In this document: positions 1 through 64,000 of the stretch, one piece after another
How the letters are laid out: the number at the start of each line of letters is the position of its first letter
How positions within the stretch are numbered: position 1 is the stretch's first letter
Program-made: the position numbers and the translations under genes
The notes under the pieces: model-generated
Told to the model about the DNA's origin: nothing
Seen by the model: only the letters and a program-made list of their open reading frames with translations
The model's database searches: none
From: a virus
Lineage: Duplodnaviria; Caudoviricetes
Virus record (IMG/VR): IMGVR_UViG_3300023119_000004
Reading direction: 5' to 3' (one strand)
DNA length: 64,000 bases

Positions 1-642
1 ATTAAATTCACAGTTTCTATAATTCTTAAACCAAGGTCCGCCTTCAGTATAATGTAATGCTCTTGGAGTACCGTCACCTTCTTTATACCAACCTACTAAC
101 CAATTCCAATCAACTGGTAGTGAACCGATTTCTTCATCTTTGAGCCAACTGAAACGATGAAAGTATGCACCGTCATTGTTTGGATTGTTAACACTATCAA
201 CAGTAACTTTTTCATTTGATGGGTGTCCACAATTCCAAAGTACAACACTTGACCAATTCTTACGTGGGTATACTGTTTGTACTTGTCCGTCCATTTTAAT
301 TCCTGGCTTAGGTGTGTAATCGTGTTGTACACACATAACAGCATACTTGTCATCTGCTAATGCAAACAAGTTGTCGACATCTTCTAAAAATACAATGTCG
401 CTGTCAATGAATAATGCCCAGCCTTTATAATTTGTTAAATGTGGAATTAAAAATCTTGTAAATGTAAATTCGGTAGATGCTAACTTATCAACTTCTCTCC
501 AGTACACTTTTTGTTGACGCAGGTCGTCCTGGATTAGAGGTATAACATCTGTGTCTTTGTTGAACCTCTTTATACTATGCTCACAAACTTGGTAAGCAAT
601 ATCTTCTCTAGTGTCATATCCTACGAATACTTTGTTACTCAT
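1..642 (-). CDS. Glycosyltransferase, GT8-like/GT-A fold (runs off the left edge; absent from the ORF track)
   Basis: Manual translation from ATG at 642 (ATGA overlap with upstream stop): MSNKVFVGYDTREDIAYQVCEHSI...STEFTFTRFLIP...ALFIDSDIVF (DxD)...PRKNWSSVVLWNC...WNWL...LHYTEGGPW; open to position 1. Confidence 0.75.
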   Translation of the reverse strand, partial: MSNKVFVGYDTREDIAYQVCEHSIKRFNKDTDVIPLIQDDLRQQKVYWREVDKLASTEFTFTRFLIPHLTNYKGWALFIDSDIVFLEDVDNLFALADDKYAVMCVQHDYTPKPGIKMDGQVQTVYPRKNWSSVVLWNCGHPSNEKVTVDSVNNPNNDGAYFHRFSWLKDEEIGSLPVDWNWLVGWYKEGDGTPRALHYTEGGPWFKNYRNCEFN

Positions 643-1310
643 TTATCTTTCTTCACCCATATTGCTGTTGTGTCAATAGTATGTATCTCTAGTGAGTCAC
701 CAAACACCTCATGAAAGGCTTTTTTACTACCACCCCAATTGTGGTAATCGTCCAAAACCATTATTCCTCCGGGTACAACACGCGGCCAAAGTTTTTCCAA
801 TTCTATTTTAGTGCTTTTATACCAGTCAGTATCTAGTCTAAGAAATGCTATTTTACTAGGCAAATTACCACCAAGTTTTAATGTTTGGCAAACATCTCCT
901 TTAACAAACCTACATTGGTCCATAGGAATATGCTTTCTCACATTATCTATAACTTCTTCAATTTCTGCTCTGCACCATTGATTAAAACCTTTTTTTGCTT
1001 TAGCACTTTTCATTGCGTATGATGCCTTGCCCTTACTATCAATTTTATAATCATCTTTTGTTGGTATTGTCATACCTTCAAATGTATCATACAACCAAAA
1101 CATTCTTTTGCTTTTTTGGTTTGCAAGATATGCCGCAATAACTTGGCCTCCCTTCCAAACACCGCACTCAACAAAGTCGCCTTCGATGTTTTGTTTGTCA
1201 AGTTCTCGAATAGTACGTAAAGTGTGAACAATACGTCTTCCGCTAGTCATTGTAAGAGGACTAACCGTTTCTAGTATTGGTAATTCACTTGTGGTAGGAT
1301 AATAGTCCAT
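639..1310 (-). CDS. TylF/MycF (macrocin O-methyltransferase) family SAM-dependent methyltransferase
   Basis: Motifs EGDFVECGVWKGG, LYDTFEG, LRLDTDWY, GGIMVLDDY. Confidence 0.85.
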   Translation of the reverse strand: MDYYPTTSELPILETVSPLTMTSGRRIVHTLRTIRELDKQNIEGDFVECGVWKGGQVIAAYLANQKSKRMFWLYDTFEGMTIPTKDDYKIDSKGKASYAMKSAKAKKGFNQWCRAEIEEVIDNVRKHIPMDQCRFVKGDVCQTLKLGGNLPSKIAFLRLDTDWYKSTKIELEKLWPRVVPGGIMVLDDYHNWGGSKKAFHEVFGDSLEIHTIDTTAIWVKKDK

Positions 1311-2074
1311 TACTGCCTTTCGATATCATCTTCTTCGCAGTAATCACCTATCTGTACTTCTAGTATATGACAAGGCTCGTCTGTGTCATTAATGCCTTGA
1401 TGCCATTGCATTTCATGAATAATGGCTCTTTGATGTGGACCTAGTTCTGACATAATTTCAAAGTCTGTGCTACCGTTTATAGTTCCAATAGTACAGTTGC
1501 CTTTTAAAATATACCAAAACTCTGAACGACTTTTGTGTCGTTGCATACTTAATCTTGACTTAGGATTAATTACCAGTTCTTTAACTTTGTAACCTTTTGC
1601 TTGATCAAGCACACGCCAGTATCCCCAATCACGCTCGGTCTTTTGTGTTTTCCAGTTGTCTAATATCCAACTTGAACTATTCTTTTTATTATCGCCACCA
1701 ACACCATATGCAAATGTTAGTTCGCCTGTGTTGTCGTCAAATAGTTCTGGAATGTTATCGGCTTGTCTATCTCCGCCGTTGGCAAAAATAATTTCTATGT
1801 TTGGATAAAGACTACGTGTTTTTCGAATTGCATCAGTAGCACTATCGTCGTCATCGTTAAAATTAATTACACGATCAACACACGCTAGTTCACCGATAAC
1901 AGAAGCACGTTCTTCCCAAGTTAAGAATGGCCTACCTTTTTTACGGGTAAGCCATTCGTCACTGTTTAGTCCGACAATTAACTTGTCGCCAAGTTCTTTT
2001 GCGGCCTTAAAATAATCAATATGTCCTGAATGTAATGGATCAAATCCACCAGTTACTAATACTACGCTCTTCAT
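1310..2074 (-). CDS. Cytidylyltransferase-like domain fused to cupin (mannose-6-phosphate isomerase type II-like) domain
   Basis: N-terminal GGFDPLHSGH (HxGH) motif; C-terminal ERDWGYW...LSMQRHKSRSEFW cupin motif. Confidence 0.8.
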   Translation of the reverse strand: MKSVVLVTGGFDPLHSGHIDYFKAAKELGDKLIVGLNSDEWLTRKKGRPFLTWEERASVIGELACVDRVINFNDDDDSATDAIRKTRSLYPNIEIIFANGGDRQADNIPELFDDNTGELTFAYGVGGDNKKNSSSWILDNWKTQKTERDWGYWRVLDQAKGYKVKELVINPKSRLSMQRHKSRSEFWYILKGNCTIGTINGSTDFEIMSELGPHQRAIIHEMQWHQGINDTDEPCHILEVQIGDYCEEDDIERQ

Positions 2075-2079
2075 AGTAT

Positions 2080-2085
2080 TATTTA
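2080..2085 (-). promoter_or_regulatory. T4-late-like promoter TAAATA, 5 nt before ATG 2074, no SD
   Basis: TAAATA-ATACT-ATG. Confidence 0.65.
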
Positions 2086-2089
2086 ACAG

Positions 2090-2668
2090 TTATCGATTTT
2101 CAGCCTCAATATATTGGAGCATTGTTTCAGGGTCTGAAACTTCGTAAGGATCCATGTCAGTTCCTTCGTTGTTAAAGCCTGGTTCTACAAATGCTTCTTG
2201 GACAATGCCATTGTCAACAAATAAAGAATAACGCCAACTTCTATTAGCAAATCCTAAATGTCTTTTGTTAACAAGCATACCAATACCGTGTGTAAAGTCT
2301 GCATTACCGTCTGATAGTAATTTAACTTTCTCTACACCAAGTTGTTTGGCCCAAGCATTCATTACGAATCCGTCGTTAACGGATACACAATAAATCTCAT
2401 CTACACCTGCATCTTTAAACTTTTCGTACATTTCTTCGTACTTAGGAAGTTGTTCACTTGAACACGTTGGAGTAAATGCTCCTGGTAATCCAAAGATAAC
2501 AACTTTTTTGTTTGCAAAAAGATCTTTTGAATCTACTTGTACAAACTCACCGCCGATGGCACATCCTCCGTCATCTGCAACTTCGTCACCGATTCTATTA
2601 ATAAAAGTGACATGGGGTAGTGAATCCCATTTTTGAATCGCTTGTCTAGCGCCTGGATGTTGATACAT
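2090..2668 (-). CDS. Peroxiredoxin (Prx5/redoxin family)
   Basis: PGAFTPTCS peroxidatic motif, CVSVNDGFVMNAW, RSWRY. Confidence 0.9.
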   Translation of the reverse strand: MYQHPGARQAIQKWDSLPHVTFINRIGDEVADDGGCAIGGEFVQVDSKDLFANKKVVIFGLPGAFTPTCSSEQLPKYEEMYEKFKDAGVDEIYCVSVNDGFVMNAWAKQLGVEKVKLLSDGNADFTHGIGMLVNKRHLGFANRSWRYSLFVDNGIVQEAFVEPGFNNEGTDMDPYEVSDPETMLQYIEAENR

Positions 2669-2689
2669 AATATTTCCTGTAGTTAAAAA

Positions 2690-3145
2690 TTAAAGACTTG
2701 CGTCTTCCATACCTGCTACACGCAGTTTAACAATGTTAGTAATCTGCCATTGTTTTTGGTCGAGTCCTTTTGTTATACCCAACCATTTGTTTCGCATTAA
2801 TGCGAATTCGTTGATGATTTTTTCCATGTCTACTACGTCTGCTTCGCCGTCAACATACTTTTCTACATCTCTGCTACTCAAAGCACGTTGATAATTCTCT
2901 AAATATTTTTTAAAGAAACTGCTACGCAGACGTCTCAACTCAATGTTCAGGTATTCTAAAATTGCCTCTAATTCCTGTAATTGATTAAAACGCTGTTCAA
3001 CTAACCCTGGCATTTCTGCAGAAGCCTTTTCGATATTCCCGTATACACGGCACTCTTTTTTGGCTTCGAGTAGTTCGGTTTCGTAATAATCAATAGCATT
3101 AGGAATTTGTGAAATATCCTTAGCAATTTTTGAATACCATCCCAT
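2690..3145 (-). CDS. uvsY: UvsY-like recombination mediator
   Basis: About 150-aa helical protein with ALSSRDVEKYVDGE motif, located just downstream of uvsX. Confidence 0.7.
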   Translation of the reverse strand: MGWYSKIAKDISQIPNAIDYYETELLEAKKECRVYGNIEKASAEMPGLVEQRFNQLQELEAILEYLNIELRRLRSSFFKKYLENYQRALSSRDVEKYVDGEADVVDMEKIINEFALMRNKWLGITKGLDQKQWQITNIVKLRVAGMEDASL

Positions 3146-3378
3146 TAATCGTAATCCTCATCATCGTAGACATCTTCGTCAATGTCCTCTTCTAGGTAAT
3201 ACCCAATAGCCTTGTCTAAATGATTACAAGTGCCTAAAGCATCTCTAAAAGATTCGTCTGACGTACCATAATCGGCACAGACGTCTACGTATTTTTCAGC
3301 AATAGTTTCAATATGCTTCTTGTCTACATATTCTTTAAACGTTTGCCAAATGTCTACTACTTGTGAACCTGATTCCAT
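3145..3378 (-). CDS. Small acidic hypothetical protein
   Basis: 77-aa ORF with GGAG SD and upstream TAAATA (3408-3413), abutting uvsY. Confidence 0.6.
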   Translation of the reverse strand: MESGSQVVDIWQTFKEYVDKKHIETIAEKYVDVCADYGTSDESFRDALGTCNHLDKAIGYYLEEDIDEDVYDDEDYD

Positions 3379-3429
3379 AGAATTTGTCTCCTATAAATTA
3401 TCTACGGTATTTATAATCGTCATACTATT

Positions 3430-4503
3430 TTATTCAGTTACAGTTTCTTCGGTTTCAGTTTCGACTGTAGTGTCTACAGGTGCGTCTTCATCTGAAAACT
3501 CGTTCATTATTTGATCTAATAATGGACCACCTGCTTCCCATGCCTTACGATACTCTTTGATTTCTTCACCGCTCTTAGTTACATACTTCAAACGATTTCC
3601 GTCTTTCGATAGCATACCTTTTTTCTCAAAAAGATCAACAAGACCGCTGTATGGATTCATACCAGTTTCATAAGGAATCTTAACTTGCACACCTTCAAAC
3701 GGTTTTGCATATCTTGTTTTCATTACCTTACAACCTGCACGAATACCACGTACATCAGTTACTTTGTTACCATCTTCATCTTCTTTTAGTTTTAGTTTTT
3801 TCATTGCTACAACAATTGAAGATGCATAGATAAATCCTTGACCACCTGAAATCTTATCATCTGGATCAAACATATCTTGAGATGCGTAAGTATGATTAGT
3901 TGCTACTAGGCCCACGTTGTGTGAACCAAACATATTAACACAGTTACGTACAAGTGCTGTAAGTGCCTTAGGTTTTCTACCCATGTCACCTTTCATATCA
4001 CCCTTACTAAACTGATCAACGTCTGTGGGTGTTAATAACATACCCAATGAGTCAATAACAAATAATACTTTAGGACGTTCTTCTTCGTCCATTGCTTTGT
4101 AATCTGCCATAAATGTTGATACTGTTTTTGCAACATCATCAATCATTGACATATTAAGTTTTAGTAGTTTATCTTCTGAAGTGTCTACATCAAGTGCGTG
4201 TAACCATGCTTCATCAAGTGCGTTCTCTGAGTCAATTAGAACTACAAAGATGCCTTGTTCTTGTGCGGCTTTAACAATGTTACCTGCACAAATATATGAT
4301 TTACCTGCTCCTGACTCGCCTGCAAATACAGTTACCTTACCAAGTGGAACACCTTTATGGAAGTCACCACTTACAAGATAATTGAGTGCATAATTACCTG
4401 TACTAATCCAATCAGTTGGATCGTTGAATCCCGCACTCATGCCTGTAATAGACTTAGTCAAGTTTTTACGAAACTTGGAAACGTCAAATGCTTTGTTAGC
4501 CAT
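3430..4503 (-). CDS. uvsX: UvsX RecA-like recombinase
   Basis: Walker A GESGAGKS, Walker B FVIDSLG, ISGGQGFIYASS; AAGGAG SD. Confidence 0.92.
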   Translation of the reverse strand: MANKAFDVSKFRKNLTKSITGMSAGFNDPTDWISTGNYALNYLVSGDFHKGVPLGKVTVFAGESGAGKSYICAGNIVKAAQEQGIFVVLIDSENALDEAWLHALDVDTSEDKLLKLNMSMIDDVAKTVSTFMADYKAMDEEERPKVLFVIDSLGMLLTPTDVDQFSKGDMKGDMGRKPKALTALVRNCVNMFGSHNVGLVATNHTYASQDMFDPDDKISGGQGFIYASSIVVAMKKLKLKEDEDGNKVTDVRGIRAGCKVMKTRYAKPFEGVQVKIPYETGMNPYSGLVDLFEKKGMLSKDGNRLKYVTKSGEEIKEYRKAWEAGGPLLDQIMNEFSDEDAPVDTTVETETEETVTE

Positions 4504-4557
4504 TACTTCTCCTTAATCTTTTATAATGGGGTTGCCCTTAGACAACCCCTATATAAA

Positions 4558-5523
4558 TTACTGTTGTCTAGAACGGATCATTGCTAGAATGTCTTCCGCC
4601 TTGTTATCACCTGCTGGTGCCGCCGCAGTTTCTGCTACTGGTTCTGCCGCTGGTGCAGTTTCAGTTACAGTTTCTGTGACTGGTGTTGCTGGTGCTGGTG
4701 TAGTTGCTTTTACAGGATCACCTGTACGTGCCGCTACGCCTGCTGGACGGAAATACTGTCCAAACGCATCCATGTCGTATGCTTCGCCATCAACAGATGC
4801 TTCAAACATCTTCTTGATAACTTCGACTTCAACTTCTGAAGGTTTCTTAGGTAAGTAATCTGAAAGATTAAATAACCCATGATCTTCAATAGCCTTGTAC
4901 TCATCTTCAGACAATGGACGCTCTCTACGAGCCCAAGTTGATGTTGAGTAGTCTGCATAACCGCCTTTAGAAGTTTTTGTAATTCTAAAGTCAACACCCG
5001 CAGTATAATCTGTAGGCAACTCGTTCATATCTGGATCCATCAATGCACCCTTAATGATTTGGAAAATCTGTGGGCCAATGATAAATCTACGAATTGGATT
5101 ATCCGGAGTAGTATCTTCGGTAAGTGGGTTGTCAGTTACAAAACCTTGGAATACGTATGAACGCTTCTTCCAATACTTACGACCTAAGTCTTCAAGTTTT
5201 GGATCTTTAAACCAAGGACGTACTTCTGAAAGTACTGGACAAGTTTCGCCATACATTTCCATACATGGTACTTGTACTTGAACTGGACGAGAGTCTGTCT
5301 CGCCTTTAATTCCAGCAAATGGAAGTTTGATCATCAAACGTTCTTGCCAGAAGAAAGTGTTATTTTCGTCACCGTCAGGTAAGAAACGTAACGTTGCCGT
5401 TTCGCCTTCCTTCAAGTTCCAAAATGGGTAAATTGCGTTGTCGCCACCGCCTGACGAACGATTGCCGCCAGTATTTGCTTCTTGCTCTTTTAGTTTTGCA
5501 CGAATTTCTGCTAATGTTGCCAT
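4558..5523 (-). CDS. gp32: Single-stranded DNA-binding protein, T4 gp32 family
   Basis: LRFLPDG, CPVL, YWKKRSY, DYTAGVDFRITKT, GYADYSTSTW motifs; Ala/Thr/Pro-rich linker before C-terminal DILAMIRSR. Confidence 0.85.
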   Translation of the reverse strand: MATLAEIRAKLKEQEANTGGNRSSGGGDNAIYPFWNLKEGETATLRFLPDGDENNTFFWQERLMIKLPFAGIKGETDSRPVQVQVPCMEMYGETCPVLSEVRPWFKDPKLEDLGRKYWKKRSYVFQGFVTDNPLTEDTTPDNPIRRFIIGPQIFQIIKGALMDPDMNELPTDYTAGVDFRITKTSKGGYADYSTSTWARRERPLSEDEYKAIEDHGLFNLSDYLPKKPSEVEVEVIKKMFEASVDGEAYDMDAFGQYFRPAGVAARTGDPVKATTPAPATPVTETVTETAPAAEPVAETAAAPAGDNKAEDILAMIRSRQQ

Positions 5524-5590
5524 AATAAGCCTCCTATAAATTTAAGCCTTCGCTGTTAAGTGCCTTCGTATCTAGTAGCACATATTATAT

Positions 5591-5619
5591 ATACTACTAG
5601 AAATATTTAGTAAAGTCAA
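5591..5619 (-). promoter_or_regulatory. Sigma70-type promoter for gp32 with nested TAAATA late element (5604-5609)
   Basis: TTGACT (5619-5614) -17 nt- TAGTAT (5596-5591). Confidence 0.65.
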
Positions 5620-5641
5620 GTGGTTTTTTATCGAAAAGTGA

Positions 5642-7573
5642 TTACAGGCCTGCCAATTTCTTGACACGCTCCATTTCGTTATCCTTGCCAGCAAGTAAAC
5701 GACCTATCATCTTTTCTGCAAATGGTACACTCTTATCACCAAATTCTTTTTCACACGCAACTAATACTGCTGTTTCACCTTTTGGAAAAGCGTTAGTTGT
5801 GTAGTCGTAATATGATTTTACTAATTCTTCTAGTTTTTCGCCTTTGGAAGATAATGACTTATCTTCTTTTGTCTTTTCTAATTCTGCCTTTCTACGCATC
5901 AATTCTTTTTTAAGTTCTGGATCCTTGTTTGTATTAGGATCAGATTGAATGTCTTGTAATGCCTTCTTTTTAGCATCGTAGTCACTCATTTTATTATTTT
6001 TTTCTTGTGGTGTTTCGCTTTCTGCTGGAACCGCTTCTGGTTCTGCTGTTGGCGCTTCTGGTTCTGCTGTTGGCTCAGCAGGTACTTCACCTTGCTCAAT
6101 TTTTTCTGCTACTTGTGGATCTTTACCTTTTACATACTTAATAACTAAAGGACGAACGTCTGAATCTGCATCTTTTTGTCCTACCTTTTTAAACATATCT
6201 AAAAGCATTGGATCATCAATTACACCTTTTAAACTTTGGATAGCGTTTGCACCATTAATGCCTGCTGGGAAATGCTCAGCCATTAAGTTATTAAGTTTGC
6301 CAAGTGCTTCTTCTTGTTTATCGCCACCCGCAAATAATTGATCTTCTTCTTCGCTTACAATTGAATTCATTGCTTTTTCAAAATCTGCTTCTGGGGTTTC
6401 GTTTGTTCTTTGTAGTGCTTTCTTAACACCTGGATGGTCTGAAAGTCCTTTTGCAATCTTTTCAATTGTATCAACAGCACCTGAATAGTTGCCGCCTTTG
6501 TATCTTGGATCATTTAGTACGCCATAAGCCATTTTAATTTCTTTATCTGAGAAACCCATATTGTCTTGTGCTTCTTTTTCGCCAAGTAAATCTTCTGGAC
6601 CCATTTCTTGAACTTGATTTCTTTCTTGTACTAAACCATAAATGTATGGGAATACAGATTTAAGTTCTTCGTTAAATGTTCTAATAGTTAATTCATCAAC
6701 CCAAGCATTTTGTAAATCTTCTGGAACTTCTTCTTTTACTACTGGTTTGAAATCTTTTGTTGCTTCTGTATAATAATTTTGTCTTTGTAATTTTTGAACT
6801 TCGTTTTTGATAGTTTCAACTCTTTCACTAACAATATCTAAATAGCCTTTCAGTCCTTCTGCCATTACTGCTGATCTATTCATGTAAGTTCTAAATTGAC
6901 GTAGTTTGTTTAATTCTTCAGACATATTAACAATGTGCTGACCAAAGTCATCATAAAGGTTACCACCGTTGGAGACGTGACGTGCTAACGCTCTTGCACC
7001 ATTTAAATGTCTAAATGGATATTTGTATCTTTCGCCATCAGCACTTTCAATATAAATGCTGTGTACGTGTTGTGTTCTACCTGCTGGTAGTTCTTGATTA
7101 ATTGGTTGCGTATGTTTAAGAACAAGACGTGCATTATCTACATCTTCGTAACTTGTTCTAGCAGTACCATACAATTTACTTTCACTCATTTGTTTGTCTC
7201 CGGCAGTTCTAGTTAGGTGTGCATAGTCCCTTTTATCTAAGTTGCTTTTTGTTATATCTCTTGTATCAAAATTTAGCATATTCTTTTTAGCAAAGAATCT
7301 AAGTTCTTTTAAAAACTCGTACCAGTTGTTCTTTTCTGATTCATCTGCTTCAGCCATGATGTCTGTATTAAACAAAACAACAACACCATTTTCATCTAAT
7401 GATACACTTACTTTTCCTAATACTTTAGCCCCTTCCTTGTAATCAAAATCAAAATATCTTGCTTGACTTGGTTGGTCAGTTACTGTACCACTGGCATCAC
7501 CAATAGTCACAGATGGGAATCTGCCTCTAATTTTGGCAAATAAACGTTCTGAAATAGGCTCCATATTACTCAT
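5642..7573 (-). CDS. Large hypothetical protein downstream of terminase; possible internal head/core protein
   Basis: 643-aa ORF with own TAAATA promoter; acidic linkers; no catalytic motif recognised. Confidence 0.6.
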   Translation of the reverse strand: MSNMEPISERLFAKIRGRFPSVTIGDASGTVTDQPSQARYFDFDYKEGAKVLGKVSVSLDENGVVVLFNTDIMAEADESEKNNWYEFLKELRFFAKKNMLNFDTRDITKSNLDKRDYAHLTRTAGDKQMSESKLYGTARTSYEDVDNARLVLKHTQPINQELPAGRTQHVHSIYIESADGERYKYPFRHLNGARALARHVSNGGNLYDDFGQHIVNMSEELNKLRQFRTYMNRSAVMAEGLKGYLDIVSERVETIKNEVQKLQRQNYYTEATKDFKPVVKEEVPEDLQNAWVDELTIRTFNEELKSVFPYIYGLVQERNQVQEMGPEDLLGEKEAQDNMGFSDKEIKMAYGVLNDPRYKGGNYSGAVDTIEKIAKGLSDHPGVKKALQRTNETPEADFEKAMNSIVSEEEDQLFAGGDKQEEALGKLNNLMAEHFPAGINGANAIQSLKGVIDDPMLLDMFKKVGQKDADSDVRPLVIKYVKGKDPQVAEKIEQGEVPAEPTAEPEAPTAEPEAVPAESETPQEKNNKMSDYDAKKKALQDIQSDPNTNKDPELKKELMRRKAELEKTKEDKSLSSKGEKLEELVKSYYDYTTNAFPKGETAVLVACEKEFGDKSVPFAEKMIGRLLAGKDNEMERVKKLAGL

Positions 7574-7578
7574 ATTAG

Positions 7579-7584
7579 TATTTA
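7579..7584 (-). promoter_or_regulatory. Late promoter TAAATA, 5 nt before ATG 7573, no SD
   Basis: GATAAATA-CTAAT-ATG. Confidence 0.65.
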
Positions 7585-9168
7585 TCTTATGTTAGTCGAA
7601 ACGAATATAGGCATTGGCGGTACATGATCTTCATCTGTTTCAGCATGATTAAAGGTTTCATATACCCTAGGATCCCAATCCTTTAGCACAGCAATAATAC
7701 GCATAGTTAGTAATGTTGCTGAAACTAAGTCATCTGTTTCACCTGGTTTTGCTTTGTAACTGCTACCGCTGGCTACAAATGCTTTTAATTCACTTAGCAA
7801 TACTTTACTATGTACTACTAGTTTATCTGATTCTATCATGGCTTTTAATCTTGAACAAGCACTTATTTTGGTTGCGTGTGTAGTATTAAATCCTTTGCGG
7901 AATTTTCTTACGTGACCTTTACGCATAGGCTCACTTACTAACATTCCTGGTATATTCTCTTCCCCAAGGTCTCTAATAACAATTAATGCTCCTTCACCGA
8001 TAGTGTTATTTTCAACACTCCAATAAATGTTTTGTCCATCGTTGTGACATTGGTCTTTAATATAGTTACAAATATCTGTTAGAATTCTAATTTGTCCTGG
8101 TATTGCTGTTTGATTATGACGCCATTCACCTACTTGTTTGTAGGTTGGTAATTCAAATATTTGTATGGCCGCATAATCGCCGCCTGTGCCCATTGCCGGA
8201 TCTAATGCAACTACATAAGTCTTATCACCGCTTGGTTTACTGTACCAACGTGTTTGTCCCATATTGAGTATAGGATCAATACCTTCCATACTTGCAAGTT
8301 TGATTGAGTTAATTAGTGTCTCGTCATAGACTAAGAATTCACAACCATACTCACGACGGAATCGTTCTTCACCAATACGTCCTATCTCTGCCTTTTTCCA
8401 TTCTTCGTCTCTGTCAGGATGCTCGTCCCAACTACAAGTAAACCCATGAAATCCGTTTACACCTACTTCTTGTTCGTTGCCATTATCGTCAAACTTGTTT
8501 TGGCTTTCTTTCCAAATAATAGCAAATGTATCTTCGTCTGAGTTAGGTGTGCTTGTAATAATAGCACGACCACCTGTTGCTAGTGTAGGTGAAATTGAAG
8601 TCCAAAACTCATCAGCAATACTAGGATTCACAAATGCAAACTCGTCACAGTATAGTAATGATATGGACATACCTCTACCAGTGTTACCTGTTGTGGTAGC
8701 ACTTACAATACGTGAACCATTTTCAAATTCAATACTACCTTTGTTGTAGTTAACAACTCCTGCTCTAATATGATCAGGACAACATTCATAAACGTAACGA
8801 ATACGTTGCATAATTTCTTGTGCGCCTGAATATTTGTGTGCGGCAATTAGTACAGTTTGATCTGGATGAAACATCGCATACCAAGTTAAGTAAACAGCGG
8901 CACAAGTAGTTTTACCTGTCTGTCTGGGTAACATATTAATATTAAAACGATGATCGTGATAACTTTTTAAAAGTCTTTCTTGATATGTAAAAGGATCAAA
9001 TAAAAGTTTACCTTTTACGGGGTGTTGAATGTAAGCAAACTTTTCAGAAAAATATAGGTAGCCGGTATCAGGATCCATGCACTTCTTGAGATCCTCGATA
9101 TTCTCGTTAGTAAATGTTTCTCTTTGGTTGGCTTTCTTAGTAAGAACGCCGTCTAAACTCTTTGCCAT
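7582..9168 (-). CDS. gp17: Terminase large subunit (T4 gp17-like); start revised to ATG 9168
   Basis: Walker A PRQTGKT, Walker B LYCDEFAF, ITSTPN, RNase H-like ALDPAMG, DDLV; the track start at 9186 is a TTG lying upstream of the promoter. Confidence 0.93.
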   Translation of the reverse strand: MAKSLDGVLTKKANQRETFTNENIEDLKKCMDPDTGYLYFSEKFAYIQHPVKGKLLFDPFTYQERLLKSYHDHRFNINMLPRQTGKTTCAAVYLTWYAMFHPDQTVLIAAHKYSGAQEIMQRIRYVYECCPDHIRAGVVNYNKGSIEFENGSRIVSATTTGNTGRGMSISLLYCDEFAFVNPSIADEFWTSISPTLATGGRAIITSTPNSDEDTFAIIWKESQNKFDDNGNEQEVGVNGFHGFTCSWDEHPDRDEEWKKAEIGRIGEERFRREYGCEFLVYDETLINSIKLASMEGIDPILNMGQTRWYSKPSGDKTYVVALDPAMGTGGDYAAIQIFELPTYKQVGEWRHNQTAIPGQIRILTDICNYIKDQCHNDGQNIYWSVENNTIGEGALIVIRDLGEENIPGMLVSEPMRKGHVRKFRKGFNTTHATKISACSRLKAMIESDKLVVHSKVLLSELKAFVASGSSYKAKPGETDDLVSATLLTMRIIAVLKDWDPRVYETFNHAETDEDHVPPMPIFVSTNIR

Positions 9169-9175
9169 AGTATAG

Positions 9176-9181
9176 TATTTA
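9176..9181 (-). promoter_or_regulatory. Late promoter TAAATA, 7 nt before terminase ATG, no SD
   Basis: TAAATA-CTATACT-ATG. Confidence 0.6.
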
Positions 9182-9184
9182 CTC

Positions 9185-9212
9185 AAAAAAATAGGGCCCG
9201 TAGGCCCTATTT
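9185..9212 (-). terminator. Intrinsic terminator
   Basis: AAAUAGGGCC-UACG-GGCCCUAUUU followed by further U residues. Confidence 0.85.
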
Positions 9213-9238
9213 GGTTTGCTAACTTAATACTTAATTAA

Positions 9239-9826
9239 TTACTTGCAATCGCAGTCTGGACAATCTGGTCCACAGTTGCATTCGCCGCCATCGCAACATT
9301 CACATCCGCCTTCTTCTTCTGCCATGTATTCTGCTAACTTTGCCGCTAATTCTTGTTTAATTTGATCTTCTAGTGCCATTGGGTTATCACCGCCTGCAAC
9401 TTTTGGATAAGATTTTTTAGATCTGTTTAATCCGCCTGATAAATCTTTTGTCATATACTTTGTATCTTGATAAGTTTCATCTGGTTCGTTGTCCCACTCT
9501 TCAACTGGTACTTCTTCGTCTTCTACAGAGTCATTACAACTACTTGCGCCTAAATGATTCTTGCCGCAAATTGGACAAGGTGCGCCTTGCTTTCCTGGTT
9601 TAAGATCATCCATGTCTTTGCCTGGTCTGTCAATAATTGATAAACTTTTTTCAATATCATCTCTTGGGGGTAAAGGTGGAAGCATCTTTGGTTCTGCTGG
9701 TTTTTCACCACGCATCATATTAAAAAGATCACCAACGTCTTGAGCGTTATCACCGGACATTGAAATGTTCATTGATACTGCTTCGTTTAACGCATCAATC
9801 TTTTTGTAGATATCATTTAATTTCAT
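9239..9826 (-). CDS. Acidic hypothetical protein with CPICxxxH motif and Cys-rich C-terminal tail
   Basis: 195-aa ORF ending GGCECCDGGECNCGPDCPDCDCK. Confidence 0.65.
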   Translation of the reverse strand: MKLNDIYKKIDALNEAVSMNISMSGDNAQDVGDLFNMMRGEKPAEPKMLPPLPPRDDIEKSLSIIDRPGKDMDDLKPGKQGAPCPICGKNHLGASSCNDSVEDEEVPVEEWDNEPDETYQDTKYMTKDLSGGLNRSKKSYPKVAGGDNPMALEDQIKQELAAKLAEYMAEEEGGCECCDGGECNCGPDCPDCDCK

Positions 9827-10395
9827 TATTTGCTCCCTACTGGACTTACTGATGATTCTTGCTCATCCATAGCCATCTGTTTCTGTTCTTTATTAGCCTC
9901 TGTTGCAATACCAGGATCGTTTTCTCTTTCCTTACGTGCTTTTTCTAATTCTGCTAATAAACCCATTGTTCTATTTACACCAACATCGTCTTGTGCTGAT
10001 TCGCCGCCCATATCTTCTGTTGCTAACTTAGGCTCGTAAACTTTATCGTATTGTGTATCTTGATATGTTTCTTGTGGTGCGTCTAAATTTCTTACAATTA
10101 AATGTGAAGTATCAATACCGCAAGATTGTGAAATGTATTCTGCTAAAACTTGTACTGTAGTAGGATATTGTAGTTCCATTTCATAGTAATGTACTTCTTT
10201 ATTTTGTAACTGCGGAAAGTCTAATGGACGTTCTGTAATAGGAGTTTTCTTACCAGAACTCATATTCTGAATACCATATTTTTGTAATGCTGTTTCCATT
10301 TGGTCTACACAACCTTCTGGTAACTCTCCAGCAATACCAACTTTAAAATTATAAGTCTTTTTAGACTCTGTTAAATAATCCGCAAATGTTTTCAT
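9826..10395 (-). CDS. Hypothetical protein, probable internal head protein; start revised to second ATG
   Basis: AGGA SD fits ATG 10395; N-terminus MKTFADYLTE resembles T4 internal-protein capsid-targeting sequence. Confidence 0.6.
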   Translation of the reverse strand: MKTFADYLTESKKTYNFKVGIAGELPEGCVDQMETALQKYGIQNMSSGKKTPITERPLDFPQLQNKEVHYYEMELQYPTTVQVLAEYISQSCGIDTSHLIVRNLDAPQETYQDTQYDKVYEPKLATEDMGGESAQDDVGVNRTMGLLAELEKARKERENDPGIATEANKEQKQMAMDEQESSVSPVGSK

Positions 10396-10416
10396 TGTCA
10401 TATATCCTATTATATA

Positions 10417-10917
10417 TTATTTATCCATGTTCTTTAATTTTTCAATCAAACTATTACGATCTGTAACCACATAACCTTCGCCGTTAATAATATCTTGACC
10501 GTCTGGATTAGATTCTTTATCCATTTTCTCTTTTTTGAGTTGCAATTCAACCATTTTTAGTTTTTTATCTAGTTTAGCAACCTTAGCATCTAGGTTGGTT
10601 TTAAGCATATTACCAGCAACTTCAAACACTCTACCGCTGTAACGACTTTCTACATTCATACCTAAATCCATTAGATCATCGTATGCATCCATAGCCTTTT
10701 GTGCTACTTCGTTAAGTTCTTTATCTGCTAATTCACCCAAACCTTTAACTTGTGGTAACGCCGCGGCAATTTTATCTAACTCAGCAATATTGCGTTGAGT
10801 TTCTTCATGCTCAACTACTGCTGTTTGTTTATCTTTAGTTTTTGCCTTTTCTTGTTCTTCAGCAATAATATCTTGCGAGTCAGGCAAATTTAATAATTCT
10901 TCTAGTTTCTTTGTCAT
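10417..10917 (-). CDS. Probable terminase small subunit
   Basis: 166-aa helical/coiled-coil protein (RVFEVAGNMLKT...KLKMVELQLKK) between gp4 and gp17; assignment from size and position. Confidence 0.5.
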   Translation of the reverse strand: MTKKLEELLNLPDSQDIIAEEQEKAKTKDKQTAVVEHEETQRNIAELDKIAAALPQVKGLGELADKELNEVAQKAMDAYDDLMDLGMNVESRYSGRVFEVAGNMLKTNLDAKVAKLDKKLKMVELQLKKEKMDKESNPDGQDIINGEGYVVTDRNSLIEKLKNMDK

Positions 10918-10951
10918 TTCTTTATACCATTAAATGCTACTATTATTTATC

Positions 10952-11389
10952 CTATTTTCTTTTGCCGTTATGAAAAATGTCATTTTCGGTAATAACCCTA
11001 AAGTATATACCCTTCTGTTTAGACCATGCTCTAGCGGCTTCCCATTTAGCAAGGTTACGTATATACTGTGCTTGACGGCCTCTATCTCTACCTATTCTTT
11101 CTTTTAGTGCCTGGTTCTCAGGTTTTACTTCAATAAGTTCTACACGCCCTTTTCCATTACGATCTGTGTATTGTATTAAAAAGTCTGGAACATAAATTGT
11201 AAATTTTCCTGTTAAAGGGTCACGATATGGAATACGTACACTTTCACTAGCCCATTTACTTACACTAGGATTTTCATCACAGAATTTCATAAATGCAAAT
11301 TCCCAACTACTTCTATATAGGGGAGTTTTACGACCTAAATATTTGTCTGGATATTTTAGATTGTATCTTCCTTGAGCGAACTTCGCCAT
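10952..11389 (-). CDS. gp4: Head completion protein (T4 gp4, TnsA-like nuclease fold)
   Basis: YRSSWE, KWASE, YVPDF, IEVKP, NLAKWEAA motifs. Confidence 0.88.
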   Translation of the reverse strand: MAKFAQGRYNLKYPDKYLGRKTPLYRSSWEFAFMKFCDENPSVSKWASESVRIPYRDPLTGKFTIYVPDFLIQYTDRNGKGRVELIEVKPENQALKERIGRDRGRQAQYIRNLAKWEAARAWSKQKGIYFRVITENDIFHNGKRK

Positions 11390-11393
11390 TGGA

Positions 11394-11810
11394 CTATACC
11401 ATTATATTACGTGCATCTAACTTTGTAGAAGTTTCAGAAATTCTATAACCTAGTGAACTAATCTTGCCTCTGTTATAGTTTAAAATTTCTGTAACCACAT
11501 TACTTAATTGTGCGTCATTAAAACCTTTTAATGTATCAAGTAATTCGAAAACTTTTACGTTATCAATTTTTGCTTGTTGTAAAATAATTGTTGCAACTGT
11601 TTGAGCACTAGTTGTATCAAAATTTCTTTTTTCAAAGAAGCCAACAGTAGCATCAACTTCGTTGCTTGGAAATTCTAATGTTCGGGTGTAGTATTGATCA
11701 AATAATGCTTTTACTTTTGTAGCACTATCTAATACTGTATTATCTTGTGGTAGGTTACCTGTAACATTTGATGCTACTGTACCTGTTGTTGAATTTATAT
11801 TTTCACCCAT
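11394..11810 (-). CDS. Hypothetical protein in the tail/head-completion operon
   Basis: 138-aa ORF tightly packed between structural genes. Confidence 0.6.
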   Translation of the reverse strand: MGENINSTTGTVASNVTGNLPQDNTVLDSATKVKALFDQYYTRTLEFPSNEVDATVGFFEKRNFDTTSAQTVATIILQQAKIDNVKVFELLDTLKGFNDAQLSNVVTEILNYNRGKISSLGYRISETSTKLDARNIMV

Positions 11811-11820
11811 GATTAAATCC

Positions 11821-13185
11821 TTACGTCAAGTTAAAATTCTGATTGTGCGATTTAATATTTGCCATCGCAGTTGATCTAGCAGAATTTTTATCAGCACTTG
11901 ACAAATTGTTATATGCACTATTTATAGCGTCCGGTGTTGGCGATCCGCCGTTGTTGATATGGTCTTTCTTAAAGTTAGTTGACTTTGCTAAGTCGTCAAG
12001 TGCATTAGTATTTGAACCAAGATAATCAACGGCTTTACCTAGTGGATTACCTAGTGCTTCGTTTGCAACTGCACCAAGACCGATAACACCTGCTACTGCT
12101 GTAACAGTACTTAGGCTTCCACCTAGACCACTACTTTTTGGAAATGCTACGTTTGCAACACCACTTACATCAATACCTGCGGCTTTACCAATTTGATCTT
12201 TTAAGATACCAAAGCCTTCTTGTCTAATACCGGCACTTGATAAGTTTTTAGCATTAGTAACAACACTTGATGCTTTTAATACTGTACCTAAAAAGTTTGA
12301 GGTGCTTGAAAAAGCAGAACCGTCTGTAATATCTCCAAACACTTCTGCGGCACCTGATGCAATACCACCTTGGCCAAATAAGTTAACTGCTCCGCCACCT
12401 GCTAGTGAATTAGGTGATGGTGTACTATCATAATGTCCACTTGCTGGTCCAAACATCTTAGGTGCTGAACCTTCTGTAATTGGTCCTCTTGCATACCATA
12501 CAGTTTCATACTGTACTTGCATTTGGTTTTCAACTGTTTGACTATCACTGTTAGCCATAGTATCATGTGACCATGAACTAATAATAGGATTAACTAGTGT
12601 GAAACAAGTATATCTGTGTCTTGCCATTTGATAGATTTGTATACTATCAAAGAAGTTTTTATAGGTATCGTTGTCCATACCATATCTATATTTGTTTCGT
12701 TCACTGTTTGAATATGTATTACCTCTGTCATATGCAGGGTTACGTGTATTAGGTTGTCTACTACCATCAGCACTTGCATAGTTACCATCTTTAAAATAGT
12801 ATCTATAATATGCTTCCCACATTGCTGTAGTCTGTCCATAGTTATCATCGTGGAATACAATGTTAATAGGATCATAATCTAAACGTGTTTGTAGATTACG
12901 TTTTTTATTGTATTGATGTTTTAGTGTAGTACTAATTTGATACTTTGGTAGGTCAACGCTTTTCACAAGCATATTAAGTTCTTGTGTTTTAAGTTGCGGA
13001 ATAAGTGCGACTGCTTCAGGGTTTAAGTTAAAACTTACATGATACAGGAATCTATGTTTAGGCGATAGTCGATGTGCATCGTCAACATATAACCGTGCCG
13101 CATGAGCAAAGTCCGCCATATTACCTTTTGGACTTAATGCTCCACTTATTAAATTATCTAAGAATCCATTGAGTTTGTTTGCCAT
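11821..13185 (-). CDS. Tail-tube-fold protein (gp19 paralog; possibly gp54/gp48-like tube initiator) with Gly-rich C-terminal extension
   Basis: LVKSVDLPKY...YDPINIVFHDD...QVQYE tube-like pattern; adjacent to gp19. Confidence 0.6.
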   Translation of the reverse strand: MANKLNGFLDNLISGALSPKGNMADFAHAARLYVDDAHRLSPKHRFLYHVSFNLNPEAVALIPQLKTQELNMLVKSVDLPKYQISTTLKHQYNKKRNLQTRLDYDPINIVFHDDNYGQTTAMWEAYYRYYFKDGNYASADGSRQPNTRNPAYDRGNTYSNSERNKYRYGMDNDTYKNFFDSIQIYQMARHRYTCFTLVNPIISSWSHDTMANSDSQTVENQMQVQYETVWYARGPITEGSAPKMFGPASGHYDSTPSPNSLAGGGAVNLFGQGGIASGAAEVFGDITDGSAFSSTSNFLGTVLKASSVVTNAKNLSSAGIRQEGFGILKDQIGKAAGIDVSGVANVAFPKSSGLGGSLSTVTAVAGVIGLGAVANEALGNPLGKAVDYLGSNTNALDDLAKSTNFKKDHINNGGSPTPDAINSAYNNLSSADKNSARSTAMANIKSHNQNFNLT

Positions 13186-13190
13186 ACTAA

Positions 13191-13196
13191 TATTTA
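13191..13196 (-). promoter_or_regulatory. Late promoter TAAATA, 5 nt before ATG 13185, no SD
   Basis: GATAAATA-TTAGT-ATG. Confidence 0.65.
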
Positions 13197-13223
13197 TCCT
13201 TAAAATAAAGTACGTATATAAAG

Positions 13224-13255
13224 AAAAAGGGACTTATTAAAAATAAGCCCCTTTT
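13224..13255 (-). terminator. Intrinsic terminator after the tail tube gene
   Basis: GGGGCUUAUU/AAUAAGUCCC stem followed by UUUUUCUUU. Confidence 0.75.
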
Positions 13256-13285
13256 AAAGTTTCAGGAAATATTATATATTACCTA

Positions 13286-13915
13286 TTAACTTGCGCCGCC
13301 GCCTGTAATTGCAGTATTAACTGTTCTACCTACTGCTGTACCAATACCAGTACCTTGTGGTGTTTGGATTGCGTTATCGTATCTAATAGATAATGAAACT
13401 GTAACTGGATCGTTAGTAGAATATGCTAATGAGTTGTAGTTAGCACTTTCTAAGTAACAACCGTATAGTTCAAATGTTTCTAAAACTGTTGCTGTGTTAA
13501 CACCGTTACCACCGTCTAACATTTCAATTCTAGTAACGAATTTGTAATCACTACCAGAAGCCGCACTTGACTGTTCGAAGAAGTCAAATTGTTTCTGTAG
13601 TTGTTCGCCAACTAGTTTTTGTACGTTGTTTGAAACATCTTCACGTAGTGTTAATGTAATTGGTTCCCAACTATGTTTACCTGCTAGGTATACACGTGAG
13701 TTGTAAACATCAACTGTGATTTGTTCGAACGAAACGTTAGGTCTAGTAACGTCTTGAACCTGTTTTGTCAACTCTGTTGTTGGAGTTGATACACCAAAGT
13801 TTTCCAGCGACACTCTAAAGCGATACTGGAGTTTTGGCATTAACAATCCCTGGTTAGATGCTGATGAACTGCTATCTAATGGAACTGTAATTTTTGATAG
13901 TGTTGAAATTGCCAT
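13286..13915 (-). CDS. gp19: Tail tube protein (T4 gp19-like)
   Basis: PKLQYRFRV, WEPITLTLRED, FELYGCYL, LSIRYDNA; directly downstream of sheath; AGGAG SD. Confidence 0.85.
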   Translation of the reverse strand: MAISTLSKITVPLDSSSSASNQGLLMPKLQYRFRVSLENFGVSTPTTELTKQVQDVTRPNVSFEQITVDVYNSRVYLAGKHSWEPITLTLREDVSNNVQKLVGEQLQKQFDFFEQSSAASGSDYKFVTRIEMLDGGNGVNTATVLETFELYGCYLESANYNSLAYSTNDPVTVSLSIRYDNAIQTPQGTGIGTAVGRTVNTAITGGGAS

Positions 13916-13949
13916 TATAATATCTCCTGCTTAATTGTATTTATCACTA

Positions 13950-16900
13950 TTATAGCCCCGCTATCTCGCCTGTATTTTTAAGTCTTAGCGGAATGTAAAT
14001 GAACTCAACTGCTTTAACTGGTTCAATTGCAATATCCACATACAACTCGTTACGGTCGATTCTAGTTGGTGTGTTGTTTGATTCGTCACACACTACTAGG
14101 AAGTCATACAATGCTCTTTGACCTACAAGTTCTAATAGTAAGGAATCAACCTGCGCCTTGATCTCATCTCTAGTGATCTTATCATTAGGTTCAAAGATAT
14201 AAGGTTTAGCAAGTTTGTTAAGTTGTGAACGTAAGTACACAACAAGTCTTGCAACATTGATTCTATCTAATGCTGAAGCATTTTTTGCTCTTGTTTTCTG
14301 ACCAAAGTTAACAAGTCCTGCACCACTTAAGAATGTTACTGGGTTAATTGCATTTGAGTACAATGTATCCCTTTGACCTTCGTTAAGTGCAACGCTTTGG
14401 AACTCGCCTTCGCTAGTGATGTAACCTGCTGAACTTGCATTTGTAATTCCACCACGTCTTGTACCTGCTGGTGCAAACCATGGAAACGATACTTGATCGC
14501 TTAATGCAATAGTTCTTAAGATACCATGTGATGCTGGAACAACTACGTTGTTACCGCTGTTATCACTTGTGAATAAACTTGGGTAAAACATTCCGACATA
14601 TTCGTCAAATGTTACTGCGCCATCGTCGTTATCTTCAACTGCTAGTTTAACGTTAGTTGCCCACTCATTTAATGAAGTAGCATCTGGTGTTAATCTATAT
14701 GGTGTGTCACCAATAACAAAAGCACTTAGTCCTCTGTCATAGTTTAGTGTAACTAGTTCACCAATCAGTTCTGAATAGCCTGGACACGCAATCAAGTTAA
14801 ACAATCTTGAGTTATCATCTCTAATGTCTTGGTTGCCGTTAACCATTGCTTGAAGTGCTTGTACTACAACTTTACGTTGAGCCTTACGTCCAAATGAACC
14901 TGCACCGTTTGCTTGGTTACCTGACTCAGTTACCCATCTGTGTGGATAGTAACCTGCCATTGATTCTGGTAGTCCAGCGTTTTCAAATCTTTCGTTTTCA
15001 CCTGCAACGTCAATGTAATTTCTTACATATTTTCTAACGTTGAAACCTGAACGTCTTAGGTTCCATAGCAACATACCTTTTGGATATAGTGCTGGATCTG
15101 GAGCGTCTGGGTCTAGGTAATCACTTGTTAATAGATCTACAATAGTACCTTCTTTATCACTGTTTGCACCTGCTGTATTAATACGTGCATCTGCAAATAG
15201 GATACCGTCTTCAGTTGTTTGATCACCTGTATCAAGTTGTACCCATTTTAGTGTAGCACCGTTGTATTTGTAAATCTTAGGATAGTTTTCTAAGTCTGCT
15301 GTTGAAATCCAAATGTCGCCATTTTTAAGATCTGTTCCGTCTGACTGTTCAGTTGGTTCAGTAGCCGCTACAATTGGACCTTCTGGATCTGTTTTATCAG
15401 CACTTGCCGCCGCAAAGAACGGAGATGTTGCTGACTGATATCCAACCCAGTTATTACCATCATGAATCATAATGTCAACTTCGTCAACAATTGAACTATA
15501 CCATAATGTACCGTCCGCTGTTAATGCTGTTGGTGCTGTGTCGGAGTTAGTAACAGTTAATACTGCCCAGTTACTTGCAACAAAGTCAGCCGCGTTATTG
15601 CTTGATGCTTCAAGTAATCTCGGAGTTGGCGAAGAGCCTGTTGCTGTAAAGCCTGCTAGTGCTAACAATCCGTTTGTGTCAGTAAAGTGAATATCACCAC
15701 CGTCGTTGTGTTCAATAACAATTCTGTTTGATGAGTCAACACTTGCAACAACGTTTGCTAAGCCTGCTGTGTTAATAGCACCTGCTACTAAATCAGCATC
15801 GCCAACTGCGCCTGTTGTAGTTACGCTTACAGTAGTTGCAGAACTTAGTGCATTTGAGTTAGGTGCTGTTTCAGCAATATCAAATCCGTATGTTCCTGCT
15901 GTAAGTTGTGTTGAAATAATGTCACCTTTTACAGTTGTGTTACCAGTTGATGATCTTCTGTAAATTTTAAAGTTAGCAATTGGATCGCTGTCTTCATCGT
16001 TATTAAATTTAATAAACACATCGCCTGTTGGAATGTTTAGACCGCCTTTTGATTTATCTAAACCATAAAGTGCCGCTGTACCATCTGCATATAATGGAGC
16101 AGACTTGCTGTCCCATAATTGTGTAGTGTCATTCCATACTTTAACCTGCCAGTTAGCACCTGCGTTTGGAACAGTTGTCTTGACCCAAATAGAACCTGTT
16201 GGTCTTGGTGCTGTGTCAGTTGCTTTGTATTCTGGTACTTGTGTGTGTGGAGCAATTGATAGTTTAGGTGCTTTGTAAGTACCTGCACTCATGCCCACTT
16301 CTGTAAGTAGGGTTGAACTGTTTGTTGCTAGTACAATGTCAACGCCAGTTGTGTAAATCTCTAAGTATCCATCAACAACTGCCGCTGATACACCTGCAAT
16401 TCCTGCTGTTCCGATTGCTGTTACAACATCACTAAGTGCAGTACCGCCTGCTGTTACAGGAGTACCGTTAATGCTCATTGAAACACCGTTAGTGATAGTT
16501 GGATTTGCTTGTGTACCTGTTACGGCCGCCCAAGAACTAATCCATGCTGTAGAACCAACCTCTACCCAAGCACCTGACTTATTTTTGTAAAATAGTTTGT
16601 TCAGTGTAGTAGTAGATACTAGTGCGTAGTCGCCAATTCCACCAACAGAAGCCTTTGGTGCTCCGCTATCTACTTTAGTTGTGTCTGTGATTACTGTAGG
16701 AATCTTGTTAGTAAACGACTGACCACCAGTAGTAGTCGCTGACTTACCGTTCCATTCAAAAATACCATACACTGAATTGGTTGTGTCAAACCAATATGTT
16801 CCGTTTGCCGGATTTGCCGCTGGCGCACTTGAAGTTGCTTTCAATTGATTAGTGTCCAAGTTTGCTCTTGTTACGTATGCTCTGTTAGCAACGCCTAAGT

Positions 16901-17198
16901 ATGAATAAGCCGCTTGTAATCCGTACTCATTTAACTCACTACCGTGTAGTGGGTTGTTGTTTGAATCTGTATAAAATAGAGGATCGCCAAATAATTCTGT
17001 CAATTCTCTTTGTGATGTAATTAAATAAGGTTTTTCTGCATTAACAGCCTGTGTTGCTGTTGCAGTCCCTGTTCCTGATCCATTTGTTTTATCTTGTGCA
17101 GATACAACAAAAATCATTGGTACTGTACCTGGCTCAGCGGGAGTATAAAAACTCTCATCAATTACGCTGACCTGTACTCCTGGTGATACTAAAGCCAT
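13950..17198 (-). CDS. gp18: Tail sheath protein (T4 gp18-like) with large internal insertions
   Basis: MALVSPGVQVSVIDES, FPWFAPAGTRRG, INPVTF, GQKT, ALDRINVARL, YIFEPND motifs. Confidence 0.92.
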   Translation of the reverse strand: MALVSPGVQVSVIDESFYTPAEPGTVPMIFVVSAQDKTNGSGTGTATATQAVNAEKPYLITSQRELTELFGDPLFYTDSNNNPLHGSELNEYGLQAAYSYLGVANRAYVTRANLDTNQLKATSSAPAANPANGTYWFDTTNSVYGIFEWNGKSATTTGGQSFTNKIPTVITDTTKVDSGAPKASVGGIGDYALVSTTTLNKLFYKNKSGAWVEVGSTAWISSWAAVTGTQANPTITNGVSMSINGTPVTAGGTALSDVVTAIGTAGIAGVSAAVVDGYLEIYTTGVDIVLATNSSTLLTEVGMSAGTYKAPKLSIAPHTQVPEYKATDTAPRPTGSIWVKTTVPNAGANWQVKVWNDTTQLWDSKSAPLYADGTAALYGLDKSKGGLNIPTGDVFIKFNNDEDSDPIANFKIYRRSSTGNTTVKGDIISTQLTAGTYGFDIAETAPNSNALSSATTVSVTTTGAVGDADLVAGAINTAGLANVVASVDSSNRIVIEHNDGGDIHFTDTNGLLALAGFTATGSSPTPRLLEASSNNAADFVASNWAVLTVTNSDTAPTALTADGTLWYSSIVDEVDIMIHDGNNWVGYQSATSPFFAAASADKTDPEGPIVAATEPTEQSDGTDLKNGDIWISTADLENYPKIYKYNGATLKWVQLDTGDQTTEDGILFADARINTAGANSDKEGTIVDLLTSDYLDPDAPDPALYPKGMLLWNLRRSGFNVRKYVRNYIDVAGENERFENAGLPESMAGYYPHRWVTESGNQANGAGSFGRKAQRKVVVQALQAMVNGNQDIRDDNSRLFNLIACPGYSELIGELVTLNYDRGLSAFVIGDTPYRLTPDATSLNEWATNVKLAVEDNDDGAVTFDEYVGMFYPSLFTSDNSGNNVVVPASHGILRTIALSDQVSFPWFAPAGTRRGGITNASSAGYITSEGEFQSVALNEGQRDTLYSNAINPVTFLSGAGLVNFGQKTRAKNASALDRINVARLVVYLRSQLNKLAKPYIFEPNDKITRDEIKAQVDSLLLELVGQRALYDFLVVCDESNNTPTRIDRNELYVDIAIEPVKAVEFIYIPLRLKNTGEIAGL

Positions 17199-17311
17199 TT
17201 TGTTTTCTCCTGTTGGTAGTATGTTCCTAAATACTATTCTTACTATTATTTATACGAATTGGAATAAATCATACCGTTATATACCTATAAAAAGGGATCA
17301 AAAAGGGCAGG

Positions 17312-17317
17312 TAAATA
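17312..17317 (+). promoter_or_regulatory. Late promoter TAAATA, 5 nt before ATG 17323, no SD
   Basis: GGTAAATA-ACTAT-ATG. Confidence 0.65.
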
Positions 17318-17322
17318 ACTAT

Positions 17323-17661
17323 ATGAGACCTTTATGCAGTTGCGGACAACGACCTGTTGCTATAAATTACTATAAAAAGGGTAAACCTTTCTATAGAAGT
17401 AAGTGCGAAAGTTGCACTAGGTATGGGCGTCCTAAGAACGGTCAACCTAAGTGGCAACAGTCAGGATACGTTAAAAAGAACCAATGCGATAAGTGCGGAT
17501 TTAAAAGTAAGCACGAAGAACAATTCAATGTTTACTACATAGACGGTAACTTAAACAATGTTAGGTTTAGTAACTTAAAAACTATATGTGCTAACTGTAG
17601 TAAGATTATCTACAAAGAAGGGTTTAAATGGAAACAAGGTGATCTTGTACCCGATCTGTAA
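17323..17661 (+). CDS. Zn-finger/HNH-like protein with degenerate active site; start revised from 17200
   Basis: CSC, CESC, CDKC, CANC motifs; VYYIDGNLNN...NLKTICANCS where HNH nucleases have HH and CH. Confidence 0.65.
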   Translation: MRPLCSCGQRPVAINYYKKGKPFYRSKCESCTRYGRPKNGQPKWQQSGYVKKNQCDKCGFKSKHEEQFNVYYIDGNLNNVRFSNLKTICANCSKIIYKEGFKWKQGDLVPDL

Positions 17662-18217
17662 GTTCTTTAATAGTTCCGTTATTTTCAAATACTCTTGTAA
17701 ACTTAGTCTTTGCCCACGCCCACTCCGATGGGTGTACATCTTTAGGCTCTACGTCATATTCGACATACTCTGTAAACCAAGCAGGATCTTGCCCACGCTT
17801 TACACGCCATACTTGACCATTAACTTCGTGTAGCATTTTTGCTTCATTAGGAAAACGCACATCTGGAATAACAAAGTTTTTGTGTGGATTTTCGATGATC
17901 TTCTTCTTAGTTAAACTAACCCAAATTCCGTCAAAGAACCCATCACGCATACATTCTGTACCAAACTCTTGTAATACTAAACGAGGAGTAATAGTACGCC
18001 CTGTTTCTGCTGTCCAATATTGGTCTACTTGTTCTCGCCAAAAACGGCTTTGCTCAGTTTTACCATCTAGCAGTTCTCTATCCCACTCAAACATTTCTGC
18101 TACTGCATCTTTAAGTTTATCTGCAAATGAGATTTTTTCAAAATTATGTTCAGAAATAAGATGCCCAGCAATAGTATCTTTACCACTACCAATTAAGCCG
18201 CAAATACCAATTATCAT
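17624..18217 (-). CDS. gp1: Deoxynucleoside monophosphate kinase (T4 gp1-like)
   Basis: IIGICGLIGSGKDT P-loop, SFADKLKD, PRLVLQEFGTE, IPDVRFPNE. Confidence 0.9.
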   Translation of the reverse strand: MIIGICGLIGSGKDTIAGHLISEHNFEKISFADKLKDAVAEMFEWDRELLDGKTEQSRFWREQVDQYWTAETGRTITPRLVLQEFGTECMRDGFFDGIWVSLTKKKIIENPHKNFVIPDVRFPNEAKMLHEVNGQVWRVKRGQDPAWFTEYVEYDVEPKDVHPSEWAWAKTKFTRVFENNGTIKELTDRVQDHLVSI

Positions 18218-18240
18218 AGAAACTCCTAAGTTAAGTTATT

Positions 18241-18269
18241 ATTATATAACCTAAGTTACTTGTTGTCAA
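18241..18269 (-). promoter_or_regulatory. Perfect sigma70 consensus promoter for dNMP kinase
   Basis: TTGACA (18269-18264) -17 nt- TATAAT (18246-18241). Confidence 0.85.
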
Positions 18270-18444
18270 GTATTTTCTGATATGCTTCTTCAAAACCTTC
18301 TTCTTTGGCATACGCCTCTTCGTTATGCCATAAGCGTTTGAAGTATCCGGGTGCTGATTGAAAGATTGTTTGTTCGCTTGAATTTAAGTGGCCTTTAACC
18401 ATCCAAAAAAGCCTGTAGGCTTCTTTGTGGCTAAACTCAGACAT
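18256..18444 (-). CDS. Small hypothetical protein
   Basis: 62-aa ORF overlapping the gp13 stop by 1 nt. Confidence 0.55.
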   Translation of the reverse strand: MSEFSHKEAYRLFWMVKGHLNSSEQTIFQSAPGYFKRLWHNEEAYAKEEGFEEAYQKILDNK

Positions 18445-19202
18445 TAACCAATTGTGAATCCGTAGCCAACGCCGCCTGGCACAGCAGTAGAAATTTCCTG
18501 TTCAAGTTTTTCCATTTCTGCTTGTGCTTCTGCTTTGAGTGCTTCACCGTTTAGTGTTGAACCACCTTGTGGTCCTGCAATAGTAGCAAATTTTGAACGT
18601 GCTTCGCCTAACATCATTTTAGCAGTTGCTAGAGCATAGTCCTTAATCCATTGAATTGCTAGGTAGTCTTTTAGTAATTCGCTATCAGGGCGATAGTTGT
18701 AAACATAAAGTAATAGTTCTTCTTCTGCTCTTGGACGTTGTAATAACAGTAGTTCTTTTGTTGTAGTGTTCCATTTAAATTCAATAAATGATCCAAACAT
18801 ACGTCCTACTAGTTCTTGGTATCCTGCAAACATTTCGTATGTTGCAAGTCCGCCCATATTAGATGAACTTAATAGATAGGTATTTGTGTATGCCATATTA
18901 AATGGTTCGAACAATGTGCCGCCATCGCCACCACCTGTTCTTGAGCCAATTGAGCGTCTAAATAGTTTGCGTACTTCAACTACTTCCTCTGGCAAAATGT
19001 ATGAATTCTGATCAATAACTGTGGGCAAGAACAAATAAGATTCTTCCACAGAATTATCAGACTTTTGTCTAAATCTAGTCAATGCTTTTTTAAGGGCAGT
19101 TTCATAATGAACTGGATCTAGTTCGACATCCACCATGCCGCCACCTAGCATTGAGTTTATATAATCAAATATTTCTTGTTTTTGCTGTGTCAATGTTGCC
19201 AT
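18444..19202 (-). CDS. gp13: Neck protein (T4 gp13-like head-tail adaptor)
   Basis: LGGGMVDVEL, WIKDYALA, WGxxxSKF-like LGEARSKF, LNGEALK pattern; divergent from gp14. Confidence 0.8.
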   Translation of the reverse strand: MATLTQQKQEIFDYINSMLGGGMVDVELDPVHYETALKKALTRFRQKSDNSVEESYLFLPTVIDQNSYILPEEVVEVRKLFRRSIGSRTGGGDGGTLFEPFNMAYTNTYLLSSSNMGGLATYEMFAGYQELVGRMFGSFIEFKWNTTTKELLLLQRPRAEEELLLYVYNYRPDSELLKDYLAIQWIKDYALATAKMMLGEARSKFATIAGPQGGSTLNGEALKAEAQAEMEKLEQEISTAVPGGVGYGFTIG

Positions 19203-19222
19203 ATTCTTTTGGTCTCCATATG

Positions 19223-19243
19223 TATTTATGCGAACGATAAATA
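19223..19243. promoter_or_regulatory. Back-to-back divergent late promoters for gp13 (minus, 19223-19228) and gp14 (plus, 19238-19243)
   Basis: tattta and taaata 9 nt apart; the plus copy lies 8 nt before ATG 19252. Confidence 0.65.
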
Positions 19244-19251
19244 CAAGTACT

Positions 19252-20415
19252 ATGCCAAGAATCAGTTTATATAAACCCGAGAAGGGAAAAGATTACGAAT
19301 TTCTAGATAGAACCATTACAGAGATGTTTACTGTAGGGGGTACAGATATATTTGTACACAAATATCTAGGACCTAGTAATCCAGACGAAGAAGACGCTAC
19401 TCCAGCAACGCCTCGCTACGATGCTGTTAAAGAGACAAATATACAGGATATGTTATTCCTTGAAAATAGGGATAGAAAATACGATCCAGATGTATATGTA
19501 ATGCGTGGCATTTACAACGTACAAGATGTTGACTTTGATATGAGTCAATTTGGACTATTCTTACAAAATGATACGTTGTTTATGACTATTCCAATTAATT
19601 ATAGTGTAAAAACTCTTGGCAGAAAAATTATGTCTGGTGATGTAATTGAGTTACCGCACTTAAAAGACGAATATGCATTGAACGATTATAGTGTTGCACT
19701 TAAACGTTTTTATGTTGTTGAAGATGTTAATCGTGCTAGTGAAGGATTTTCACCTACATGGTATCCACATTTATACAGAATTAAATTAAAACAAATTGTT
19801 GATTCACAAGAATTTAAAGAAATACTTGACTTACCATCAGAAGAAGGAAGTTCACAAACACTACGTGATGTACTTTCTACTTACGAAAAAGAAATGCAAA
19901 TTAATGATGCTGTACTTGCACAAGCAGAAGCAGATGCACCTAAGTCAGGTTATAATACAAAACATTTATACACATTAGCAGTAGACGACAATGGTAAACC
20001 TGCATTAACTACTGCTGACGATACTACTATTGAAGCAAGTATTAATAGTGGTAATTTAGATGCAAGTAGAGTTTATGAAACACCTGAAAGAAACGGTTAC
20101 TCAGGTTACCTTATTGGCGACGGTATTGCACCTAATGGTGAAGCGTTTGGACATGGCCCTAGTTTCCCACTAGGTCAAACTAAAGGAGATTACTTCTTAA
20201 GGACAGACTTTATGCCAAATAGATTATTTAGATATGACGGCCAACGCTGGGTCAAGTTTGAAGATAATGTTAGAATGGATCTAACTAATACTAACACTAG
20301 AAGTACACAGAAAACAGGATTTATTAATAACACTAAAGAAGACTCTATTGGCGGAGATACTATTAAAGAAAGACAAAGTCTTTCTAAAGCACTTAAACCT
20401 AAGGCGGATAATTAA
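19252..20415 (+). CDS. gp14: Neck/head-closure protein (T4 gp14-like); start revised to ATG 19252
   Basis: DMLFLENRDRKYD, SQFGLFL, GDVIELPHL, FYVVEDV; MPRISLY start follows TAAATA. Confidence 0.75.
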   Translation: MPRISLYKPEKGKDYEFLDRTITEMFTVGGTDIFVHKYLGPSNPDEEDATPATPRYDAVKETNIQDMLFLENRDRKYDPDVYVMRGIYNVQDVDFDMSQFGLFLQNDTLFMTIPINYSVKTLGRKIMSGDVIELPHLKDEYALNDYSVALKRFYVVEDVNRASEGFSPTWYPHLYRIKLKQIVDSQEFKEILDLPSEEGSSQTLRDVLSTYEKEMQINDAVLAQAEADAPKSGYNTKHLYTLAVDDNGKPALTTADDTTIEASINSGNLDASRVYETPERNGYSGYLIGDGIAPNGEAFGHGPSFPLGQTKGDYFLRTDFMPNRLFRYDGQRWVKFEDNVRMDLTNTNTRSTQKTGFINNTKEDSIGGDTIKERQSLSKALKPKADN

Positions 20416-21836
20416 TGCAACATTTTTATGATGGTCAAATAAGAAGATACATTACTCAAATGATTAGACTCATGAGTAATTTTTCTTATGCTGATGGAAA
20501 TGGTAACCTTACACAGATTCCAGTTATGTATGGAGATATTACACGTCAGGTTGGACATATCATTAGAGATAACAGTGAAAACAAAATTCCAAGTGCGCCA
20601 CGCATGGGTGTATATGTAACTGGTTTAGAAATGGATCGTACACGTACTGCTGATGCAACTTATACAGGTAAAATACATTTACGTGAACGTACTTATGATG
20701 CAGATAATCAAGAATACTTAAACACACAAGGTAAAAATTATACTGTAGAACGTTTAATGCCTACACCTTATAATTTAAATATTAATGTTGATATATGGTC
20801 AACAAACACAGAACAAAAATTACAAATTATGGAACAGATATTAATGCTGTTCAATCCTAGTTTAGAAATTCAAACAACAGACAACTATGTAGACTGGACT
20901 TCGTTATCCGTAGTTAATTTAGAAAGTGTAAACTGGAGTTCAAGAAGTATTCCAATGGGCACTGAAAGCGAAATTGATGTTGCACAATTAAGTTTTCAAA
21001 CACCGATCTATATTAGTCCACCTGCTAAAGTTAAGAAACTTGGTGTTATTACTAGTATTGTAATGAGTGTATTTGACGAATCAAGAGGTACTATTAACTT
21101 AGGTGATTCACGTCCAGAACTTCAAGCGTATAACGATGCATACGACACTACTATGAAGTCTGATGGTAAAAATAATACAAGTAGAGTTGATGCAAGTACT
21201 GTAATTAATGAATACTATGCCTATGATGCTATTGTAATGAATAATATTGTACAACTAGGCAAAAACGGAGTTCAAGGTAATATTAGTTGGCGTGACGTAA
21301 TTGATCAAACACCTGGTGAATACGTAGCAAGTTTAAGCAGAATTGAACTTGATAGATTAGACTTTGGTTCACCTATTGTTGGTACATTTGCTATTAATAC
21401 ATTAGACGAAACACAAATTATTGTAAACTGGGATACTGATACTATTCCATCAAACACAGTACTTACTGGCCCTAATGGAGATTCAGGTACAGTTAATGCT
21501 ATTATCGATCCACAAAAAACAAATCCAACAAATATTAAAGTTCCTGGGGCTAGAATATTATTACTAAATGCTATCGGCGACAGTGGTAATGCAGACGGTC
21601 CTGATGCATGGAAGGCTACTGATGGTACAGACTTTATTGCTGATGAAAACGACATTATCGAATGGAGTGGTACTGAATGGCAAATTGTATTCGATGCTAG
21701 TGAAAACGATGCATCAAACGGCCTTACATATACAACCAATTTAAATACAGGTGTCCAATATAAATGGGACGGAACAGATTGGTCCTTATCCTTTGAAGGC
21801 GAATATCAAAAAGGCACTTGGCGCCTAGTATTCTAG
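20415..21836 (+). CDS. gp15: Tail sheath stabilizer/tail completion protein (T4 gp15-like) with C-terminal extension
   Basis: MQHFYDGQIRRY, IPVMYG, PTPYNL, EQILMLFNP motifs. Confidence 0.8.
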   Translation: MQHFYDGQIRRYITQMIRLMSNFSYADGNGNLTQIPVMYGDITRQVGHIIRDNSENKIPSAPRMGVYVTGLEMDRTRTADATYTGKIHLRERTYDADNQEYLNTQGKNYTVERLMPTPYNLNINVDIWSTNTEQKLQIMEQILMLFNPSLEIQTTDNYVDWTSLSVVNLESVNWSSRSIPMGTESEIDVAQLSFQTPIYISPPAKVKKLGVITSIVMSVFDESRGTINLGDSRPELQAYNDAYDTTMKSDGKNNTSRVDASTVINEYYAYDAIVMNNIVQLGKNGVQGNISWRDVIDQTPGEYVASLSRIELDRLDFGSPIVGTFAINTLDETQIIVNWDTDTIPSNTVLTGPNGDSGTVNAIIDPQKTNPTNIKVPGARILLLNAIGDSGNADGPDAWKATDGTDFIADENDIIEWSGTEWQIVFDASENDASNGLTYTTNLNTGVQYKWDGTDWSLSFEGEYQKGTWRLVF

Positions 21837-21838
21837 CA

Positions 21839-21844
21839 TAACTA
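21839..21844 (+). promoter_or_regulatory. Variant late promoter TAACTA, 5 nt before Nudix ATG
   Basis: TAACTA-CTTGT-ATG; one mismatch but same spacing as the TAAATA cases. Confidence 0.45.
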
Positions 21845-21849
21845 CTTGT

Positions 21850-22290
21850 ATGAAAGAAAATATTATATGTAGTGGTGCTCTCTTCTATACATTAAACACC
21901 CAAAGATTTCTATTCTTACATAGAACACAATCCAAACAAAACAATGTTTGGGGTCTTGTTGGTGGACGAAATGAAAGTGAAGAAATTCCATATAAAGCAT
22001 TACTACGTGAAATAGAAGAAGAAATTGGTATGGTTCCAGATATTGTTAAGAGCATACCTTTAGAAACTTTTATTAGTAACGATGAAAAATTTAGTTTTCA
22101 TACTTATTTGTGTGTAGTCAAAGACGAGTTTTTACCAAAACTTAATCACGAACACAACGGGTATTCTTGGGTTAGTTTTAATAACTGGCCTAAACCTTTA
22201 CATCAGGGTCTCCGAAACACTTTACAAAACAAACAAAATCTGTTAAAATTACAAACAGTATTCCAATTAGTTTCATTAATAGAGAAGTAA
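21850..22290 (+). CDS. Nudix hydrolase
   Basis: Nudix box GGRNESEEIPYKALLREIEEEIG. Confidence 0.88.
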   Translation: MKENIICSGALFYTLNTQRFLFLHRTQSKQNNVWGLVGGRNESEEIPYKALLREIEEEIGMVPDIVKSIPLETFISNDEKFSFHTYLCVVKDEFLPKLNHEHNGYSWVSFNNWPKPLHQGLRNTLQNKQNLLKLQTVFQLVSLIEK

Positions 22291-22291
22291 G

Positions 22292-23542
22292 ATGGTTAAA
22301 GTTTATGGCGATATAATGTTAGATCGTTGGATCGAAGGTACAGTTGACAGAATTAGTCCTGAATCACCAGTTCCAGTTTTAAAAGAATCTAATCAAAAAT
22401 ATAGCATTGGTGGTGCTGGCAACCTAGCACTTAATATTGCATCAATTAATGGTGATGTAGATTTGTTTGGTGTAGTTGGCCAAGACAAAGAAGGCTACAA
22501 AGTTTTAGAATTATTAAAAGACTCTAAAGTATCTGCAAACATAACGAGCGATACAATTACAACAACAACTAAAACAAGACTTGTTGGCCAAACAGGACAA
22601 CATCTAATGCGTTGGGATAGAGAAGACCAATATGCTAAACTAGATGCCATTAATAAATTAGAAAACGCAACAGACGCAAATGATATTGTTTGTGTTAGTG
22701 ATTATAATAAAGGTACTGTTAGAGCAGATACTATTGATAAAATTTTAAAAATAACTAAAAAAGTTCTTGTAGATCCAAAACAAGAACCGGGGTATTATAC
22801 AGGGGCATTTCTTGTAAAACCAAATATGAAAGAATATGAACAATGGTTTGGAAAATTTAGAAAAGAAATTGCACTATTAAAAATAAAAGAATTTCACTGG
22901 GAATGGTTAGTTGTCACTGATGGTGCTAACGGCATTCATGTGTTACATACTTCAGGAAAATATAATCATTATAAAGAAGAAGTACACGAAGTTGCAGATG
23001 TTACAGGTGCTGGCGATACAGTAATGGCAGTTATTGCATACGGATTAGAAACAGGAATGGATATGTTTGATGCTTGTGAATTGGCTTGTTATGCCGCATC
23101 GCGAGTTGTAGAAAAACGTGGTGTTGCTGTAGTAACAGGTGCTGATCTAAATAGAGGTTTAGTATGGACTAACGGAGTGTTTGATATACTGCATACTGGC
23201 CATTTAAAACTGCTTAGACACGCACACACGCTTGGAAAACGTCTTGTGGTGGGCATTAATAGCGATGCCTCTGTTAAACGCTTAAAAGGCGAATTAAGAC
23301 CCATTAACGACGAGTTTACACGTAAGCAACAACTAGAACAATTAGGGTTTATTGACGAAGTAGTTGTGTTTGATGAAGACACACCATTAGAAACCATTTT
23401 GCAAATCAAACCAGATATTATTGTAAAGGGTGGCGATTACACAGTCGAAGAAGTAGTTGGTCACGAATATGCTAAAGTTGATATCTTTCCAATAGTAGAA
23501 GGATACAGCACATCAAAAACAATTGAGAAGATGTTATCATGA
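22292..23542 (+). CDS. hldE: Bifunctional heptose-7-phosphate kinase / heptose-1-phosphate adenylyltransferase
   Basis: GDIMLDRW...RISPESPVPV, PfkB DVTGAGDT, then TNGVFDILHTGH, VVGINSDASVKRLKG, KGGDY. Confidence 0.9.
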   Translation: MVKVYGDIMLDRWIEGTVDRISPESPVPVLKESNQKYSIGGAGNLALNIASINGDVDLFGVVGQDKEGYKVLELLKDSKVSANITSDTITTTTKTRLVGQTGQHLMRWDREDQYAKLDAINKLENATDANDIVCVSDYNKGTVRADTIDKILKITKKVLVDPKQEPGYYTGAFLVKPNMKEYEQWFGKFRKEIALLKIKEFHWEWLVVTDGANGIHVLHTSGKYNHYKEEVHEVADVTGAGDTVMAVIAYGLETGMDMFDACELACYAASRVVEKRGVAVVTGADLNRGLVWTNGVFDILHTGHLKLLRHAHTLGKRLVVGINSDASVKRLKGELRPINDEFTRKQQLEQLGFIDEVVVFDEDTPLETILQIKPDIIVKGGDYTVEEVVGHEYAKVDIFPIVEGYSTSKTIEKMLS

Positions 23543-24372
23543 GAATATTAGTTACAGGACATGAAGGATTTATTGGAAAAAATCTTGCTTCGTATTTAAA
23601 CTACAAAGGACACGAAGTAGAAGGGTGGGAATGGCAACCAAACAAAGTTCCTGACCCAGCACCATACGATAGAATTATTCATATGGGTGCTATTTCAAGC
23701 ACAACTGAAACAGATATTGATAAAGTGTGGGAACAAAATTACGAGTTTAGTATGCGTTTGCTACAAGTATGTGATAAGTTTGGCACTACGCTAATGTATG
23801 CTTCATCAGCAAATCAATATGGCAATATCAACGGCAACGTACCTATCAAAGAAAATGATAAAAAACTTCCTACGTCACCGTATGGTTGGTCTAAGTATTT
23901 GTTTGATAGAAGCGTTTTAGAAATTCCCGAATACACTTGTAATGTACAAGGATTTAGATTCTTTAATGTTTATGGTCATGGGGAAGAACATAAAGGTGAT
24001 CAAATGAGTGTGTTTCACAAGTTTGAAAAACAAGCAAAAGAAACTGGTGTTATCAAAGTGTTTGAAGGAAGTGACAAAATTTATAGAGATTTTATTTGGG
24101 TAGGAGATGTATGCCAAATAATTGAAAAATTTATTGATGTTGATCAAACAGATGTTTGGAATATCGGAACAGGAAAGGCTAGAACTTTTTTAGAAATAGC
24201 AAATTTATATGCTAAAAAGTATGATGCTAAAGTAGAAGAAATTCCGATGCCGGATAAATTAAAACTACAATATCAATATTTCACAGAAGCAAACATTGAT
24301 AAGTTAAGTAATACTATCGGAGAGTATAAATTTATGTCGATAGAGGAGTATGTAAATGGCGGCCAGGCATAG
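23539..24372 (+). CDS. hldD: ADP-L-glycero-D-manno-heptose 6-epimerase-like SDR
   Basis: ILVTGHEGFIG, HMGAISST, YASSA, YGWSK, FRFFNVYG, YQYFTEANIDKL. Confidence 0.82.
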   Translation: MRILVTGHEGFIGKNLASYLNYKGHEVEGWEWQPNKVPDPAPYDRIIHMGAISSTTETDIDKVWEQNYEFSMRLLQVCDKFGTTLMYASSANQYGNINGNVPIKENDKKLPTSPYGWSKYLFDRSVLEIPEYTCNVQGFRFFNVYGHGEEHKGDQMSVFHKFEKQAKETGVIKVFEGSDKIYRDFIWVGDVCQIIEKFIDVDQTDVWNIGTGKARTFLEIANLYAKKYDAKVEEIPMPDKLKLQYQYFTEANIDKLSNTIGEYKFMSIEEYVNGGQA

Positions 24373-24763
24373 TGGTAAAGTAGACAAAGGTTGGGGCTAC
24401 GAATTAATTTGGGCAACTAACGATTTATATTGCGGGAAAATTATGGTCTTTAATAAAAAAGGCAATAAATTTAGTATGCATTATCATAAAGAAAAAGATG
24501 AAACATGGTTCGTTAATCAAGGTAGTTTTAAATTACGTTGGATTGATACAACTACAGCAACCTTATATGAAAAGATTTTAAATCCGGGTGATACTTGGCA
24601 CAATCCGCCATTACAACCACATCAGTTAGAAGCACTAGAAGATAATAGTTCTATATCAGAAGTAAGTACTGCGGATTCTATCGAAGACAACTATCGTATT
24701 ATGCCTGGTGATAGCCAAGCAACACAACCGACAGAAGAAGTTACAAATGATCAAGGTGTATAA
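24356..24763 (+). CDS. Cupin protein (sugar isomerase-like)
   Basis: KGWGYE, FSMHYHKEKDETW, PHQLEAL, EVST. Confidence 0.75.
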   Translation: MAARHSGKVDKGWGYELIWATNDLYCGKIMVFNKKGNKFSMHYHKEKDETWFVNQGSFKLRWIDTTTATLYEKILNPGDTWHNPPLQPHQLEALEDNSSISEVSTADSIEDNYRIMPGDSQATQPTEEVTNDQGV

Positions 24764-25343
24764 AACAGACCTTGAATGTAATTTAAACTTACTTAAACAT
24801 TCATCTGTATTTTTAAACAACCAAATTATGAACGATATTGTAATGCCATTAGGTATGCAACACGTTCCTCACACCAGTAAGCCGACGGCAGTAAGTCAAC
24901 AATACAATTTGTTTACAAGTCTTATGCCACCAATTTTTGAATTAAAAGAAAGTATTGCTGGATATTTTAAAAACAATGTTGATCACGATAAAGAACAATC
25001 ATATTGGATTGTTGGTTGGCTAAACTTTTGGCCTAATAAAGGCGAAACATTGCCTTGGCATGGACACGAATACGGCGATGATGAAAACTGTTTTCATGGA
25101 TATGTAGGTGTTGATTGCGAACCATCCGAAACTTATTATAGAACATTAGGTTCAGACAATGTCGAAGTAACCATTAAAAATTTAGATAGACAATTAGTTA
25201 TTACTAATAGTAAAGGCGTTGAACATAGAACAAGTAATTGGAGCGAATCTAGACCACGTATTACTATTGCGTTTAATATCCAACCTAGAGAAACTGTTTT
25301 ACAAGAAGTAGGTAATAGACTAAACTATTACGTTCCTTTATAA
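24747..25343 (+). CDS. Putative 2OG-Fe(II) oxygenase; start revised to ATG 24747
   Basis: WLN, HxH (WHGHE), distal H (VEHRT) and RITIAFNI pattern. Confidence 0.6.
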   Translation: MIKVYKTDLECNLNLLKHSSVFLNNQIMNDIVMPLGMQHVPHTSKPTAVSQQYNLFTSLMPPIFELKESIAGYFKNNVDHDKEQSYWIVGWLNFWPNKGETLPWHGHEYGDDENCFHGYVGVDCEPSETYYRTLGSDNVEVTIKNLDRQLVITNSKGVEHRTSNWSESRPRITIAFNIQPRETVLQEVGNRLNYYVPL

Positions 25344-28300
25344 TTATGCTTGTGCCTCTGACCAACGTAGAATGATATTCGCTTGTGTGGATATACCACC
25401 CGTTTTATAAACGTTAATTGCTAACACGTCTGGACCGTTCGGGAATGTGCCTCTACCACCTAGTGTAGTATTAGTTAACTCTTTCAATGAACTTAAATCA
25501 AGTAGTGATGATTCACCCGGTGTTGCAATGAATGAAAATACTGTTTCACCCGGTTGTGCATAAGGTGGTTGACCAAATAAGAACGATACAGTATCGCCTG
25601 GATTAATTGTTGTGGACGAACTCTGTGTAAAGCCAACTTCGTAGTATTCAGTTCCACCAAATTCGTCAATATTAACACTTGCTACATAAGTACCTGGTGG
25701 AAATTTAGTATCTGCTGGGTCAACTTCAGTACCAGCAATAGCACCTAGTGCGTCCCAAGATGCTTTTGTAAATAGCAATTTAGAAGCGTTACTTGTTGAA
25801 CCACCAAAACTAAATGTATAGTTTGCGCCAGCGGCAACAAATGAATTGTTTCTTTGGCTTGTTCTAAATCTATATCTGCTGTACCAATATTCATTAACAA
25901 CTTCAATGATTGTAGTACCTTGTGGGAATAATCCAGTAACTGTTGTACCAACACCAACTTTACCACCTAGTGCTTCCCAATTAGCAGTTGAAACATAATG
26001 ATAGTTTGTGTTGTTTCTGTTATACAATGCGGCCGCTGTATCTGTCATTGCCGCTTGAATAGTTGCTGTACCAGTAGTCTGTGTAGCACCTGTGGTCCAT
26101 GTAACACCACCACCTGGTGCAACCTGTGCGAAACTTGGCTGACCACCCTGGGCCGCCCCTGTTAATCCTGTCCAACCAACTGATCCTGGATCTGTTGGAT
26201 AGTTTTGTGGATTTAGAATTCCTTCAACAACGATACCACCTGTTACTACGTCTGCGTTATTTGCTGGATCAACACCATCTGATGTAATCTCAATACCTTC
26301 AAGTAGCAACTGTGCTCTGTTTAGCAGTTCTCTTTCACCTAGGTCACCTGTAATAGCGTTCGATACACTTGGTGCTAGTCTTAACATAAACACAGTATTT
26401 CTTGTACCACTAATTTCGTTACCTGTGGAAGTATATGAGAACAAGTATCCACGATCTGAGTCAAAGCCACCGTCTGTTTGGAATGCAGAACCCCAGTGTG
26501 AAATAATTGGACTAATAGTATTACTAATTAGAATTACACCAGTACGTTCTGTATGCGTTGCCGCTACACCTGCTGTGTATGTTCTAGTTGCACCTGCCGC
26601 ATAGTTACTCATTGGTGCTGAACGTGTACAGCCTGTTAGTGTATCTCCGTTAACACCTGTAAATCTAATCATCTCGTTATCAATATAAACTGTTCCACCT
26701 GTTGGAGGGAAGAACGAAGCATCAATTAGCGGAATAGTAGTTTGTGTTGCTGTAATATCAGCCGCTAGTCTATCGCTAGGTCCGTAGTTACCTACTTCAT
26801 AACGCACCGGCATATTACCTGTACGCATATATGCTTCTGTGTTAATGTTTGAGTTACGCATTCTATGATAGAAAATAAAGTTACCATCGTCACCTCTTAA
26901 CATCCAATCAATAAATCCAGCACCATACCATGAATACTGTATACCAATCATCTGCATCTTAGAGATGTCCATGATATAACCTGAGGATCCTAAACCGTCG
27001 AGTGTGTCTTTGTTAAAGTCTGCTTGTTTTGTTTTCTTGTCTTCAACCTTACACAATTTTGCACCACTAGCAGGAGTAACACCGCGGAAGTCTGGAGTAA
27101 CTGTCATTGTAGTTTGATTTGTTACGCCCGAAACAACGTGTGTCATACCTTTAATAACAATTACATCACCTGCTTTTAATTGATCTCTAAATCTAGTACC
27201 TGTACCTGTGACTAAGTTGCTATCAACACCAAGTGACACAGTACCTGCTAATTGTAGTGTAGCAGTTCTTTGTACAGCATTAAAGTTAACACCGTCATAT
27301 TCTTGGAAGATACCGTTTTGATCATCAAATGTACCTGAACGTACAGTTGCACCGTGCCAGTTAAGTAGTGATACTTGTGATCTTGCACTTAGTACTGGAT
27401 TGACACCACCAAGTAGTGTTGTTGCAATAACTCTAAACACTCGTTCACTTACAATACTTGCTACTTCGTATTCACCGTTGTAACCGTTTGTTTCAATACC
27501 AATTAATTTAATCTTACCACCAATTTGTAGACCATGGTCTACATCATCTGTGGTTACTGTAATAAATGAACCTGCTGATGTACCGTCTGCATGAACTTCT
27601 AATAAGTCGTATGATGGTGCAAACAAAGCACCAGTTGTATACATAATACCTTTACCTGATTGGTATCTAATATACTTTTTACTTTGACGTATTGCTTGTG
27701 CACCGTGTTGTGGTCCACCTGTTCCTAGCATAACACCACCGTCATATGGTCTATGAATAAAGAACGAATCTGGTCTTGGATACAATGTTGCAGTAATGTT
27801 ATTAACATCACCAATTGCACCTGGTGCTCTACACTGATATCTTAATGTGAGAGATGTTGGAACCTGCTGTGCAAAGAATGGACCTTCAAGTAATGTGTGG
27901 TTGTTAACTCCATCATCACTACCAACTGTAGTAATAAACGCATCACCTGGAACAAGACCGTGTGCAGTATTAAATGTTACTTCAACAGTAGCCAATGCCG
28001 CGAACGCAATAGTTGTGTTTGCTACAATATTTGCTGTGTGTAATTCTGAAACAGTAATAGTTGAATAAGTTTGTACAGTTGTACCTTGAATTGCTGTACC
28101 TGAAATTGTAGTATTAACAATACTACCGTCGGTTGCTACTTCAGTAATTGAAATAACAGCATCGTTAGTGCCATCAACACCACCTAGTAGTGAACCTAAA
28201 ACTTGAATCTTGTTGCCAACAACATAACTCTCACCGTCGATTTCAATTGTAGGTGAAGCATATACTCCGTTGTTTCTTAAAATACTAAATGTTGCATTTG

Positions 28301-31300
28301 CACCAAAGTTAGGTAAGTTTTGTGCACCAAGTTGTGTGTAACTTGCTGTTCCTGTAGCACCACTACCTGCTACTGTAATTCCTGTAATACCGCCTGCACC
28401 ATCAACACTACTAATTGTAATAGTTAAATCGTTAGTAGGACTTGCACCACTTAGTGTGTTACCTAAGAATAAAATACTTTGGTTTGCAGAGTAATCTTGT
28501 CCTGGTGCATTAACAACAGCACTATACGTACCATTAGTAATAGTAATATCAAATGTTGCTAAACTACCTTGAAGTGCAATAACTTCTCCATCTGCTTGTG
28601 ATACATCTTCAATAAGTTTGCTGTTTGATGCTGTACCACTAATTGATGCAGTTAAAATATCACCTCCTGCGCCGATTGTTTGTACTGTGATAGTTGCATC
28701 GTTTGCTGGACTTGCTCCGCCTAAGTCGGTACCTGCTACTGTGAATGTTTCTGTTGCAAGATAACCTGCTCCGCCGGCAGTAATTTGAACACTATAAACT
28801 GTTCCTAAACGTGTTACTGAAAATTCAGCAGTTGTACCACTTGCACCGTTATATGTGTAAGGTACTTGAATATACGATTCACTTTGATCAGCCGCAGTAC
28901 CACTGATAGTAAATGTATTAATTTCACCTGAGGTAACTGCTGTAACTTCAATTTCAGCATCGTTGGTACCGTCTACACCAAATAATGTAGTACCTAAAAT
29001 TTGTAATCTATCACCTACTGCGTAATTTTGTGTTACTGTTCCTGCTGTACCTGTATGTGAAATTGCTGTAATTGTACCAGCACTATCAGCAGTTGTAACA
29101 GTAATAGTAATATCGTTAGCCGGTGTTTGTCCACCAACATTATCACCAGTAATTAAGATTGTATTACCAGCGGCATAGTCTGTACCACCTTGTCCTGATG
29201 AAACTGTAACTGTATATGTTTGGTTAAAGTTCTGAACAATATCAAATGCCGCGCCAGCACCTGTTACGTTAACACCAGAAACAATGTCTGAATAACTTGC
29301 TGAGTTAACCGCAGTACCACTAGCCGAAACAGCAATAATAATTCCGCTACCATCAACTTGATCAATAGTTACTGTACAATCGTTTGTTGATGTTACACCG
29401 CCTAGGTCAGCACCATCTACAACTAGTGTATCGCCTTGTGAATATCCCGAACCGCCGTCAACAACACTTGCACTATAAGTTGAACCTATAAACGAAACGT
29501 TGATTTCTGCGCCAGTACCAATTGAACTTGTTGTATAGTTTGGTGCCGCGTAGTTTGCTTGTGCATCAGGCCCATTACCTGTTGAATTAAATCCTGTAAT
29601 ATCTCCGTTAACTGCACCAACTGATGTAACTTCAATGTCTAAGTCATTGTTTGGACTAGTGCCTCCAAACGTTGTACCTGAAATTCTAATAACGTCACCA
29701 ACAACATATCCTGTTGATGCCGAACTTACTGATTGTGTAACAGTATAATTGTTTGTTGAAAGTGTAACGTCCCAAACTGCACCACTACCTGCACCACCCT
29801 GTGTAATACCTGAAGCAACTGAAGTGTATGTTGGATTTGCTAGTACAGCACTATACGTACCAGAGTCAGCAGTAACATCAAAAATTGCTCCAGCACCTTG
29901 ACCGTTTAAGTTTGTACCTGACTGGTTTTCAAATGTAGCATTACCATCAAATGCTGAACCTGTTGCAGTAAATGTTAAAATCTCTCCACTTGCACCAACA
30001 GTATCAACTGTAATATTGACATCGTTAATGCCTGCAATACCGCCAACCGAGTCACCTAAAATTTGTAGAACGTCTCCTACTGTAAAATCTTGACCTGCTG
30101 TGTTTAGTGTAACAGTATATACACCGGCGGCTCTATCAACATCAAATGCCGCTCCGAAACCTTGTGATTGATAATTTGTACCTGCTATGTTTGTATAAGT
30201 TGTTTGGTTACCAACAATAGCATCTGTTGTGTTACCGTCAAATGCAACATCATTTCCTGTAACAGTGGTAACGTGAATTGCTACACCGTCACCTCTATCA
30301 ATTGCCTGCCCTTGGTTAATACCCGACGGATCAGCAACTTCAATGGTGTTAACTCCTGCATTATAATCGCCAACAACAGTTAGTGTAGTAATAGTACCAC
30401 CTGTACCTTCTACTGATGTTACCTGAGCACCGTCACCTACGCCATCACCGTTAACAACTTGAGCAACTAAGAATGTTAGGTTTGCCGCTCCGCCGTTACC
30501 TAGATCAGCGTCATCAATAGTAATAGTATCACCTACTTGGTTACGTCTACCACCTGTAATAACACTTGATTCAATAACATTACCTGTGCCATCAACTGTA
30601 ATGCTAAATGTACCAACTTCAACATCTTGCACAATGCTATCTGTAGTACCAGTAATAGGACCATATGTGCCTGCTGGACGTAGTGGGTCTGCGGCGCTAA
30701 ATGTGTTAATGCCTGAAATTAATCCTGTTTCATTAATAACCGGAGCGCCAACTTCTGGTATTGCACCGTCAAATGTAATAATCGCACCACCGGCTGGTGC
30801 TGTTAATGGGTTGGTAAATGTACCTGCACTACCCTGTGATAGAATGCTAAAGATCGGAGCACCAATTGCCGCACCTGTATAAAATCCTGCTTCTCTTAAT
30901 TGTGTATAATAAGTTGAAAGTGTTTCACCATTTGTTGCACCAACTTTTGATTTAGCAAAATATGTAAATGTGCTGTTTGTTGGTGTAGTGGAAACAATAA
31001 ATGAACCTTCAGCACGTGAAGCGCCTGCCACTGAATTTTCTAAAGCCTTAATTGTAATAGGTGTACCTGCATCAATACCGTGGGCACCAACCGTTGTTAC
31101 AGTAATTAAACTTTGACCAACGCCGCCTGTGCCAGATGATGCATCAGTTGTAACAGATAATACTTCTTTATCTGTACCTGGAATTTCATAAATTGATGGA
31201 TAACCTCTTTGCATAGCAATCGCTTGCCATTTCGTAGGCTGTAGTCCGTACTCAAAGTCAGCGTCAAGCATAGATACTGAGTTTGACACACGCATACGTT

Positions 31301-33008
31301 CAATAGCATCAGTACCAAAGTCGTATGGTCTAATACGCATTTCACCTTGATCAATGAAGATTTGTAAATCATCAGTGTCAGAATATAAAGGTGTTTTAGT
31401 TTCTACTGGTAATGCTGTTAACCCATTTTCAATAACATCTGTAATAATACCGAACAGTTCAGTAACTCTAGTTCCAACACCTAGTTCAGAAATAGGTAAA
31501 ATAGTGTTTTGTGCAACTCCGTTGTTTTGCTGTGTTTCGTATGCAATACCTTTAAAGATATAATTGTTAATTAAATCTCTTGCAAAGTTTTTGGCCGCAA
31601 TTTCCGGAGTTCTATCACCGTCAATCTGTGGTGTTGTTTGCACCCAATACTTACTAGCATTATATCTTGATTTTTCGTTACCACCGTATTTAATATCGTG
31701 TGTAATGCCTTCAACATTAAGGCCCATATCTCTTTCACACTTGGCAGTATTGTATGTGTATCCATACCACATACTTCCTTCTTCTGCTAGTCCTACATGG
31801 TTGGCAATCCAAGCAACAGTTTCTTTCTTAATAAATTCTAAGTTTGCTTCAAGTAGTGCAACTGCGTTTGGTGAATAAACTCTATTGTCAGTATCTTTAG
31901 TTAGATAAACTGTTGTAATTGTACCTGTTCTTTCTAAGAACTTAGGAAAGTCATCTTCAACACCTTTAGTTAACAATTCAGCATCGTCAACCTGATAACT
32001 TACACTACCACCTAATGTTGGATCACTAAAGTTAAACAACACTTCATTATTAGTTGTATCTGTAATTAATAATAAGTCGTTAGTCGGAATACGTGTTTGC
32101 ATTCTAACTTGAGAAATTTTTGCTCTATCAAGTGCAGGAACATTATCAAGACCGTTTTCGATAACGTCTGTAATAATAAACGTCAAGTCATTTATTCTAT
32201 TTTCAGTTCCAGTTTCGTATGTATTAGCCGCATTGTAATATTGTGTTGTAACAACAGGACTTTGTAAAGTTGGATATGCTGACTGGGGTAATAGATAATT
32301 GTTAATAAGTCGTGCCATAAATTCTTTAGCACTAATTTCAACAGTTCTATCTCCGTCAATCTGCGGAGTACTATTAATCCAATACTTACTGGCCATGTAA
32401 CGTGTTTGTGAATTACCACCATACCGCAAGTCATAAAGCATACCACCTTCGCCGTCAGTACCTTGAAGATTGTATCTTGCATCACGTTCACATTTTTCTT
32501 TTGAATCGTTTGTGTAACCTACAAAGTTATCAATAACACCATTTGCTAATGCACTTACAAACGTGTGTTCGCTAGTATTGGAACTAATACCAACATTCAT
32601 TGTAATTGTAGTTGTTGTTATTGCTGTAATTTTTGCAGGTGTTGAAAAATAAGGATCAGTACCTTCTGTATTAGGAACACCTGATGATCTTGGGTAAGAG
32701 TGAGGTGTTGCATGGTTATCATACCCACAAGTAAATGTTAGAGCATTTTCTAAAAATCTTACATAGTCGCCTACTTCAAATAAGTGGCTACCAATGGTTA
32801 ATGTCATTACCCCTGTACCTGGATTATATACAGCACCTGTTGGTGTATATGATTGTGCGTTTGCAATCTTAGAATCAATCCAAGCATTTATTTCATCAGT
32901 AATAAATTCAACATTGTTTTTAATTAGATCGTATGATGATGGAAAACGATTTCCTGTAATTGGAATACCGTTTTGAAATATATACTGTTCTACCTTTTGT
33001 TTAGCCAT
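25344..33008 (-). CDS. Giant mosaic virion structural protein / long tail fibre (2554 aa)
   Basis: Two KCERD...YGGN helical modules; eight tandem G.Y..GD.I.I.G..LGG...ND repeats (about 28080-30200); Thr/Gly-rich. Confidence 0.7.
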   Translation of the reverse strand: MAKQKVEQYIFQNGIPITGNRFPSSYDLIKNNVEFITDEINAWIDSKIANAQSYTPTGAVYNPGTGVMTLTIGSHLFEVGDYVRFLENALTFTCGYDNHATPHSYPRSSGVPNTEGTDPYFSTPAKITAITTTTITMNVGISSNTSEHTFVSALANGVIDNFVGYTNDSKEKCERDARYNLQGTDGEGGMLYDLRYGGNSQTRYMASKYWINSTPQIDGDRTVEISAKEFMARLINNYLLPQSAYPTLQSPVVTTQYYNAANTYETGTENRINDLTFIITDVIENGLDNVPALDRAKISQVRMQTRIPTNDLLLITDTTNNEVLFNFSDPTLGGSVSYQVDDAELLTKGVEDDFPKFLERTGTITTVYLTKDTDNRVYSPNAVALLEANLEFIKKETVAWIANHVGLAEEGSMWYGYTYNTAKCERDMGLNVEGITHDIKYGGNEKSRYNASKYWVQTTPQIDGDRTPEIAAKNFARDLINNYIFKGIAYETQQNNGVAQNTILPISELGVGTRVTELFGIITDVIENGLTALPVETKTPLYSDTDDLQIFIDQGEMRIRPYDFGTDAIERMRVSNSVSMLDADFEYGLQPTKWQAIAMQRGYPSIYEIPGTDKEVLSVTTDASSGTGGVGQSLITVTTVGAHGIDAGTPITIKALENSVAGASRAEGSFIVSTTPTNSTFTYFAKSKVGATNGETLSTYYTQLREAGFYTGAAIGAPIFSILSQGSAGTFTNPLTAPAGGAIITFDGAIPEVGAPVINETGLISGINTFSAADPLRPAGTYGPITGTTDSIVQDVEVGTFSITVDGTGNVIESSVITGGRRNQVGDTITIDDADLGNGGAANLTFLVAQVVNGDGVGDGAQVTSVEGTGGTITTLTVVGDYNAGVNTIEVADPSGINQGQAIDRGDGVAIHVTTVTGNDVAFDGNTTDAIVGNQTTYTNIAGTNYQSQGFGAAFDVDRAAGVYTVTLNTAGQDFTVGDVLQILGDSVGGIAGINDVNITVDTVGASGEILTFTATGSAFDGNATFENQSGTNLNGQGAGAIFDVTADSGTYSAVLANPTYTSVASGITQGGAGSGAVWDVTLSTNNYTVTQSVSSASTGYVVGDVIRISGTTFGGTSPNNDLDIEVTSVGAVNGDITGFNSTGNGPDAQANYAAPNYTTSSIGTGAEINVSFIGSTYSASVVDGGSGYSQGDTLVVDGADLGGVTSTNDCTVTIDQVDGSGIIIAVSASGTAVNSASYSDIVSGVNVTGAGAAFDIVQNFNQTYTVTVSSGQGGTDYAAGNTILITGDNVGGQTPANDITITVTTADSAGTITAISHTGTAGTVTQNYAVGDRLQILGTTLFGVDGTNDAEIEVTAVTSGEINTFTISGTAADQSESYIQVPYTYNGASGTTAEFSVTRLGTVYSVQITAGGAGYLATETFTVAGTDLGGASPANDATITVQTIGAGGDILTASISGTASNSKLIEDVSQADGEVIALQGSLATFDITITNGTYSAVVNAPGQDYSANQSILFLGNTLSGASPTNDLTITISSVDGAGGITGITVAGSGATGTASYTQLGAQNLPNFGANATFSILRNNGVYASPTIEIDGESYVVGNKIQVLGSLLGGVDGTNDAVISITEVATDGSIVNTTISGTAIQGTTVQTYSTITVSELHTANIVANTTIAFAALATVEVTFNTAHGLVPGDAFITTVGSDDGVNNHTLLEGPFFAQQVPTSLTLRYQCRAPGAIGDVNNITATLYPRPDSFFIHRPYDGGVMLGTGGPQHGAQAIRQSKKYIRYQSGKGIMYTTGALFAPSYDLLEVHADGTSAGSFITVTTDDVDHGLQIGGKIKLIGIETNGYNGEYEVASIVSERVFRVIATTLLGGVNPVLSARSQVSLLNWHGATVRSGTFDDQNGIFQEYDGVNFNAVQRTATLQLAGTVSLGVDSNLVTGTGTRFRDQLKAGDVIVIKGMTHVVSGVTNQTTMTVTPDFRGVTPASGAKLCKVEDKKTKQADFNKDTLDGLGSSGYIMDISKMQMIGIQYSWYGAGFIDWMLRGDDGNFIFYHRMRNSNINTEAYMRTGNMPVRYEVGNYGPSDRLAADITATQTTIPLIDASFFPPTGGTVYIDNEMIRFTGVNGDTLTGCTRSAPMSNYAAGATRTYTAGVAATHTERTGVILISNTISPIISHWGSAFQTDGGFDSDRGYLFSYTSTGNEISGTRNTVFMLRLAPSVSNAITGDLGERELLNRAQLLLEGIEITSDGVDPANNADVVTGGIVVEGILNPQNYPTDPGSVGWTGLTGAAQGGQPSFAQVAPGGGVTWTTGATQTTGTATIQAAMTDTAAALYNRNNTNYHYVSTANWEALGGKVGVGTTVTGLFPQGTTIIEVVNEYWYSRYRFRTSQRNNSFVAAGANYTFSFGGSTSNASKLLFTKASWDALGAIAGTEVDPADTKFPPGTYVASVNIDEFGGTEYYEVGFTQSSSTTINPGDTVSFLFGQPPYAQPGETVFSFIATPGESSLLDLSSLKELTNTTLGGRGTFPNGPDVLAINVYKTGGISTQANIILRWSEAQA

Positions 33009-33014
33009 CTAATA

Positions 33015-34046
33015 TTAAACTCCAAATGCTACAGCCATCGCAACTGCTCTATTATCAACATACTTCTTGTTTGTAATGTTATACGTACTTGCTGGAGAAG
33101 CAACAACAGTACCAGTACTGAATGTTGCATCTGCTGGTTTAGTATTTCCAATTACTGTGTTATTTATTGTTCCGCCACTAGATCGTAAGTCGTCTGTGGA
33201 AACAATTCCCGGTGTAATTGTACCTATATCAACGTTGTCTATTAAGCCAGTTGTGCCTGGATTAATTACAACTATACCACCACTTCCTGATGGTGCTAAA
33301 GTTACTGCCGCGTTTGCTGGACTTAGTGTTACAGCATCTGCCGCAGTCAAAATATTTGCTTCTACATCTAAATTACTTAATGTACCGCCGTTGTCTGGTT
33401 GGATATTTACTGTACCTGAACTACCAGTTGGACTTAGTGTTACAATAGCATTTTCACCTACCGCTGTAACATTACCAACTGACGTAATTCTACTAAAAGT
33501 ACCAATACCAGTAACAGTAGGATCACTAGCATTCATTAATGATAGTGGGGTTTGATCACTATTACCAAACGCTAGTGCGGCCGGAGCATTGTCTGGCACT
33601 TCAAAAGTTACTTTGCCTTCAAACTGTCCTTGTGCTTCACTACCTTCTTTAACAGTTAACCCGTCTAGAGTGGTGTGCTTAACTCCTTGATTATATAAAG
33701 TCCAAATACCGTCGGAAAATGTAAAAATATTAAAACTAAAATTACCTAATGTTTGTCCTGCTTCGTTAACCTCACGTAGTTGTAAGTTAAAAACATACGT
33801 ACTACCACGTGTTAGTTCAATTGTAGGATTAGGCTGTAATTCTGTATCAGAACCTTCTTGAAAATATCCGTCAATAGTAAAAGCGTTTCCTGCCTGTCTT
33901 ACTAAAAAGTCACCAGCAAGATCGACTTCTTCTTCTGTAACAGTATAAGTTACACTTCGTAGGGTTACGTTACCTTCGTCATCAACGCTAAACCCCGGTG
34001 ATTTAAATCCATACTGTGCTTCAAATGCTGATTTTACTACGGTCAT
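33015..34046 (-). CDS. Virion structural protein with ligand-less cupredoxin-like domain and C-terminal AVAMAVAFG motif
   Basis: PTIELTRGSTYVFN...VTFEVPDNAP module; ITNKKYVD fibre motif; TAAATA at 34063-34068. Confidence 0.6.
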   Translation of the reverse strand: MTVVKSAFEAQYGFKSPGFSVDDEGNVTLRSVTYTVTEEEVDLAGDFLVRQAGNAFTIDGYFQEGSDTELQPNPTIELTRGSTYVFNLQLREVNEAGQTLGNFSFNIFTFSDGIWTLYNQGVKHTTLDGLTVKEGSEAQGQFEGKVTFEVPDNAPAALAFGNSDQTPLSLMNASDPTVTGIGTFSRITSVGNVTAVGENAIVTLSPTGSSGTVNIQPDNGGTLSNLDVEANILTAADAVTLSPANAAVTLAPSGSGGIVVINPGTTGLIDNVDIGTITPGIVSTDDLRSSGGTINNTVIGNTKPADATFSTGTVVASPASTYNITNKKYVDNRAVAMAVAFGV

Positions 34047-34075
34047 TTTGGTTCTCCTTTAGTATTTATCTGCAT

Positions 34076-35770
34076 TTAATTCACCACAATTAGTCCGTGC
34101 ATTACGCTATGGAATTGACAGTTATAATGATACTGTCCTGCAACAGCAGGAGTCCACTCAACTGTACCATTTTGTGCACCTTGGTTTGATGCTGTAGGGG
34201 TTGTAACTTGATTACTAGTACCTGTGCTGTTAACAGTTTTAATATAGAACGGATGCCCTGGTGATGCAACATTAAATGTTAATGTATCGCCCACTGAACA
34301 CGTAACTGTCGGATTAGAACCTGTTACTTGCCCGTTTTCATCTGTACCAACTATTGTATATGCACTTGAGTATGTGTTTGATACTGATAATGTATATCCA
34401 GCACCTGGTGTTGTACTTGTATCATTAATCGGAATACTTAAACTTGCTTCGCCGTTGTCTAGTGCAATAGTCATTGTTTCCGATCCTTCAGTTGTATCGT
34501 CTGCTGTAATTGCTACGTTTAATGTTTCATCTGAACCAACAACAAATGCTCCTGTTAAACTTGCTCCGCCAATGTCAGCACTTTCAATTCCTGTAATAGT
34601 CCAAGGTAGAACACTACCAATCGTAACATTAGAAGTTACAAGTGTAAGTGTAATAGTATCGCCTTCATTGGCTGGACTTGCACTAGTTGATATTGAATAA
34701 CTTGGAACAATTGGTGAAAGACTTGTGTCACCAATAGTAACTGTAGCAGTTACTTGCGGATATTGTGATAAACTAATTTGGAATTGTTCTGTTCCTTCAG
34801 TAGTAACATCTTCTGATACAATAAAGGTTCTAACTTCATCTTGACCAACAGTAAATACTCCTGTAAGTGCTACACCATTGATATCTTCTGAAGTAACTCC
34901 TGTAATTTCGTAATCAATTTCTGTACCAGCGTCAATATTTCCTGTTGTTAATGTAATTGTAAATGTGCCACCTTCGTTAACACTTGTTTTATCAGTTGTA
35001 AGTGTAAGGTTAATTGCAGGTGTTGTTGAACTGTCTGCAATTTGAATTGATGTACTTGCTTCATTATTATCCAATGTTAACACAAGAGTTTCTACACCTT
35101 CTGTTGTGTTATCTGCTGTAATTGGGAATGTTATCTCATCGTCATCACCGACAACAAAGTTACCTGTCAAGTTTGCACCGCCAATGTCAGCACTTTGTAC
35201 TCCAGTAATAGTATAAGGAACAATAGATCCTGCAAGTACGTTTGTTGTAATAAGTCTAATCGAAACTTCTTCGCCAACTTCTCCAATTGATGTTGTGCTC
35301 GGAGAAAGTGTATAAGTTGGTGCGTAAACACTTGCCGCTGTACCAAGCAATGTCGGTGTTGGTTCGTTTAGTGTTGCATAGTAGTTTGCACTATAAATGA
35401 TTTTTGCACCTTGAATAGCAGTCGAATCATCTTGTACCCTCGGATATGCAACTAGTTTAAAATATGCATCAGTGACTTCAACTTCTAACTGCATTAGATC
35501 GTCACCTAAGTTTGAACGACCATACACTACAATGTTTGCTTTACTAGTTGTAGCAGTACACAAACACTTAATAATTTCTTTTCTTTCACTGTTTACATCA
35601 CACGCAATGGTATATTCAACACCAAAATATGAACCCACATACCAGCGATCTAGTTCTGTACCTGCTTCTACAAGTGTAAAAGTAGGGCCAGCATAACTTA
35701 GATTTGTGCCGTTTCTAAATTCAATAGTCTGGTTTTGACCGCGTCTAAAATACTTGGTGATATCAAACAT
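34076..35770 (-). CDS. Virion structural protein with Calx-beta/Ig-like repeats and C-terminal cupredoxin-like domain
   Basis: Three repeats (S.NEG..TITL.T.N...G..Y.ITG...DI.G..LTG.F.VG...D.TTEG.E); GHPFY and YNCQFHSVM. Confidence 0.65.
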   Translation of the reverse strand: MFDITKYFRRGQNQTIEFRNGTNLSYAGPTFTLVEAGTELDRWYVGSYFGVEYTIACDVNSERKEIIKCLCTATTSKANIVVYGRSNLGDDLMQLEVEVTDAYFKLVAYPRVQDDSTAIQGAKIIYSANYYATLNEPTPTLLGTAASVYAPTYTLSPSTTSIGEVGEEVSIRLITTNVLAGSIVPYTITGVQSADIGGANLTGNFVVGDDDEITFPITADNTTEGVETLVLTLDNNEASTSIQIADSSTTPAINLTLTTDKTSVNEGGTFTITLTTGNIDAGTEIDYEITGVTSEDINGVALTGVFTVGQDEVRTFIVSEDVTTEGTEQFQISLSQYPQVTATVTIGDTSLSPIVPSYSISTSASPANEGDTITLTLVTSNVTIGSVLPWTITGIESADIGGASLTGAFVVGSDETLNVAITADDTTEGSETMTIALDNGEASLSIPINDTSTTPGAGYTLSVSNTYSSAYTIVGTDENGQVTGSNPTVTCSVGDTLTFNVASPGHPFYIKTVNSTGTSNQVTTPTASNQGAQNGTVEWTPAVAGQYHYNCQFHSVMHGLIVVN

Positions 35771-35817
35771 TATTATCCTCTTTAGTATATTTATCGATAG
35801 TTAACGGCTTTAGGATC

Positions 35818-36450
35818 TTAGTCAATTTGACGCTTTGAGATCGCTAAGTACCACATATCTAAGGGATATTGTTTGCTTTTAAAGTGTGTAATAATTTCTA
35901 AGCCGTTATCATCTATCATATCTTGGAATGTTTTAGGACTAGAACCCCATACATTTTCAGCCAATATGATTAATCCGTCATCAGTTAGATAGTTGTTAAC
36001 ATTATCAAAAAAATCTCTATGTATTGCCCAATCAGTATCCTTGTATTTCCTTGGTTCGTTGTAGTGTTCTACATACGGATCGTGATTAAAATGAGGAGGA
36101 TTTGCAACAATTAGGTCAAATTTCTGCTCTGGAATTTTTTGAAAATTATGACTGTAAATAAACTTTGCTTTTGCTTCAAAACTATTTTCTCTAATAGTTT
36201 TATTGATGCAATAACTGTTGTTTAATTCTACATCACTAAGTGTTAGTTTTTCAGTTTGTAAAGATGCAAGTAATCCAAACCCCCAATAGCCTGGACCACT
36301 ACACCATTCTAGTGTATTTTTAAACTGTCTATTATTGCTAATATGATTAGTCGCGTCAAGAAAGTCATCGACCATTGTGTTTCCACAACCGTCTAATTCG
36401 TCAGTCCAAAAGATAGTTGTGTCGAAATATTTGACTTCCTTATAATCCAT
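35818..36450 (-). CDS. Class I SAM-dependent methyltransferase (MTS/HemK-like)
   Basis: LEWCSGPG motif I, DLIVANPPHF motif IV. Confidence 0.8.
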   Translation of the reverse strand: MDYKEVKYFDTTIFWTDELDGCGNTMVDDFLDATNHISNNRQFKNTLEWCSGPGYWGFGLLASLQTEKLTLSDVELNNSYCINKTIRENSFEAKAKFIYSHNFQKIPEQKFDLIVANPPHFNHDPYVEHYNEPRKYKDTDWAIHRDFFDNVNNYLTDDGLIILAENVWGSSPKTFQDMIDDNGLEIITHFKSKQYPLDMWYLAISKRQID

Positions 36451-36454
36451 TCCA

Positions 36455-38257
36455 TTAGTTCTTTAGTGTAATTAATTTACCGTATTCTGGTAGATACAAG
36501 TATTCGATATCACTGTGTGCTAATGTACGAATTGCATCATCTAATGTTTCTACTAATGGTTCACCGCCTAGATTAAATGAAGTATTAAACACCATAGGAA
36601 TACCGGTTTCTTTTTTCCATTCTTTAATGAATCTATAGTAAAGTGGATTTTGTTTTTCATTTACGGTTTGAATTCTACAAGTTCCGTCTACATGAATAAT
36701 AGCAGGAATTTTCTTTTCAATGCCTGGCTGGCAATTTACAGCATACATCATTGTAGGCGAACTTTTCATACCACGTAAGTCAAACCACTCATGTACATCT
36801 TCTTCTAAGATACTACCTGCAAACGGGCGGAAATATTCTCGACGCTTAACAGTATTAACGTGATCCTTTCCGTTTGGATCGCTTGGATCGTACATAATAG
36901 TTCTATTACCTAATGCTCTTGGACCATTCTCTGAACGTCCTTGATGCATTACAACAATATTTCTATCTTTTAATAGTGCAACAGCATCTTTATCACTTGC
37001 ATCTGTTACAGTTGCATTATATTTTTCGGCAGTATTTTCAATTTCTTCTTGTGAATAAAAATATTCCGGTCCTTCGTATAATGTATCAACTTGTGGATTA
37101 ACTTTATTGCTTTTAGTTAATTTTCTATGCCAGTACATTGCGGCACCCATTGCTGTGCCTGCATCATTTGATACTGGTTCAACATAAATTTCAATGTCTT
37201 GATCTTTTAGTGCATCAAGGTAATGATAGTTAGCAACACAGTTTAATCCGTATCCTCCGGAAATAACAACTTTGTTTTTTCCTGACATTTCAACTGCTTT
37301 TTTAATTAAGCGTACAACTTGTTCTTGTGTTTGTGTTTGAATAGCATACGCCATGTCTCTTCTATTTTTTAATTTAGTAACATCGTCATCTGAGTGATCA
37401 GTTAAAAACGGAAACATATTGTAATTAACGTGAGCACCGTTAGGATATGTTGGTACAATTAATTCTCTATCGGAAATAGGATGTAGTGTGTCCTCTCTAA
37501 AAATTTTAGGACACTCTACATTGGGCCCACCATATGGGAATAACCCCATAGTTTTTCCTGCTTCAATAAAACTAAAACCACAGTACTCAGTTACTGCTTC
37601 GTATGCTTTAACAATACCTGCATTTTCAGTTAGGAAAAGTTCGTGTGTATTTTCTTTAGGTTCGTCATACATTTCGCTAGTAAATTCTGGCATCCAAGAA
37701 CCTGTTAAAGGTCCATTTGTTCCTAGGTGTTTGTATAATGTTTTAAAGTTATCTGGATAGTTACAATCAAAAATACTTTCAGTTTCCCAAACAGTTGTTT
37801 GTTGATTGCCAATGTTTAAATCAATAAATGTTCCTGCACCGTCAACAATAACACCAACTGCTTCGTCAAACCCTGAGCGATAAAAAGCACAAGCCGCGTG
37901 TAACTTGTGATGAATATGACTTAGGTCGATAACTTGTGGGTGCGGATTTCCATTAAACGGCTGTCTTTTAATTAAACCTAGTTTACGTGCAAGACCAGTA
38001 TAAACATCGTCTCCGCTAAAATCAATTTTACCCGCTGTATATTGTAAATTTTGTGTATGTGCTACAATAAGAAAATCTAATTCATCTGTGTACTCAAGAA
38101 TTTTCAACATTGTGGCAAATGGGCCGCCATCGTATTTGTGTCTTGTTAGACGCTCTTCTTCAAGTGCAAATACTACTTCACCGTCCTTTAGTAGACAAAC
38201 ACCTCCGTTATGTCCTCTAGCAATACCTGCAATCCAAACCGGTTTTTTATCCGCCAT
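36455..38257 (-). CDS. O-carbamoyltransferase (NodU/CmcH/TobZ family)
   Basis: EEERLTRHK, HHKLHAACAF, VDGAG, GKTMGL, SGGYGLNCVAN, GPRALGNR, KRREYFRPFA, HVDGTCRIQTV, NTSFN. Confidence 0.92.
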   Translation of the reverse strand: MADKKPVWIAGIARGHNGGVCLLKDGEVVFALEEERLTRHKYDGGPFATMLKILEYTDELDFLIVAHTQNLQYTAGKIDFSGDDVYTGLARKLGLIKRQPFNGNPHPQVIDLSHIHHKLHAACAFYRSGFDEAVGVIVDGAGTFIDLNIGNQQTTVWETESIFDCNYPDNFKTLYKHLGTNGPLTGSWMPEFTSEMYDEPKENTHELFLTENAGIVKAYEAVTEYCGFSFIEAGKTMGLFPYGGPNVECPKIFREDTLHPISDRELIVPTYPNGAHVNYNMFPFLTDHSDDDVTKLKNRRDMAYAIQTQTQEQVVRLIKKAVEMSGKNKVVISGGYGLNCVANYHYLDALKDQDIEIYVEPVSNDAGTAMGAAMYWHRKLTKSNKVNPQVDTLYEGPEYFYSQEEIENTAEKYNATVTDASDKDAVALLKDRNIVVMHQGRSENGPRALGNRTIMYDPSDPNGKDHVNTVKRREYFRPFAGSILEEDVHEWFDLRGMKSSPTMMYAVNCQPGIEKKIPAIIHVDGTCRIQTVNEKQNPLYYRFIKEWKKETGIPMVFNTSFNLGGEPLVETLDDAIRTLAHSDIEYLYLPEYGKLITLKN

Positions 38258-38259
38258 AT

Positions 38260-39087
38260 TTAATATCCTCGATAATTTCGATCCCAGCCTTCAAGTTGAA
38301 GATTGGTAATGTTTTTAATTGTTTCTTTGTAGTCATCAGTTTTAACATTGTTAATACTATCTATCATATATTCTTGATGTTGATTTAAGTTGTGGCTTAA
38401 ATTGTCCATTACCCAATTTAAATGTTGTATTGGACTAGGGTGTAGTTCTATCCATTTTTCATTATTCTTATTAGTAAACCACCAACTATAATCTTTTCTA
38501 TACCACGCATATAATCCAATTGGTTCTAACCAATAATCTTCGTCAAAGATATATTTGTAATCTTGTAGTTCGTATTCGTCCCAGGCATTTGCAAGTTCTG
38601 GTGTATTACGTAAATTTTCACCATGACCTGCTTGATGTGGTATATCTGTGCCTAGTGTTTCTAACTTATTAATACTTGTAAACAGAAAATTGCATCCAGT
38701 TGATTTTAATAATCCTGCTGTTAGTAAAATACTGTTAAGTGTACTTAGGAAATATGCCTTTTCATCAAAGAATTTATCATGCCAGTCTTTGTTAAAAGTT
38801 TCAGTGTTTTGATAACTGAACAAACTTCCTTTAGTTTGCCAAGTTTCTTCTTTGTCAAAACGCATATAGTCATGTCTTAGATAACTTGACCATTGTACTA
38901 TTACTGTATCGTCTTTGGTAAAGTTATTTTTTAAATTACATTCAGCAACACGTTCTGCAATAGCACGATTGCCTAACCCTGCATGACCCCAGTTTTCATA
39001 ATAGTTAAAATTATGTGCGTAGAAGTCTGCCCAAGTAGGCCAATTCCATGATGTATATGAACAGCCAAAGGCAAATAGTCTAGACAT
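38260..39087 (-). CDS. SGNH-like hydrolase/acyltransferase candidate
   Basis: FGCSYT block I, GLGN block II, C-terminal HPS. Confidence 0.5.
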   Translation of the reverse strand: MSRLFAFGCSYTSWNWPTWADFYAHNFNYYENWGHAGLGNRAIAERVAECNLKNNFTKDDTVIVQWSSYLRHDYMRFDKEETWQTKGSLFSYQNTETFNKDWHDKFFDEKAYFLSTLNSILLTAGLLKSTGCNFLFTSINKLETLGTDIPHQAGHGENLRNTPELANAWDEYELQDYKYIFDEDYWLEPIGLYAWYRKDYSWWFTNKNNEKWIELHPSPIQHLNWVMDNLSHNLNQHQEYMIDSINNVKTDDYKETIKNITNLQLEGWDRNYRGY

Positions 39088-40067
39088 TATTCTTCTGTAA
39101 AGCGGTTTCCTACTTTAGCCTTACCCTTAATACCATTCATTACTGATTCAACAACAATATCTTCAATCTTATCATTCATTGCCATGATACCGTCATTAAT
39201 TCTGTCTGACCATTCATCTGTAGTAACTCTAATTGGTGAATAAACTCTTGCACCTTGACCCATATCAAGAATATCCATGTTTTTATCTTCAGGATATGAA
39301 ACATTAATAGGGAATGTAGAGCCAATAACAACTGTGCCTTTTAATCCTAATGCGTGTACAATGTGCTGTCCAACACTATCACAACCTAAGAAATAATCTG
39401 CCGCTTGAATAATACCTGCCCATTGTCTTAGGTTTGCACCCATTGGACTTGCTACAGGATTTTTAATACCGTGTTTTGAAAAGTCAATACCAAACTCTGC
39501 CATATGTATAACGCCAACTTTATGAGATAATTTTTTAACAATGTTGACAGAATTTTCTGCTTCAAAACTTCTTCCACTCCAATCAGAGATCATTCCGTTT
39601 TCATGCATAACTGCTCTACCGAATGGTTGGAAAACAACAATTTTATCTTTGCCTGTTTTTTCTTTTACTTCGTCGATTAACTTTTTACCGAACATTAATT
39701 CTTCTCTTGAAAGTTTAAGTTCTGGTTTTTTAATTTTTCTTAGTCCTTTACCGTTAATTGCAATGTCGTAGGCTTCAGCAATGCTACACTTTTGATTGTA
39801 GTATTCCCAAACCCTATACGGTTCTGGAGTAACTAAATTCATGTTAACTAGTTTTTCTTGGAATAAGTTCTTATGCCAATGATCATATGCTTTTGCATGA
39901 AGTAAAGGATGTCCTTTATAAAAGTCTGTGCCACCTTCACATACAATTATAAAATTATCATCGGGATTTTCTTCTGCAAAGGTTAATAGAGCCGGAATAC
40001 TAGCAAGTACTCGTCCTGCACCACCATTAATAAAGATGGCAGTATCTCGTTTGGTTTGTTCTGTCAT
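39087..40067 (-). CDS. GT-B glycosyltransferase, GT9 (heptosyltransferase)-like
   Basis: GGAGRVLASIPAL, IVVFQPFG, LRQWAGIIQAADYFLGCDSVGQHIVHALG. Confidence 0.7.
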   Translation of the reverse strand: MTEQTKRDTAIFINGGAGRVLASIPALLTFAEENPDDNFIIVCEGGTDFYKGHPLLHAKAYDHWHKNLFQEKLVNMNLVTPEPYRVWEYYNQKCSIAEAYDIAINGKGLRKIKKPELKLSREELMFGKKLIDEVKEKTGKDKIVVFQPFGRAVMHENGMISDWSGRSFEAENSVNIVKKLSHKVGVIHMAEFGIDFSKHGIKNPVASPMGANLRQWAGIIQAADYFLGCDSVGQHIVHALGLKGTVVIGSTFPINVSYPEDKNMDILDMGQGARVYSPIRVTTDEWSDRINDGIMAMNDKIEDIVVESVMNGIKGKAKVGNRFTEE

Positions 40068-40120
40068 TAAATTATCCTTTTACAAAGTTGCGTTTGTAAA
40101 GATATTTAATGTAAAACTAA

Positions 40121-41518
40121 TTAGGAAGATTGTTTTCTGGCTGTAATACGTCCAGCAACTCTAGTGTTACCGTGTACATCTGTTGGCGCCGCTGGCAACC
40201 CGTCAACAATACCATCATCAAAAGGTGTTCCGTCTGTACTTAAACCTAATCTAGCAAGGTCTTCAGCAAAGTAGTTACCGCCTTTTTCTGGTGGAATAAA
40301 GTGGAAAGTTGCTGGGTGATATGTATGTTCCATTAACCAACCATCTGATGGATCTGCCCATTGTGCCGCGTCAGTTCCTGAACCATCTGCTAATGATCCA
40401 ACTGCCGCTCCATATCGTCCAAATGGTCCTGGGAATTGATCTGCTTCACCCCAAATACCTGGGTATTTTGCTTTTGGTGATTGTGGAAATCTTACTTTCC
40501 ATGGATCAATACGTACTACTTTTGAAAGTGTGAATGTTGCCGCACTACCGTCACCTGTATATTCAACAGTAGGACTTACAACAGTTTTTGCTTCTTTAAT
40601 GTGTCTAGCATTAAAAGCATTTCTTGTTCTTACACCAGTAATAGCACCGTCTGTATCAACTGATGTAACAATAATGTTTACGTTTAAATTGTCAATTTCA
40701 TCAACAACAGAAGTTAATGCACTTGGATCTGCTTCAAAATCAAATCCTGGTCTTGTTCCCATTGGTGCTGATAAATCATCTAATGCACCAACATCACTAG
40801 CACTAAATCCTAGTTCTTCTGCTGGAACAACTAATACATCATCTACAGCATATCCAGTGCCACCGTCAGTGATTTCTACTGTCCAAGCCGCGCCGTATGT
40901 TGCTGGTAAATCTCTTAATTTTTGTCTAAAATCAATCCATTCTTGTTTAACAGCATCTGGCATATCTGGTGACACGTGACCGTCTGCCGCTGATAGTTGA
41001 GACCAACGTACTTTTTTAATTGCTTCCCAATCAGTGTGTGGTTTAATAAACGGAAAAGGTGTATTCCATTCCTGTGCAACTGGATCGTAAGTAATTTCAT
41101 CTCTGTCGTATGTATGGTCTGGAGTAGGAACTTCAGGCTCATAGTGAACAAACGGATTACCTTGGTAATCATTCATTGGAAGTGTTTCTGATTTAATTGC
41201 ACGACCTTCTAAGAAAACTGTATCTTGGTCTGTTTCCATTAATTCACAAAGTAGAGGATTGTCTTCGCAATTAACTTTTACCATATACTCGTGTGCCGCA
41301 GGAACAAAATCATCTTCAACTTCGTACCAGTACTTAACTTCTCCAGTACGTTTGTTATCAGATTTACGTAGGAATACCCACATTTCTCTTGGACCTTCGT
41401 ATGTCCATGTTCCTACTTTACCTTCGTTTGTAGTTTGGTAAAGATATGCATCAGGCATATCATAAGAGAACTGAACGTTAATTTCATCTCTTTTGTTATT
41501 TGCGTTTGGATCTCTCAT
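40121..41518 (-). CDS. Tail fibre assembly/chaperone-like protein with inserted fibre-type module
   Basis: WIDFRQKLRDLP motif; paralog of 43138-43830. Confidence 0.6.
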   Translation of the reverse strand: MRDPNANNKRDEINVQFSYDMPDAYLYQTTNEGKVGTWTYEGPREMWVFLRKSDNKRTGEVKYWYEVEDDFVPAAHEYMVKVNCEDNPLLCELMETDQDTVFLEGRAIKSETLPMNDYQGNPFVHYEPEVPTPDHTYDRDEITYDPVAQEWNTPFPFIKPHTDWEAIKKVRWSQLSAADGHVSPDMPDAVKQEWIDFRQKLRDLPATYGAAWTVEITDGGTGYAVDDVLVVPAEELGFSASDVGALDDLSAPMGTRPGFDFEADPSALTSVVDEIDNLNVNIIVTSVDTDGAITGVRTRNAFNARHIKEAKTVVSPTVEYTGDGSAATFTLSKVVRIDPWKVRFPQSPKAKYPGIWGEADQFPGPFGRYGAAVGSLADGSGTDAAQWADPSDGWLMEHTYHPATFHFIPPEKGGNYFAEDLARLGLSTDGTPFDDGIVDGLPAAPTDVHGNTRVAGRITARKQSS

Positions 41519-41538
41519 CTTATGTTCCTATACCCCTA

Positions 41539-42345
41539 TTAATAATACACTACGTATACTGCGCCGCCTGCTCCAGGGGATCCACAACAACAGCCACCGC
41601 CATAAACTTGTCCATTTTCGCCACCGCCGCCTGGCCATGCGCCAAAGCCTTGACATTCACCACCTCTTGCACAACAACCGTTTGGACCAATTAATGGACC
41701 TGATTGTGCCATAGGTGCTACTGGTCTAAATGATAAACCTCTATCACCACAATGCTGTGATCTTTGTGCTGATCCTGTAAAGCCAGCAATACCAAAGTCA
41801 ACGTTGTTTGGTTGGTGTTGACAGTTATAACAACTCATACAACATCCATAACAACTAAAGTAACCATGACAGTGAGTACAGTTAGAACAACCGCCTCCAC
41901 AAGCAACAGCACAGAAACATGAACCACCTGTTGGTGTTCCAAATACGAAACTGTTGTGTCCGTTCATGTTATTTCCTGCGTATAAACAACAACCCGAACG
42001 TCCTGCACAGATTGTAAACTGATCTCCACCTGATACGTTAGTTGACTTAATAGCGTAACCGCCACCATCGCCTGGCATACCTTGCATACAGCAACATCCG
42101 CCTACGCCCGAAGCACCGCCGCCCCACATTTCAAATACTGCAAAAGTAGTACCTTGTGGAACTGTCCAACGGCAACACTTACCACCGTTGTTGTTACAAT
42201 AATATCTTGATTCTGGTGGAACACCGTGTGATTGTCTTGGCCACGCTTCATTGTGGTCCCAATTCCATTCATAACTTACTGTAAATGCTTGAGGTGATTT
42301 TACGCCTACGCTGTATCCTGGTAAAAAATCTCTTAAATTAGACAT
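41539..42345 (-). CDS. Cys/Gly-rich fibre-tip/adhesin-like protein 3
   Basis: WTVPQG...FEMWGGGASG, GAGGAVYVVY; about 27 Cys. Confidence 0.6.
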   Translation of the reverse strand: MSNLRDFLPGYSVGVKSPQAFTVSYEWNWDHNEAWPRQSHGVPPESRYYCNNNGGKCCRWTVPQGTTFAVFEMWGGGASGVGGCCCMQGMPGDGGGYAIKSTNVSGGDQFTICAGRSGCCLYAGNNMNGHNSFVFGTPTGGSCFCAVACGGGCSNCTHCHGYFSCYGCCMSCYNCQHQPNNVDFGIAGFTGSAQRSQHCGDRGLSFRPVAPMAQSGPLIGPNGCCARGGECQGFGAWPGGGGENGQVYGGGCCCGSPGAGGAVYVVYY

Positions 42346-42354
42346 ACTATCTCC

Positions 42355-43125
42355 TTACCCTATATCCGATTGATAATACACAATTACTAGTCCACCTGCG
42401 CCAGGGCCACCACAGTAACAAGTTCCGTTGTGTGTATGGAGTGTTCCTCCGCCACCGCCTGGAAATTCTGCTGGTCCGTCTGCTTCTCTACCATGTGTTT
42501 TATAACAGTTATCACGTGTCATTCTAGCACCTGCTGATAACATTGGTCCTGCTGTCATGTTTTCCCATGATGAACTTGAACACATCGCTGTACCAGCACC
42601 ACCACCGTTTGTACCACAAACACTAAAGTCAGCACCTTTTACACATCCACACATTCTGTTTGGACATCCACAGTGACCGCCCCAAGCAGTACCAAAGCCA
42701 CAAGTTGCACAACCGTAGCCACCGCCTGATGCACATAAGCAAAAATATGCTCCTGAACAACAACCGTTACCAGAACAAGCATAACTACCACATCCTGGAC
42801 AACCCATAACAGGTCTACAACAACCTGCCGCGCCAGCACATAAAGTAAATGTTGCTCCGTTATTAACTTCTAAAATTTTTCTACCGTAAGAGCCTGATCC
42901 ACCTGGAAAGCCTGCCATACAACAACAGCCACCGCCGCCGTCTCCGCCTGCACCCCAAACTTCAAAAGCCGCCCATGTAACATCATCTGATGGATTCCAA
43001 GCACAACAACAACCACCGTTATTGTTACGAGTGGAATCAAAACTAGAGTGATATACGTAAATCGAACGTAATGCTAACGCTCCTGTTTCAGCCCCTAACT
43101 GTAATAATGATCTAAGTGCAGACAT
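42355..43125 (-). CDS. Cys/Gly-rich fibre-tip/adhesin-like protein 2
   Basis: FEVWGAGGDG, GAGGLVIVY; about 27 Cys. Confidence 0.6.
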   Translation of the reverse strand: MSALRSLLQLGAETGALALRSIYVYHSSFDSTRNNNGGCCCAWNPSDDVTWAAFEVWGAGGDGGGGCCCMAGFPGGSGSYGRKILEVNNGATFTLCAGAAGCCRPVMGCPGCGSYACSGNGCCSGAYFCLCASGGGYGCATCGFGTAWGGHCGCPNRMCGCVKGADFSVCGTNGGGAGTAMCSSSSWENMTAGPMLSAGARMTRDNCYKTHGREADGPAEFPGGGGGTLHTHNGTCYCGGPGAGGLVIVYYQSDIG

Positions 43126-43137
43126 TCAATTTTCTCC

Positions 43138-43830
43138 TTAACCTATTCCCACGCCATCATCTGCTGGTGCATCTGCGTATCCACCTGCATCTGGTTCTTC
43201 TGGAAATTTAACTTGGTGTGCTGGATATTCTGAATCAGTTCCATGACCCCAAGTAGTTGGTAAATCTCTTAATTTTTGTCTAAAATCAATCCAAGGTTGT
43301 TTCACTGATGCTGGCATATCTTCTGCCACTCTGTGATCAGTTGAATCAAGTCTGTCGTTTCTTAGTTGGATCAAAGTTTCCCATGTTTGCCATGGTTGCT
43401 TCCAAGTAAGTGTCCAATCGCCTGTTCCTTCATCATGTGAACATAGGTTATATTCATATGCGTGATCTGGGTATGGTGGCCACGGAAACTCGTAATTACC
43501 ATATCCTTCTGGAAGTGCTACAACTTGATTAGTTTGTGTTAAAGTTACTGTGTGTGGCAAATAAATTGCACACATTAAAGTATCTTCACCTGCACAATCT
43601 AATTCTACTAAACGTTCGCCTTCTGCAACCGTGTCTGTACTTGGATTGTAAATAAAATCTTCATCCGGTGGAGTTTGATCTAGTGTGTTTCTACCAGTTT
43701 CTGCGTCAACAAACACATACAGTCTTTCTGGACCTGTATAAGTTGCTGTCGCTGTGTCCCCGTTACTATTTGTTTGAGCAAGATACGTGTCGGGGATATC
43801 GTACGTAAATTCTTTAGTTATTTCTGCCAT
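43138..43830 (-). CDS. Tail fibre assembly/chaperone-like protein
   Basis: LRNDRLDSTD...WIDFRQKLRDLP motif; TAAATA at 43849-43854. Confidence 0.65.
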   Translation of the reverse strand: MAEITKEFTYDIPDTYLAQTNSNGDTATATYTGPERLYVFVDAETGRNTLDQTPPDEDFIYNPSTDTVAEGERLVELDCAGEDTLMCAIYLPHTVTLTQTNQVVALPEGYGNYEFPWPPYPDHAYEYNLCSHDEGTGDWTLTWKQPWQTWETLIQLRNDRLDSTDHRVAEDMPASVKQPWIDFRQKLRDLPTTWGHGTDSEYPAHQVKFPEEPDAGGYADAPADDGVGIG

Positions 43831-43859
43831 TTTTGCATCCTTCTTTTGTATTTATCATG

Positions 43860-44600
43860 TTAACTATAAGTTACCTTAACCATGCCTCCTGATCCCCAAT
43901 GACCCCAACAACAGCCACCACCGCATGATGTTCCATTGTATCCGCCATGTGCTGGATAAGGTTGAGCACATCCCCATCCGCAACCTGAACACGTCATAGG
44001 CTTACCGCAATAATCTTTACCCTTACGTGTCTGTCCAGATTTTGGAGCGCCACCTACCATATCCCACATTTGATTGTGACAATAGTGAGTATGGAATGTT
44101 GATTGTCTGCCGTGTCCAATACGGAAATCACCTTGTGTTCCGCTTGTTAAAATAACACAGCCATAACAACAGTTGTATGCGTAGTGAGCATGACAGTTAG
44201 TTCTACCTGTACATCCTCCTCTGGCACAAGTTGTTGAAATACCACTGCCTGATACAAATGAAGTTGATCCATCATATCCTAAACAATCTCTTTCACAACA
44301 GTTACCATTACCTGCCGCACAAATTGTATATTGACAGCCTTCTGTAGTGTTTACTGTTCTAATTGAATAAGAACCACCGCCAGCGTTTTGAGAACTCCAC
44401 ATACAGCAACAAGCGCCAGCACCAGCGGCCCCTGCACCCCATAATTCAAATGTAACGTTAACTACGCCTTCAGGTACAGTCCACAAACAACAGCATCCGC
44501 CGTTGTTGATACCTCTATTGTTATTGTATACATAGAAGAACTTTGAAGGAACCGAAACTCCTTCTACCGTATCTCCTAGTAACGTTCTCAAGTCTGCCAT
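43860..44600 (-). CDS. Cys/Gly-rich fibre-tip/adhesin-like protein 1
   Basis: WTVPEG...FELWGAGAAG, GSGGMVKVTY; about 25 Cys. Confidence 0.6.
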   Translation of the reverse strand: MADLRTLLGDTVEGVSVPSKFFYVYNNNRGINNGGCCCLWTVPEGVVNVTFELWGAGAAGAGACCCMWSSQNAGGGSYSIRTVNTTEGCQYTICAAGNGNCCERDCLGYDGSTSFVSGSGISTTCARGGCTGRTNCHAHYAYNCCYGCVILTSGTQGDFRIGHGRQSTFHTHYCHNQMWDMVGGAPKSGQTRKGKDYCGKPMTCSGCGWGCAQPYPAHGGYNGTSCGGGCCWGHWGSGGMVKVTYS

Positions 44601-44615
44601 AATTAAATTCCTCTC

Positions 44616-44948
44616 TTACGTACCAGACATTACCCAACCAAAAGTTGGTCCAGTGTAAATCAGTGTTAAAGCGACGTTGTTAATATCTAAGACCAAATCT
44701 TCGTTTAGGTTCTGAATCTTTGAACCATTTCTGCTAACAGTTACGTTGTTTGTGTTAAACGAACCTGTAACATCAATGATTGAGATAACGTCATTTACAA
44801 TTAAACTAGCGTTTGCTGGTAAAGTAATAGTAAATGCACCTCCGGATGAATCGGCTAAGATTCTATCATTAACTGTCGCGGTAAATGTGCCATTAACATT
44901 ACGAATAACGCTACTAGCAGTACCAGTTGTTGATATATATCTTCCCAT
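44616..44948 (-). CDS. Stand-alone long-tail-fibre repeat-like domain protein
   Basis: GGAFTITLPA...DVISIID...NVTVSRNG...LIY...GW pattern typical of T4 gp34-type repeats. Confidence 0.55.
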   Translation of the reverse strand: MGRYISTTGTASSVIRNVNGTFTATVNDRILADSSGGAFTITLPANASLIVNDVISIIDVTGSFNTNNVTVSRNGSKIQNLNEDLVLDINNVALTLIYTGPTFGWVMSGT

Positions 44949-44983
44949 TTTATGTTTCCTTTATTACTATATTTATCGTTTCG

Positions 44984-45304
44984 TTACGCTGTTGATGTTT
45001 CAATACCCATTGCAACCGCACTAACGTTTGCGGCACTACTATATACTACAAGTATTTGCCCTGCCGCCATTGCAATACCTGATCTTTCTAGCACACCTTT
45101 TGGTAGTACCTCTACATCGTATTCGATGTATTCACTAAGTGCGGGTGTACCAGCAGAGGCTAACGCAACTCTTACGGAAATAGCACTATTTCCTCTATTA
45201 CATATCGATAACGTAACAATTCCAAATGTGTTAGCAGGTACCGTATATAAAGAAGTATTCGTGCCAGCCGATAAATCTGCGTGTCCTAATCTTCCTGTGG
45301 CCAT
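44984..45304 (-). CDS. Small beta-rich virion protein (paralog family with 57182 and 61172)
   Basis: LYTVPA...SICN...LAAGQIL pattern. Confidence 0.6.
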   Translation of the reverse strand: MATGRLGHADLSAGTNTSLYTVPANTFGIVTLSICNRGNSAISVRVALASAGTPALSEYIEYDVEVLPKGVLERSGIAMAAGQILVVYSSAANVSAVAMGIETSTA

Positions 45305-45321
45305 TTATTCTTCTCCTTTGT

Positions 45322-48300
45322 TTAACTCAATATAAACTGTTGCATTGCTACAGGAGAGCCACTAACTCCACCTGTAAAGTGCATTTGTGCAGTTGTATTT
45401 ATTAATACGCCTGTAGTTGTGGTAATTGTATTACCTTGGATATTAATAACACCTGCTGTCACAGTATTTACGTTCAATTCTGATGCGCCGCCACCAATTT
45501 GGGACGTAATATATGTCTTAATTGCTTTCTGCGTTGGCACAATCGAATCACTGTTTGCAGTAAATGTTCCGTCTGTACTAAATTCGTTAATTGTAGCACC
45601 CGCACCACCTAAAGCAACACTTCCTAATTGTAGTTCTTGTAGTCCAGAAATACTAAATGCATCAGCATTTAGGGTAGCAATACCTGTAGCCTGTTCAACT
45701 GTGAACAACTCACCAACTCTAAAGTTACCATCTTGGTCAGTTGATGTATAGAATACTCTACCACCACCGCCTTCGACTTGTTCATCATCTGGATCTGCTG
45801 GAACACTTGGAGTACCTGGATAGTTTGTTGTTGCAAAACCACCAGTACCTACATCTAGGAAATCGTGACCAGTCAATCTACATTGTGAATATCTAATACG
45901 CATTGATACAATATCACCGTGCTCTGGAGCCTCGTCTTTGGTCATTTCTGGTGAAATTTGTAGTAATGCTGAGTATGGTGATTGACCAGTTAAGTTAGTT
46001 ACACTAACAAGTTTAAACCATTTGTTTGGAATACTGTCAAACTCGACGTTTGCACCTGCTTGTGGAATAGAGTCCATACCCTCAACTTGGATATATTGCC
46101 CGTCTTGTTTTGCTTCTCTGTAACCTGCACCATATGTAATAGTACCAAATGCTAAGTAAGTTGAACCATTAGTTAAAACTGCTGGGAATAATAACTTACT
46201 ATCTTTGTAAAGTGCTAGTGTATTTGCGTCAACAACTTCTACATAGTAATCGTTACCATTAAGTTGTGTTGTACCTGTTACAGTTGCAATTGAAACTTTA
46301 GTTCTATCTAACAGTCCATGAGTTGCAACAGTAATTTTAACTGCACTTGTACCGCCGTTATTTGGAATAGTGTCAAGTCCATTTGTAATACACTCGTTAA
46401 CAATATCAATTAAGTCGCCTGCTTTAGTTACAGCCGCCGCTTCGCCATTGTTAGCATTTGTTGTTTGTGTTGTAACACTTGGACTTTGTAAACTTGTGTA
46501 AGAAGTGTTTGTTAAGATATAATTTATAACAATATCTCTCATCTGCTCATATGCCGCAAGTGCTTGTGATTGTCTTCCTGGTAATTGTGAGTTATTACCA
46601 ACCCAATAAGTTCTTGCGTGTAATCTGGTTTCTTTTGTACCACCAAATTTAATGTCATGTGCTAGTGCATCAACATAGTCGTCAACATTATCTTCCCACT
46701 TAGTTTTATCATAGTTGAAAGCCGCCCATAAACTTGGATTAGTTTGATTGGTAACTTCATTGTCAACCCATGCAATAACTTCGTCTTTAATAAACTCTTT
46801 GTTATCAATTAATAATGTATAAGCATTTGGATTTTCAGTAAATGAAACTCCTGTAATGTCTTGCTCATATCCTGAGTCAGCAATTGAAACTTGAACTGTT
46901 GTAAATCCTTCACCGCGTGATGCAAATGCTGGTTGACCTAATACACCATCGCCAATGTAAACTTCTAATGGAGCATCTGCTGTGTTGTTAGGATCAGTAA
47001 ATGTAATTGTTGGAGCCGCTACATATCCTGCACCTGGATGAATAATTCTTACTTCAGAAATTTGTCCATCTGTTACTTTTGCTCTACATAGTGCAGTTTG
47101 TGTTGTTGTAGATCCGTCACCTGCCGGAGCACTTACATTAACTCTTGGTTCAACACTATAAACTGTTGTGTTGTCTAGACTTGCTTCAATTGCTCTGCCT
47201 GAAATAATTTGATCCCAACCTGCTGTATCATCTGAATATTTTTTAATTGTAGCAACTTTAGTACCAGCGTTATATGTATCAATGTAACCATACTGTCCTG
47301 CACCTGTACCACCTGTTAAGAAAACAGCCATTCCAACGTATGCTGGACTTAGTGCTGTATCTGTGTTTGAAAGTGTAATCTGTGTAGTGTTACCTTCCTG
47401 CGGTGTGTTTGTAGCAGATCTATAATCTGCTCCACCGAATGTATTTTCGTCACCTGTTAATCTAACTTGGTAAACACCACCAGTATTAATTGTTGGTGTT
47501 AACCCAGTAATACCAAATCCGTCACCACTAAATGCGATTGTTGTGTTTGCTACTACATAGTCTCTACCTGCGTTTGCATATTCGATTGCAATAATTTCTT
47601 GGTTATCTGTAATACTATTTGTTACAACAGCATCAAATGCCCTGTTGTCAACAAATGCTTCAATTGCATTTTCAGTTAAGTCAACACCTTCAGCAACCGT
47701 ACCAAAGTCACCATATGATGAGTTACCGTTTGTAGCACGAATCTTACCGCCGTTTTCTGCTAGGTATCCCATGTGTGCATAGTATGAGAACACGGAAACA
47801 AGTTCTGCTCTACCTAAGTTAGTAACCCATGCACCAATACCTTCGGAAATTACTTGAGTAAAGTCGTTAGCAACGATAGAGTCATTACCGCCGTTGTGTA
47901 AATCACCGTCTACTTTAAGACCTACTGCACTTGTACCAAATGTTGTTACGTTTTGTACGTATGGTGAACGTGTAGTAATCCAAGCAGTTTCATCATCTGG
48001 TCCCCAACTTGGGTTAAGTGAAGTGTAAGCACCTGCTGTTGGACGTTTTGTTCCATAACTGTTTGCAGAACCTAGTGTACCTGATAGTCCTTTTAGTGTA
48101 CAGTTTCTTAATCCTGTACCGTTTTCTAAATAGAACATATCTTCTGTTGTCGAACCGTTAACAGCATTTGAGAACCAACGGCCATTTAGTACTGATCTGT
48201 AGTTACCGTATTCTTCCATATCCCAAAGGACAGCAAGAATATACTGTTTCATGTCTCTTTTACATTTTGCATCATCAGTAAGATCGTAATCGCCTGTATT

Positions 48301-51300
48301 ATTTGCTTTAATGTATTCTACTGCTTCGTCAACAATAAAGTCTAAGTTAAGTAAAAGTCTACCACGTGCATCTGTGTGGCCGTCATCTTGTCTGCGACCA
48401 ACTTGTCCGCTTACAACTACATCGCTACCATTACCATTGACTTCAAAATCAATCTTGTCAATAATATTTTGAATTAGATTTTGTGCTGTAGTTACCGCCG
48501 CGGCATCACCTGCTGGCTCGTATGTATTTTGTGTATTTGTATTACCTGGTGCAATAGACGCAACATCCATTGTAAAGTTAGGGGCACCGCCGCCACCTAG
48601 ATCTGAATCTTGAATTGTAATAATATCATTTACAAGATGTCCTGAACCACCAGTAACAACATCAACATTAGTTACAGATCCATTTCCGTCAACTGTAATG
48701 TTAAATGTACCAACTGTACCAGTACCACTTGTTGATCCGCTTACACCGTTGTACGTACCTGCAGATCTCAAAGCGTCTGCCGCTCCAAAACTGTCAACAG
48801 TTAAGTGTGCACCTGCTGGTGTTTTAGTAACACTATTGTTATTAATGATGTCTGAAATAATTGCTTTAATTCTTCCTAGTGCAGTAATTGTTAATTCTGC
48901 ATCAGTTACACTTGTGTATCCTGAACCCGCCGCAGTAATTTCTGTTGAACGTAGTTCGTCACCAACAATAGCAACATCTGCTGGAACCGGAATAGGTAGC
49001 ATTTCGTTGTATTGACCAGTTTTAACAAACAATGTAACATTTGGTTTGTTTGCTGTTGGTAGGTTAGTTAGGTTACCGTCAGTGATTGTAACTGTAACAA
49101 TACTTGCTAGTGATGTAATATTAGCATGAACATCTGCTTCTGCTTCTAGTGATACATCTTTAAACTGTGTAACCGGTGATGCTACACTATTAAGTGTTGC
49201 ATAGTTTGTAACTGGATCCAATGAAGCAAGAATGTTTTCCATAATTGCAACACCATGATCAATTGCCGCTTTGGTTTCGTCTTCTTGGTTAGCAACATAG
49301 TTTACTGCACCATTAATATACTTGCTTGCCGCTTCTCTTGATCTAATGTTTCCGCCGTGTTTTAAATCCCAAACAATAGCGTCAACTAAAAGACCCATGT
49401 CTCTACGACATTTTGCTTTGTTGTATGTAAATGAACTTGTAAACGGATCTACGTTATTTGTAATATTGTAGTCAACAAATTCAACAATTTGTTCTTGAAT
49501 AAATGCTCTGTTTCTTAAAAGTAGTGAAGCCGCATTTGGGTTACGTGGACCTTGTCTAATTTGATCACACGCCCATCTTACAGAGCCCCACGGCTTGTCA
49601 ACTGTAACACCGTTTGCTGGTGCTTCGTTATCTGTTCCACCTGGACCAACATAATAAATTTGATCTAATTGACCAAAGTATGCCCATTCCGGAGCATTAC
49701 CTGCCGCGTTTACTTTTAATACTTGACCTGCTTTACCAATTGGAAGTCTAGTAGGACCTGAACCACCGTAGTAAACTAAATCACCAATAGTAGTTAAGTT
49801 ACCTGACTCAACACCACCACTTAGTAAATTCCAATAGTCACCGTTTGTATCTTGATCTGGTCTGTTTTGTACAGCAACTTCGTCTGATGTATGTGCTTGT
49901 ACACAAATATAAGTATTATTGTTATTGATTCCTCTAACAGCATCGCCTAAATCATAATAAGTTGCATCTGTCCAAGATTCTTTCCATTCAATACCTTGAT
50001 TTAATCTATCCCAGTAACTTACATCAGGTGGTCTGTTGCCTGTAGAGTTTGCTATACATAGATAAGTGTAACCACCAACTCTAACAACATCACCAACTTT
50101 ATATGCTGTTGCATTGTTATAGTCACCTTGTAAACTAAATCCTGTTGTAAATAAATCCCATGTCCCTGGATTACCAAATGGAACAACGTTAGTGTTATTA
50201 TTGTTTGCAACATATGAATAACCACCGTATGTTACAAAGTCACCAATTTGATATTGTGTTGAAGAATTCCACGAATCTTCAAATTCTAATCCTGGTAAAA
50301 ATTCTTGCCATTGTGTTACGTTACCAATTGTAGCAACATCAAATGTAAGTGCTAAACCAGTTCCGCCAATTTCACTTGCTTGTACTGTAATTGTATCATC
50401 AACTGCATGACCTGAACCACCTTTAACAACAGTTACAGTTGCCGCACCTTGGTCGTCAATTGAAATATTAAATCTTTGTCCTGTACCACTACCTGCTGAA
50501 GTACCTGCAATATCTCTATATGTTCCAGCAGTTCTATCTGTATCTGCCGCACTAATCTCATCAATACTTTCGATAGCCTGTGTTAATGTGATATCGTCAT
50601 TTAAATTAGTAGCACCTGATGTATGTTCGTTTGTACAAATCCAAAGTCCGCCGCCATACTTAACAACGTCATTAACTTTATAACGTGTTGCTGTTGCATG
50701 AACTGAAAGGTATTCAATACCTTTGTGTACATAATCCCATTTAGATTGATCTGCTTCAAGACCTAATGCATCTGTTGTTGCTGAATTGTGTCCTTCATTA
50801 CAAATATAAAGTTGACCACCATACTTAACAACATCGCCTACTTTGTATCGTGTGTCTGCTGACCAGTCTGTTTTCCAGTCCATGCCTCTTGAGAAAATAT
50901 CCCACTTGGATTGGTCTGCTTCTAATCCATCGCTGTCAGTATTGTTTGTTAATGAAGAAGTATGTGCCGCATTACAAATATATAAATTGCCGCCGTACTT
51001 AACAATGTCGTTAACTTTGTAAACTGTTGAAATTGTCCAGTTGTTTTTCCATGCAAATCCTTCAGAAAATAAATCCCATTTTGCTTGATCTGTTTCTAGT
51101 ATACCTGCAATACCTGCACCTTGTGCATCGTCTGCTTCTGAAGTGTGTGCTGTGTTACAAACATATAAGTATCCGCCGTACTTAACTAGGTCATTTTGTT
51201 TGTAATAGTTTCCGGAAGTCCAAGCACCTTGCCACTGAATACCATCAGTAAACAAGTTCCATTTTGTTGATTCGTCTGTAGCAAAGTCTGCAGATGACGT

Positions 51301-51426
51301 ATGTCCATTAGCACAGAAGTAAACTCTACCGCCGTGTCTTACAATGTCGTCTTTAAAGTATACGATGTTAGATGCCCACGCACCTTTCCATACAAATCTA
51401 ATTCTACCTAGTTTAAACTCTGCCAT
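45322..51426 (-). CDS. Giant tail fibre/receptor-binding protein (2034 aa) with CBM5/12-like repeats and pectin-lyase-like region
   Basis: Tandem W....Y...D.V.YGG..Y.C...HTS repeats; YYVGPGG.D...PW; VKTGQYNE.LP...VGDELR; C-terminal HDFLDVGTG...DQDGNFRVG. Confidence 0.75.
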   Translation of the reverse strand: MAEFKLGRIRFVWKGAWASNIVYFKDDIVRHGGRVYFCANGHTSSADFATDESTKWNLFTDGIQWQGAWTSGNYYKQNDLVKYGGYLYVCNTAHTSEADDAQGAGIAGILETDQAKWDLFSEGFAWKNNWTISTVYKVNDIVKYGGNLYICNAAHTSSLTNNTDSDGLEADQSKWDIFSRGMDWKTDWSADTRYKVGDVVKYGGQLYICNEGHNSATTDALGLEADQSKWDYVHKGIEYLSVHATATRYKVNDVVKYGGGLWICTNEHTSGATNLNDDITLTQAIESIDEISAADTDRTAGTYRDIAGTSAGSGTGQRFNISIDDQGAATVTVVKGGSGHAVDDTITVQASEIGGTGLALTFDVATIGNVTQWQEFLPGLEFEDSWNSSTQYQIGDFVTYGGYSYVANNNNTNVVPFGNPGTWDLFTTGFSLQGDYNNATAYKVGDVVRVGGYTYLCIANSTGNRPPDVSYWDRLNQGIEWKESWTDATYYDLGDAVRGINNNNTYICVQAHTSDEVAVQNRPDQDTNGDYWNLLSGGVESGNLTTIGDLVYYGGSGPTRLPIGKAGQVLKVNAAGNAPEWAYFGQLDQIYYVGPGGTDNEAPANGVTVDKPWGSVRWACDQIRQGPRNPNAASLLLRNRAFIQEQIVEFVDYNITNNVDPFTSSFTYNKAKCRRDMGLLVDAIVWDLKHGGNIRSREAASKYINGAVNYVANQEDETKAAIDHGVAIMENILASLDPVTNYATLNSVASPVTQFKDVSLEAEADVHANITSLASIVTVTITDGNLTNLPTANKPNVTLFVKTGQYNEMLPIPVPADVAIVGDELRSTEITAAGSGYTSVTDAELTITALGRIKAIISDIINNNSVTKTPAGAHLTVDSFGAADALRSAGTYNGVSGSTSGTGTVGTFNITVDGNGSVTNVDVVTGGSGHLVNDIITIQDSDLGGGGAPNFTMDVASIAPGNTNTQNTYEPAGDAAAVTTAQNLIQNIIDKIDFEVNGNGSDVVVSGQVGRRQDDGHTDARGRLLLNLDFIVDEAVEYIKANNTGDYDLTDDAKCKRDMKQYILAVLWDMEEYGNYRSVLNGRWFSNAVNGSTTEDMFYLENGTGLRNCTLKGLSGTLGSANSYGTKRPTAGAYTSLNPSWGPDDETAWITTRSPYVQNVTTFGTSAVGLKVDGDLHNGGNDSIVANDFTQVISEGIGAWVTNLGRAELVSVFSYYAHMGYLAENGGKIRATNGNSSYGDFGTVAEGVDLTENAIEAFVDNRAFDAVVTNSITDNQEIIAIEYANAGRDYVVANTTIAFSGDGFGITGLTPTINTGGVYQVRLTGDENTFGGADYRSATNTPQEGNTTQITLSNTDTALSPAYVGMAVFLTGGTGAGQYGYIDTYNAGTKVATIKKYSDDTAGWDQIISGRAIEASLDNTTVYSVEPRVNVSAPAGDGSTTTQTALCRAKVTDGQISEVRIIHPGAGYVAAPTITFTDPNNTADAPLEVYIGDGVLGQPAFASRGEGFTTVQVSIADSGYEQDITGVSFTENPNAYTLLIDNKEFIKDEVIAWVDNEVTNQTNPSLWAAFNYDKTKWEDNVDDYVDALAHDIKFGGTKETRLHARTYWVGNNSQLPGRQSQALAAYEQMRDIVINYILTNTSYTSLQSPSVTTQTTNANNGEAAAVTKAGDLIDIVNECITNGLDTIPNNGGTSAVKITVATHGLLDRTKVSIATVTGTTQLNGNDYYVEVVDANTLALYKDSKLLFPAVLTNGSTYLAFGTITYGAGYREAKQDGQYIQVEGMDSIPQAGANVEFDSIPNKWFKLVSVTNLTGQSPYSALLQISPEMTKDEAPEHGDIVSMRIRYSQCRLTGHDFLDVGTGGFATTNYPGTPSVPADPDDEQVEGGGGRVFYTSTDQDGNFRVGELFTVEQATGIATLNADAFSISGLQELQLGSVALGGAGATINEFSTDGTFTANSDSIVPTQKAIKTYITSQIGGGASELNVNTVTAGVINIQGNTITTTTGVLINTTAQMHFTGGVSGSPVAMQQFILS

Positions 51427-51462
51427 TTTTTCTTCCTAAATGCTTTATTTTAGTATTTATCA

Positions 51463-54400
51463 TTACACTCCAGTTCCTGGATCCCAGCCATTTTCACCAA
51501 CGTCATAGTATGATCCGTCGCCTTCAATAGCGTCTGTTTCCATAAGTCCCATTGTACTTGCATTAACGTTAAAATAGGACATTGCCATCATCATTCCTGA
51601 TGGAATCTTAGTCATATGCATTGGAACTGGAATATTAATTGCTAAATCACCTGTGTTTGATATTTGATTTAAGTTACTTAACTTAACAGTACCAGCAGTA
51701 ACAGCGTTTGCCGCTACGTTTGCACCACCACCACTAATTCTTGATTGAATATATGTAGCGATTGCTTTCTGTGTTGGTACAATAGCATTACTGTTTGCAG
51801 TAAATGTACCATCTTTAGAAAATTCTCTAATAACAGCGTTTGTACCACCAAGTATAAATGCACCCAATCTTAATTCATCTAGACCTTGTAAGTCAAACTG
51901 TGATGCGTTAATTGTAACAATACCTGTTGACTGTTCAACTTTAAACAATTCACCAACCCTAAAGTTACCGTCTTGGTCTGTACTTGAGTAGAATACTCTA
52001 CCACCGTTATATTCTTGTGTTTCCCACATCTGTTCTGGTGGGTTAATTGAACTATAACCATCAGTATAAAGTAATGGATAGTTAGTATCGTCAAATCCGC
52101 CTGTACCAATGTCTAGGAAATCGTGGAATGTTAAACGTACCTGACTGTAGTTCTGTCTAATTGTAACTGCTTCACCGTGTTGTGGTGATTCTTGAACACC
52201 CATATTTGGTGCTAGTGAAATCTTAACAGTTGCATTAGGAACAGATCCTTCAAGTACTGTTGCTGTACCAACTTTATAAATTACGTCAGTAATACTTGAG
52301 AAACGCAAGTTATCGCCTGGGCTCGGAACTAGTGTTAGATCACTAACAACAATATCCCCACCTAGTTGGAACTTGTCTGCATAACCGTCACCTGTAATAG
52401 TTACAGCATTAAATTTAGTATATAACGATCCTCTGTTTTTAAACGTAGGCTGTCCTAATACTCTATTGTTTAGTCTAACTTGATACGTAACGTCTTGTGT
52501 TTTTTGTGTATCATGTATATGTACCGACGGAGGTGTTTGTGTTCTATAACCACTTCCTGGTTCAGTTATTGTAAATGATTCAATTCTACCAGTGTTAACC
52601 GGATATGCTCTCATTAATGCTTTTGCACCGTAGTCGATTGCTGTTACATTTTGTTGTGATGTTGTATTAAACATAAAGAAGCGTGGACCAAATGTTGTAG
52701 TTGTTCCACAAACTTTTGGTACGTATGCTGTTCCGCCTGAAGGAATTGTTAAAGGACCTTTTGATTTCCAAACATCGCCGCCGTCGCTGTATAAAAGATT
52801 ACCTGCTGTATCAATTGACATAAACAACCCGTCGGAGTAATCTAATCCCCATTCGTTAGTGTTAATATTAGCAGAACCATCTACTTCTCTCCAAGTAGCA
52901 TTTCCTGGACCTTCTGCAAAATCTGTGAAACTTATAAAGTAAGTTGAACTTAAACCAAATACTGCTGTAGTTGATGAACTGTTATCACTTAACATTGTTG
53001 TTGATGGATCAAATGGGAATGTTGCTGTACCATTTGGTTGGCAAGCCGCTACAAATCTTCCGTTACCAAAACGGAAACCTGTTACGTTATATGTATTAGG
53101 ACAAACTGCTGTTGTACCAGTCCATGATTGTCCATCATCTGTACTTTCCCATGCCGCACCCGAACCGCTAACAATAATCCATTTACCGTTACCATATGCA
53201 ATGTGTTTAAATCCTGAACCAGGGCCGCCAACGTTTACATATGACCAAGTTGTTCCGTTAGTGTTTGAAATTGCAATTTCGTCTGAATCATCTGCAATAG
53301 CAATAACTGTGTGAGATGCCGCACCAAACGGACCTTCTTTAATATCAACATAGTTGTGTTGGTTAATTGGATATGGATCAGAACCCCAAGCAGTTAACGC
53401 TGTTGAAAGGTTGGCTCTGTTACCGTTACCAACTGTAATGAAATATTTTAAAAATCCTTTACATTGAACACCACAATTTGGTCTTACAAATCCTGAATCA
53501 ACTGTTGCAGGAGTCCATTGATCGCCTGCCGCATTTGAATACAATGCTACGTCTGTTCCTGCTGAAGGAAATATAGCATTTGTTTCACCAGATGTTAATC
53601 CAAGTGTTTGATAACTTTGTGAATTGCCAGTGTTATAACTATATTCTTCGTAGTAAGGTTCGTCAAGTTCAATACGTGATTCAATTCTGTATGTTGTTGA
53701 ACCGTCTAATTGTGTTGAAATATCCCAACCCGGAACAATATGATCCCAACCACGTTTACCATCACTTTCTCTTAGAACATTAATTTTCTTTGTTGTAACA
53801 AAGTATTCATCAATAATTCCATATTGACCAACACCTTCACCTTCTTCAATAATAATTCTCATACCTGGTGAAATTTCAGAAACTGTAAACGAAACATCAG
53901 CGCCACCGTGGTCGCCTAAATCAGCATCTGAAATTGTAATTTGATCACCAACCCTATGACTGTGTCCGCCATTAATTGGTACTATTGCTGTAATGTTTCC
54001 AGTTTCGTCAACTGTAATATTAAACGTACCTACACTAGCAAAAATATTATTAGATGTACCTGATACATTAGTATACGTTTGTGGGAACAATTCTGGATCA
54101 TCTACTCTATTTGGATCTGCTCCCGAAATGTTGCTAACTGCTAGTACTGCTCTACCAACATAGTAATCAGGACCATTGTTATCTGATTGTGCAATAGTAA
54201 TTGAAATATTGTCTCCGCCTTGTGCCGAGTTTCTGATACCTGTAATATGTCCTCTACCACCTGTTGGTGATGAATCACCTGGATCAAGTAATCTAATTTC
54301 ACTTATCGATCCGTTTCTTAATTCAGCAAAGTTATTATCTACACTAACTCCGCTACCTGAACCTGTAATATTAAATGTAACATCTGTATAATGGCCGCCG

Positions 54401-56784
54401 GCGTGTGTATAACCAATTGCAAAAATTTTATTTGCGTTACTGTATACTGTTGGTGCTTCGGCATCATAGTATCTGTTGTTTACTGTAGCAGTAATAGGAC
54501 TTTCACTTGCTAGTTCACCTTCAGCAAAAGAACCAAACTTACCATAAGAGTTATTACCAACTGTAGCACGAATTTTACCACCTGCTGTACAATAGTAACC
54601 AATATGGCAGTAATAAGTGAACACGGAAACAAGTTCCATTCTGCCGTCTTTGTTTGCCCAGGCTCCAATGCCTTCTGAAATTACTTGTGTAAAGTCGTTT
54701 GCAACAATAGATTTATTACCACCGTCATGTAATTCTCCATCAACTTTAAGACCTACACATCCATGACCGATTGTTGTTACGTTTTGTACGTATGTTGATT
54801 TATTTGTAACCCAAACACTTGTATCGTCTGGGCCTGTTCCCGGATCAAGTGCTACGAATGCACCTGCTGTTGGAACTTGAGCACCATACACATTAGGCTC
54901 ACCTAATGATCCACGTAATCCTTGTAGGGTCATATTTCTAATACCACAACCGTTACGCACTTGAAACATATCTCTTTCTTCGTTGTTTAATGCTGGTTTA
55001 ATTGTAGTACTTCTTAGTTCATCGCCAACAATAGCAACATTTGCCGGAACTTTAATTGGAAGAATTTCTTCATAAATTCCTGTTGCAACAAAAATTGTTG
55101 CTGGCGCTCTTGCGGCTTCGTCTGCTAAGATATATTGTGTTGCATACTTAACTGATCTAAATGGTGATGTTGAACTTAATCCAAATCCACTAGCATCTCT
55201 ACCTGATGTAGCAACATAATAAACCTTTGGTGTTTGTCCAAATGGTTCCCAAGTTGCTTGATCGTTAACTTGTTTTAATGCATCTCCTGGATCACCAATA
55301 GTAATTCTAGCATGGTCGGTTCCATCGTGACCTCTTAGGTCACCTCTGTGTTGCATTACGTTACCAGGCGAACCTTGAAGCATTTTCTCCCAATAACTTC
55401 CGTTATCTAATGCTGGTTCAACTAGTGTTGAATCGTCACCTTCGTGTGCTTGTACACATTTCCAAGTTGTTCCCGCTTGAACAACAATGTCACCTAATAC
55501 ATAATCTTGATCTGAATACCATTCGCCTCTGTAGTAAGGACCAGTTAATACTAACTGCCAGTACATTGAAACAGACCCTTCTGCAGATCTTGTTGAACCC
55601 GGATCGTAATATCCTCTCCATTCAGGATCTAGTGCATCTGGTTGAACACCTTGGCTATCTTGTACAGCAATATAAACAAAACCTTTATTTCTTACAACAC
55701 TACCAGTTTTATATTCAATGCCGGCTTCCCATTCGCCTGTCATTTTATAACCGGTAATTAATAATTCCCAATCGTATTGACCTTGTAAACTTTCGCCTTC
55801 GTAGAATACACCTGTTACACTTGGCGCACTACCAACGTTATTAGTCATTGATGTATATGTATATCCACCGTAGTTAACTACGTCACCTGGTTGATAATAT
55901 GTTGTAGCCGACCATTCGTTTTCAAAACCCATGCCAGGCATCCAAATATCAAAGAAATCTTCTTGGAAGTTACCTGTTGATGTATGATGTTCTGTACAAC
56001 GCCAAATAGTAGGACCCCACTTGACAAGGTCGCCTACTCTGTAATGTACACCTACTGAGTCGCCAGCATCTTGCCAACCGCCTAAATAACGTACACCAGA
56101 AATTACAATTTCCCAATGTGCTAAGTCTTGTTCAAGCCCGTTTAGTGGGTTTGAATCTGAAGTGTGTCCTGCGATACATCTGTAAATGATAGCACCATAA
56201 CGTACTACATCATTATATCTGTATCTAGTTGAAGGGCGCCATTCAATTCTAAAATTGTCGCCTCTGAAAATAATTTGCCATTTATCTGCGTCTACTTCAA
56301 GACCAGAAACTACTGATGATGATGTGTGTTCCTGAATACAGTTGTAAGCATAACCACCATATAAGATAACATCATTTTTTCTATATCTTGTTAACGGAGT
56401 CCAGTCTCTTCTCCAATTAGTAGTAGCGGCGAATCCAATAAGTTTATCTTCATCTTCGGTAATACCAATTGCGGCGTCTTCGTTTGATCTATGTTCTTGT
56501 GTTACTCTATATACAATACCATCATATTTAAATAGATCGTTTTCTTTATAAAGTGTGTCAACAACCCAGTTACCTTTCCATTGGTAACCATCTGCCATTT
56601 TTAACCATTTAGGTGGATCAGCACTTAGATCAAGATCAAAACTTGTTTGACTTGATGTGTGACCAACCATACAAACATAAGTGTTACCACCATGTCTAAT
56701 AATATCATCTTTAATATATGTCGCACCTTGCAACCATATATTTTTCCATGTATATCTAATTCTTGCTAGGTTAAATTCAGCCAT
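51463..56784 (-). CDS. Giant tail fibre paralog (1773 aa) with CBM5/12-like repeats, pectin-lyase-like region and BNR/Asp-box propeller
   Basis: Same architecture as 45322-51426 plus S.D.G.SW repeats (STDDGQSW, SNTNGTTW, SDGGDVW). Confidence 0.75.
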   Translation of the reverse strand: MAEFNLARIRYTWKNIWLQGATYIKDDIIRHGGNTYVCMVGHTSSQTSFDLDLSADPPKWLKMADGYQWKGNWVVDTLYKENDLFKYDGIVYRVTQEHRSNEDAAIGITEDEDKLIGFAATTNWRRDWTPLTRYRKNDVILYGGYAYNCIQEHTSSSVVSGLEVDADKWQIIFRGDNFRIEWRPSTRYRYNDVVRYGAIIYRCIAGHTSDSNPLNGLEQDLAHWEIVISGVRYLGGWQDAGDSVGVHYRVGDLVKWGPTIWRCTEHHTSTGNFQEDFFDIWMPGMGFENEWSATTYYQPGDVVNYGGYTYTSMTNNVGSAPSVTGVFYEGESLQGQYDWELLITGYKMTGEWEAGIEYKTGSVVRNKGFVYIAVQDSQGVQPDALDPEWRGYYDPGSTRSAEGSVSMYWQLVLTGPYYRGEWYSDQDYVLGDIVVQAGTTWKCVQAHEGDDSTLVEPALDNGSYWEKMLQGSPGNVMQHRGDLRGHDGTDHARITIGDPGDALKQVNDQATWEPFGQTPKVYYVATSGRDASGFGLSSTSPFRSVKYATQYILADEAARAPATIFVATGIYEEILPIKVPANVAIVGDELRSTTIKPALNNEERDMFQVRNGCGIRNMTLQGLRGSLGEPNVYGAQVPTAGAFVALDPGTGPDDTSVWVTNKSTYVQNVTTIGHGCVGLKVDGELHDGGNKSIVANDFTQVISEGIGAWANKDGRMELVSVFTYYCHIGYYCTAGGKIRATVGNNSYGKFGSFAEGELASESPITATVNNRYYDAEAPTVYSNANKIFAIGYTHAGGHYTDVTFNITGSGSGVSVDNNFAELRNGSISEIRLLDPGDSSPTGGRGHITGIRNSAQGGDNISITIAQSDNNGPDYYVGRAVLAVSNISGADPNRVDDPELFPQTYTNVSGTSNNIFASVGTFNITVDETGNITAIVPINGGHSHRVGDQITISDADLGDHGGADVSFTVSEISPGMRIIIEEGEGVGQYGIIDEYFVTTKKINVLRESDGKRGWDHIVPGWDISTQLDGSTTYRIESRIELDEPYYEEYSYNTGNSQSYQTLGLTSGETNAIFPSAGTDVALYSNAAGDQWTPATVDSGFVRPNCGVQCKGFLKYFITVGNGNRANLSTALTAWGSDPYPINQHNYVDIKEGPFGAASHTVIAIADDSDEIAISNTNGTTWSYVNVGGPGSGFKHIAYGNGKWIIVSGSGAAWESTDDGQSWTGTTAVCPNTYNVTGFRFGNGRFVAACQPNGTATFPFDPSTTMLSDNSSSTTAVFGLSSTYFISFTDFAEGPGNATWREVDGSANINTNEWGLDYSDGLFMSIDTAGNLLYSDGGDVWKSKGPLTIPSGGTAYVPKVCGTTTTFGPRFFMFNTTSQQNVTAIDYGAKALMRAYPVNTGRIESFTITEPGSGYRTQTPPSVHIHDTQKTQDVTYQVRLNNRVLGQPTFKNRGSLYTKFNAVTITGDGYADKFQLGGDIVVSDLTLVPSPGDNLRFSSITDVIYKVGTATVLEGSVPNATVKISLAPNMGVQESPQHGEAVTIRQNYSQVRLTFHDFLDIGTGGFDDTNYPLLYTDGYSSINPPEQMWETQEYNGGRVFYSSTDQDGNFRVGELFKVEQSTGIVTINASQFDLQGLDELRLGAFILGGTNAVIREFSKDGTFTANSNAIVPTQKAIATYIQSRISGGGANVAANAVTAGTVKLSNLNQISNTGDLAINIPVPMHMTKIPSGMMMAMSYFNVNASTMGLMETDAIEGDGSYYDVGENGWDPGTGV

Positions 56785-57182
56785 TATCCACTATATCCTG
56801 TTGCATTTGAACCAAATGGTAAGTGATCTGCTGAAATTGTATCATCATAATCATATTTAGTGTTAATACGTAACACCAATTCTCCAGAATCATTTACATA
56901 ATAATAAATGTTCTTTTCATCCCAACGCATTTGTTCATAGTTTAAGTTATCAAAAACTAGTTCGTGATTAGGGTTTCTTCCCTCAAAGAAGTCTTCACCA
57001 GTTTGCCATTCTGCAAAGTTACCATCTGGACCACCTGGTCTATTAACTTGCAACTCGTCTGTAGGAGAAGCAATATCAACCTTTGCAATAAAAAGTTGTC
57101 CGTCATCGTCCCTACGCAATGCATAAAAATATCTATCGCTAGTTTGTCCTTCTAACGGTGCTGATCCTACATATTGTACCAT
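56784..57182 (-). CDS. Hypothetical virion-associated protein
   Basis: 132-aa ORF with 1-nt overlaps on both sides. Confidence 0.6.
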   Translation of the reverse strand: MVQYVGSAPLEGQTSDRYFYALRRDDDGQLFIAKVDIASPTDELQVNRPGGPDGNFAEWQTGEDFFEGRNPNHELVFDNLNYEQMRWDEKNIYYYVNDSGELVLRINTKYDYDDTISADHLPFGSNATGYSG

Positions 57183-57511
57183 TATACAATCTCCACGTAA
57201 CTAAGAATTACGTCAACAGCATCATCTTGATCTGCTGTAACTACTACTTCATTATTTCCTGGTAAGACTAATTTCTCACCACCATTAATTGCCCTTAAGG
57301 CCGCATTAGGTGCAATCATAACATCTTTGATATAATATCCTAATACACTTGTATCGTCTTTAATTTGAATACTAACTCTAGTATTACCGTCTAGTAGATT
57401 AGCAACTGACATACCAATTGCTGTAACTTTCGATGCCGGTGGCACAGTTAGTATTGAAATTGGTTGTGTTCCTACGCTTTTTTCTACTTTGTTTCTAAAA
57501 AATGTTGCCAT
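57182..57511 (-). CDS. Small beta-rich virion protein (paralog family)
   Basis: ILTVPP...SVAN...GEKLVL pattern. Confidence 0.6.
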   Translation of the reverse strand: MATFFRNKVEKSVGTQPISILTVPPASKVTAIGMSVANLLDGNTRVSIQIKDDTSVLGYYIKDVMIAPNAALRAINGGEKLVLPGNNEVVVTADQDDAVDVILSYVEIV

Positions 57512-57514
57512 ATC

Positions 57515-58990
57515 TTATCCTAAACTTAGTACTAACTCCAATGCAATGTTCTGTGCATCTGTTTGTGAAACAGCACCTGAACTACCTGCAACTGAATCCC
57601 ATTGTGTACCATCATAAATTTCTAATCTTCCGTCTGTTGTATTCCAACGCATCATACCAATAACTGGTGAAGGGTGTCTTTGAGCACCAGTACCTACCGG
57701 AACAACAAACCCTTCAGTACCGTCAAACTTAAAATAGCCTCCATTTGGGCTAGAAAACGTTAAAGCACCGCCGGCTACAGTATTATTTATAGTACTTCCA
57801 CTAATATTAACATCACCAATTTGTACACCGCCTGTACCGTTTGGTGATAAAATTAAGTCTGTATTAGCAGTTGTTGTACTGATAGTGTTACCGTCAAGTC
57901 TTATACTGTCAACTTGTAATCTAGCAACATTAAATTCTTGTTGTGTAACTGTAGCAATTAGTGAACCACCTGCATAAAATCTAATAGTATCATCATTTGC
58001 ACCTGGTGTTAATTCTGCTGTAATATATGTGTCAGCATCTAGGTCATATACTCCTGTTAGTACAATCCAGTTACCGTCATAACCTTCAAACTTATTTGTA
58101 TCTGTGTTATAACGAATCATACCAACTGCTGGAATTGCTGGTCTTTGTGCTGTTGTGCCTGACGGAATTCTAATAGATCCAGTAGCGTCAATATCCATTA
58201 CACCACTTGCAGGTGCAATAGTAATATCATTAGCAGAACTAATTCTGCTACCTTTAAAAATAAAATCGTCAATAATAACAGATCCATTACCTGCGTAACG
58301 TAATTCTAAATCTGCATTTGAAACTGTGTTTTGAATTACACCAGTATCGATTTGAATGTCATCAATGTAAGCACTTCCAGCATGAATACTATTCCATGTT
58401 TTTGCTGGTGTACCTAAGTTGTATGTTGCAGTTTGATCTGGTAATAAATCTGAAGTAATACCTGCATTAATGCTAATAGTATCTGTTGCTTCATCGCCTA
58501 TTACAACGTTACCTGCAACTGTTACATCACCACTAGCATTAATATTTCCTGTAACATCTAAATTACCTGTAATATTAGTATGACCTGTAATGTTAACTTC
58601 TCCAGTTCCGTCTGGAAAAATATCAATATCAGCATTTGATACTGTTGTAGAAATTACGTTTGTTTGAAATCTTAAATCGTCTACTTCAAAAGTTTTTAAT
58701 GAAGTAACTTTGTCTGATCCTACTGTTTGTAGTTGTAATGTGTTTCCAGTTGTTTCAACAGTATTACCACTTATACGTACATCGCCGACATAAGCAGTAC
58801 CTGAAGTTACTGAATCAATTGATCTTAGTGTTCCGTTAATATCTAAATCGTATTGTGGACTAGCGGTATTGACGCCGATCTTGCGGTTATTAACATCTAA
58901 GTAAAGTAAATCCGTTTCAAATGCTAAATCAACTCCATTACGAAGAAGATTTTGCTTTAAAAGCGGACCCGAAATACGACCTACAGCCAC
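57515..58990 (-). CDS. Virion structural/fibre protein; start revised to GTG 58990
   Basis: GAGGAG SD 7 nt before GTG; repeated IPSGTTAQRP...GMIRYNT modules; C-terminal LVLSLG. Confidence 0.7.
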   Translation of the reverse strand: MAVGRISGPLLKQNLLRNGVDLAFETDLLYLDVNNRKIGVNTASPQYDLDINGTLRSIDSVTSGTAYVGDVRISGNTVETTGNTLQLQTVGSDKVTSLKTFEVDDLRFQTNVISTTVSNADIDIFPDGTGEVNITGHTNITGNLDVTGNINASGDVTVAGNVVIGDEATDTISINAGITSDLLPDQTATYNLGTPAKTWNSIHAGSAYIDDIQIDTGVIQNTVSNADLELRYAGNGSVIIDDFIFKGSRISSANDITIAPASGVMDIDATGSIRIPSGTTAQRPAIPAVGMIRYNTDTNKFEGYDGNWIVLTGVYDLDADTYITAELTPGANDDTIRFYAGGSLIATVTQQEFNVARLQVDSIRLDGNTISTTTANTDLILSPNGTGGVQIGDVNISGSTINNTVAGGALTFSSPNGGYFKFDGTEGFVVPVGTGAQRHPSPVIGMMRWNTTDGRLEIYDGTQWDSVAGSSGAVSQTDAQNIALELVLSLG

Positions 58991-59134
58991 TTTATTGCTC
59001 CTCAATACGGGGATCCTGTCCCTCTAGCCTAATTTTCATCCTTACATTATTGCTCGGCTCTTTGCTGGCTAACCACAGTATGTCCCATACTACAACTAAG
59101 GGTCTCTCTCCCTTAATCGGTCTTGTAGTATGTT
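58991..59134 (-). ncRNA. Candidate structured 5' leader RNA (144 nt)
   Basis: TAAATA at 59140-59145; 10-bp stem 59132-59123/59095-59086 with inner UAAGGG/CCCUUA stem; further UAGCC/GGCUA and GGGA/UCCC pairings. Confidence 0.55.
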
Positions 59135-59158
59135 AATAGTATTTATCGAAAATGGATA

Positions 59159-60631
59159 TTAACCTAGTGCTAAGGTATAGATAAAGCCTAATTCTTCCAT
59201 GTAGTCTTCATTAACTGTATCACCTGCACCCGAAACGTTATTCCAATTACCATCAGCATAAGTTTCAAGATATCCTAGGGTAACGTTAAAACGTGTAGTA
59301 CCTTCTTGTAGTGTTGCACCACCCGGTCTTGCCGCTAATGACCCCGAAGGAATTACAAATCCGCCAGTATCTGCAAATTCAACACGACCGTATTGCGTAG
59401 GTACATTATTTGTTCTAGTAAACACAAAATCATTCGTTAGACTTGTGTTAGTAATAGTAGCACCATTAAAATCTAAATCATACATTCTAACTGTACCTGA
59501 ACTTGGTACTAGATTAATATCTGAATTAGTTACTTGGCTACTAATAGTTCCGTTATCAAATGTTAGATTATCCTGAGAAACTAATCTAGTTGACACAATT
59601 CCTAAATCTGTCAATGTATGATTTGTAACACCATTTGTTGTAAAATCGAAATAGTTTCCAGCATTTGCTAGTACATAAGTCTGTCTATCTTCACTCCAAA
59701 TACCCCTTAACGGAGTATATGCACTTGAAAATAATTCAAAGAAATTTGTAGTTGTATTATAACGAACATCTCTAAACAAGTTAGGACGTTCTGCTTCAGT
59801 ACCGTGCGGAACATTTAGTGCTCCAACTCCGCTAATCCCGATGTTAGCACCCGGATCTAAATTAAATGTTGTTGAGTTTGTTGTAGTTAATGTACTACCG
59901 CTAATTCTCATATCATCAATGACAATAGCACCCGTACCACTTGCTCTTAAAATTAAGTTATTACCCGAACTTGTTGTAGTTATGTAATCATTATCAATTT
60001 CAATGTCGCCAAATTTTGCTTTTGCGGCTGTAACGTTATTCCAAACTTTTGTAGGGCTACCTAAATTAAGATTATCCTCAGTTCTATTAGGAACTATGTC
60101 TTGTGAAAAATCTACTAAACTAAAATTAATTGTATCTGTTTCTTCATCACCAAATACAAAGTTACCGCCAACAGATAAGTTACCTGGAATAGTAACATTA
60201 CCAGTAACATCAATATCTCCAATATGGTTTACATTTTTTCTAAAGTGTGTAATACCTGTTCCATGAGGTTGAAAGTTTATGTCACTGTTTGATAAACTTG
60301 TAATATCGTTATTATTAAAAACTAAATTGTCAGTATGTAACTGTTCTGCTCTAACTAAATTAGCAGAATTTAAATTAATATCTCCAACTGTTGCTCTTAC
60401 GCCAGTTGTACTAACTTCAATATTTCCCGAAGTCTTTCTAGTAAAATAACCATCGCCGTACCAAGACTGTCCTAGTACTTGTACAAGGTCTGTTGGAGAA
60501 TTTGTAAGGACACCTATTCGTGTATTACTCGATCCAATATGAAGTAGATCAGTTTCAAACGCTAGGTCAGACTGTGTTCGAACTAAGTTCGATGCTAATA
60601 ATGGACCTGATATTCTTGCTATTTGTGACAT
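59159..60631 (-). CDS. Virion structural/fibre protein, paralog of 57515-58990
   Basis: N-terminal RISGPLL.SNL.R...DLAFETDLL shared with its neighbour; C-terminal YTLALG. Confidence 0.7.
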   Translation of the reverse strand: MSQIARISGPLLASNLVRTQSDLAFETDLLHIGSSNTRIGVLTNSPTDLVQVLGQSWYGDGYFTRKTSGNIEVSTTGVRATVGDINLNSANLVRAEQLHTDNLVFNNNDITSLSNSDINFQPHGTGITHFRKNVNHIGDIDVTGNVTIPGNLSVGGNFVFGDEETDTINFSLVDFSQDIVPNRTEDNLNLGSPTKVWNNVTAAKAKFGDIEIDNDYITTTSSGNNLILRASGTGAIVIDDMRISGSTLTTTNSTTFNLDPGANIGISGVGALNVPHGTEAERPNLFRDVRYNTTTNFFELFSSAYTPLRGIWSEDRQTYVLANAGNYFDFTTNGVTNHTLTDLGIVSTRLVSQDNLTFDNGTISSQVTNSDINLVPSSGTVRMYDLDFNGATITNTSLTNDFVFTRTNNVPTQYGRVEFADTGGFVIPSGSLAARPGGATLQEGTTRFNVTLGYLETYADGNWNNVSGAGDTVNEDYMEELGFIYTLALG

Positions 60632-60659
60632 ACTGTTATGTTCCCTCTAACAGTATTTA
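60630..60659 (-). promoter_or_regulatory. Late promoter (60654-60659) overlapping a 9-bp hairpin that encloses the SD and pairs the AU of the start codon
   Basis: AUACUGUUA-GAGGGAACA-UAACAGUAU(G). Confidence 0.6.
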
Positions 60660-60665
60660 TTGGAA

Positions 60666-61169
60666 TTACTTGTCGAAATTATGTAGGACTGTTACTGGTT
60701 TACCTGTTGGAACAGGAGTACCAAATACTACATACCAACCTGCGGCATAACCGCTTGGGTTTTGTTCAAGTACATAGTTTGTAGTTGCTAGTTGAAAAAC
60801 GTTTTCAATAGTAACAATAATATTTGCCGCTGATGCTGGAGCAGGGTTATAAGTATCGCCGTTGTTTAACGGACCAAATTTAGTTTCAACATCATTGCCG
60901 TTACCTAAATTTTGTTGTACAATAGTTGCTGGTTCAAAACGTCTAATAGGCGCCCAACTACCATTTTCATAATCTTCAAATACATTTTCATCTGAGTTAT
61001 ATCTAATCATTCCGTTTTCAGGACTTGAAGGACGTTGTGCAGTTGTTCCTATTGGAACCACAACAGAATTATCACTGTCTAAGACAATCTTGCCGTTAAT
61101 GTCTCTACGGATATCTTTATTACCATAGATTCCTCTTGCATTTGTTGATTGTGCTCTTAGAAAACGCAT
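60666..61169 (-). CDS. Virion structural protein
   Basis: VPIGTTAQRP...GMIRYN module and F.T.VPTGKPVTVLH C-terminus. Confidence 0.65.
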   Translation of the reverse strand: MRFLRAQSTNARGIYGNKDIRRDINGKIVLDSDNSVVVPIGTTAQRPSSPENGMIRYNSDENVFEDYENGSWAPIRRFEPATIVQQNLGNGNDVETKFGPLNNGDTYNPAPASAANIIVTIENVFQLATTNYVLEQNPSGYAAGWYVVFGTPVPTGKPVTVLHNFDK

Positions 61170-61171
61170 AA

Positions 61172-61504
61172 TTAAACTTCCAAATAACTTACTGTAACAC
61201 TTAGATTCAATGGTGCTTGTGATAGTAATACTACACTATCGCCTGATTCTAAAATAATTTTTTCAGAATCAAAAGTAAATGTCTCTCCACCTGGAACAGG
61301 CATTTCTTTAACAACCATGTTTGTATTTGATTTTGGTTCTGTATTCTTTACAAAATGCAAATCAAATGACGAATCGTTTGTTCCTGCCGCATCATAACCT
61401 GCATGATTACACACCATAACTGTTGTAATAGCATACTGAGTTTGAGGCGGTACAGTTAGTACCGTTGTATCTGTGTTTCCAATTGCCGCTTGTGCTATTG
61501 CCAT
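61172..61504 (-). CDS. Small beta-rich virion protein (paralog family)
   Basis: VLTVPP...MVCN...SEKIILESGD pattern. Confidence 0.6.
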   Translation of the reverse strand: MAIAQAAIGNTDTTVLTVPPQTQYAITTVMVCNHAGYDAAGTNDSSFDLHFVKNTEPKSNTNMVVKEMPVPGGETFTFDSEKIILESGDSVVLLSQAPLNLSVTVSYLEV

Positions 61505-61513
61505 TTTACATCC

Positions 61514-62482
61514 TTAAAATATCATACTTAAAAGTAATGATCTGTTTTTGCTTATTAACTCATCTCTTGTACTATTACTATTTACATAATAGATACCAGT
61601 TTTTCCAATGTCTTGAGTTTTAGTATAAATTTTAACACCATCTGTTGGAGCCGCCGGATCAAGAGTATTATCATCAACACTAGGTGTTGCTAAAATATGT
61701 AGTTGGTCATCAATTACAACAGAACCTGTGCCAGGCGCACTTAAAGTTAAATCTGCTCCACTATTAGTAGTTTCAATAGTAGAATTTACAAATCTAAAAT
61801 CATGCATTTCTGTTCTATCATTATAGAAGTTTGCTGTAGTAATACTGTCAACAGTAACAGCAAAGTTACTTGGGTGTCCAGTTGTTTCACTGTCAAACAC
61901 TTCAACTTCTGTTAAACTTGCAGTACCTGTTCTTAGTCTTGTAAAGTTTGCCGCGGCAACCTGTTGTGCAATAACGTTGTCAACATATTTTTTATTAGGA
62001 ATATCGTCGTCGTCTGTAATTTGATCTTCGTAGTTGTTAGTTCCACTAACACTAATAACACCAGTACCACTATTAATTAAAAATAAATCACCACCACCGG
62101 TTGTAATACTTCTTACTTGTAATCCAATGTTACCACCGTTTTCGTCAATTAATGTAAATGCACCTGTTCTAATAGTTTGTGAAACAGGATCATTCCAGTT
62201 AATTGTTTCGTCAAACAAAATCTGTGTATCAGGCAAACTACCTCTGTCAATTCTAATACCTGCTTGTCCAAGTGTTACACCAACACCAGTTTCGCCATTG
62301 TTAATAACAATAATATTATCGTTAACTTCCAAGTTTGCTGATGAAACAGTTGTAGTATTACCATTGACAACAAGATCACCTGTTAGGTATAATTGTCCAA
62401 TCAAGTTTCCAGTATCAATAGTTACTGTACCGCCTTCTTGTACTTTTATTGTATAATCGCCTGTTGTTACAAATTGTTTCAT
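61514..62482 (-). CDS. Virion structural/fibre-related protein
   Basis: LTGDLVVNGNTTTV...VNDNII...AGIRIDRG fibre-type segment; IPNKKYVD. Confidence 0.6.
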   Translation of the reverse strand: MKQFVTTGDYTIKVQEGGTVTIDTGNLIGQLYLTGDLVVNGNTTTVSSANLEVNDNIIVINNGETGVGVTLGQAGIRIDRGSLPDTQILFDETINWNDPVSQTIRTGAFTLIDENGGNIGLQVRSITTGGGDLFLINSGTGVISVSGTNNYEDQITDDDDIPNKKYVDNVIAQQVAAANFTRLRTGTASLTEVEVFDSETTGHPSNFAVTVDSITTANFYNDRTEMHDFRFVNSTIETTNSGADLTLSAPGTGSVVIDDQLHILATPSVDDNTLDPAAPTDGVKIYTKTQDIGKTGIYYVNSNSTRDELISKNRSLLLSMIF

Positions 62483-62501
62483 TAACTAAATCCTAAAGTT
62501 A

Positions 62502-62521
62502 GTGGGGGATTTCTCCCCCAC
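62502..62521 (-). other. GC-rich GAAA-tetraloop hairpin between genes (no U-tract)
   Basis: GUGGGGGA-GAAA-UCCCCCAC. Confidence 0.6.
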
Positions 62522-62535
62522 CATAGTACTATCTA

Positions 62536-62976
62536 TTAGCCATCACCTTCAGTATCGTCAGCACCTGTTAGTACGTCATCTGATGTACCAAGAGTTGCGT
62601 CAACACCTGCGCCAATGCCTGTACCTGCTTCTTCAACTGCTACTGTATCACCAGTACCTGTGAAGTCCCAGTTAATTCTTGAACCGTTGTCCATAGTAAG
62701 AACACGACCAGAAATTTTAGTTACTTGACGAGCAGTACCACCGTCATCAACTGTAATAGTCATTTCACCTGCCGCGATAGCCGCTGATGCTTTGTCTACT
62801 AGGTAGCAAGTACCAGTGTCTGTTCCGCCTGCATTTGAAACTTTAAAACGCTTTGAACCAGTTTGTTTTACAATGTAACCCGGTGTTGAACCGTTACCTG
62901 TGTTAAACTGGACCTTAATTTCTGAACCACCTGCTGTAGGTGCTCCGAAATATCTTTTATTAATAGGTCTTCCCAT
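62536..62976 (-). CDS. Conserved-looking virion protein; start revised to ATG 62976 (MGRPINKRY)
   Basis: AAGGAG SD before 62976; GYIVKQTGSKRFKV motif. Confidence 0.65.
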   Translation of the reverse strand: MGRPINKRYFGAPTAGGSEIKVQFNTGNGSTPGYIVKQTGSKRFKVSNAGGTDTGTCYLVDKASAAIAAGEMTITVDDGGTARQVTKISGRVLTMDNGSRINWDFTGTGDTVAVEEAGTGIGAGVDATLGTSDDVLTGADDTEGDG

Positions 62977-62996
62977 TTGTTTTCTCCTTATTAGAA

Positions 62997-63069
62997 GTCC
63001 GATGCACGTTCTAGGTGCTACGGGGTTGGATCCCCATAAGTCCGCCACTCTTGCGGCACACTATCTGAC
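62997..63069 (-). ncRNA. Candidate 73-nt four-way-junction (tRNA-like) 5' leader RNA
   Basis: Closing stem plus three hairpins; first G lies 6 nt after TAAATA (63075-63080). Confidence 0.6.
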
Positions 63070-63077
63070 ACAAGTAT

Positions 63078-63497
63078 TTATCTAATTGCTGTGATTGGTG
63101 AATTATTATTACGAACTGCAAGATTTATAAAGGATCTTATAAAGTCAAAGCGTGTTGCAAGTATTTCAAATAAATCTGTATTAAAGCCTTCTTGCACAAG
63201 CGTATATGAACTTTTTCCTATATCTGAATAGTACCGCACACTTATTCCATACTCAGGAAAAACGCCTGTAACAAACAAACAACTATCTCCTAATTCTTTT
63301 GCTGTGTAGTTGTATGGACGTTTGAGTTTTAAAAACTCTTGTGCAAAGGTTTGTTTTGGAAGAAAATTTGGTTTGTCTATTTTGTCTGCAAGAAGCATTA
63401 CTACATAGGCTTCAATTTCGGTCGGAAGATCAAACCCAGTAGTTGACTGTGCCTCGCGGACAATGTCGTAAAAGGCCGATGTGTATTCGTCCCTCAT
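63078..63497 (-). CDS. Hypothetical protein
   Basis: 139-aa ORF with TAAATA-TTAGT-ATG start. Confidence 0.65.
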   Translation of the reverse strand: MRDEYTSAFYDIVREAQSTTGFDLPTEIEAYVVMLLADKIDKPNFLPKQTFAQEFLKLKRPYNYTAKELGDSCLFVTGVFPEYGISVRYYSDIGKSSYTLVQEGFNTDLFEILATRFDFIRSFINLAVRNNNSPITAIR

Positions 63498-63502
63498 ACT
63501 AA

Positions 63503-63508
63503 TATTTA
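63503..63508 (-). promoter_or_regulatory. Late promoter TAAATA, 5 nt before ATG 63497, no SD
   Basis: TAAATA-TTAGT-ATG. Confidence 0.65.
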
Positions 63509-63511
63509 GTC

Positions 63512-63545
63512 AAAAAAATAGGCCCAATGCGAACAGAGGGCCTAT
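63512..63545 (-). terminator. Intrinsic terminator after the cold-shock gene
   Basis: AUAGGCCC/GGGCCUAU stem followed by UUUUUU. Confidence 0.8.
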
Positions 63546-63558
63546 AGTTGTAGTTCTA

Positions 63559-63759
63559 CTACTTGACTGTTAAGTTTACAGCAGAAGGGCCTTTTGGACC
63601 ATCCTGAATTTCAAACTGTACAGTATCGCCTTCGTTCAACGAGTGTAAGCCTGCGGCTTCTACTGCTGAAATGTGTACGAAAATATCTTTATTTTCACTT
63701 GCGATAAATCCAAAACCTTTAGCGGAGTTGAACCATTTTACTTGTCCTTGATTACTCAT
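63559..63759 (-). CDS. cspA: Cold-shock protein (CspA family)
   Basis: RNP1 [12 protein letters not shown] and RNP2 DIFVHISA; 66 aa. Confidence 0.93.
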
Positions 63760-63879
63760 GTTTTTCCTTGTTCGTGTTTATATTTGAGGAAGTTTGTATC
63801 TAATATTAGGGCGGGAGGTTTGTTAATTCTACTGCGTCTTGTTCTTATTACTGTCTTGTCTCATTTGTATTTAGTCAAT

Positions 63880-63917
63880 AAAAAAGGTTTATCCAGTCTC
63901 CCGAATAAACCTCTTTT
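63880..63917 (-). terminator. Intrinsic terminator upstream of the csp promoter (TAAATA 63868-63873)
   Basis: AGGUUUAU/AUAAACCU stem followed by UUUUU. Confidence 0.7.
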
Positions 63918-64000
63918 AGGCATAAGCAAAATAGGTAGGACTTGGTTACACCTACAACCCTTCGACGCAGATACCTATCTGAATCCCAGGAACCGACTTC

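Follow-up and report, generated by a model that had tools for sequence, protein, structure and literature searches.

In the window, the whole 64,000-nt stretch analysed here, from an uncultured marine giant phage related to T4 (185-kb contig, 51% complete), TAAATA boxes precede late genes in two arrangements. In class A, the ATG follows almost at once, most often after 5 nt, while in class B a longer leader carries a Shine-Dalgarno (SD) sequence. TAAATA is probably the box of a gp55-type late promoter. In class A, transcription would begin on the A of the AUG, so that these late mRNAs would be leaderless. This reading of the sequence, a T4-type late promoter whose 5-nt spacer places +1 on the A of AUG, was the core of the original prediction, and it gained indirect support from several independent angles.

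Placement and consensus of the TAAATA box

The hexamer is depleted overall, with 57 copies in the window versus 98 ± 9 expected. Of the 15 A4T2 permutations, it has the fewest copies in the 185-kb contig (168 sites) and also the highest count directly upstream of gene starts, since 52 sites lie 0-60 nt 5' of candidate starts versus 13-43 for the other permutations. The figure of about 25 boxes facing starts, originally given for the window, was fair: about 20 lie within 60 nt and a few are farther upstream. Boxes were found in the orientation of the gene before the sheath, tube, adaptor, terminase, baseplate wedge and virion structural genes, and no box was found within 75 nt of the UvsX-like and gp32-like genes. 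An assignment of 3430-5523 as capsid genes was rejected, as the products are UvsX-like and gp32-like. The notion that TAAATA is a mere TAA stop followed by ATA was also discarded; it holds only at 7573, where the TAA of the box is the terminase stop codon.

Both classes share the extended consensus GA-TAAATA-nTAnT-A, obtained from 289 unique sites in which the TAAATA core is invariant by selection. Save for terminator T-runs, no other conserved upstream block, including a -35 element, was found in these sites. In class A, the A of ATG stands six bases past the box; in class B, that position holds a purine, with T before it, in 81% of sites. The usual signature of a transcription start is Y(-1)R(+1).

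Box-to-start spacing

The distance (d) between box and ATG in the 185-kb contig is bimodal: a spike stands at 5 nt, and a second, wider mode covering 14-27 nt is accompanied by an AGGAG-type SD. Seven boxes have d=5, none has d=0-4 or d=6, two have d=7, and d=8-11 have one each. A binomial test of the spike gives P=3e-4, and P=0.01 once corrected for 31 positions. Hardly any boxes occur at 9-13 nt, a distance that exceeds what a leaderless start allows and yet cannot accommodate an SD. Boxes fused to the start codon in this way account for about a fifth to a quarter of all late-promoter boxes in the contig.

A genome-wide spacing histogram had been proposed as a check, and its peak at 5 is present both here and in relatives. 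Pooled relatives gave 135 unique contexts at d=5 and 33 at d=4, versus 0-4 at neighbouring spacings; a complete relative, G001, has 14 at d=5, 9 at d=4 and none at d=6, and 12 genes of phage HTVC008M have d=5. In T4, 27 of 32 perfect boxes are 13-34 nt before starts (peak at 28) and none is closer, so that the fused class is absent.

Table 1. Coordinates of class A and class B units in the window.
Feature	Coordinates	Strand	Description
Class A unit	2072..2085	-	Box 2080-2085, 5-nt spacer, ATG 2072-2074; 254-aa cytidylyltransferase/cupin protein
Class A unit	7571..7584	-	Box 7579-7584, 5-nt spacer, ATG 7571-7573; 643-aa virion structural protein
Predicted terminator, box and terminase large subunit	9166..9212	-	Hairpin 9189-9212 and T-run, 3 nt, box 9176-9181, 7-nt spacer, ATG 9166-9168
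Predicted terminator and class A unit	13183..13255	-	Terminator 13225-13255 after tube gene, box 13191-13196, 5-nt spacer, ATG 13183-13185; 454-aa tube-like protein
Class A unit	17312..17325	+	Box 17312-17317, 5-nt spacer, ATG 17323; 112-aa Cys-containing ORF 17323-17661
Class A-like unit	19238..19254	+	Box 19238-19243, 8-nt spacer, ATG 19252; 387-aa virion structural protein
Putative variant box TAACTA	21839..21852	+	5-nt spacer, ATG 21850; NUDIX hydrolase
Predicted terminator and class A unit	63495..63545	-	Hairpin and U7, 3 nt, box 63503-63508, 5-nt spacer, ATG 63495-63497; 139-aa protein, no family assigned
Class B, tail tube protein	13916..13943	-	Box 13938-13943, 22-nt stretch with AGGAG, ATG 13915
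Class B, tail sheath protein (1082 aa)	17199..17252	-	Box 17247-17252, 48-nt stretch with AGGAG, ATG 17198
Class B, head-tail adaptor	19203..19228	-	Box 19223-19228, leader opens with GGAG at position 6 after box, ATG 19202
Class B	34047..34068	-	Box 34063-34068, SD GGAG exactly from position 6 after box, ATG 34046
Further class B boxes, SD-bearing leaders	within 3379..60659	-	First bases 3408, 10418, 10944, 35788, 40103, 43849, 44970, 51454, 60654

Start codons and Shine-Dalgarno sequences

The class A sites listed originally were verified: TAAATA, 5 nt and ATG at 2074(-), 7573(-), 13185(-), 17323(+) and 63497(-), together with the 7 nt at the terminase ATG 9168(-), the 8 nt at 19252(+) and TAACTA plus 5 nt at 21850(+). 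The genes behind the class A boxes encode the terminase, a gp25-like baseplate wedge protein, minor virion proteins and an enzyme. TAAATA-N5-ATG opens an ORF of at least 60 codons in 9 of its 12 occurrences, and none of the occurrences ending in GTG, TTG, CTG, ATT, ATA or ATC does so. All 11 class A genes start with ATG, which is weak evidence, as GTG or TTG is used in only 10 of 178 genes.

Spacers of 4-8 nt leave no room for an SD, and class A genes have weaker anti-SD pairing energies than the rest (Mann-Whitney P=0.008). The original statement that class A has no SD holds for the spacers themselves, with the qualification that in 4 of the 11 short-spacer sites a purine-rich triplet, AGG or GGA, immediately precedes the box at 11-14 nt from the ATG. 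These triplets are the GA of the promoter consensus rather than a positioned SD, and they would not be transcribed. No credible SD-led downstream starts were found for class A genes, and terminase protein alignments extend to residue 1-3 in 80/80 loci. Folding of the start region did not distinguish class A from other genes, either in the MFE of the first 45 nt (P=0.70) or in the probability that the AUG is unpaired (P=0.36).

At the long-leader sites that had been listed, an AGGA/GGAG-type SD was confirmed in every case, with only the choice of start between 10395 and 10401 being ambiguous. The SD core of class B starts at or after position 6 past the box in 22/22 sites here and in 40/42 in G001, and several cores begin exactly at position 6. 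The adaptor box at 19223-19228 (-) lies back-to-back with the 19238 box (+).

Terminators upstream of class A genes

The hairpin and T-run before the terminase gene end 3 nt before the box. The predicted folding energy is -18.3 kcal/mol (z -4.6), and in 34 relatives 98.2% of the cells of the 8-bp stem are paired, with 6/8 pairs changed on both sides. Covariation controls gave 0/500 for shuffles and 18-51% paired for slid stems. By its hairpin, U-run and compensatory changes, this predicted element is an intrinsic terminator upstream of the terminase promoter. The hairpin before 63497 reaches -14.5 kcal/mol (z -2.9). Between positions 1 and 20000 of the window, the best two terminator-like sites both precede class A genes.

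Conservation in relatives

Since megablast of the window against cultured phages gave a single 82-bp match, in the sheath gene, there is no close cultured relative. The comparison set was 80 related marine contigs and G001, with its complete genome of 357 kb. Five gene families hold the spacer at 4-8 nt across 20-71 related loci, in spite of sequence differences in the spacer and its flanks. The terminase box lies at 4-8 nt in 71/80 loci (d=5 in 55), the 7573 unit is kept in 70 loci (d=5 in 53, d=4 in 12), and the 13185 gene has d=5 in 37/38. A spacer of 4-8 nt was found for the 2074 orthologue in 20 loci. The ORF at 17323, missing from our home-made gene model, is nevertheless a conserved gene that keeps its short spacer in 27 relatives (d=5 in 13, d=4 in 14).

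In G001, 10 of the 11 class A genes found here are class A as well. The orthologues of 2074, 19252 and 63497 have d=5, the counterpart of the 17323 ORF (65% identical) has d=4, and the 21850 orthologue is preceded by TAATTA plus 5 nt before its ATG.

The late sigma factor and comparison with T4

A gp55-like sigma factor, which the original prediction had suggested looking for elsewhere in the genome, was found at G000:C1:78288-79139 (283 aa). It matches T4 gp55 (phmmer 2.8e-9) and, among PHROGs, phrog_12791 (6e-78) and T4's phrog_234 (2.7e-22); a Pfam search of the protein gave no match. The gene adjoins gp46/gp47 homologues, as in T4.

T4 late promoters carry TATAAATA at -13 to -6 and are served by the gp55 sigma, the gp33 co-activator and the gp45 sliding clamp (PMC2988020). 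With the box at these positions, an N5 spacer would put +1 on the A of ATG. The elements described here resemble those of T4 in their AT-rich 8-bp box of the -10 type with an invariant TAAATA core, the lack of a conserved -35, the AT-rich downstream stretch and the position before virion and packaging genes. They differ in the first two bases of the box (-13/-12), GA here and TA in T4. As for gp33 and gp45, neither was recognised: phrog_254, phrog_223 and the T4 proteins gave no match in the contig (51% complete), G001 or PA5oct, searches in which the controls were equally silent. The sigma also lacks T4's C-terminal clamp-binding LDFL motif. The T4 box-to-start geometry is thus borrowed from a system that differs in its parts.

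Proposed mechanism and alternatives

We infer that the box would act as a -10-like element read by host RNA polymerase core with the phage gp55-type sigma, and that transcription would start at the sixth base after the box in both classes, for which the purine there and the limit on SD placement give indirect support. In class B, this start would fall 9-22 nt or more before the ATG, leaving a leader that contains, and in some cases opens with, an AGGAG-type SD. In class A, the ATG would coincide with the start when the spacer is 5 nt, or less often 4, and would lie 2-3 nt downstream of it when the spacer is 7-8 nt, so that the mRNA would open with AUG or within 3 nt of it. Such messages would require leaderless translation, with the ribosome recognising an AUG at the 5' terminus and no SD involved. 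Before the terminase, 13185 and 63497 genes, the upstream intrinsic terminator would block incoming transcripts, and the fused promoter would then be the main source of translatable message.

RNA for the region comes from six salt-marsh metatranscriptome runs, available as assembled contigs only, whose depth cannot rank genes. Over the stretch, the ratio of RNA depth to DNA depth differs by about 35-fold, a spread suggestive of genuine transcription and not of DNA carry-over. Two RNA contigs end at 9186, inside the terminase terminator T-run, and at 17227, in the sheath leader, ends that map no transcription start. Others cross class A junctions (e.g. 6705-7841 and 11325-13351), so that read-through RNA or contaminating DNA exists. 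The RNA contigs were weighted neither for nor against leaderless starts.

The bridged junctions fit an alternative which we regard as unlikely, namely that the late promoters are real, with class A proteins made mainly from read-through transcripts by termination-reinitiation or SD-independent internal initiation, and the spacing a by-product of packing. At 7573 and 2074, the stop codon of the upstream gene is only 8-15 nt before the ATG, so termination-reinitiation coupling could translate these genes without a promoter, and in G001 most class A sites lack a terminator immediately before them. However, packing alone predicts neither a spike at exactly 5 with 6 empty nor its retention over 70 diverged loci. 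The terminase, 63497 and 13185 genes are preceded by predicted terminators and have no nearby upstream gene end for coupling. Moreover, coupled junctions usually overlap (ATGA/TAATG) rather than keep an 11-nt promoter module.

Distinctly less probable is that the class A TAAATA works in RNA, as an AU-rich unstructured landing site for the ribosome or S1 that replaces the SD, and is not a promoter. An AU-rich element does sit at the usual SD location, and the AU-rich spacer is conserved. Against this, the full consensus, with its upstream GA and downstream TAnTA, also occurs 15-50 nt from SD-led starts, a position from which it could not stand in for an SD; boxes 3 nt past terminators would be contained in little RNA; and the element matches the box of a phage-encoded gp55-type sigma. 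Chance or mis-assigned start codons, conceivable with a home-made gene model in a window of 63% A+T, are very improbable given the permutation controls, the binomial test, the replicate genomes, the orthologue conservation, the lack of alternative SD-led starts and the result for T4, where the same pipeline gave no short class.

With leaderless late promoters as the preferred reading, any consequence for protein dosage would be presumptive. The proposed two-tier code of leaderless low-copy and SD-led high-copy proteins fits loosely: the sheath, tube and head-tail adaptor are indeed SD-led, but so are giant, presumably low-copy proteins such as the 2034-aa product at 51426. Evasion of inhibitors of canonical initiation, also suggested, found no support. 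The most abundant late proteins still need strong SDs, and those of sheath, tube and adaptor contradict a late anti-SD removal or shut-off of canonical initiation.

Related systems and implications

For the jumbo phages Rak2, GAP32, CBB and PA5oct, late promoters with ATAAATA and a gp55-like sigma have been predicted (PMC5259590; PMC7318152). They are the closest cultured relatives, with terminases 44-53% identical and the same box before structural genes; gp33 and gp45 were likewise not found in them. In those papers, the motif is described solely as a putative late promoter (PMC5259590; PMC7318152), and the PA5oct report covers sigma70-type promoters only and does not mention leaderless mRNAs (PMC7318152). 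In PA5oct, the box is at d=5 in just 2-3 genes, e.g. gp262 and gp356, and the terminase is SD-led.

In Deinococcus-Thermus, leaderless genes have a -10 element adjacent to the ORF (PMC12340547), and a sharp peak in the -10-to-start distance is the accepted genomic signature of such genes. The present sites resemble them in the short, constant gap between a -10-type element and the start codon, in the absence of an SD and in the AUG start. There, the box is the TANNNT of the host sigma-A and the trait is genome-wide in the host, whereas here it would be a phage-specific late box, read by a presumed phage sigma, at only some one in five to one in four late promoters and alongside strong SDs. Leaderless precedents in phages include lambda cI from PRM and the middle and late genes of the Thermus phage phiYS40. 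In the literature, no paper was found that describes a fused late promoter-AUG design or that contains both TATAAATA and 'leaderless'; in the T4-like and cyanophage papers examined, the latter word occurs only inside a gene-finder reference.

More tentatively, and at somewhat less than even confidence, the box-AUG distance may be a conserved gene-by-gene switch of translation mode in marine T4-superfamily phages. One sigma would drive both SD-led messages for bulk virion proteins and leaderless ones for terminase, baseplate wedge, minor virion proteins and enzymes, the latter insulated by terminator-promoter-AUG modules so that their yield would be set only by leaderless initiation. The trait would be old, common to PA5oct-like jumbo phages and pelagimyophages and lacking in T4-like coliphages. 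If so, the promoter-AUG distance would specify whether a message is translated by the leaderless or the SD-led route, and each gene family would have retained its setting through long divergence. Should the 5' ends be confirmed, a large group of ecologically abundant marine T4-related phages would have a layer of late-gene control beyond the T4 model. The design would also imply hosts in which leaderless mRNAs are translated with reasonable efficiency at late stages of infection. For phage engineering, candidate compact parts are the 11-nt module of promoter plus start and the insulator made of terminator, promoter and AUG.

Annotation of such genomes could also improve, both in the choice of start codons and in the detection of promoters. 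Published late-promoter prediction failed in pelagimyophage genomes (PMC7029224). Cultured systems suited to the idea are PA5oct on Pseudomonas aeruginosa and HTVC008M on Pelagibacter. The latter, a Pelagibacter/SAR11 myophage of another family (recorded under Kyanoviridae), shows the same TAAATA-N5-ATG spike, with roughly equal numbers of sites in its short and long classes.

Spacing of the late box

The fused arrangement, in which a TAAATA box stands 4-8 nt before an ATG with no Shine-Dalgarno (SD) sequence, is a genuine feature with solid statistics, conservation in relatives and a coherent anatomy. TAAATA is depleted overall in the window (57 observed vs 98 ± 9 expected) and, among the 15 A4T2 permutations, has the fewest copies in the 184,930-bp contig that contains it. 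Of its 168 contig copies, 52 are oriented like the gene and have a candidate start 0-60 nt downstream, the highest number among the permutations. The box sites listed in the original prediction were all found in the sequence as described, and the spacing histogram it proposed was not flat and peaked at 5. The distance between box and ATG (d) is bimodal in the contig: seven genes have d = 5, none has d = 0-4 or 6, two have d = 7 and one each has d = 8, 9, 10 and 11, followed by a second, broad mode at 14-27 nt (long-leader sites, with an AGGAG-type SD). The spike at d = 5 has a binomial P of 3e-4 (0.01 after correction), and 9 out of 12 TAAATA-N5-ATG occurrences open long ORFs.

Conservation was counted in 80 related loci, scoring a box 4-8 nt from the ATG as kept. 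Five gene families keep this spacing though spacers and flanks vary (see table). Pooled unique start contexts of the relatives gave 135 at d = 5 and 33 at d = 4, with 0-4 at neighbouring spacings. The histogram was again bimodal in the complete relative G001, with 25 short-spacer genes, and 10 of the 11 short-spacer genes of the contig have short-spacer orthologues there. The TAACTA variant at 21850 corresponds in G001 to TAATTA, 5 nt and ATG. The 112-aa ORF, for which no Pfam or PHROG family match was found, overlaps the 3' end of a convergent gene (17624-18217).

Features of the late module and its relatives (window positions; d, nt between box and ATG; loci out of 80)
Feature	Position	Strand	Short spacer kept (loci)	d = 5 (loci)	Remarks
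Terminase	ATG 9168		71	55	
643-aa gene next to terminase	ATG 7573		70	53	
454-aa tube-like protein	ATG 13185		38	37	
112-aa Cys-containing ORF	17323-17661	+	27	13	Opposite strand to neighbours; also kept in G001 (65% identity)
254-aa nucleotidyltransferase-like enzyme	ATG 2074		20	16	
Terminase stop TAA/late box of 643-aa gene	7579-7584				Overlap kept in relatives
Back-to-back late boxes, 9 bp apart	19223-19243	both			ATG 19202 (-), SD-led head-tail adaptor; ATG 19252 (+), short-spacer virion protein
UvsX-like recombinase and gp32-like ssDNA-binding protein genes	3430-5523	-			Inside structural module
Giant ORF, 2554 aa	25344-33008	-			
Giant ORF, 2034 aa	45322-51426	-			Late box and SD-bearing leader
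Giant ORF, 1773 aa	51463-56784	-			
gp55-type sigma, 283 aa	83301-82450 (G000:C1:78288-79139)				Outside window

Late promoter and sigma factor

Sequence evidence points to the TAAATA box as a T4-type late promoter, in a system that is a relative and not a full member of T4's, since the co-activator gp33 and the sliding clamp gp45 were not found and the sigma factor has no LDFL motif. The box is found before virion and packaging genes, and no late box occurs within 75 nt of the UvsX-like and gp32-like genes, both of which have strong SDs. The original prediction had called for a gp55-like sigma, the T4 late factor, elsewhere in the genome; it was located on the contig, adjoining gp46/gp47 homologues as in T4. 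It is longer than T4 gp55 (185 aa), with about 130-160 aa added at the N-terminus, and its C-terminus has no LDFL, the clamp-binding motif of T4 gp55 and gp33. Searches for gp33 and gp45 gave no match in the contig (51% complete), G001 or PA5oct, and none in the control genomes either. The lack of a detected gp33 or gp45 in the clade, together with the sigma, hints at clamp-independent late transcription. In the related phages CBB and GAP32, structural genes are reported to be preceded by an ATAAATA motif, and a gp55-like sigma was described there too, without gp33 or gp45 (PMC5259590).

Predicted transcription start

In T4, the first T of TATAAATA is at -13 and the box spans -13 to -6 (PMC2988020); therefore, a 5-nt spacer would put +1 on the A of the ATG. 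Predicted +1 positions in the window are 2074, 7573, 9166-9170, 13185, 17323 and 63497 at the fused sites and, for example, 17241 for the long-leader sheath gene. Sequence logos drawn from short-spacer sites (130 unique) and long-leader sites (159 unique) share one consensus, GA-TAAATA-nTAnT-A. In short-spacer sites, the A of ATG occupies position 6 after the box; in long-leader sites, this position holds a purine in 81% of cases (A in 62%), with a T before it. T followed by a purine is the usual start-site dinucleotide. In long leaders, the SD core does not start before position 6 after the box in 22/22 cases here and 40/42 in G001, and in several GGAG lies exactly at that position. The consensus at the sixth base and this lower bound support the predicted T4-like start geometry independently of T4. 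Very few genes fall at 9-13 nt, as expected if leaders of that length exceed what leaderless initiation tolerates yet cannot accommodate an SD plus spacer.

Probable leaderless messages and alternatives

The best explanation, we infer, is that the fused sites probably give leaderless late mRNAs. The terminase gene is preceded by a hairpin and T-run that stop 3 nt short of the box; from hairpin to ATG, the module takes up about 45 nt. Across 34 distinct relatives, 98% of the hairpin cells are paired and six of eight pairs have changed on both sides; 0/500 shuffles matched this pairing and slid controls were 18-51% paired. The 63497 gene has the same hairpin/T-run, box and ATG arrangement, and the 13185 gene is downstream of the tube gene's terminator. 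These terminators would stop most incoming transcripts, which would therefore leave the fused promoter as the obvious message source for the three genes, and its message would carry no more than a few untranslated bases.

Translational coupling is a live alternative at 7573 and 2074. At the former, the TAA of the box doubles as the terminase stop codon; at the latter, 15 nt separate the ATG from the upstream stop. Some RNA contigs from assembled metatranscriptome runs, considered at contig level only, bridge short-spacer junctions.

As for the purpose of the predicted leaderless initiation, a two-tier code for low- and high-copy proteins had been proposed. The short-spacer products (terminase, gp25-like wedge, minor virion proteins, an enzyme and small unknowns) match its low-copy tier loosely. 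The SD-led genes also include giant proteins unlikely to be abundant. The further suggestion, evasion of inhibitors of canonical initiation, found no support and sits badly with the strong SDs of the most abundant late proteins.

Cultured phages and source genome

Among cultured phages, PA5oct is closest (terminase 53% identical), followed by Phosso and the Rak2/GAP32/CBB group. With the same pipeline, T4 showed 32 perfect TATAAATA boxes 13-34 nt from starts (peak at 28) and none closer, whereas PA5oct has two to three genes at exactly 5 nt, being otherwise empty between 1 and 15, and HTVC008M, a cultured SAR11 myophage, has 12 genes at 5 nt. The PA5oct genes include gp262 (annotated ATG at 144985) and gp356 (ATG at 49602). 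The design is not confined to this contig. The idea of leaderless late messages is directly testable in PA5oct or HTVC008M. In the literature searched, no published description of a fused late-promoter/start-codon design was found, and a pelagimyophage study reported that late-promoter prediction failed in those genomes (PMC7029224). The fused late sites are an apparently undescribed variant of T4-type late promoters and of leaderless genes whose -10 abuts the ORF.

In PA5oct (NC_071039.1, 180250-180267, minus strand), an ATG follows GATAAATA by 5 nt, 15 nt downstream of the annotated PQE65_gp213 start (180267). This downstream ATG may be the true start, because the annotated ATG overlaps the upstream GA of the box.

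The window, reverse complement of bases 97589-161588 of the single viral contig (36% G+C; 51% complete by CheckV estimate), carries a giant myovirus's module for tail, packaging and baseplate, in which sheath (1082 aa), tube, terminase and head-tail adaptor can be recognised. The terminase is 77-86% identical in hundreds of marine IMG/VR contigs, the complete G001 (357,559 bp) among them, and DNA of the contig is present in salt-marsh metagenomes and metatranscriptomes. Window and contig differ at seven bases (5924, 24720, 62545, 62583, 62594, 62595 and 62597); the C>T at 5924 is probably strain variation, since it recurs in two RNA runs.

Follow-up and report, generated by a model that had tools for sequence, protein, structure and literature searches.

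The window analyzed here is a 64,000-nt stretch of viral DNA contained in a 185-kb record (IMG/VR IMGVR_UViG_3300023119_000004). On its minus strand lies a structured leader RNA (59145-58977) that forms the start of a predicted late message (Table 1). The gene downstream of the leader encodes a 491-aa fibre-like virion protein (MAVGRISGPLLK...) and is followed without gaps by genes for proteins of 109, 132 and 1773 aa. The gene upstream of the leader, which ends with a stop codon at 59161-59159, encodes a paralogue that is 35% identical to the leader-linked protein over its full length. Both paralogues (59159-60631 and 57515-58990) share an N-terminal anchor of ~55 aa, xRISGPLLxxNLxR...DLAFETDLL, and only the second carries the structured leader. 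The first-pass annotation had placed the leader at the head of a giant-fibre operon; because it sits between two tandem paralogues, the leader does not strictly head the gene block. Across the family, a leaderless paralogue lies 1.6 to 5.6 kb upstream, and never downstream, in 30 of the 67 leader-bearing loci with enough upstream sequence. For the leader-linked fibre-like gene, more than 1600 relatives exist in metagenomes; none from a cultured phage was found in INPHARED, and a PDB sequence search returned no solved relative of the protein.

Table 1. Features of the fibre-gene leader and of the two genes flanking it (window coordinates)
Feature	Position	Strand	Basis
Upstream tandem paralogue, 490 aa, N-terminus MSQIARISGPLLASNL, plain 22-nt late leader	59159..60631	-	
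Late promoter box TAAATA, T4-type, core of CGATAAATAC	59140..59145	-	sequence inspection
P1 5′ arm, pairs with 59086-59094	59124..59132	-	compensatory changes
GACC, 5′ partner in PK2; unpaired where P1 meets P1b, in most relatives the apical loop	59119..59122	-	
P1b hairpin, clade-specific, after GACC; 8 bp, loop AGAGAGA	59095..59117	-	compensatory changes
P1 3′ arm	59086..59094	-	compensatory changes; hairpin in relatives
PK1 stem 1, 5′ strand UGU	59075..59077	-	covariation
P2 5′ arm UUAGCCA, inside the loop of PK1 stem 1, giving an H-type pseudoknot	59066..59072	-	covariation
PK1 stem 1, 3′ strand GCA, directly after the P2 5′ arm	59063..59065	-	covariation
P2a, optional hairpin in pseudoknot loop 3, AGCC...GGAU, 14-nt loop here	59038..59059	-	compensatory changes
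P2 3′ arm U-[A bulge]-GGCUAG	59024..59031	-	covariation (A2 columns 88-125)
P3 hairpin GGGA-CAGGA-UCCC, 6 nt 5′ of the SD	59010..59022	-	covariation
Shine-Dalgarno sequence (SD) GAGGAG, unpaired in the consensus fold	58998..59003	-	sequence and consensus fold
GUG start codon (AUG in most other clades)	58988..58990	-	ORF listing and relatives
GGUC, i.e., Gly4 GGU and first base of Arg5, +10 to +13; 3′ partner in PK2	58978..58981	-	synonymous-site constraint, covariation
Regulated gene, 491-aa fibre-like virion protein	57515..58990	-	PHROG matches

As the first-pass annotation had recognized, the leader is unusually long, with 149 nt from the late box to the GTG compared to 16 to 35 nt for typical late leaders in the same window, and the box, the SD and the GTG all lie on the minus strand where it had put them. 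The leader has a minimum free energy of −38.2 kcal/mol (z = −2.57; 2 of 200 shuffles were as good) and is present in a single copy in the 185-kb record, based on a scan of the whole record. The GTG is the start codon because relatives carry an in-frame TAG at the position of the in-frame TTG (59005) that the ORF listing offers as a start. A 13-codon upstream ORF from the AUG at 59088 was also rejected, as neither the AUG nor the frame is kept in relatives. Also rejected was an outer helix suggested by RNAalifold, AAUAC:GUAUU, both sides of which are invariant in that set of sequences while the 3′ side varies family-wide; moreover, this helix would be missing from late transcripts because AAUAC is part of the promoter box. 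Based on the spacing of T4 late promoters, the late transcript is predicted to start at the foot of P1.

The leader is a member of a real RNA family that is absent from Rfam and kept through compensating base changes. First, a protein-based search of viral contigs returned 28 full-length homologues with 71 to 87% identity, and their leaders align with the window leader. Second, a pattern search with the invariant 17-mer around P3 matched at least 118 viral contigs, which gave 100 distinct leaders; among the matches listed, all 100 open with a TAAATA box and all 100 precede a gene starting M-A-[VIL]-G-R-I-S-G-P-L-L-K. Third, in an RNA-unbiased search, an N-terminal protein alignment (A4) was run against metagenome contigs, with matches to at least 600 stretches; for the 80 best of these loci, covariance model R1, the E-values of which are rough, finds the leader in 80 of 80 cases, always between a TAAATA late box and an M-A-x-G-R-I-S-G-P-L-L-K gene, and always ending at the start codon of that gene. 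Covariation and conservation of length are both found in the leaders of MAVGRISG-type genes, the group that the earlier annotation had singled out for comparison. In total, ~170 distinct leader copies were collected, and hundreds of uncultured T4-like phage contigs carry the RNA. With at least 600 metagenome stretches encoding the linked N-terminus, the RNA is very common, and its covariance model provides an annotation marker for the start of the host-recognition gene block in uncultured T4-like phages.

Among the cultured phages in INPHARED, neither a homologous leader nor the N-terminal domain was found by blastn and tblastn. In GTDB genomes, the pattern matched 95 times, which is approximately the chance expectation, and of 80 matches examined four are real, all on MAG contigs resembling binned phage DNA. 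Two very large contigs binned into a ‘Candidatus Neomarinimicrobiota’ MAG (PBPT01000016.1, 335 kb, L344; PBPT01000082.1, 153 kb, L410) carry the leader at 98.5 bits; they probably derive from jumbo phages and were wrongly assigned to a bacterial MAG or, alternatively, give a hint of the host; a Dehalococcoidia MAG (L354) and a Chitinophagales MAG (L405) provide similar cases. Genes starting MAIGRISGPML... that directly follow an upstream gene and have neither late box nor leader were observed in L286, L294, L306 and L314. The N-terminal anchor domain, thus, has a broader distribution than the RNA.

From 5′ to 3′, the leader consists of the late box, P1, a variable junction, ACUGUGG, the P2 5′ arm (UYARCCN), GCAAWG, the optional P2a, the P2 3′ arm with one bulge, P3, 3 to 8 nt, AGGAG and then AUG or GUG. 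P1, P2 and P3 had been noticed in the first-pass annotation, the latter two as UAGCC/GGCUA and GGGA-CAGGA-UCCC, and both of these covary in relatives; the pseudoknots PK1 and PK2 were missing from it. In P2, five to six of the seven pairs have compensatory changes. In P2a, which is absent in short forms and has a GNRA tetraloop in most relatives, this is the case for three of three to four pairs. P3 is invariant as GGGA/UCCC in the marine clade, is GGCA/UGCC elsewhere and CCGUG/CACGG in the freshwater-like clade; all four pairs are changed on both sides in other clades, and the loop varies in length. Since relatives preserve P1, P2 and P3 through compensatory changes, these three helices far exceed chance expectation. 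At one P2 pair (A3 columns 15-59; window 59069/59027), we observed an A-C mismatch in 16 of 98 sequences (AACC...GGCU) in addition to A-U, G-C and U-G; this mismatch may be a protonated A+-C wobble.

Mutual information flagged the P2 pairs together with one unexpected pair, between the U of ACUGUGG and the A of GCAA. The corresponding element, PK1, is a 3-bp stem UGU:GCA around the P2 5′ arm, i.e., an H-type pseudoknot with a loop 1 of 2 nt (GG) and no loop 2. Counts for PK1 are unbiased because it was not part of the model. In the protein-selected alignment A5, one PK1 pair is U-A in 57 sequences, C-G in six and A-U in five, and the second pair is U-G in 60, C-G in four and U-A in four, without any unpaired cells. 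In a tree of 168 rows built from 270 nt of downstream coding sequence, the PK1 pair is U-A in 141 rows, C-G in 23 and A-U in four, and is never unpaired; it changed 11 times, and all six independent contrasts on supported branches are concordant (p = 0.031). Overall, 96.9% of cells are paired in the pattern-selected alignment A3 and 97.1% in A5, with 31 to 54% and 29 to 54%, respectively, in slid controls, and in both alignments none of 500 shuffles reaches the observed covariation. Because the sequences are related, the shuffle controls overstate significance, and the tree-based contrasts are the conservative figures. Outside the helices, ACUGUGG, GCAAWG and, in the marine clade, the flanks of P3 are near-invariant although unpaired.

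The pattern of substitutions also bears on whether selection acts on RNA or DNA. In T-even phages, the conserved sequences that flank fibre cassettes are known to serve as substrates for recombination. Here, conservation covers the leader and the first ~55 codons, whereas identity over the remainder of the gene falls to about 35 to 50%, and the leader is located between tandem paralogues, as would fit a recombination linker for fibre modules or a protein-binding site on the DNA for which the RNA fold is incidental. We consider such a DNA-level element very improbable. Compensatory changes maintain base pairs in five helices, long-range ones included, and P1 and P3 drift in sequence yet retain their structure, contrary to the requirements of a homology linker. 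Moreover, the conserved G-U pairs (P2 12-62, PK1 9-19) work on the mRNA strand only and would be A-C on the opposite one; therefore, the fold belongs to the mRNA sense strand.

Of 96 distinct 5′ parts, 95 form the P1 hairpin even though its sequence is unalignable across clades, and five of its eight pairs have compensatory changes within the window clade. In the window sequence, it corresponds to a hairpin of 10 bp (CAUACUACAA/UUGUAGUAUG) that had been noticed in the first-pass annotation, which had proposed that the AGUAUG of its 3′ arm alternatively pairs with a second CAUACU (59082-59077). Both elements are present, both pairings are possible in the window sequence, and the alternative hairpin has a predicted stability of −4.5 kcal/mol; however, this hairpin is at chance level, is particular to the window sequence and occurs in none of the 16 nearest distinct relatives, and the junction after P1 is free to vary across the family. 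A two-state switch between these pairings is, thus, refuted as a conserved feature and exceedingly unlikely, and what stands of the earlier proposal of a cis-regulatory RNA is a conserved, structured and gene-specific leader. Examples of the junction are GGGACAU, AGGGUCAA and AUCUUUU. It is absent, together with P1, in a minimal variant (L121:6615-6705) in which the late box is followed by 5 nt and then ACAAACUGUGG; this variant retains PK1, P2, P3 and GGUCG and is useful for defining the core. P1b has compensatory changes, e.g., GUGA/UCAC versus UAAGGG/CCCUUA, and is missing or different in most other clades, some of which have different hairpins inserted at this spot (e.g., L088, L116 and L197). 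Its purine loop lies within GGAGAGA(N)A (59103-59111, minus strand; also in L001-L028), in which an SD-like GGAG is kept while the stem covaries. This loop could serve as an additional contact or as a standby site.

In the same 95 of 96 leaders, P1 starts 7 to 8 nt after the late box, i.e., at the predicted 5′ end of the late transcript. Stem-loops at the 5′ end stabilize mRNAs such as ompA and T4 gene 32, and the message here is long, with the genes for 491, 109, 132 and 1773 aa lacking gaps. The leader could, thus, be a constitutive stabilizer or processing shield in which the 5′ hairpin and pseudoknots block a 5′-end-dependent RNase without translational regulation (for T4 mRNA decay, see the review PMC3014915). 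For this function, a 5′ hairpin would suffice, leaving the near-invariant core, PK1 and a constraint on codons 4 and 5 that covaries with the P1 loop unexplained, and the leaders of the window's other long late genes are plain, at 16 to 35 nt. On balance, we regard pure stabilization as unlikely.

The second pseudoknot, PK2, connects P1 to the coding sequence. At the level of sequence, the GACC of the P1 loop is shown to be complementary to codons 4 and 5 (GGU-C), and the two covary; in the window, 59122-59119 pairs with 58978-58981. Several lines of evidence support this pairing. First, GACC is unpaired within the leader in 72 of 96 distinct sequences. Second, Gly4 is encoded by GGU in nearly all leader-linked genes, compared to 48% of the Gly codons at other positions of these genes; similarly, Arg5 is always CGN with a free third base. 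The most frequent Arg codon of the leader-linked genes, AGA, never occurs at this position, and AGA/AGG account for 51% of Arg codons elsewhere. Third, in a targeted scan of GGA-CGN starts, eight of eight distinct leaders carry GUCC in the P1 loop; two of these belong to the marine clade and the rest to the freshwater-like clade, in which GACC/GGU relatives exist too. Other variants of the P1 loop (GACU, GGCC, GAUC and GGCU) are wobble-compatible with codons 4 and 5. Overall, the complement is present in 141 of 146 sequences without any discordant combination, giving a pairing of 4 bp that extends to 5 bp in ~60% of sequences. On the tree, GACC/GUCC switches ~4 times (two to four independent events), and the contrasts are all concordant but too few for a sign test. 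Fourth, the leaderless paralogues provide a natural control: they use AGA as the Arg codon in 26 of 30 cases. Thus, the GGUC constraint follows the leader and not the protein. Because five leaders lack the complement, and L121 lacks P1 altogether, PK2 is dispensable in some phages. Other partners and extensions were rejected: extension of PK2 by positions −1/−2 is without covariation; GGUY in the junction after P1, as a partner for GACC, is present in only ~20% of leaders, and the window has GGGAC instead; and the core UGGUY, as a partner for GACC, is still GGUC or GGUA in leaders with the GUCC variant.

The first-pass annotation had considered a match to a known family as removing novelty; the fibre-gene leader is not accounted for by Rfam. 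Against Rfam 15 (4227 models, with riboswitches, ribozymes and leaders of ribosomal-protein genes among them), the window leader gave only a spurious 12-bit match to DUF2693 at E ≤ 10, 20 diverse members gave no match on any leader at E ≤ 1, and a scan of the whole window at gathering thresholds gave no match for this leader; one sub-threshold match to the S15 model lies elsewhere, in a coding region. The other long late leader of the window, at 63 kb, is a different matter. The GGAUC...CCCCGUA motif that had been reported to occur there is present (63033-63019), and it had been taken as a link to the fibre-gene leader. However, the 63-kb leader is a full-length Rfam freshwater-2 RNA (RF02980; 62974-63058, minus strand; 71.6 bits with a membership threshold of 49.9 bits) and the only copy in the window and the 185-kb record. 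The motif falls in hairpin 2 of freshwater-2, the consensus of which does not conserve GGAUC; the freshwater-2 model does not match 58960-59170 even at E ≤ 10, and the covariance models of the two RNAs do not match each other's leader. We, therefore, reject a kinship between the two leaders, and since the 63-kb leader is freshwater-2, the likeness is coincidental. The freshwater-2 RNA directly follows a GATAAATAC late box and precedes a gene for 146 aa without a family match. Nearby, the cspA thermoregulator model (RF01766) has a sub-threshold match at 63515-63962 (minus strand; 48.7 bits versus a gathering threshold of 78; E ~2e-10) that spans a 66-aa ORF (63559-63759) and suggests a phage-borne cold-shock-protein gene with a long cspA-like 5′ UTR.

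Ribozymes are common in phage metagenomes, and a compact doubly pseudoknotted fold with invariant unpaired nucleotides would be compatible with a self-cleaving or otherwise catalytic RNA. We consider this extremely improbable, as no match to twister, pistol, hatchet, hammerhead or HDV-like ribozymes was found (window leader at E ≤ 10; 20 members at E ≤ 1) and the order of helices, as read from the sequence, is unlike the nested double pseudoknot of HDV-like ribozymes. A metabolite-sensing riboswitch, in which the core junction nucleotides bind a small molecule and thereby stabilize or release the pairing of the P1 loop with the ORF to control fibre translation, is improbable to a lesser degree. 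Covarying helices with nearly invariant unpaired nucleotides in junctions and loops are a typical riboswitch pattern, as are an H-type pseudoknot near the SD and optional stems of variable length; lacking a match to an Rfam class, it would be a new class. However, the sole gene controlled encodes a structural fibre-like protein and points to no ligand, while known riboswitch classes almost always precede metabolic, transport or signalling genes. Moreover, the freshwater-like clade has a P3 entirely different in sequence and loop from the one that is invariant in the marine clade, and part of the presumed “pocket” is, therefore, not universal.

Altogether, we favor a model, which we hold to be reasonably probable, in which the leader represents a new and widespread family of 5′ leader RNAs on the mRNA of a late fibre-like gene in uncultured T4-like, often jumbo, phages of marine and freshwater habitats, and in which it gates translation in cis. 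Because the ribosome-binding site (RBS) is predicted to be enclosed in a doubly pseudoknotted fold, the leader most likely controls translation, and because the P1 loop would pair with codons 4 and 5, it most likely sets the amount of fibre protein made. We suggest that PK1 and PK2 would close the RBS into a compact fold in which P3 and PK2 bracket the unpaired SD and start codon. The initiating 30S subunit gives a toeprint at about +15/16. PK2 is predicted to lie within this footprint and, therefore, would have to melt for initiation. In this way, the RNA would throttle or gate translation of the leader-bearing paralogue relative to its plain-leader twin upstream. The near-invariant unpaired core nucleotides may form a docking surface for a putative effector, for which the fibre protein itself or another late protein is a candidate; we consider a protein more likely than a metabolite, as control is confined to a single, structural gene. 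Several observations weigh against this model. Five leaders are without the PK2 complement, and L121 is without P1. The SD and start codon are unpaired, so that the fold might equally enhance or merely tolerate initiation, and PK2 has only 4 bp, with a compensatory switch that rests on two to four independent events.

A more specific version of translational gating, namely a conditional switch that answers to a protein or ligand and adjusts the ratio of two alternative fibre paralogues sharing one N-terminal baseplate anchor, is speculative and on the unlikely side. The control of fibre stoichiometry that the first-pass annotation had envisaged would fit with the upstream paralogue having the same N-terminal anchor and a plain leader. 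If the conditional switch were true, abundant T4-like jumbo phages of marine and freshwater habitats would adjust the apparatus with which they adsorb, and perhaps also the range of their hosts, by means of an RNA that senses either the condition of the infected cell or the supply of unassembled fibre. Structured leaders on late structural genes of phages are almost unexplored. The fibre-gene leader offers five covarying helices and a testable long-range pairing that constrains synonymous codons inside a gene, and its presence on one of two tandem fibre paralogues leads to the testable hypothesis of RNA-level control of fibre choice. A full-text literature search returned no description of this RNA. 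As far as we can see, novelty lies in the covariation-backed PK1, in PK2 as a loop-to-ORF pairing that constrains codons, in the linkage to the gene in 80 of 80 loci and in the context of tandem paralogues.

Several known systems resemble the fibre-gene leader in part. Besides gp32, precedents for autogenous control include the S15 and S4 leaders and the P22 scaffolding protein. In the E. coli rpsO/S15 (RF00114) and alpha operon/S4 (RF00140) leaders, a hairpin loop pairs at or after the start codon, and the protein stabilizes a pseudoknotted RBS fold that traps or excludes the 30S subunit. The fibre-gene leader likewise has a loop that pairs at or after the start codon (PK2, +10 to +13) with the RBS within the pseudoknot; by contrast, the layout of helices and the class of gene differ, and there is no homology to RF00114 or RF00140. 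By analogy, these entrapment leaders could be the best guide to how PK2 acts. Freshwater-2 is similarly an orphan structured leader of uncultured phages that follows a T4-type late box, precedes a gene for a virion protein and has an unpaired strong SD at its 3′ end; it differs in having three simple hairpins, no pseudoknot and another downstream gene. The preQ1-II, SAM-II/SAM-V and guanidine-III riboswitches share an RBS-proximal H-type pseudoknot with conserved loop nucleotides. Unlike in these, the SD of the fibre-gene leader is outside the helix, the gene is structural and there is no Rfam match.

Among T4-type phages, the 5′ pseudoknot of gene 32 mRNA in T4, T2 and RB69 is an autogenous translational operator (Uzan & Miller 2010, PMC3014915); according to this review, no other viral pseudoknot may serve in translational autoregulation. 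In that operator, an unstructured A+U-rich tract with UUAA repeats extends over the RBS for cooperative binding (PMC3014915). Both are leaders of T4-type phages with an H-type pseudoknot 5′ of the RBS, which is coaxially stacked in gene 32. However, action in cis on translation is demonstrated for gene 32 and inferred for the fibre-gene leader; gene 32 encodes a ssDNA-binding protein rather than a late fibre-like protein; and instead of an A+U-rich tract, the fibre-gene leader has the G+C-rich P3 near the SD, while PK2 reaches into the ORF. No similarity between the two was found in sequence or with covariance models. In the T4 genes e, soc and 49 (reviewed in PMC3014915), the late promoter lies inside an inhibitory hairpin that sequesters the SD or start codon on longer transcripts, and late transcripts are made without this hairpin. 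These genes and the fibre gene have in common that mRNA structure near a late promoter sets, or is predicted to set, translation of a late gene. They differ in that, in the fibre-gene leader, the TAAATA box lies 7 to 8 nt 5′ of the first helix and the SD is unpaired in the consensus; with all helices located downstream of the promoter, the late transcript would contain the complete fold.

Follow-up and report, generated by a model that had tools for sequence, protein, structure and literature searches.

In E. coli, the operator of rpsO is a pseudoknot, and the protein bound to it, S15, traps the ribosome on the mRNA. The operators of T4 gene 32 and of the MS2 coat gene also place a structured RNA at the 5′ end or the start codon of an mRNA. 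Pseudoknots are found among the riboswitches as well, as in SAM-II and preQ1-II, and riboswitch-like motifs are known in phages. The late promoter of T4 is a TATAAATA box read by gp55, without a −35 element. The described RNA that comes closest to the leader studied here is freshwater-2 (Rfam RF02980), which is known only from uncultured aquatic sequences and for which we know of no function. The family itself is already known: Weinberg et al. 2017 (PMC5737381) obtained it in a comparative screen, and it has been curated in Rfam since that screen. The main text of PMC5737381 does not discuss freshwater-2, and no mention of it by name was found in the literature searched.

The DNA analysed, referred to below as the window, is the whole 64,000-nt stretch of IMG/VR virus record IMGVR_UViG_3300023119_000004. 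The leader lies on its minus strand, and the features are collected in Table 1 by their positions in the window. An Rfam scan of the window gave one match above the curated threshold, to RF02980 (type Cis-reg) at 62974-63058 (minus strand), with a score of 71.6 bits (E = 6e-9) against a curated gathering score of 49.9 bits. The match spans all 84 model positions (1-84). The leader is a copy of the freshwater-2 RNA family. An earlier note on this DNA had taken it to be undescribed and had itself named identity with a known family as the finding that would overturn that view; the Rfam match supplies this identity. In the alignment to the model, the three hairpins follow one another, P2 abuts P3, and both conserved sequences, UUAUGC..GCGUA and UAGAAC, are present, as is the cis-regulatory placement directly 5′ of the Shine-Dalgarno sequence (SD) and start codon of a protein gene. 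The window copy differs from the family model as a member of a sub-lineage with about 11 extra nucleotides at the 5′ end and a GGACUUCU linker from which a fourth stem can be drawn.

Table 1. Features of the freshwater-2 leader and its gene, by position in the window.
Feature	Position	Strand	Basis
ATAAATA box, T4-type late-promoter-like −10 element	63075..63081	(-)	sequence
GUCAGAU, predicted transcript 5′ end (G63069) and 5′ arm of proposed closing stem P0	63063..63069	(-)	sequence
P1 hairpin UGCCGC-AAGA-GUGGCG	63043..63058	(-)	Rfam model positions 1-17
P2 hairpin UAUGGGG-AUCCAA-CCCCGUA, invariant UAUG/CGUA base	63019..63038	(-)	pairing and covariation
P2 loop AUCCAA (6 nt), proposed pseudoknot 5′ strand	63026..63031	(-)	covariation of loop motif with codon 2
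P3 hairpin GCAC-CUAGAAC-GUGC, 7-nt loop, invariant UAGAAC, abuts P2	63004..63018	(-)	covariation
Linker AUCGGACUUCUAAUA, contains 3′ arm of proposed closing stem	62989..63003	(-)	sequence
AUCGGAC, 3′ arm of proposed closing stem	62997..63003	(-)	sequence
Shine-Dalgarno AGGAG	62984..62988	(-)	sequence; conserved AAGGAGAAAACAAAUG in RF02980 model
AUG and codon 2 GGA, proposed pseudoknot 3′ strand (AUG at 62976)	62971..62976	(-)	loop/codon-2 covariation
Downstream gene, 146-aa MGRPINKRYFG... protein (P0001)	62536..62976	(-)	ORF
10-bp G+C-rich hairpin directly past the stop codon; possible terminator or 3′ stabiliser	62500..62523	(-)	fold

On the minus strand, the ATAAATA box is followed by six bases, then by GUCAGAUAGUG, and then by P1, P2, and P3. 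The letters and the drawing of the earlier note are correct, since all of the parts were located and the 74-nt RNA folds as drawn, into a four-way junction of -29.6 kcal/mol (z = -3.17); none of 200 shuffled sequences reached this stability. A single freshwater-2 copy is present in the whole virus record of 184,930 bases (185 kb), which is estimated to be 51% complete. No second copy was found in the window even at E ≤ 10. This includes the leader at 59 kb, which had been said to share the words GGAUC and CCCCGUA with the present one; the words exist there, but no freshwater-2 match does. The only other Rfam match near the element at E ≤ 10 is a sub-threshold cspA-thermoregulator, which lies over the neighbouring csp gene.

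A search of IMG/VR with a degenerate core pattern recovered at least 120 contigs, all of them true copies. There are more than 150 IMG/VR copies in total, and a second scan, for the minority with AUGGC (Ala as codon 2), brought the set to 152 distinct leaders. In 120 of the 120 pattern matches listed, the element is followed by the SD, ATGGGA or ATGGCA, and an MGRP or MARP gene, and among the matches listed it stands 1-22 nt from the SD or start of this one gene family. Of 112 distinct leaders among the matches listed, 107 have a TAAATA in the 60 nt upstream. In a short class, comprising about 66 of the 107 distinct leaders with a recognisable promoter box among the matches listed, P1 begins 5-10 nt after TAAATA, and a long class of about 40 of the 107, which includes the window, has an extra GUCARAUAGUG. 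In other clades, the P1 position is taken by a hairpin of wholly different sequence. P2 is 100% paired both in 32 and in 89 sequences, with compensatory changes at 2/7 pairs, while P3 is paired in 96-97% of cells, with compensatory changes at 4/4 pairs. Thus, the three hairpins are real, as shown by the match to RF02980 and by pairing and covariation of P2 and P3 far beyond chance. The length of the P2 loop ranges from 5 to 10 across copies. The carriers are uncultured T4-like phages, some of them jumbo. No copy was found by blastn of the freshwater-2 leaders against 50,697 GenBank phage records, and a search with the 4-kb region gave no similar sequence.

What is the function of the P2 loop? 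It nearly always contains CCA, CCC, or CCG, triplets that can pair with UGG in the AUGG sequence. Loops with GCC or AGC, which put a G opposite position +5 (with AGC opposite GCU), occur in 22 of the 43 AUGGC leaders and in none of the 109 AUGGG leaders (n = 152). Counted by cluster of otherwise similar leaders, the proportions are 9/12 and 1/44 (Fisher p = 2.7e-7). In a MAFFT alignment of 91 leaders, 45 have C-G and 15 have G-C at positions 16-76, and 13 have U-A and 9 have A-U at positions 15-77. The paired cells, the compensatory cells, and the covariation score are above those of all 500 shuffles and of every slid register. Furthermore, 78% of leaders can form a loop helix of at least 3 bp that includes +5, compared with 48% (maximum 57%) with shuffled loops, and the longest loop complement within the linker and the first 15 coding nucleotides starts at the U of AUG in 77 of 152. 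Among the IMG/VR copies with a GGAG SD 7 or 8 nt from the AUG, none was found with a codon 2 that does not start with G. The covariation of the P2 loop with codon 2 suggests a start-codon pseudoknot, and hence translational control, and we think that the loop (..NCCA) probably pairs with the start codon and codon 2 (UGG-S-N).

The pseudoknot helix would be only 3-5 bp long, and most of it cannot vary, because AUGG is also constrained by the protein, which begins with Met-Gly or Met-Ala. The tree of the capsid protein gives about nine independent G-to-C changes, five of them forced by well-supported branches, and only five clades of these roughly nine changes are compensated. Thirteen of the 43 AUGGC copies are without a compensating loop, and three AUGGC clades are uncompensated. 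A tree-based independent-pairs sign test of the loop/codon-2 pairing was not significant, with too few pairs. On paper, the proposed fold resembles that of rpsO and S15, an H-type pseudoknot whose connecting loop carries the SD and whose second stem adjoins or includes the start codon, an arrangement in which a bound factor could trap the 30S subunit. It differs in its second stem of 3-5 bp and in having P3 inside the connecting loop, and there is no sequence or family relation between the two.

Two other readings of the leader were considered and rejected. An anti-SD role of CUUCU or CUCCU applies to some clades only, and many linkers are without a pyrimidine block. A uORF from the invariant AUG of P2 to the invariant UAG of the P3 loop is in frame in the window but in only 61 of the 107 copies listed, and it has no SD.

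Of the 21 ATAAATA boxes in the window, 20 are on the coding strand, where most precede a gene start by 16-30 nt, and the leader has such a TATAAATA-like −10 box a few nucleotides before the predicted transcript start. T4 gp55 matches a 284-aa ORF in the same record over residues 21-115, with 34% identity (E = 2.4e-7), a weak but specific match. The box upstream of the leader fits a T4-type late promoter, from which transcription would start at the first G of GUCAGAU; that this G lies 6 nt past TAAATA, as claimed earlier, was confirmed in the sequence.

The gene downstream of the leader always starts with MGRP or MARP among the matches listed, and its product is otherwise diverse, with a length of 116-512 aa. 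The product in the window, P0001, has 434 uncharacterised homologues, and no Pfam, PHROG, or PDB-sequence match was found for this family. The AF2 model of P0001 (pLDDT 81.9) shows small β-barrels, and Foldseek (PDB) and VIA-align found only generic SH3/Tudor-like barrels for it, with Z < 5, below significance. Its nearest cultured relatives are gp498 of the Agrobacterium jumbo phage Atu_ph07, a protein of 35.15 kDa, and a protein of Sinorhizobium phage Phosso. In the purified virion of Atu_ph07, every one of the 13 gel bands contained gp498, for which 23 peptides gave a coverage of 75.5% (PMC6102473, Table S5). From this virion homologue, we infer that the MGRP gene encodes a late virion protein. 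Both Atu_ph07 and Phosso have an ATAAATA box 25-30 nt before the ATG of the homologous gene, and the freshwater-2 RNA was not found at that gene in either phage. Since the same type of promoter and the gene occur there without the RNA, the freshwater-2 leader is an accessory.

The surroundings of the gene point to the head module. Among the matches listed, 92 loci have enough upstream DNA for a synteny count, and in 69 of them a gene for a gp23-like major head protein (phrog_138) is located upstream on the same strand, in 20 of these 69 within 150 nt. Upstream of the gp23-like gene are genes for a scaffold-sized protein, a prohead protease, and a portal, and downstream, on the same strand, are very long fibre-like genes with TAAATA boxes of their own. 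In the window phage, the capsid gene is separated from the leader by an insertion that consists of a cold-shock gene and an ORF of 139 aa. The RNA libraries contain related strains without this csp/139-aa insertion, which have a terminator-like hairpin instead. The cold-shock protein was rejected as a conserved partner, as csp is adjacent in this genome only.

The stretch is contained as contigs in 24 metatranscriptome runs labelled salt marsh. With the reservation that contig depths cannot reveal ends, strand, or a released small RNA, and that part of the depth comes from related phages, the exact-match contig depth over the gene (62641-62973) was 65.8 in run X1 and 31.9 in run X2, and that over the leader (62976-63079) was 30.9 and 11.9, respectively, compared with about 10.8 and 6-10 in the downstream flank and about 13.3 and about 6 in the upstream flank. 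One exact-match RNA-library contig covers 62976-63079. The RNA-library contigs break, and the depth falls, near the 3′ hairpin past the stop codon (fold of 62470-62560, z = -3.58), in which a canonical U-tract was not found. The depths and the 3′ hairpin fit a separate, more abundant transcript for the MGRP gene.

We suggest, with a probability of about 0.6, that this freshwater-2 RNA is a cis-acting three-hairpin leader between a late promoter and an SD, and likely a start-codon-pseudoknot operator. In the proposed mechanism, P1-P3 would fill the space between the T4-type late promoter ATAAATA and the SD of one late gene, and the pseudoknot would leave the SD in the connecting loop and bury the AUG. 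The leader may in this way set or switch the translation initiation of a virion protein. It would most likely do so as an operator, with a trans-acting factor, either a protein or a small ligand, stabilising the pseudoknotted form. The invariant UAUG/CGUA stem base and the UAGAAC loop resemble a recognition surface for such a factor, and binding of the leader by a protein seems reasonable by analogy with known operators. The simplest candidate for the factor would be the gene's own product when present in excess, which is the weak step of the proposal; the conservation of the N-terminus in phages without the RNA weakens the idea of autoregulation. A more specific version, in which the encoded capsid-module protein, once its sites in the virion are filled, would lock the pseudoknot and trap or exclude the ribosome, is put forward only tentatively and is by itself rather unlikely. 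Protection of the mRNA by its 5′ hairpin may be a further role. The likeness to the T4 gene 32 and MS2 coat operators would lie in the location of the structured RNA, at the start codon or the 5′ end, and in the possibility that an abundant phage protein limits the production of itself or of another protein. However, the gene 32 pseudoknot is far upstream and nucleates cooperative binding to ssRNA, the MS2 operator consists of one hairpin with the AUG inside it, and neither has a sequence or architecture in common with freshwater-2.

The leader might instead be a passive element, in which a stack of 5′ hairpins blocks 5′-end-dependent decay and insulates a strong, unstructured RBS, giving the high output that an abundant virion protein requires. 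In most members, P1 follows the predicted transcript start within a few nucleotides. The RBS AAGGAGAAAACAAAUG is rich in A and close to the optimum, and the gene is flanked by its own promoter and the 3′ hairpin. The good detection of the Atu_ph07 homologue in the virion and the greater depth of the gene contigs than of their neighbours in the RNA libraries also agree with high output. However, a generic stabiliser needs neither the invariant UAUG/CGUA and UAGAAC nor a loop that covaries with codon 2, and the relatives do without the RNA, and we regard a purely passive role as doubtful.

We consider a metabolite riboswitch, in which P1-P3 and the loop/start-codon pseudoknot would form the aptamer and the ligand-bound state would hide the start codon, to be improbable. 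The invariant stem and loop nucleotides (UAUG/CGUA, UAGAAC), the fixed place before one gene, and a pseudoknot candidate that touches the initiation region are what one would expect of it, and Weinberg et al. 2017 (PMC5737381) list many orphan candidates. However, the regulated gene appears to encode a virion protein, which has no metabolic link, and the gene context gives no ligand candidate. The element is also small and offers little room for a pocket in junctions or internal loops, and the sequence of P1 is not conserved.

Two adjacent hairpins right after the promoter, followed by very long fibre-like genes on the same strand, could also act as a processive antitermination RNA like put of phage HK022, at the head of a long late fibre-gene operon; this is highly improbable, as each genome has a single copy, always joined to the SD and start of the same gene family, the first gene is followed by the hairpin and by a fall in depth, and the fibre genes have their own TAAATA boxes. 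With one copy per record and always the same gene downstream, there is no evidence for the co-regulation of several virion genes that the earlier note had proposed.

The closing stem GUCAGAU/AUCGGAC, which would turn the three hairpins into a cloverleaf, does not share the conservation of P2 and P3. It is absent from the RF02980 model, which consists of P1, P2, and P3 followed by an unpaired tail with the SD and AUG, and which begins at P1 and not at GUCAGAU. In an alignment of 32 long-class homologous leaders, 74.9% of the closing stem is paired. Five pairs of the stem hardly vary in these leaders and thus carry no information, and the sole variable one is formed in 13 of 29 leaders but not in the other 16. 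The A·G mismatch is present in 27 of 29 long-class leaders, and the stem is broken in the AUAGGAC clade. In a contiguous-helix test, the helices of cognate 5′ and 3′ arms were not longer than those of non-cognate or shuffled arms. The 5′ arm is missing in about 60% of 107 homologous leaders among the matches listed, and in the short class the start of P1 so soon after TAAATA leaves no room for it. AUCGGACUUCU is conserved also in leaders without any 5′ arm, and it must therefore be kept for another reason. Folding with the start region included removes the closing stem from the MFE structure, and GGACUUCU pairs with codons 2-4 instead. This alternative helix of GGACUUCU with codons 2-4 (GGAAGACC) was rejected in turn, being broken without compensation in the GGACUACU and GGACUCCU clades.

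One small clade (L019, L031, L036, L060, L075) has a continuous 7-bp AGUUCAA/UUGGACU closing stem, and thus the closing stem may form in some lineages. Judged by this comparison of homologous leaders, the closing stem is not a family feature; it would belong to a single sub-lineage at most, and the family can function without it. Of the four-way cloverleaf with a 7-bp, one-mismatch stem that had been proposed for the leader, the fold stands for this RNA, but the stem is unsupported by comparison.

ARAGORN found no tRNA or tmRNA genes in the window, and the T-loop UUCRA and a 3′ CCA are absent, the P3 loop being CUAGAAC; the leader is not a canonical tRNA, as had already been recognised from the missing UUC and CCA. 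It resembles tRNAs and viral 3′ TLS in its length of about 73 nt, and the window copy can be drawn as a four-way junction with a 7-nt-loop hairpin beside the closing stem. It differs from them in having neither the T-loop/D-loop consensus nor the CCA, in its 6-nt middle loop, and in its location at the 5′ end of an mRNA. The least probable reading is that of a tRNA mimic, a cloverleaf cut by RNase P/Z or bound by tRNA-binding factors with release of a RNA of about 73 nt, because this depends on an acceptor-like closing stem, and although the RNA folds here with P3 stacked on an interrupted 7-bp stem and the small clade has a continuous one, the stem is missing in most members, where P1 sits at the predicted transcript start, and shows no usable covariation, with cognate arms no better than shuffled ones. 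The leader contig is also not deeper than the coding contig, a weak argument, since small RNAs are lost in such libraries.

The promoter, the identity of the gene, the head-module synteny, and the proposed loop/start-codon pairing are context added to freshwater-2 by the present analysis, and may have been described before. This orphan motif now has a setting: a late promoter, a gene that follows the major capsid gene, a homologue in the virion of a cultured phage, and a probable pairing with the start codon. Translational control of a virion protein is thus a testable hypothesis, for which the cultured relatives, having the same promoter and gene and no RNA, provide a natural control. If the more specific version of the operator is true, a large group of uncultured T4-like phages would couple the production of an abundant virion protein to the assembly of the capsid.

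The coding (-) strand of the window carries 20 copies of ATAAATA vs one on the opposite strand, and the copies are mostly located 16-30 nt upstream of gene starts. Taken together with a gp55-like ORF elsewhere on the virus record, the strand bias and positions of these boxes suggest that this uncultured phage transcribes its late genes by a T4-type system. MGRP-family genes are also present behind ATAAATA boxes in cultured Rhizobiaceae jumbo phages (Atu_ph07 and Phosso), where their leaders are short and unstructured. In Atu_ph07, gp498, which is annotated as hypothetical, was found by mass spectrometry to be a well-detected virion protein, and a second paralogue has 470 aa (BFVD).

Within the linker of the leader, GGACUUCU can pair with codons 2-4 of the MGRP gene, GGAAGACC (62971-63003 (-)), giving a helix that encloses the SD and AUG. 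This helix is the predicted MFE structure of the 106-nt RNA, and it is mutually exclusive with the closing stem proposed in the earlier note. It was rejected as a conserved structure, since it is not preserved in other clades.

The cold-shock gene, csp, lies upstream of the leader. The RF01766 cspA thermoregulator (Rfam) gives a match at 63515-63962 (-), spanning csp and about 200 nt upstream of it, which at 48.7 bits (E = 2.3e-9) is below the cut-off of 78 bits. In view of this match, the sequence at 63880-64000+ may belong to a long 5' UTR of csp. RNA-library contigs of related strains lack the whole stretch with csp and the 139-aa ORF (joints at 63086>63915 and 63085>63922), and one contig carries a 27-nt G+C-rich hairpin-forming insert there instead. 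The stretch thus has the appearance of DNA inserted between capsid gene and leader. Among the matches listed, csp was next to the leader in none of 120 other loci.

On the other side, the four fibre-like proteins have the module 'P.GTTAQRP...GMIRYN..FE.Y.G.W' in common, and their genes alternate with those of two small paralogues. Among the matches listed, 42-44 other loci also have the 322-aa and 110-aa types downstream of their leader.

Coordinates of the genes and loci discussed in the text
Feature	Coordinates	Strand	Remark
Fibre-like proteins, 322, 167, 490 and 496 aa	57515-62482	(-)	downstream of MGRP gene
Small paralogue, 110 aa	61172-61504		
Small paralogue, 109 aa	57182-57511		
Stretch with csp and 139-aa ORF	63086-63915		
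csp (cold-shock gene)	63559-63759	(-)	Pfam CSD, E = 1.7e-24
gp55-like ORF	G000:C1:78735-79013		
L122	Atu_ph07 360882-361862		MGRP-family gene
L123	Phosso 317456-318160		MGRP-family gene

In the tree of the major capsid protein from 83 loci, leaders that have the AACAGCAA loop and an AUGGCU start and are nearly identical to one another occupy three separate positions. This scatter suggests either that a module of promoter, leader and N-terminus has been exchanged between phages or that the tree is poorly resolved.
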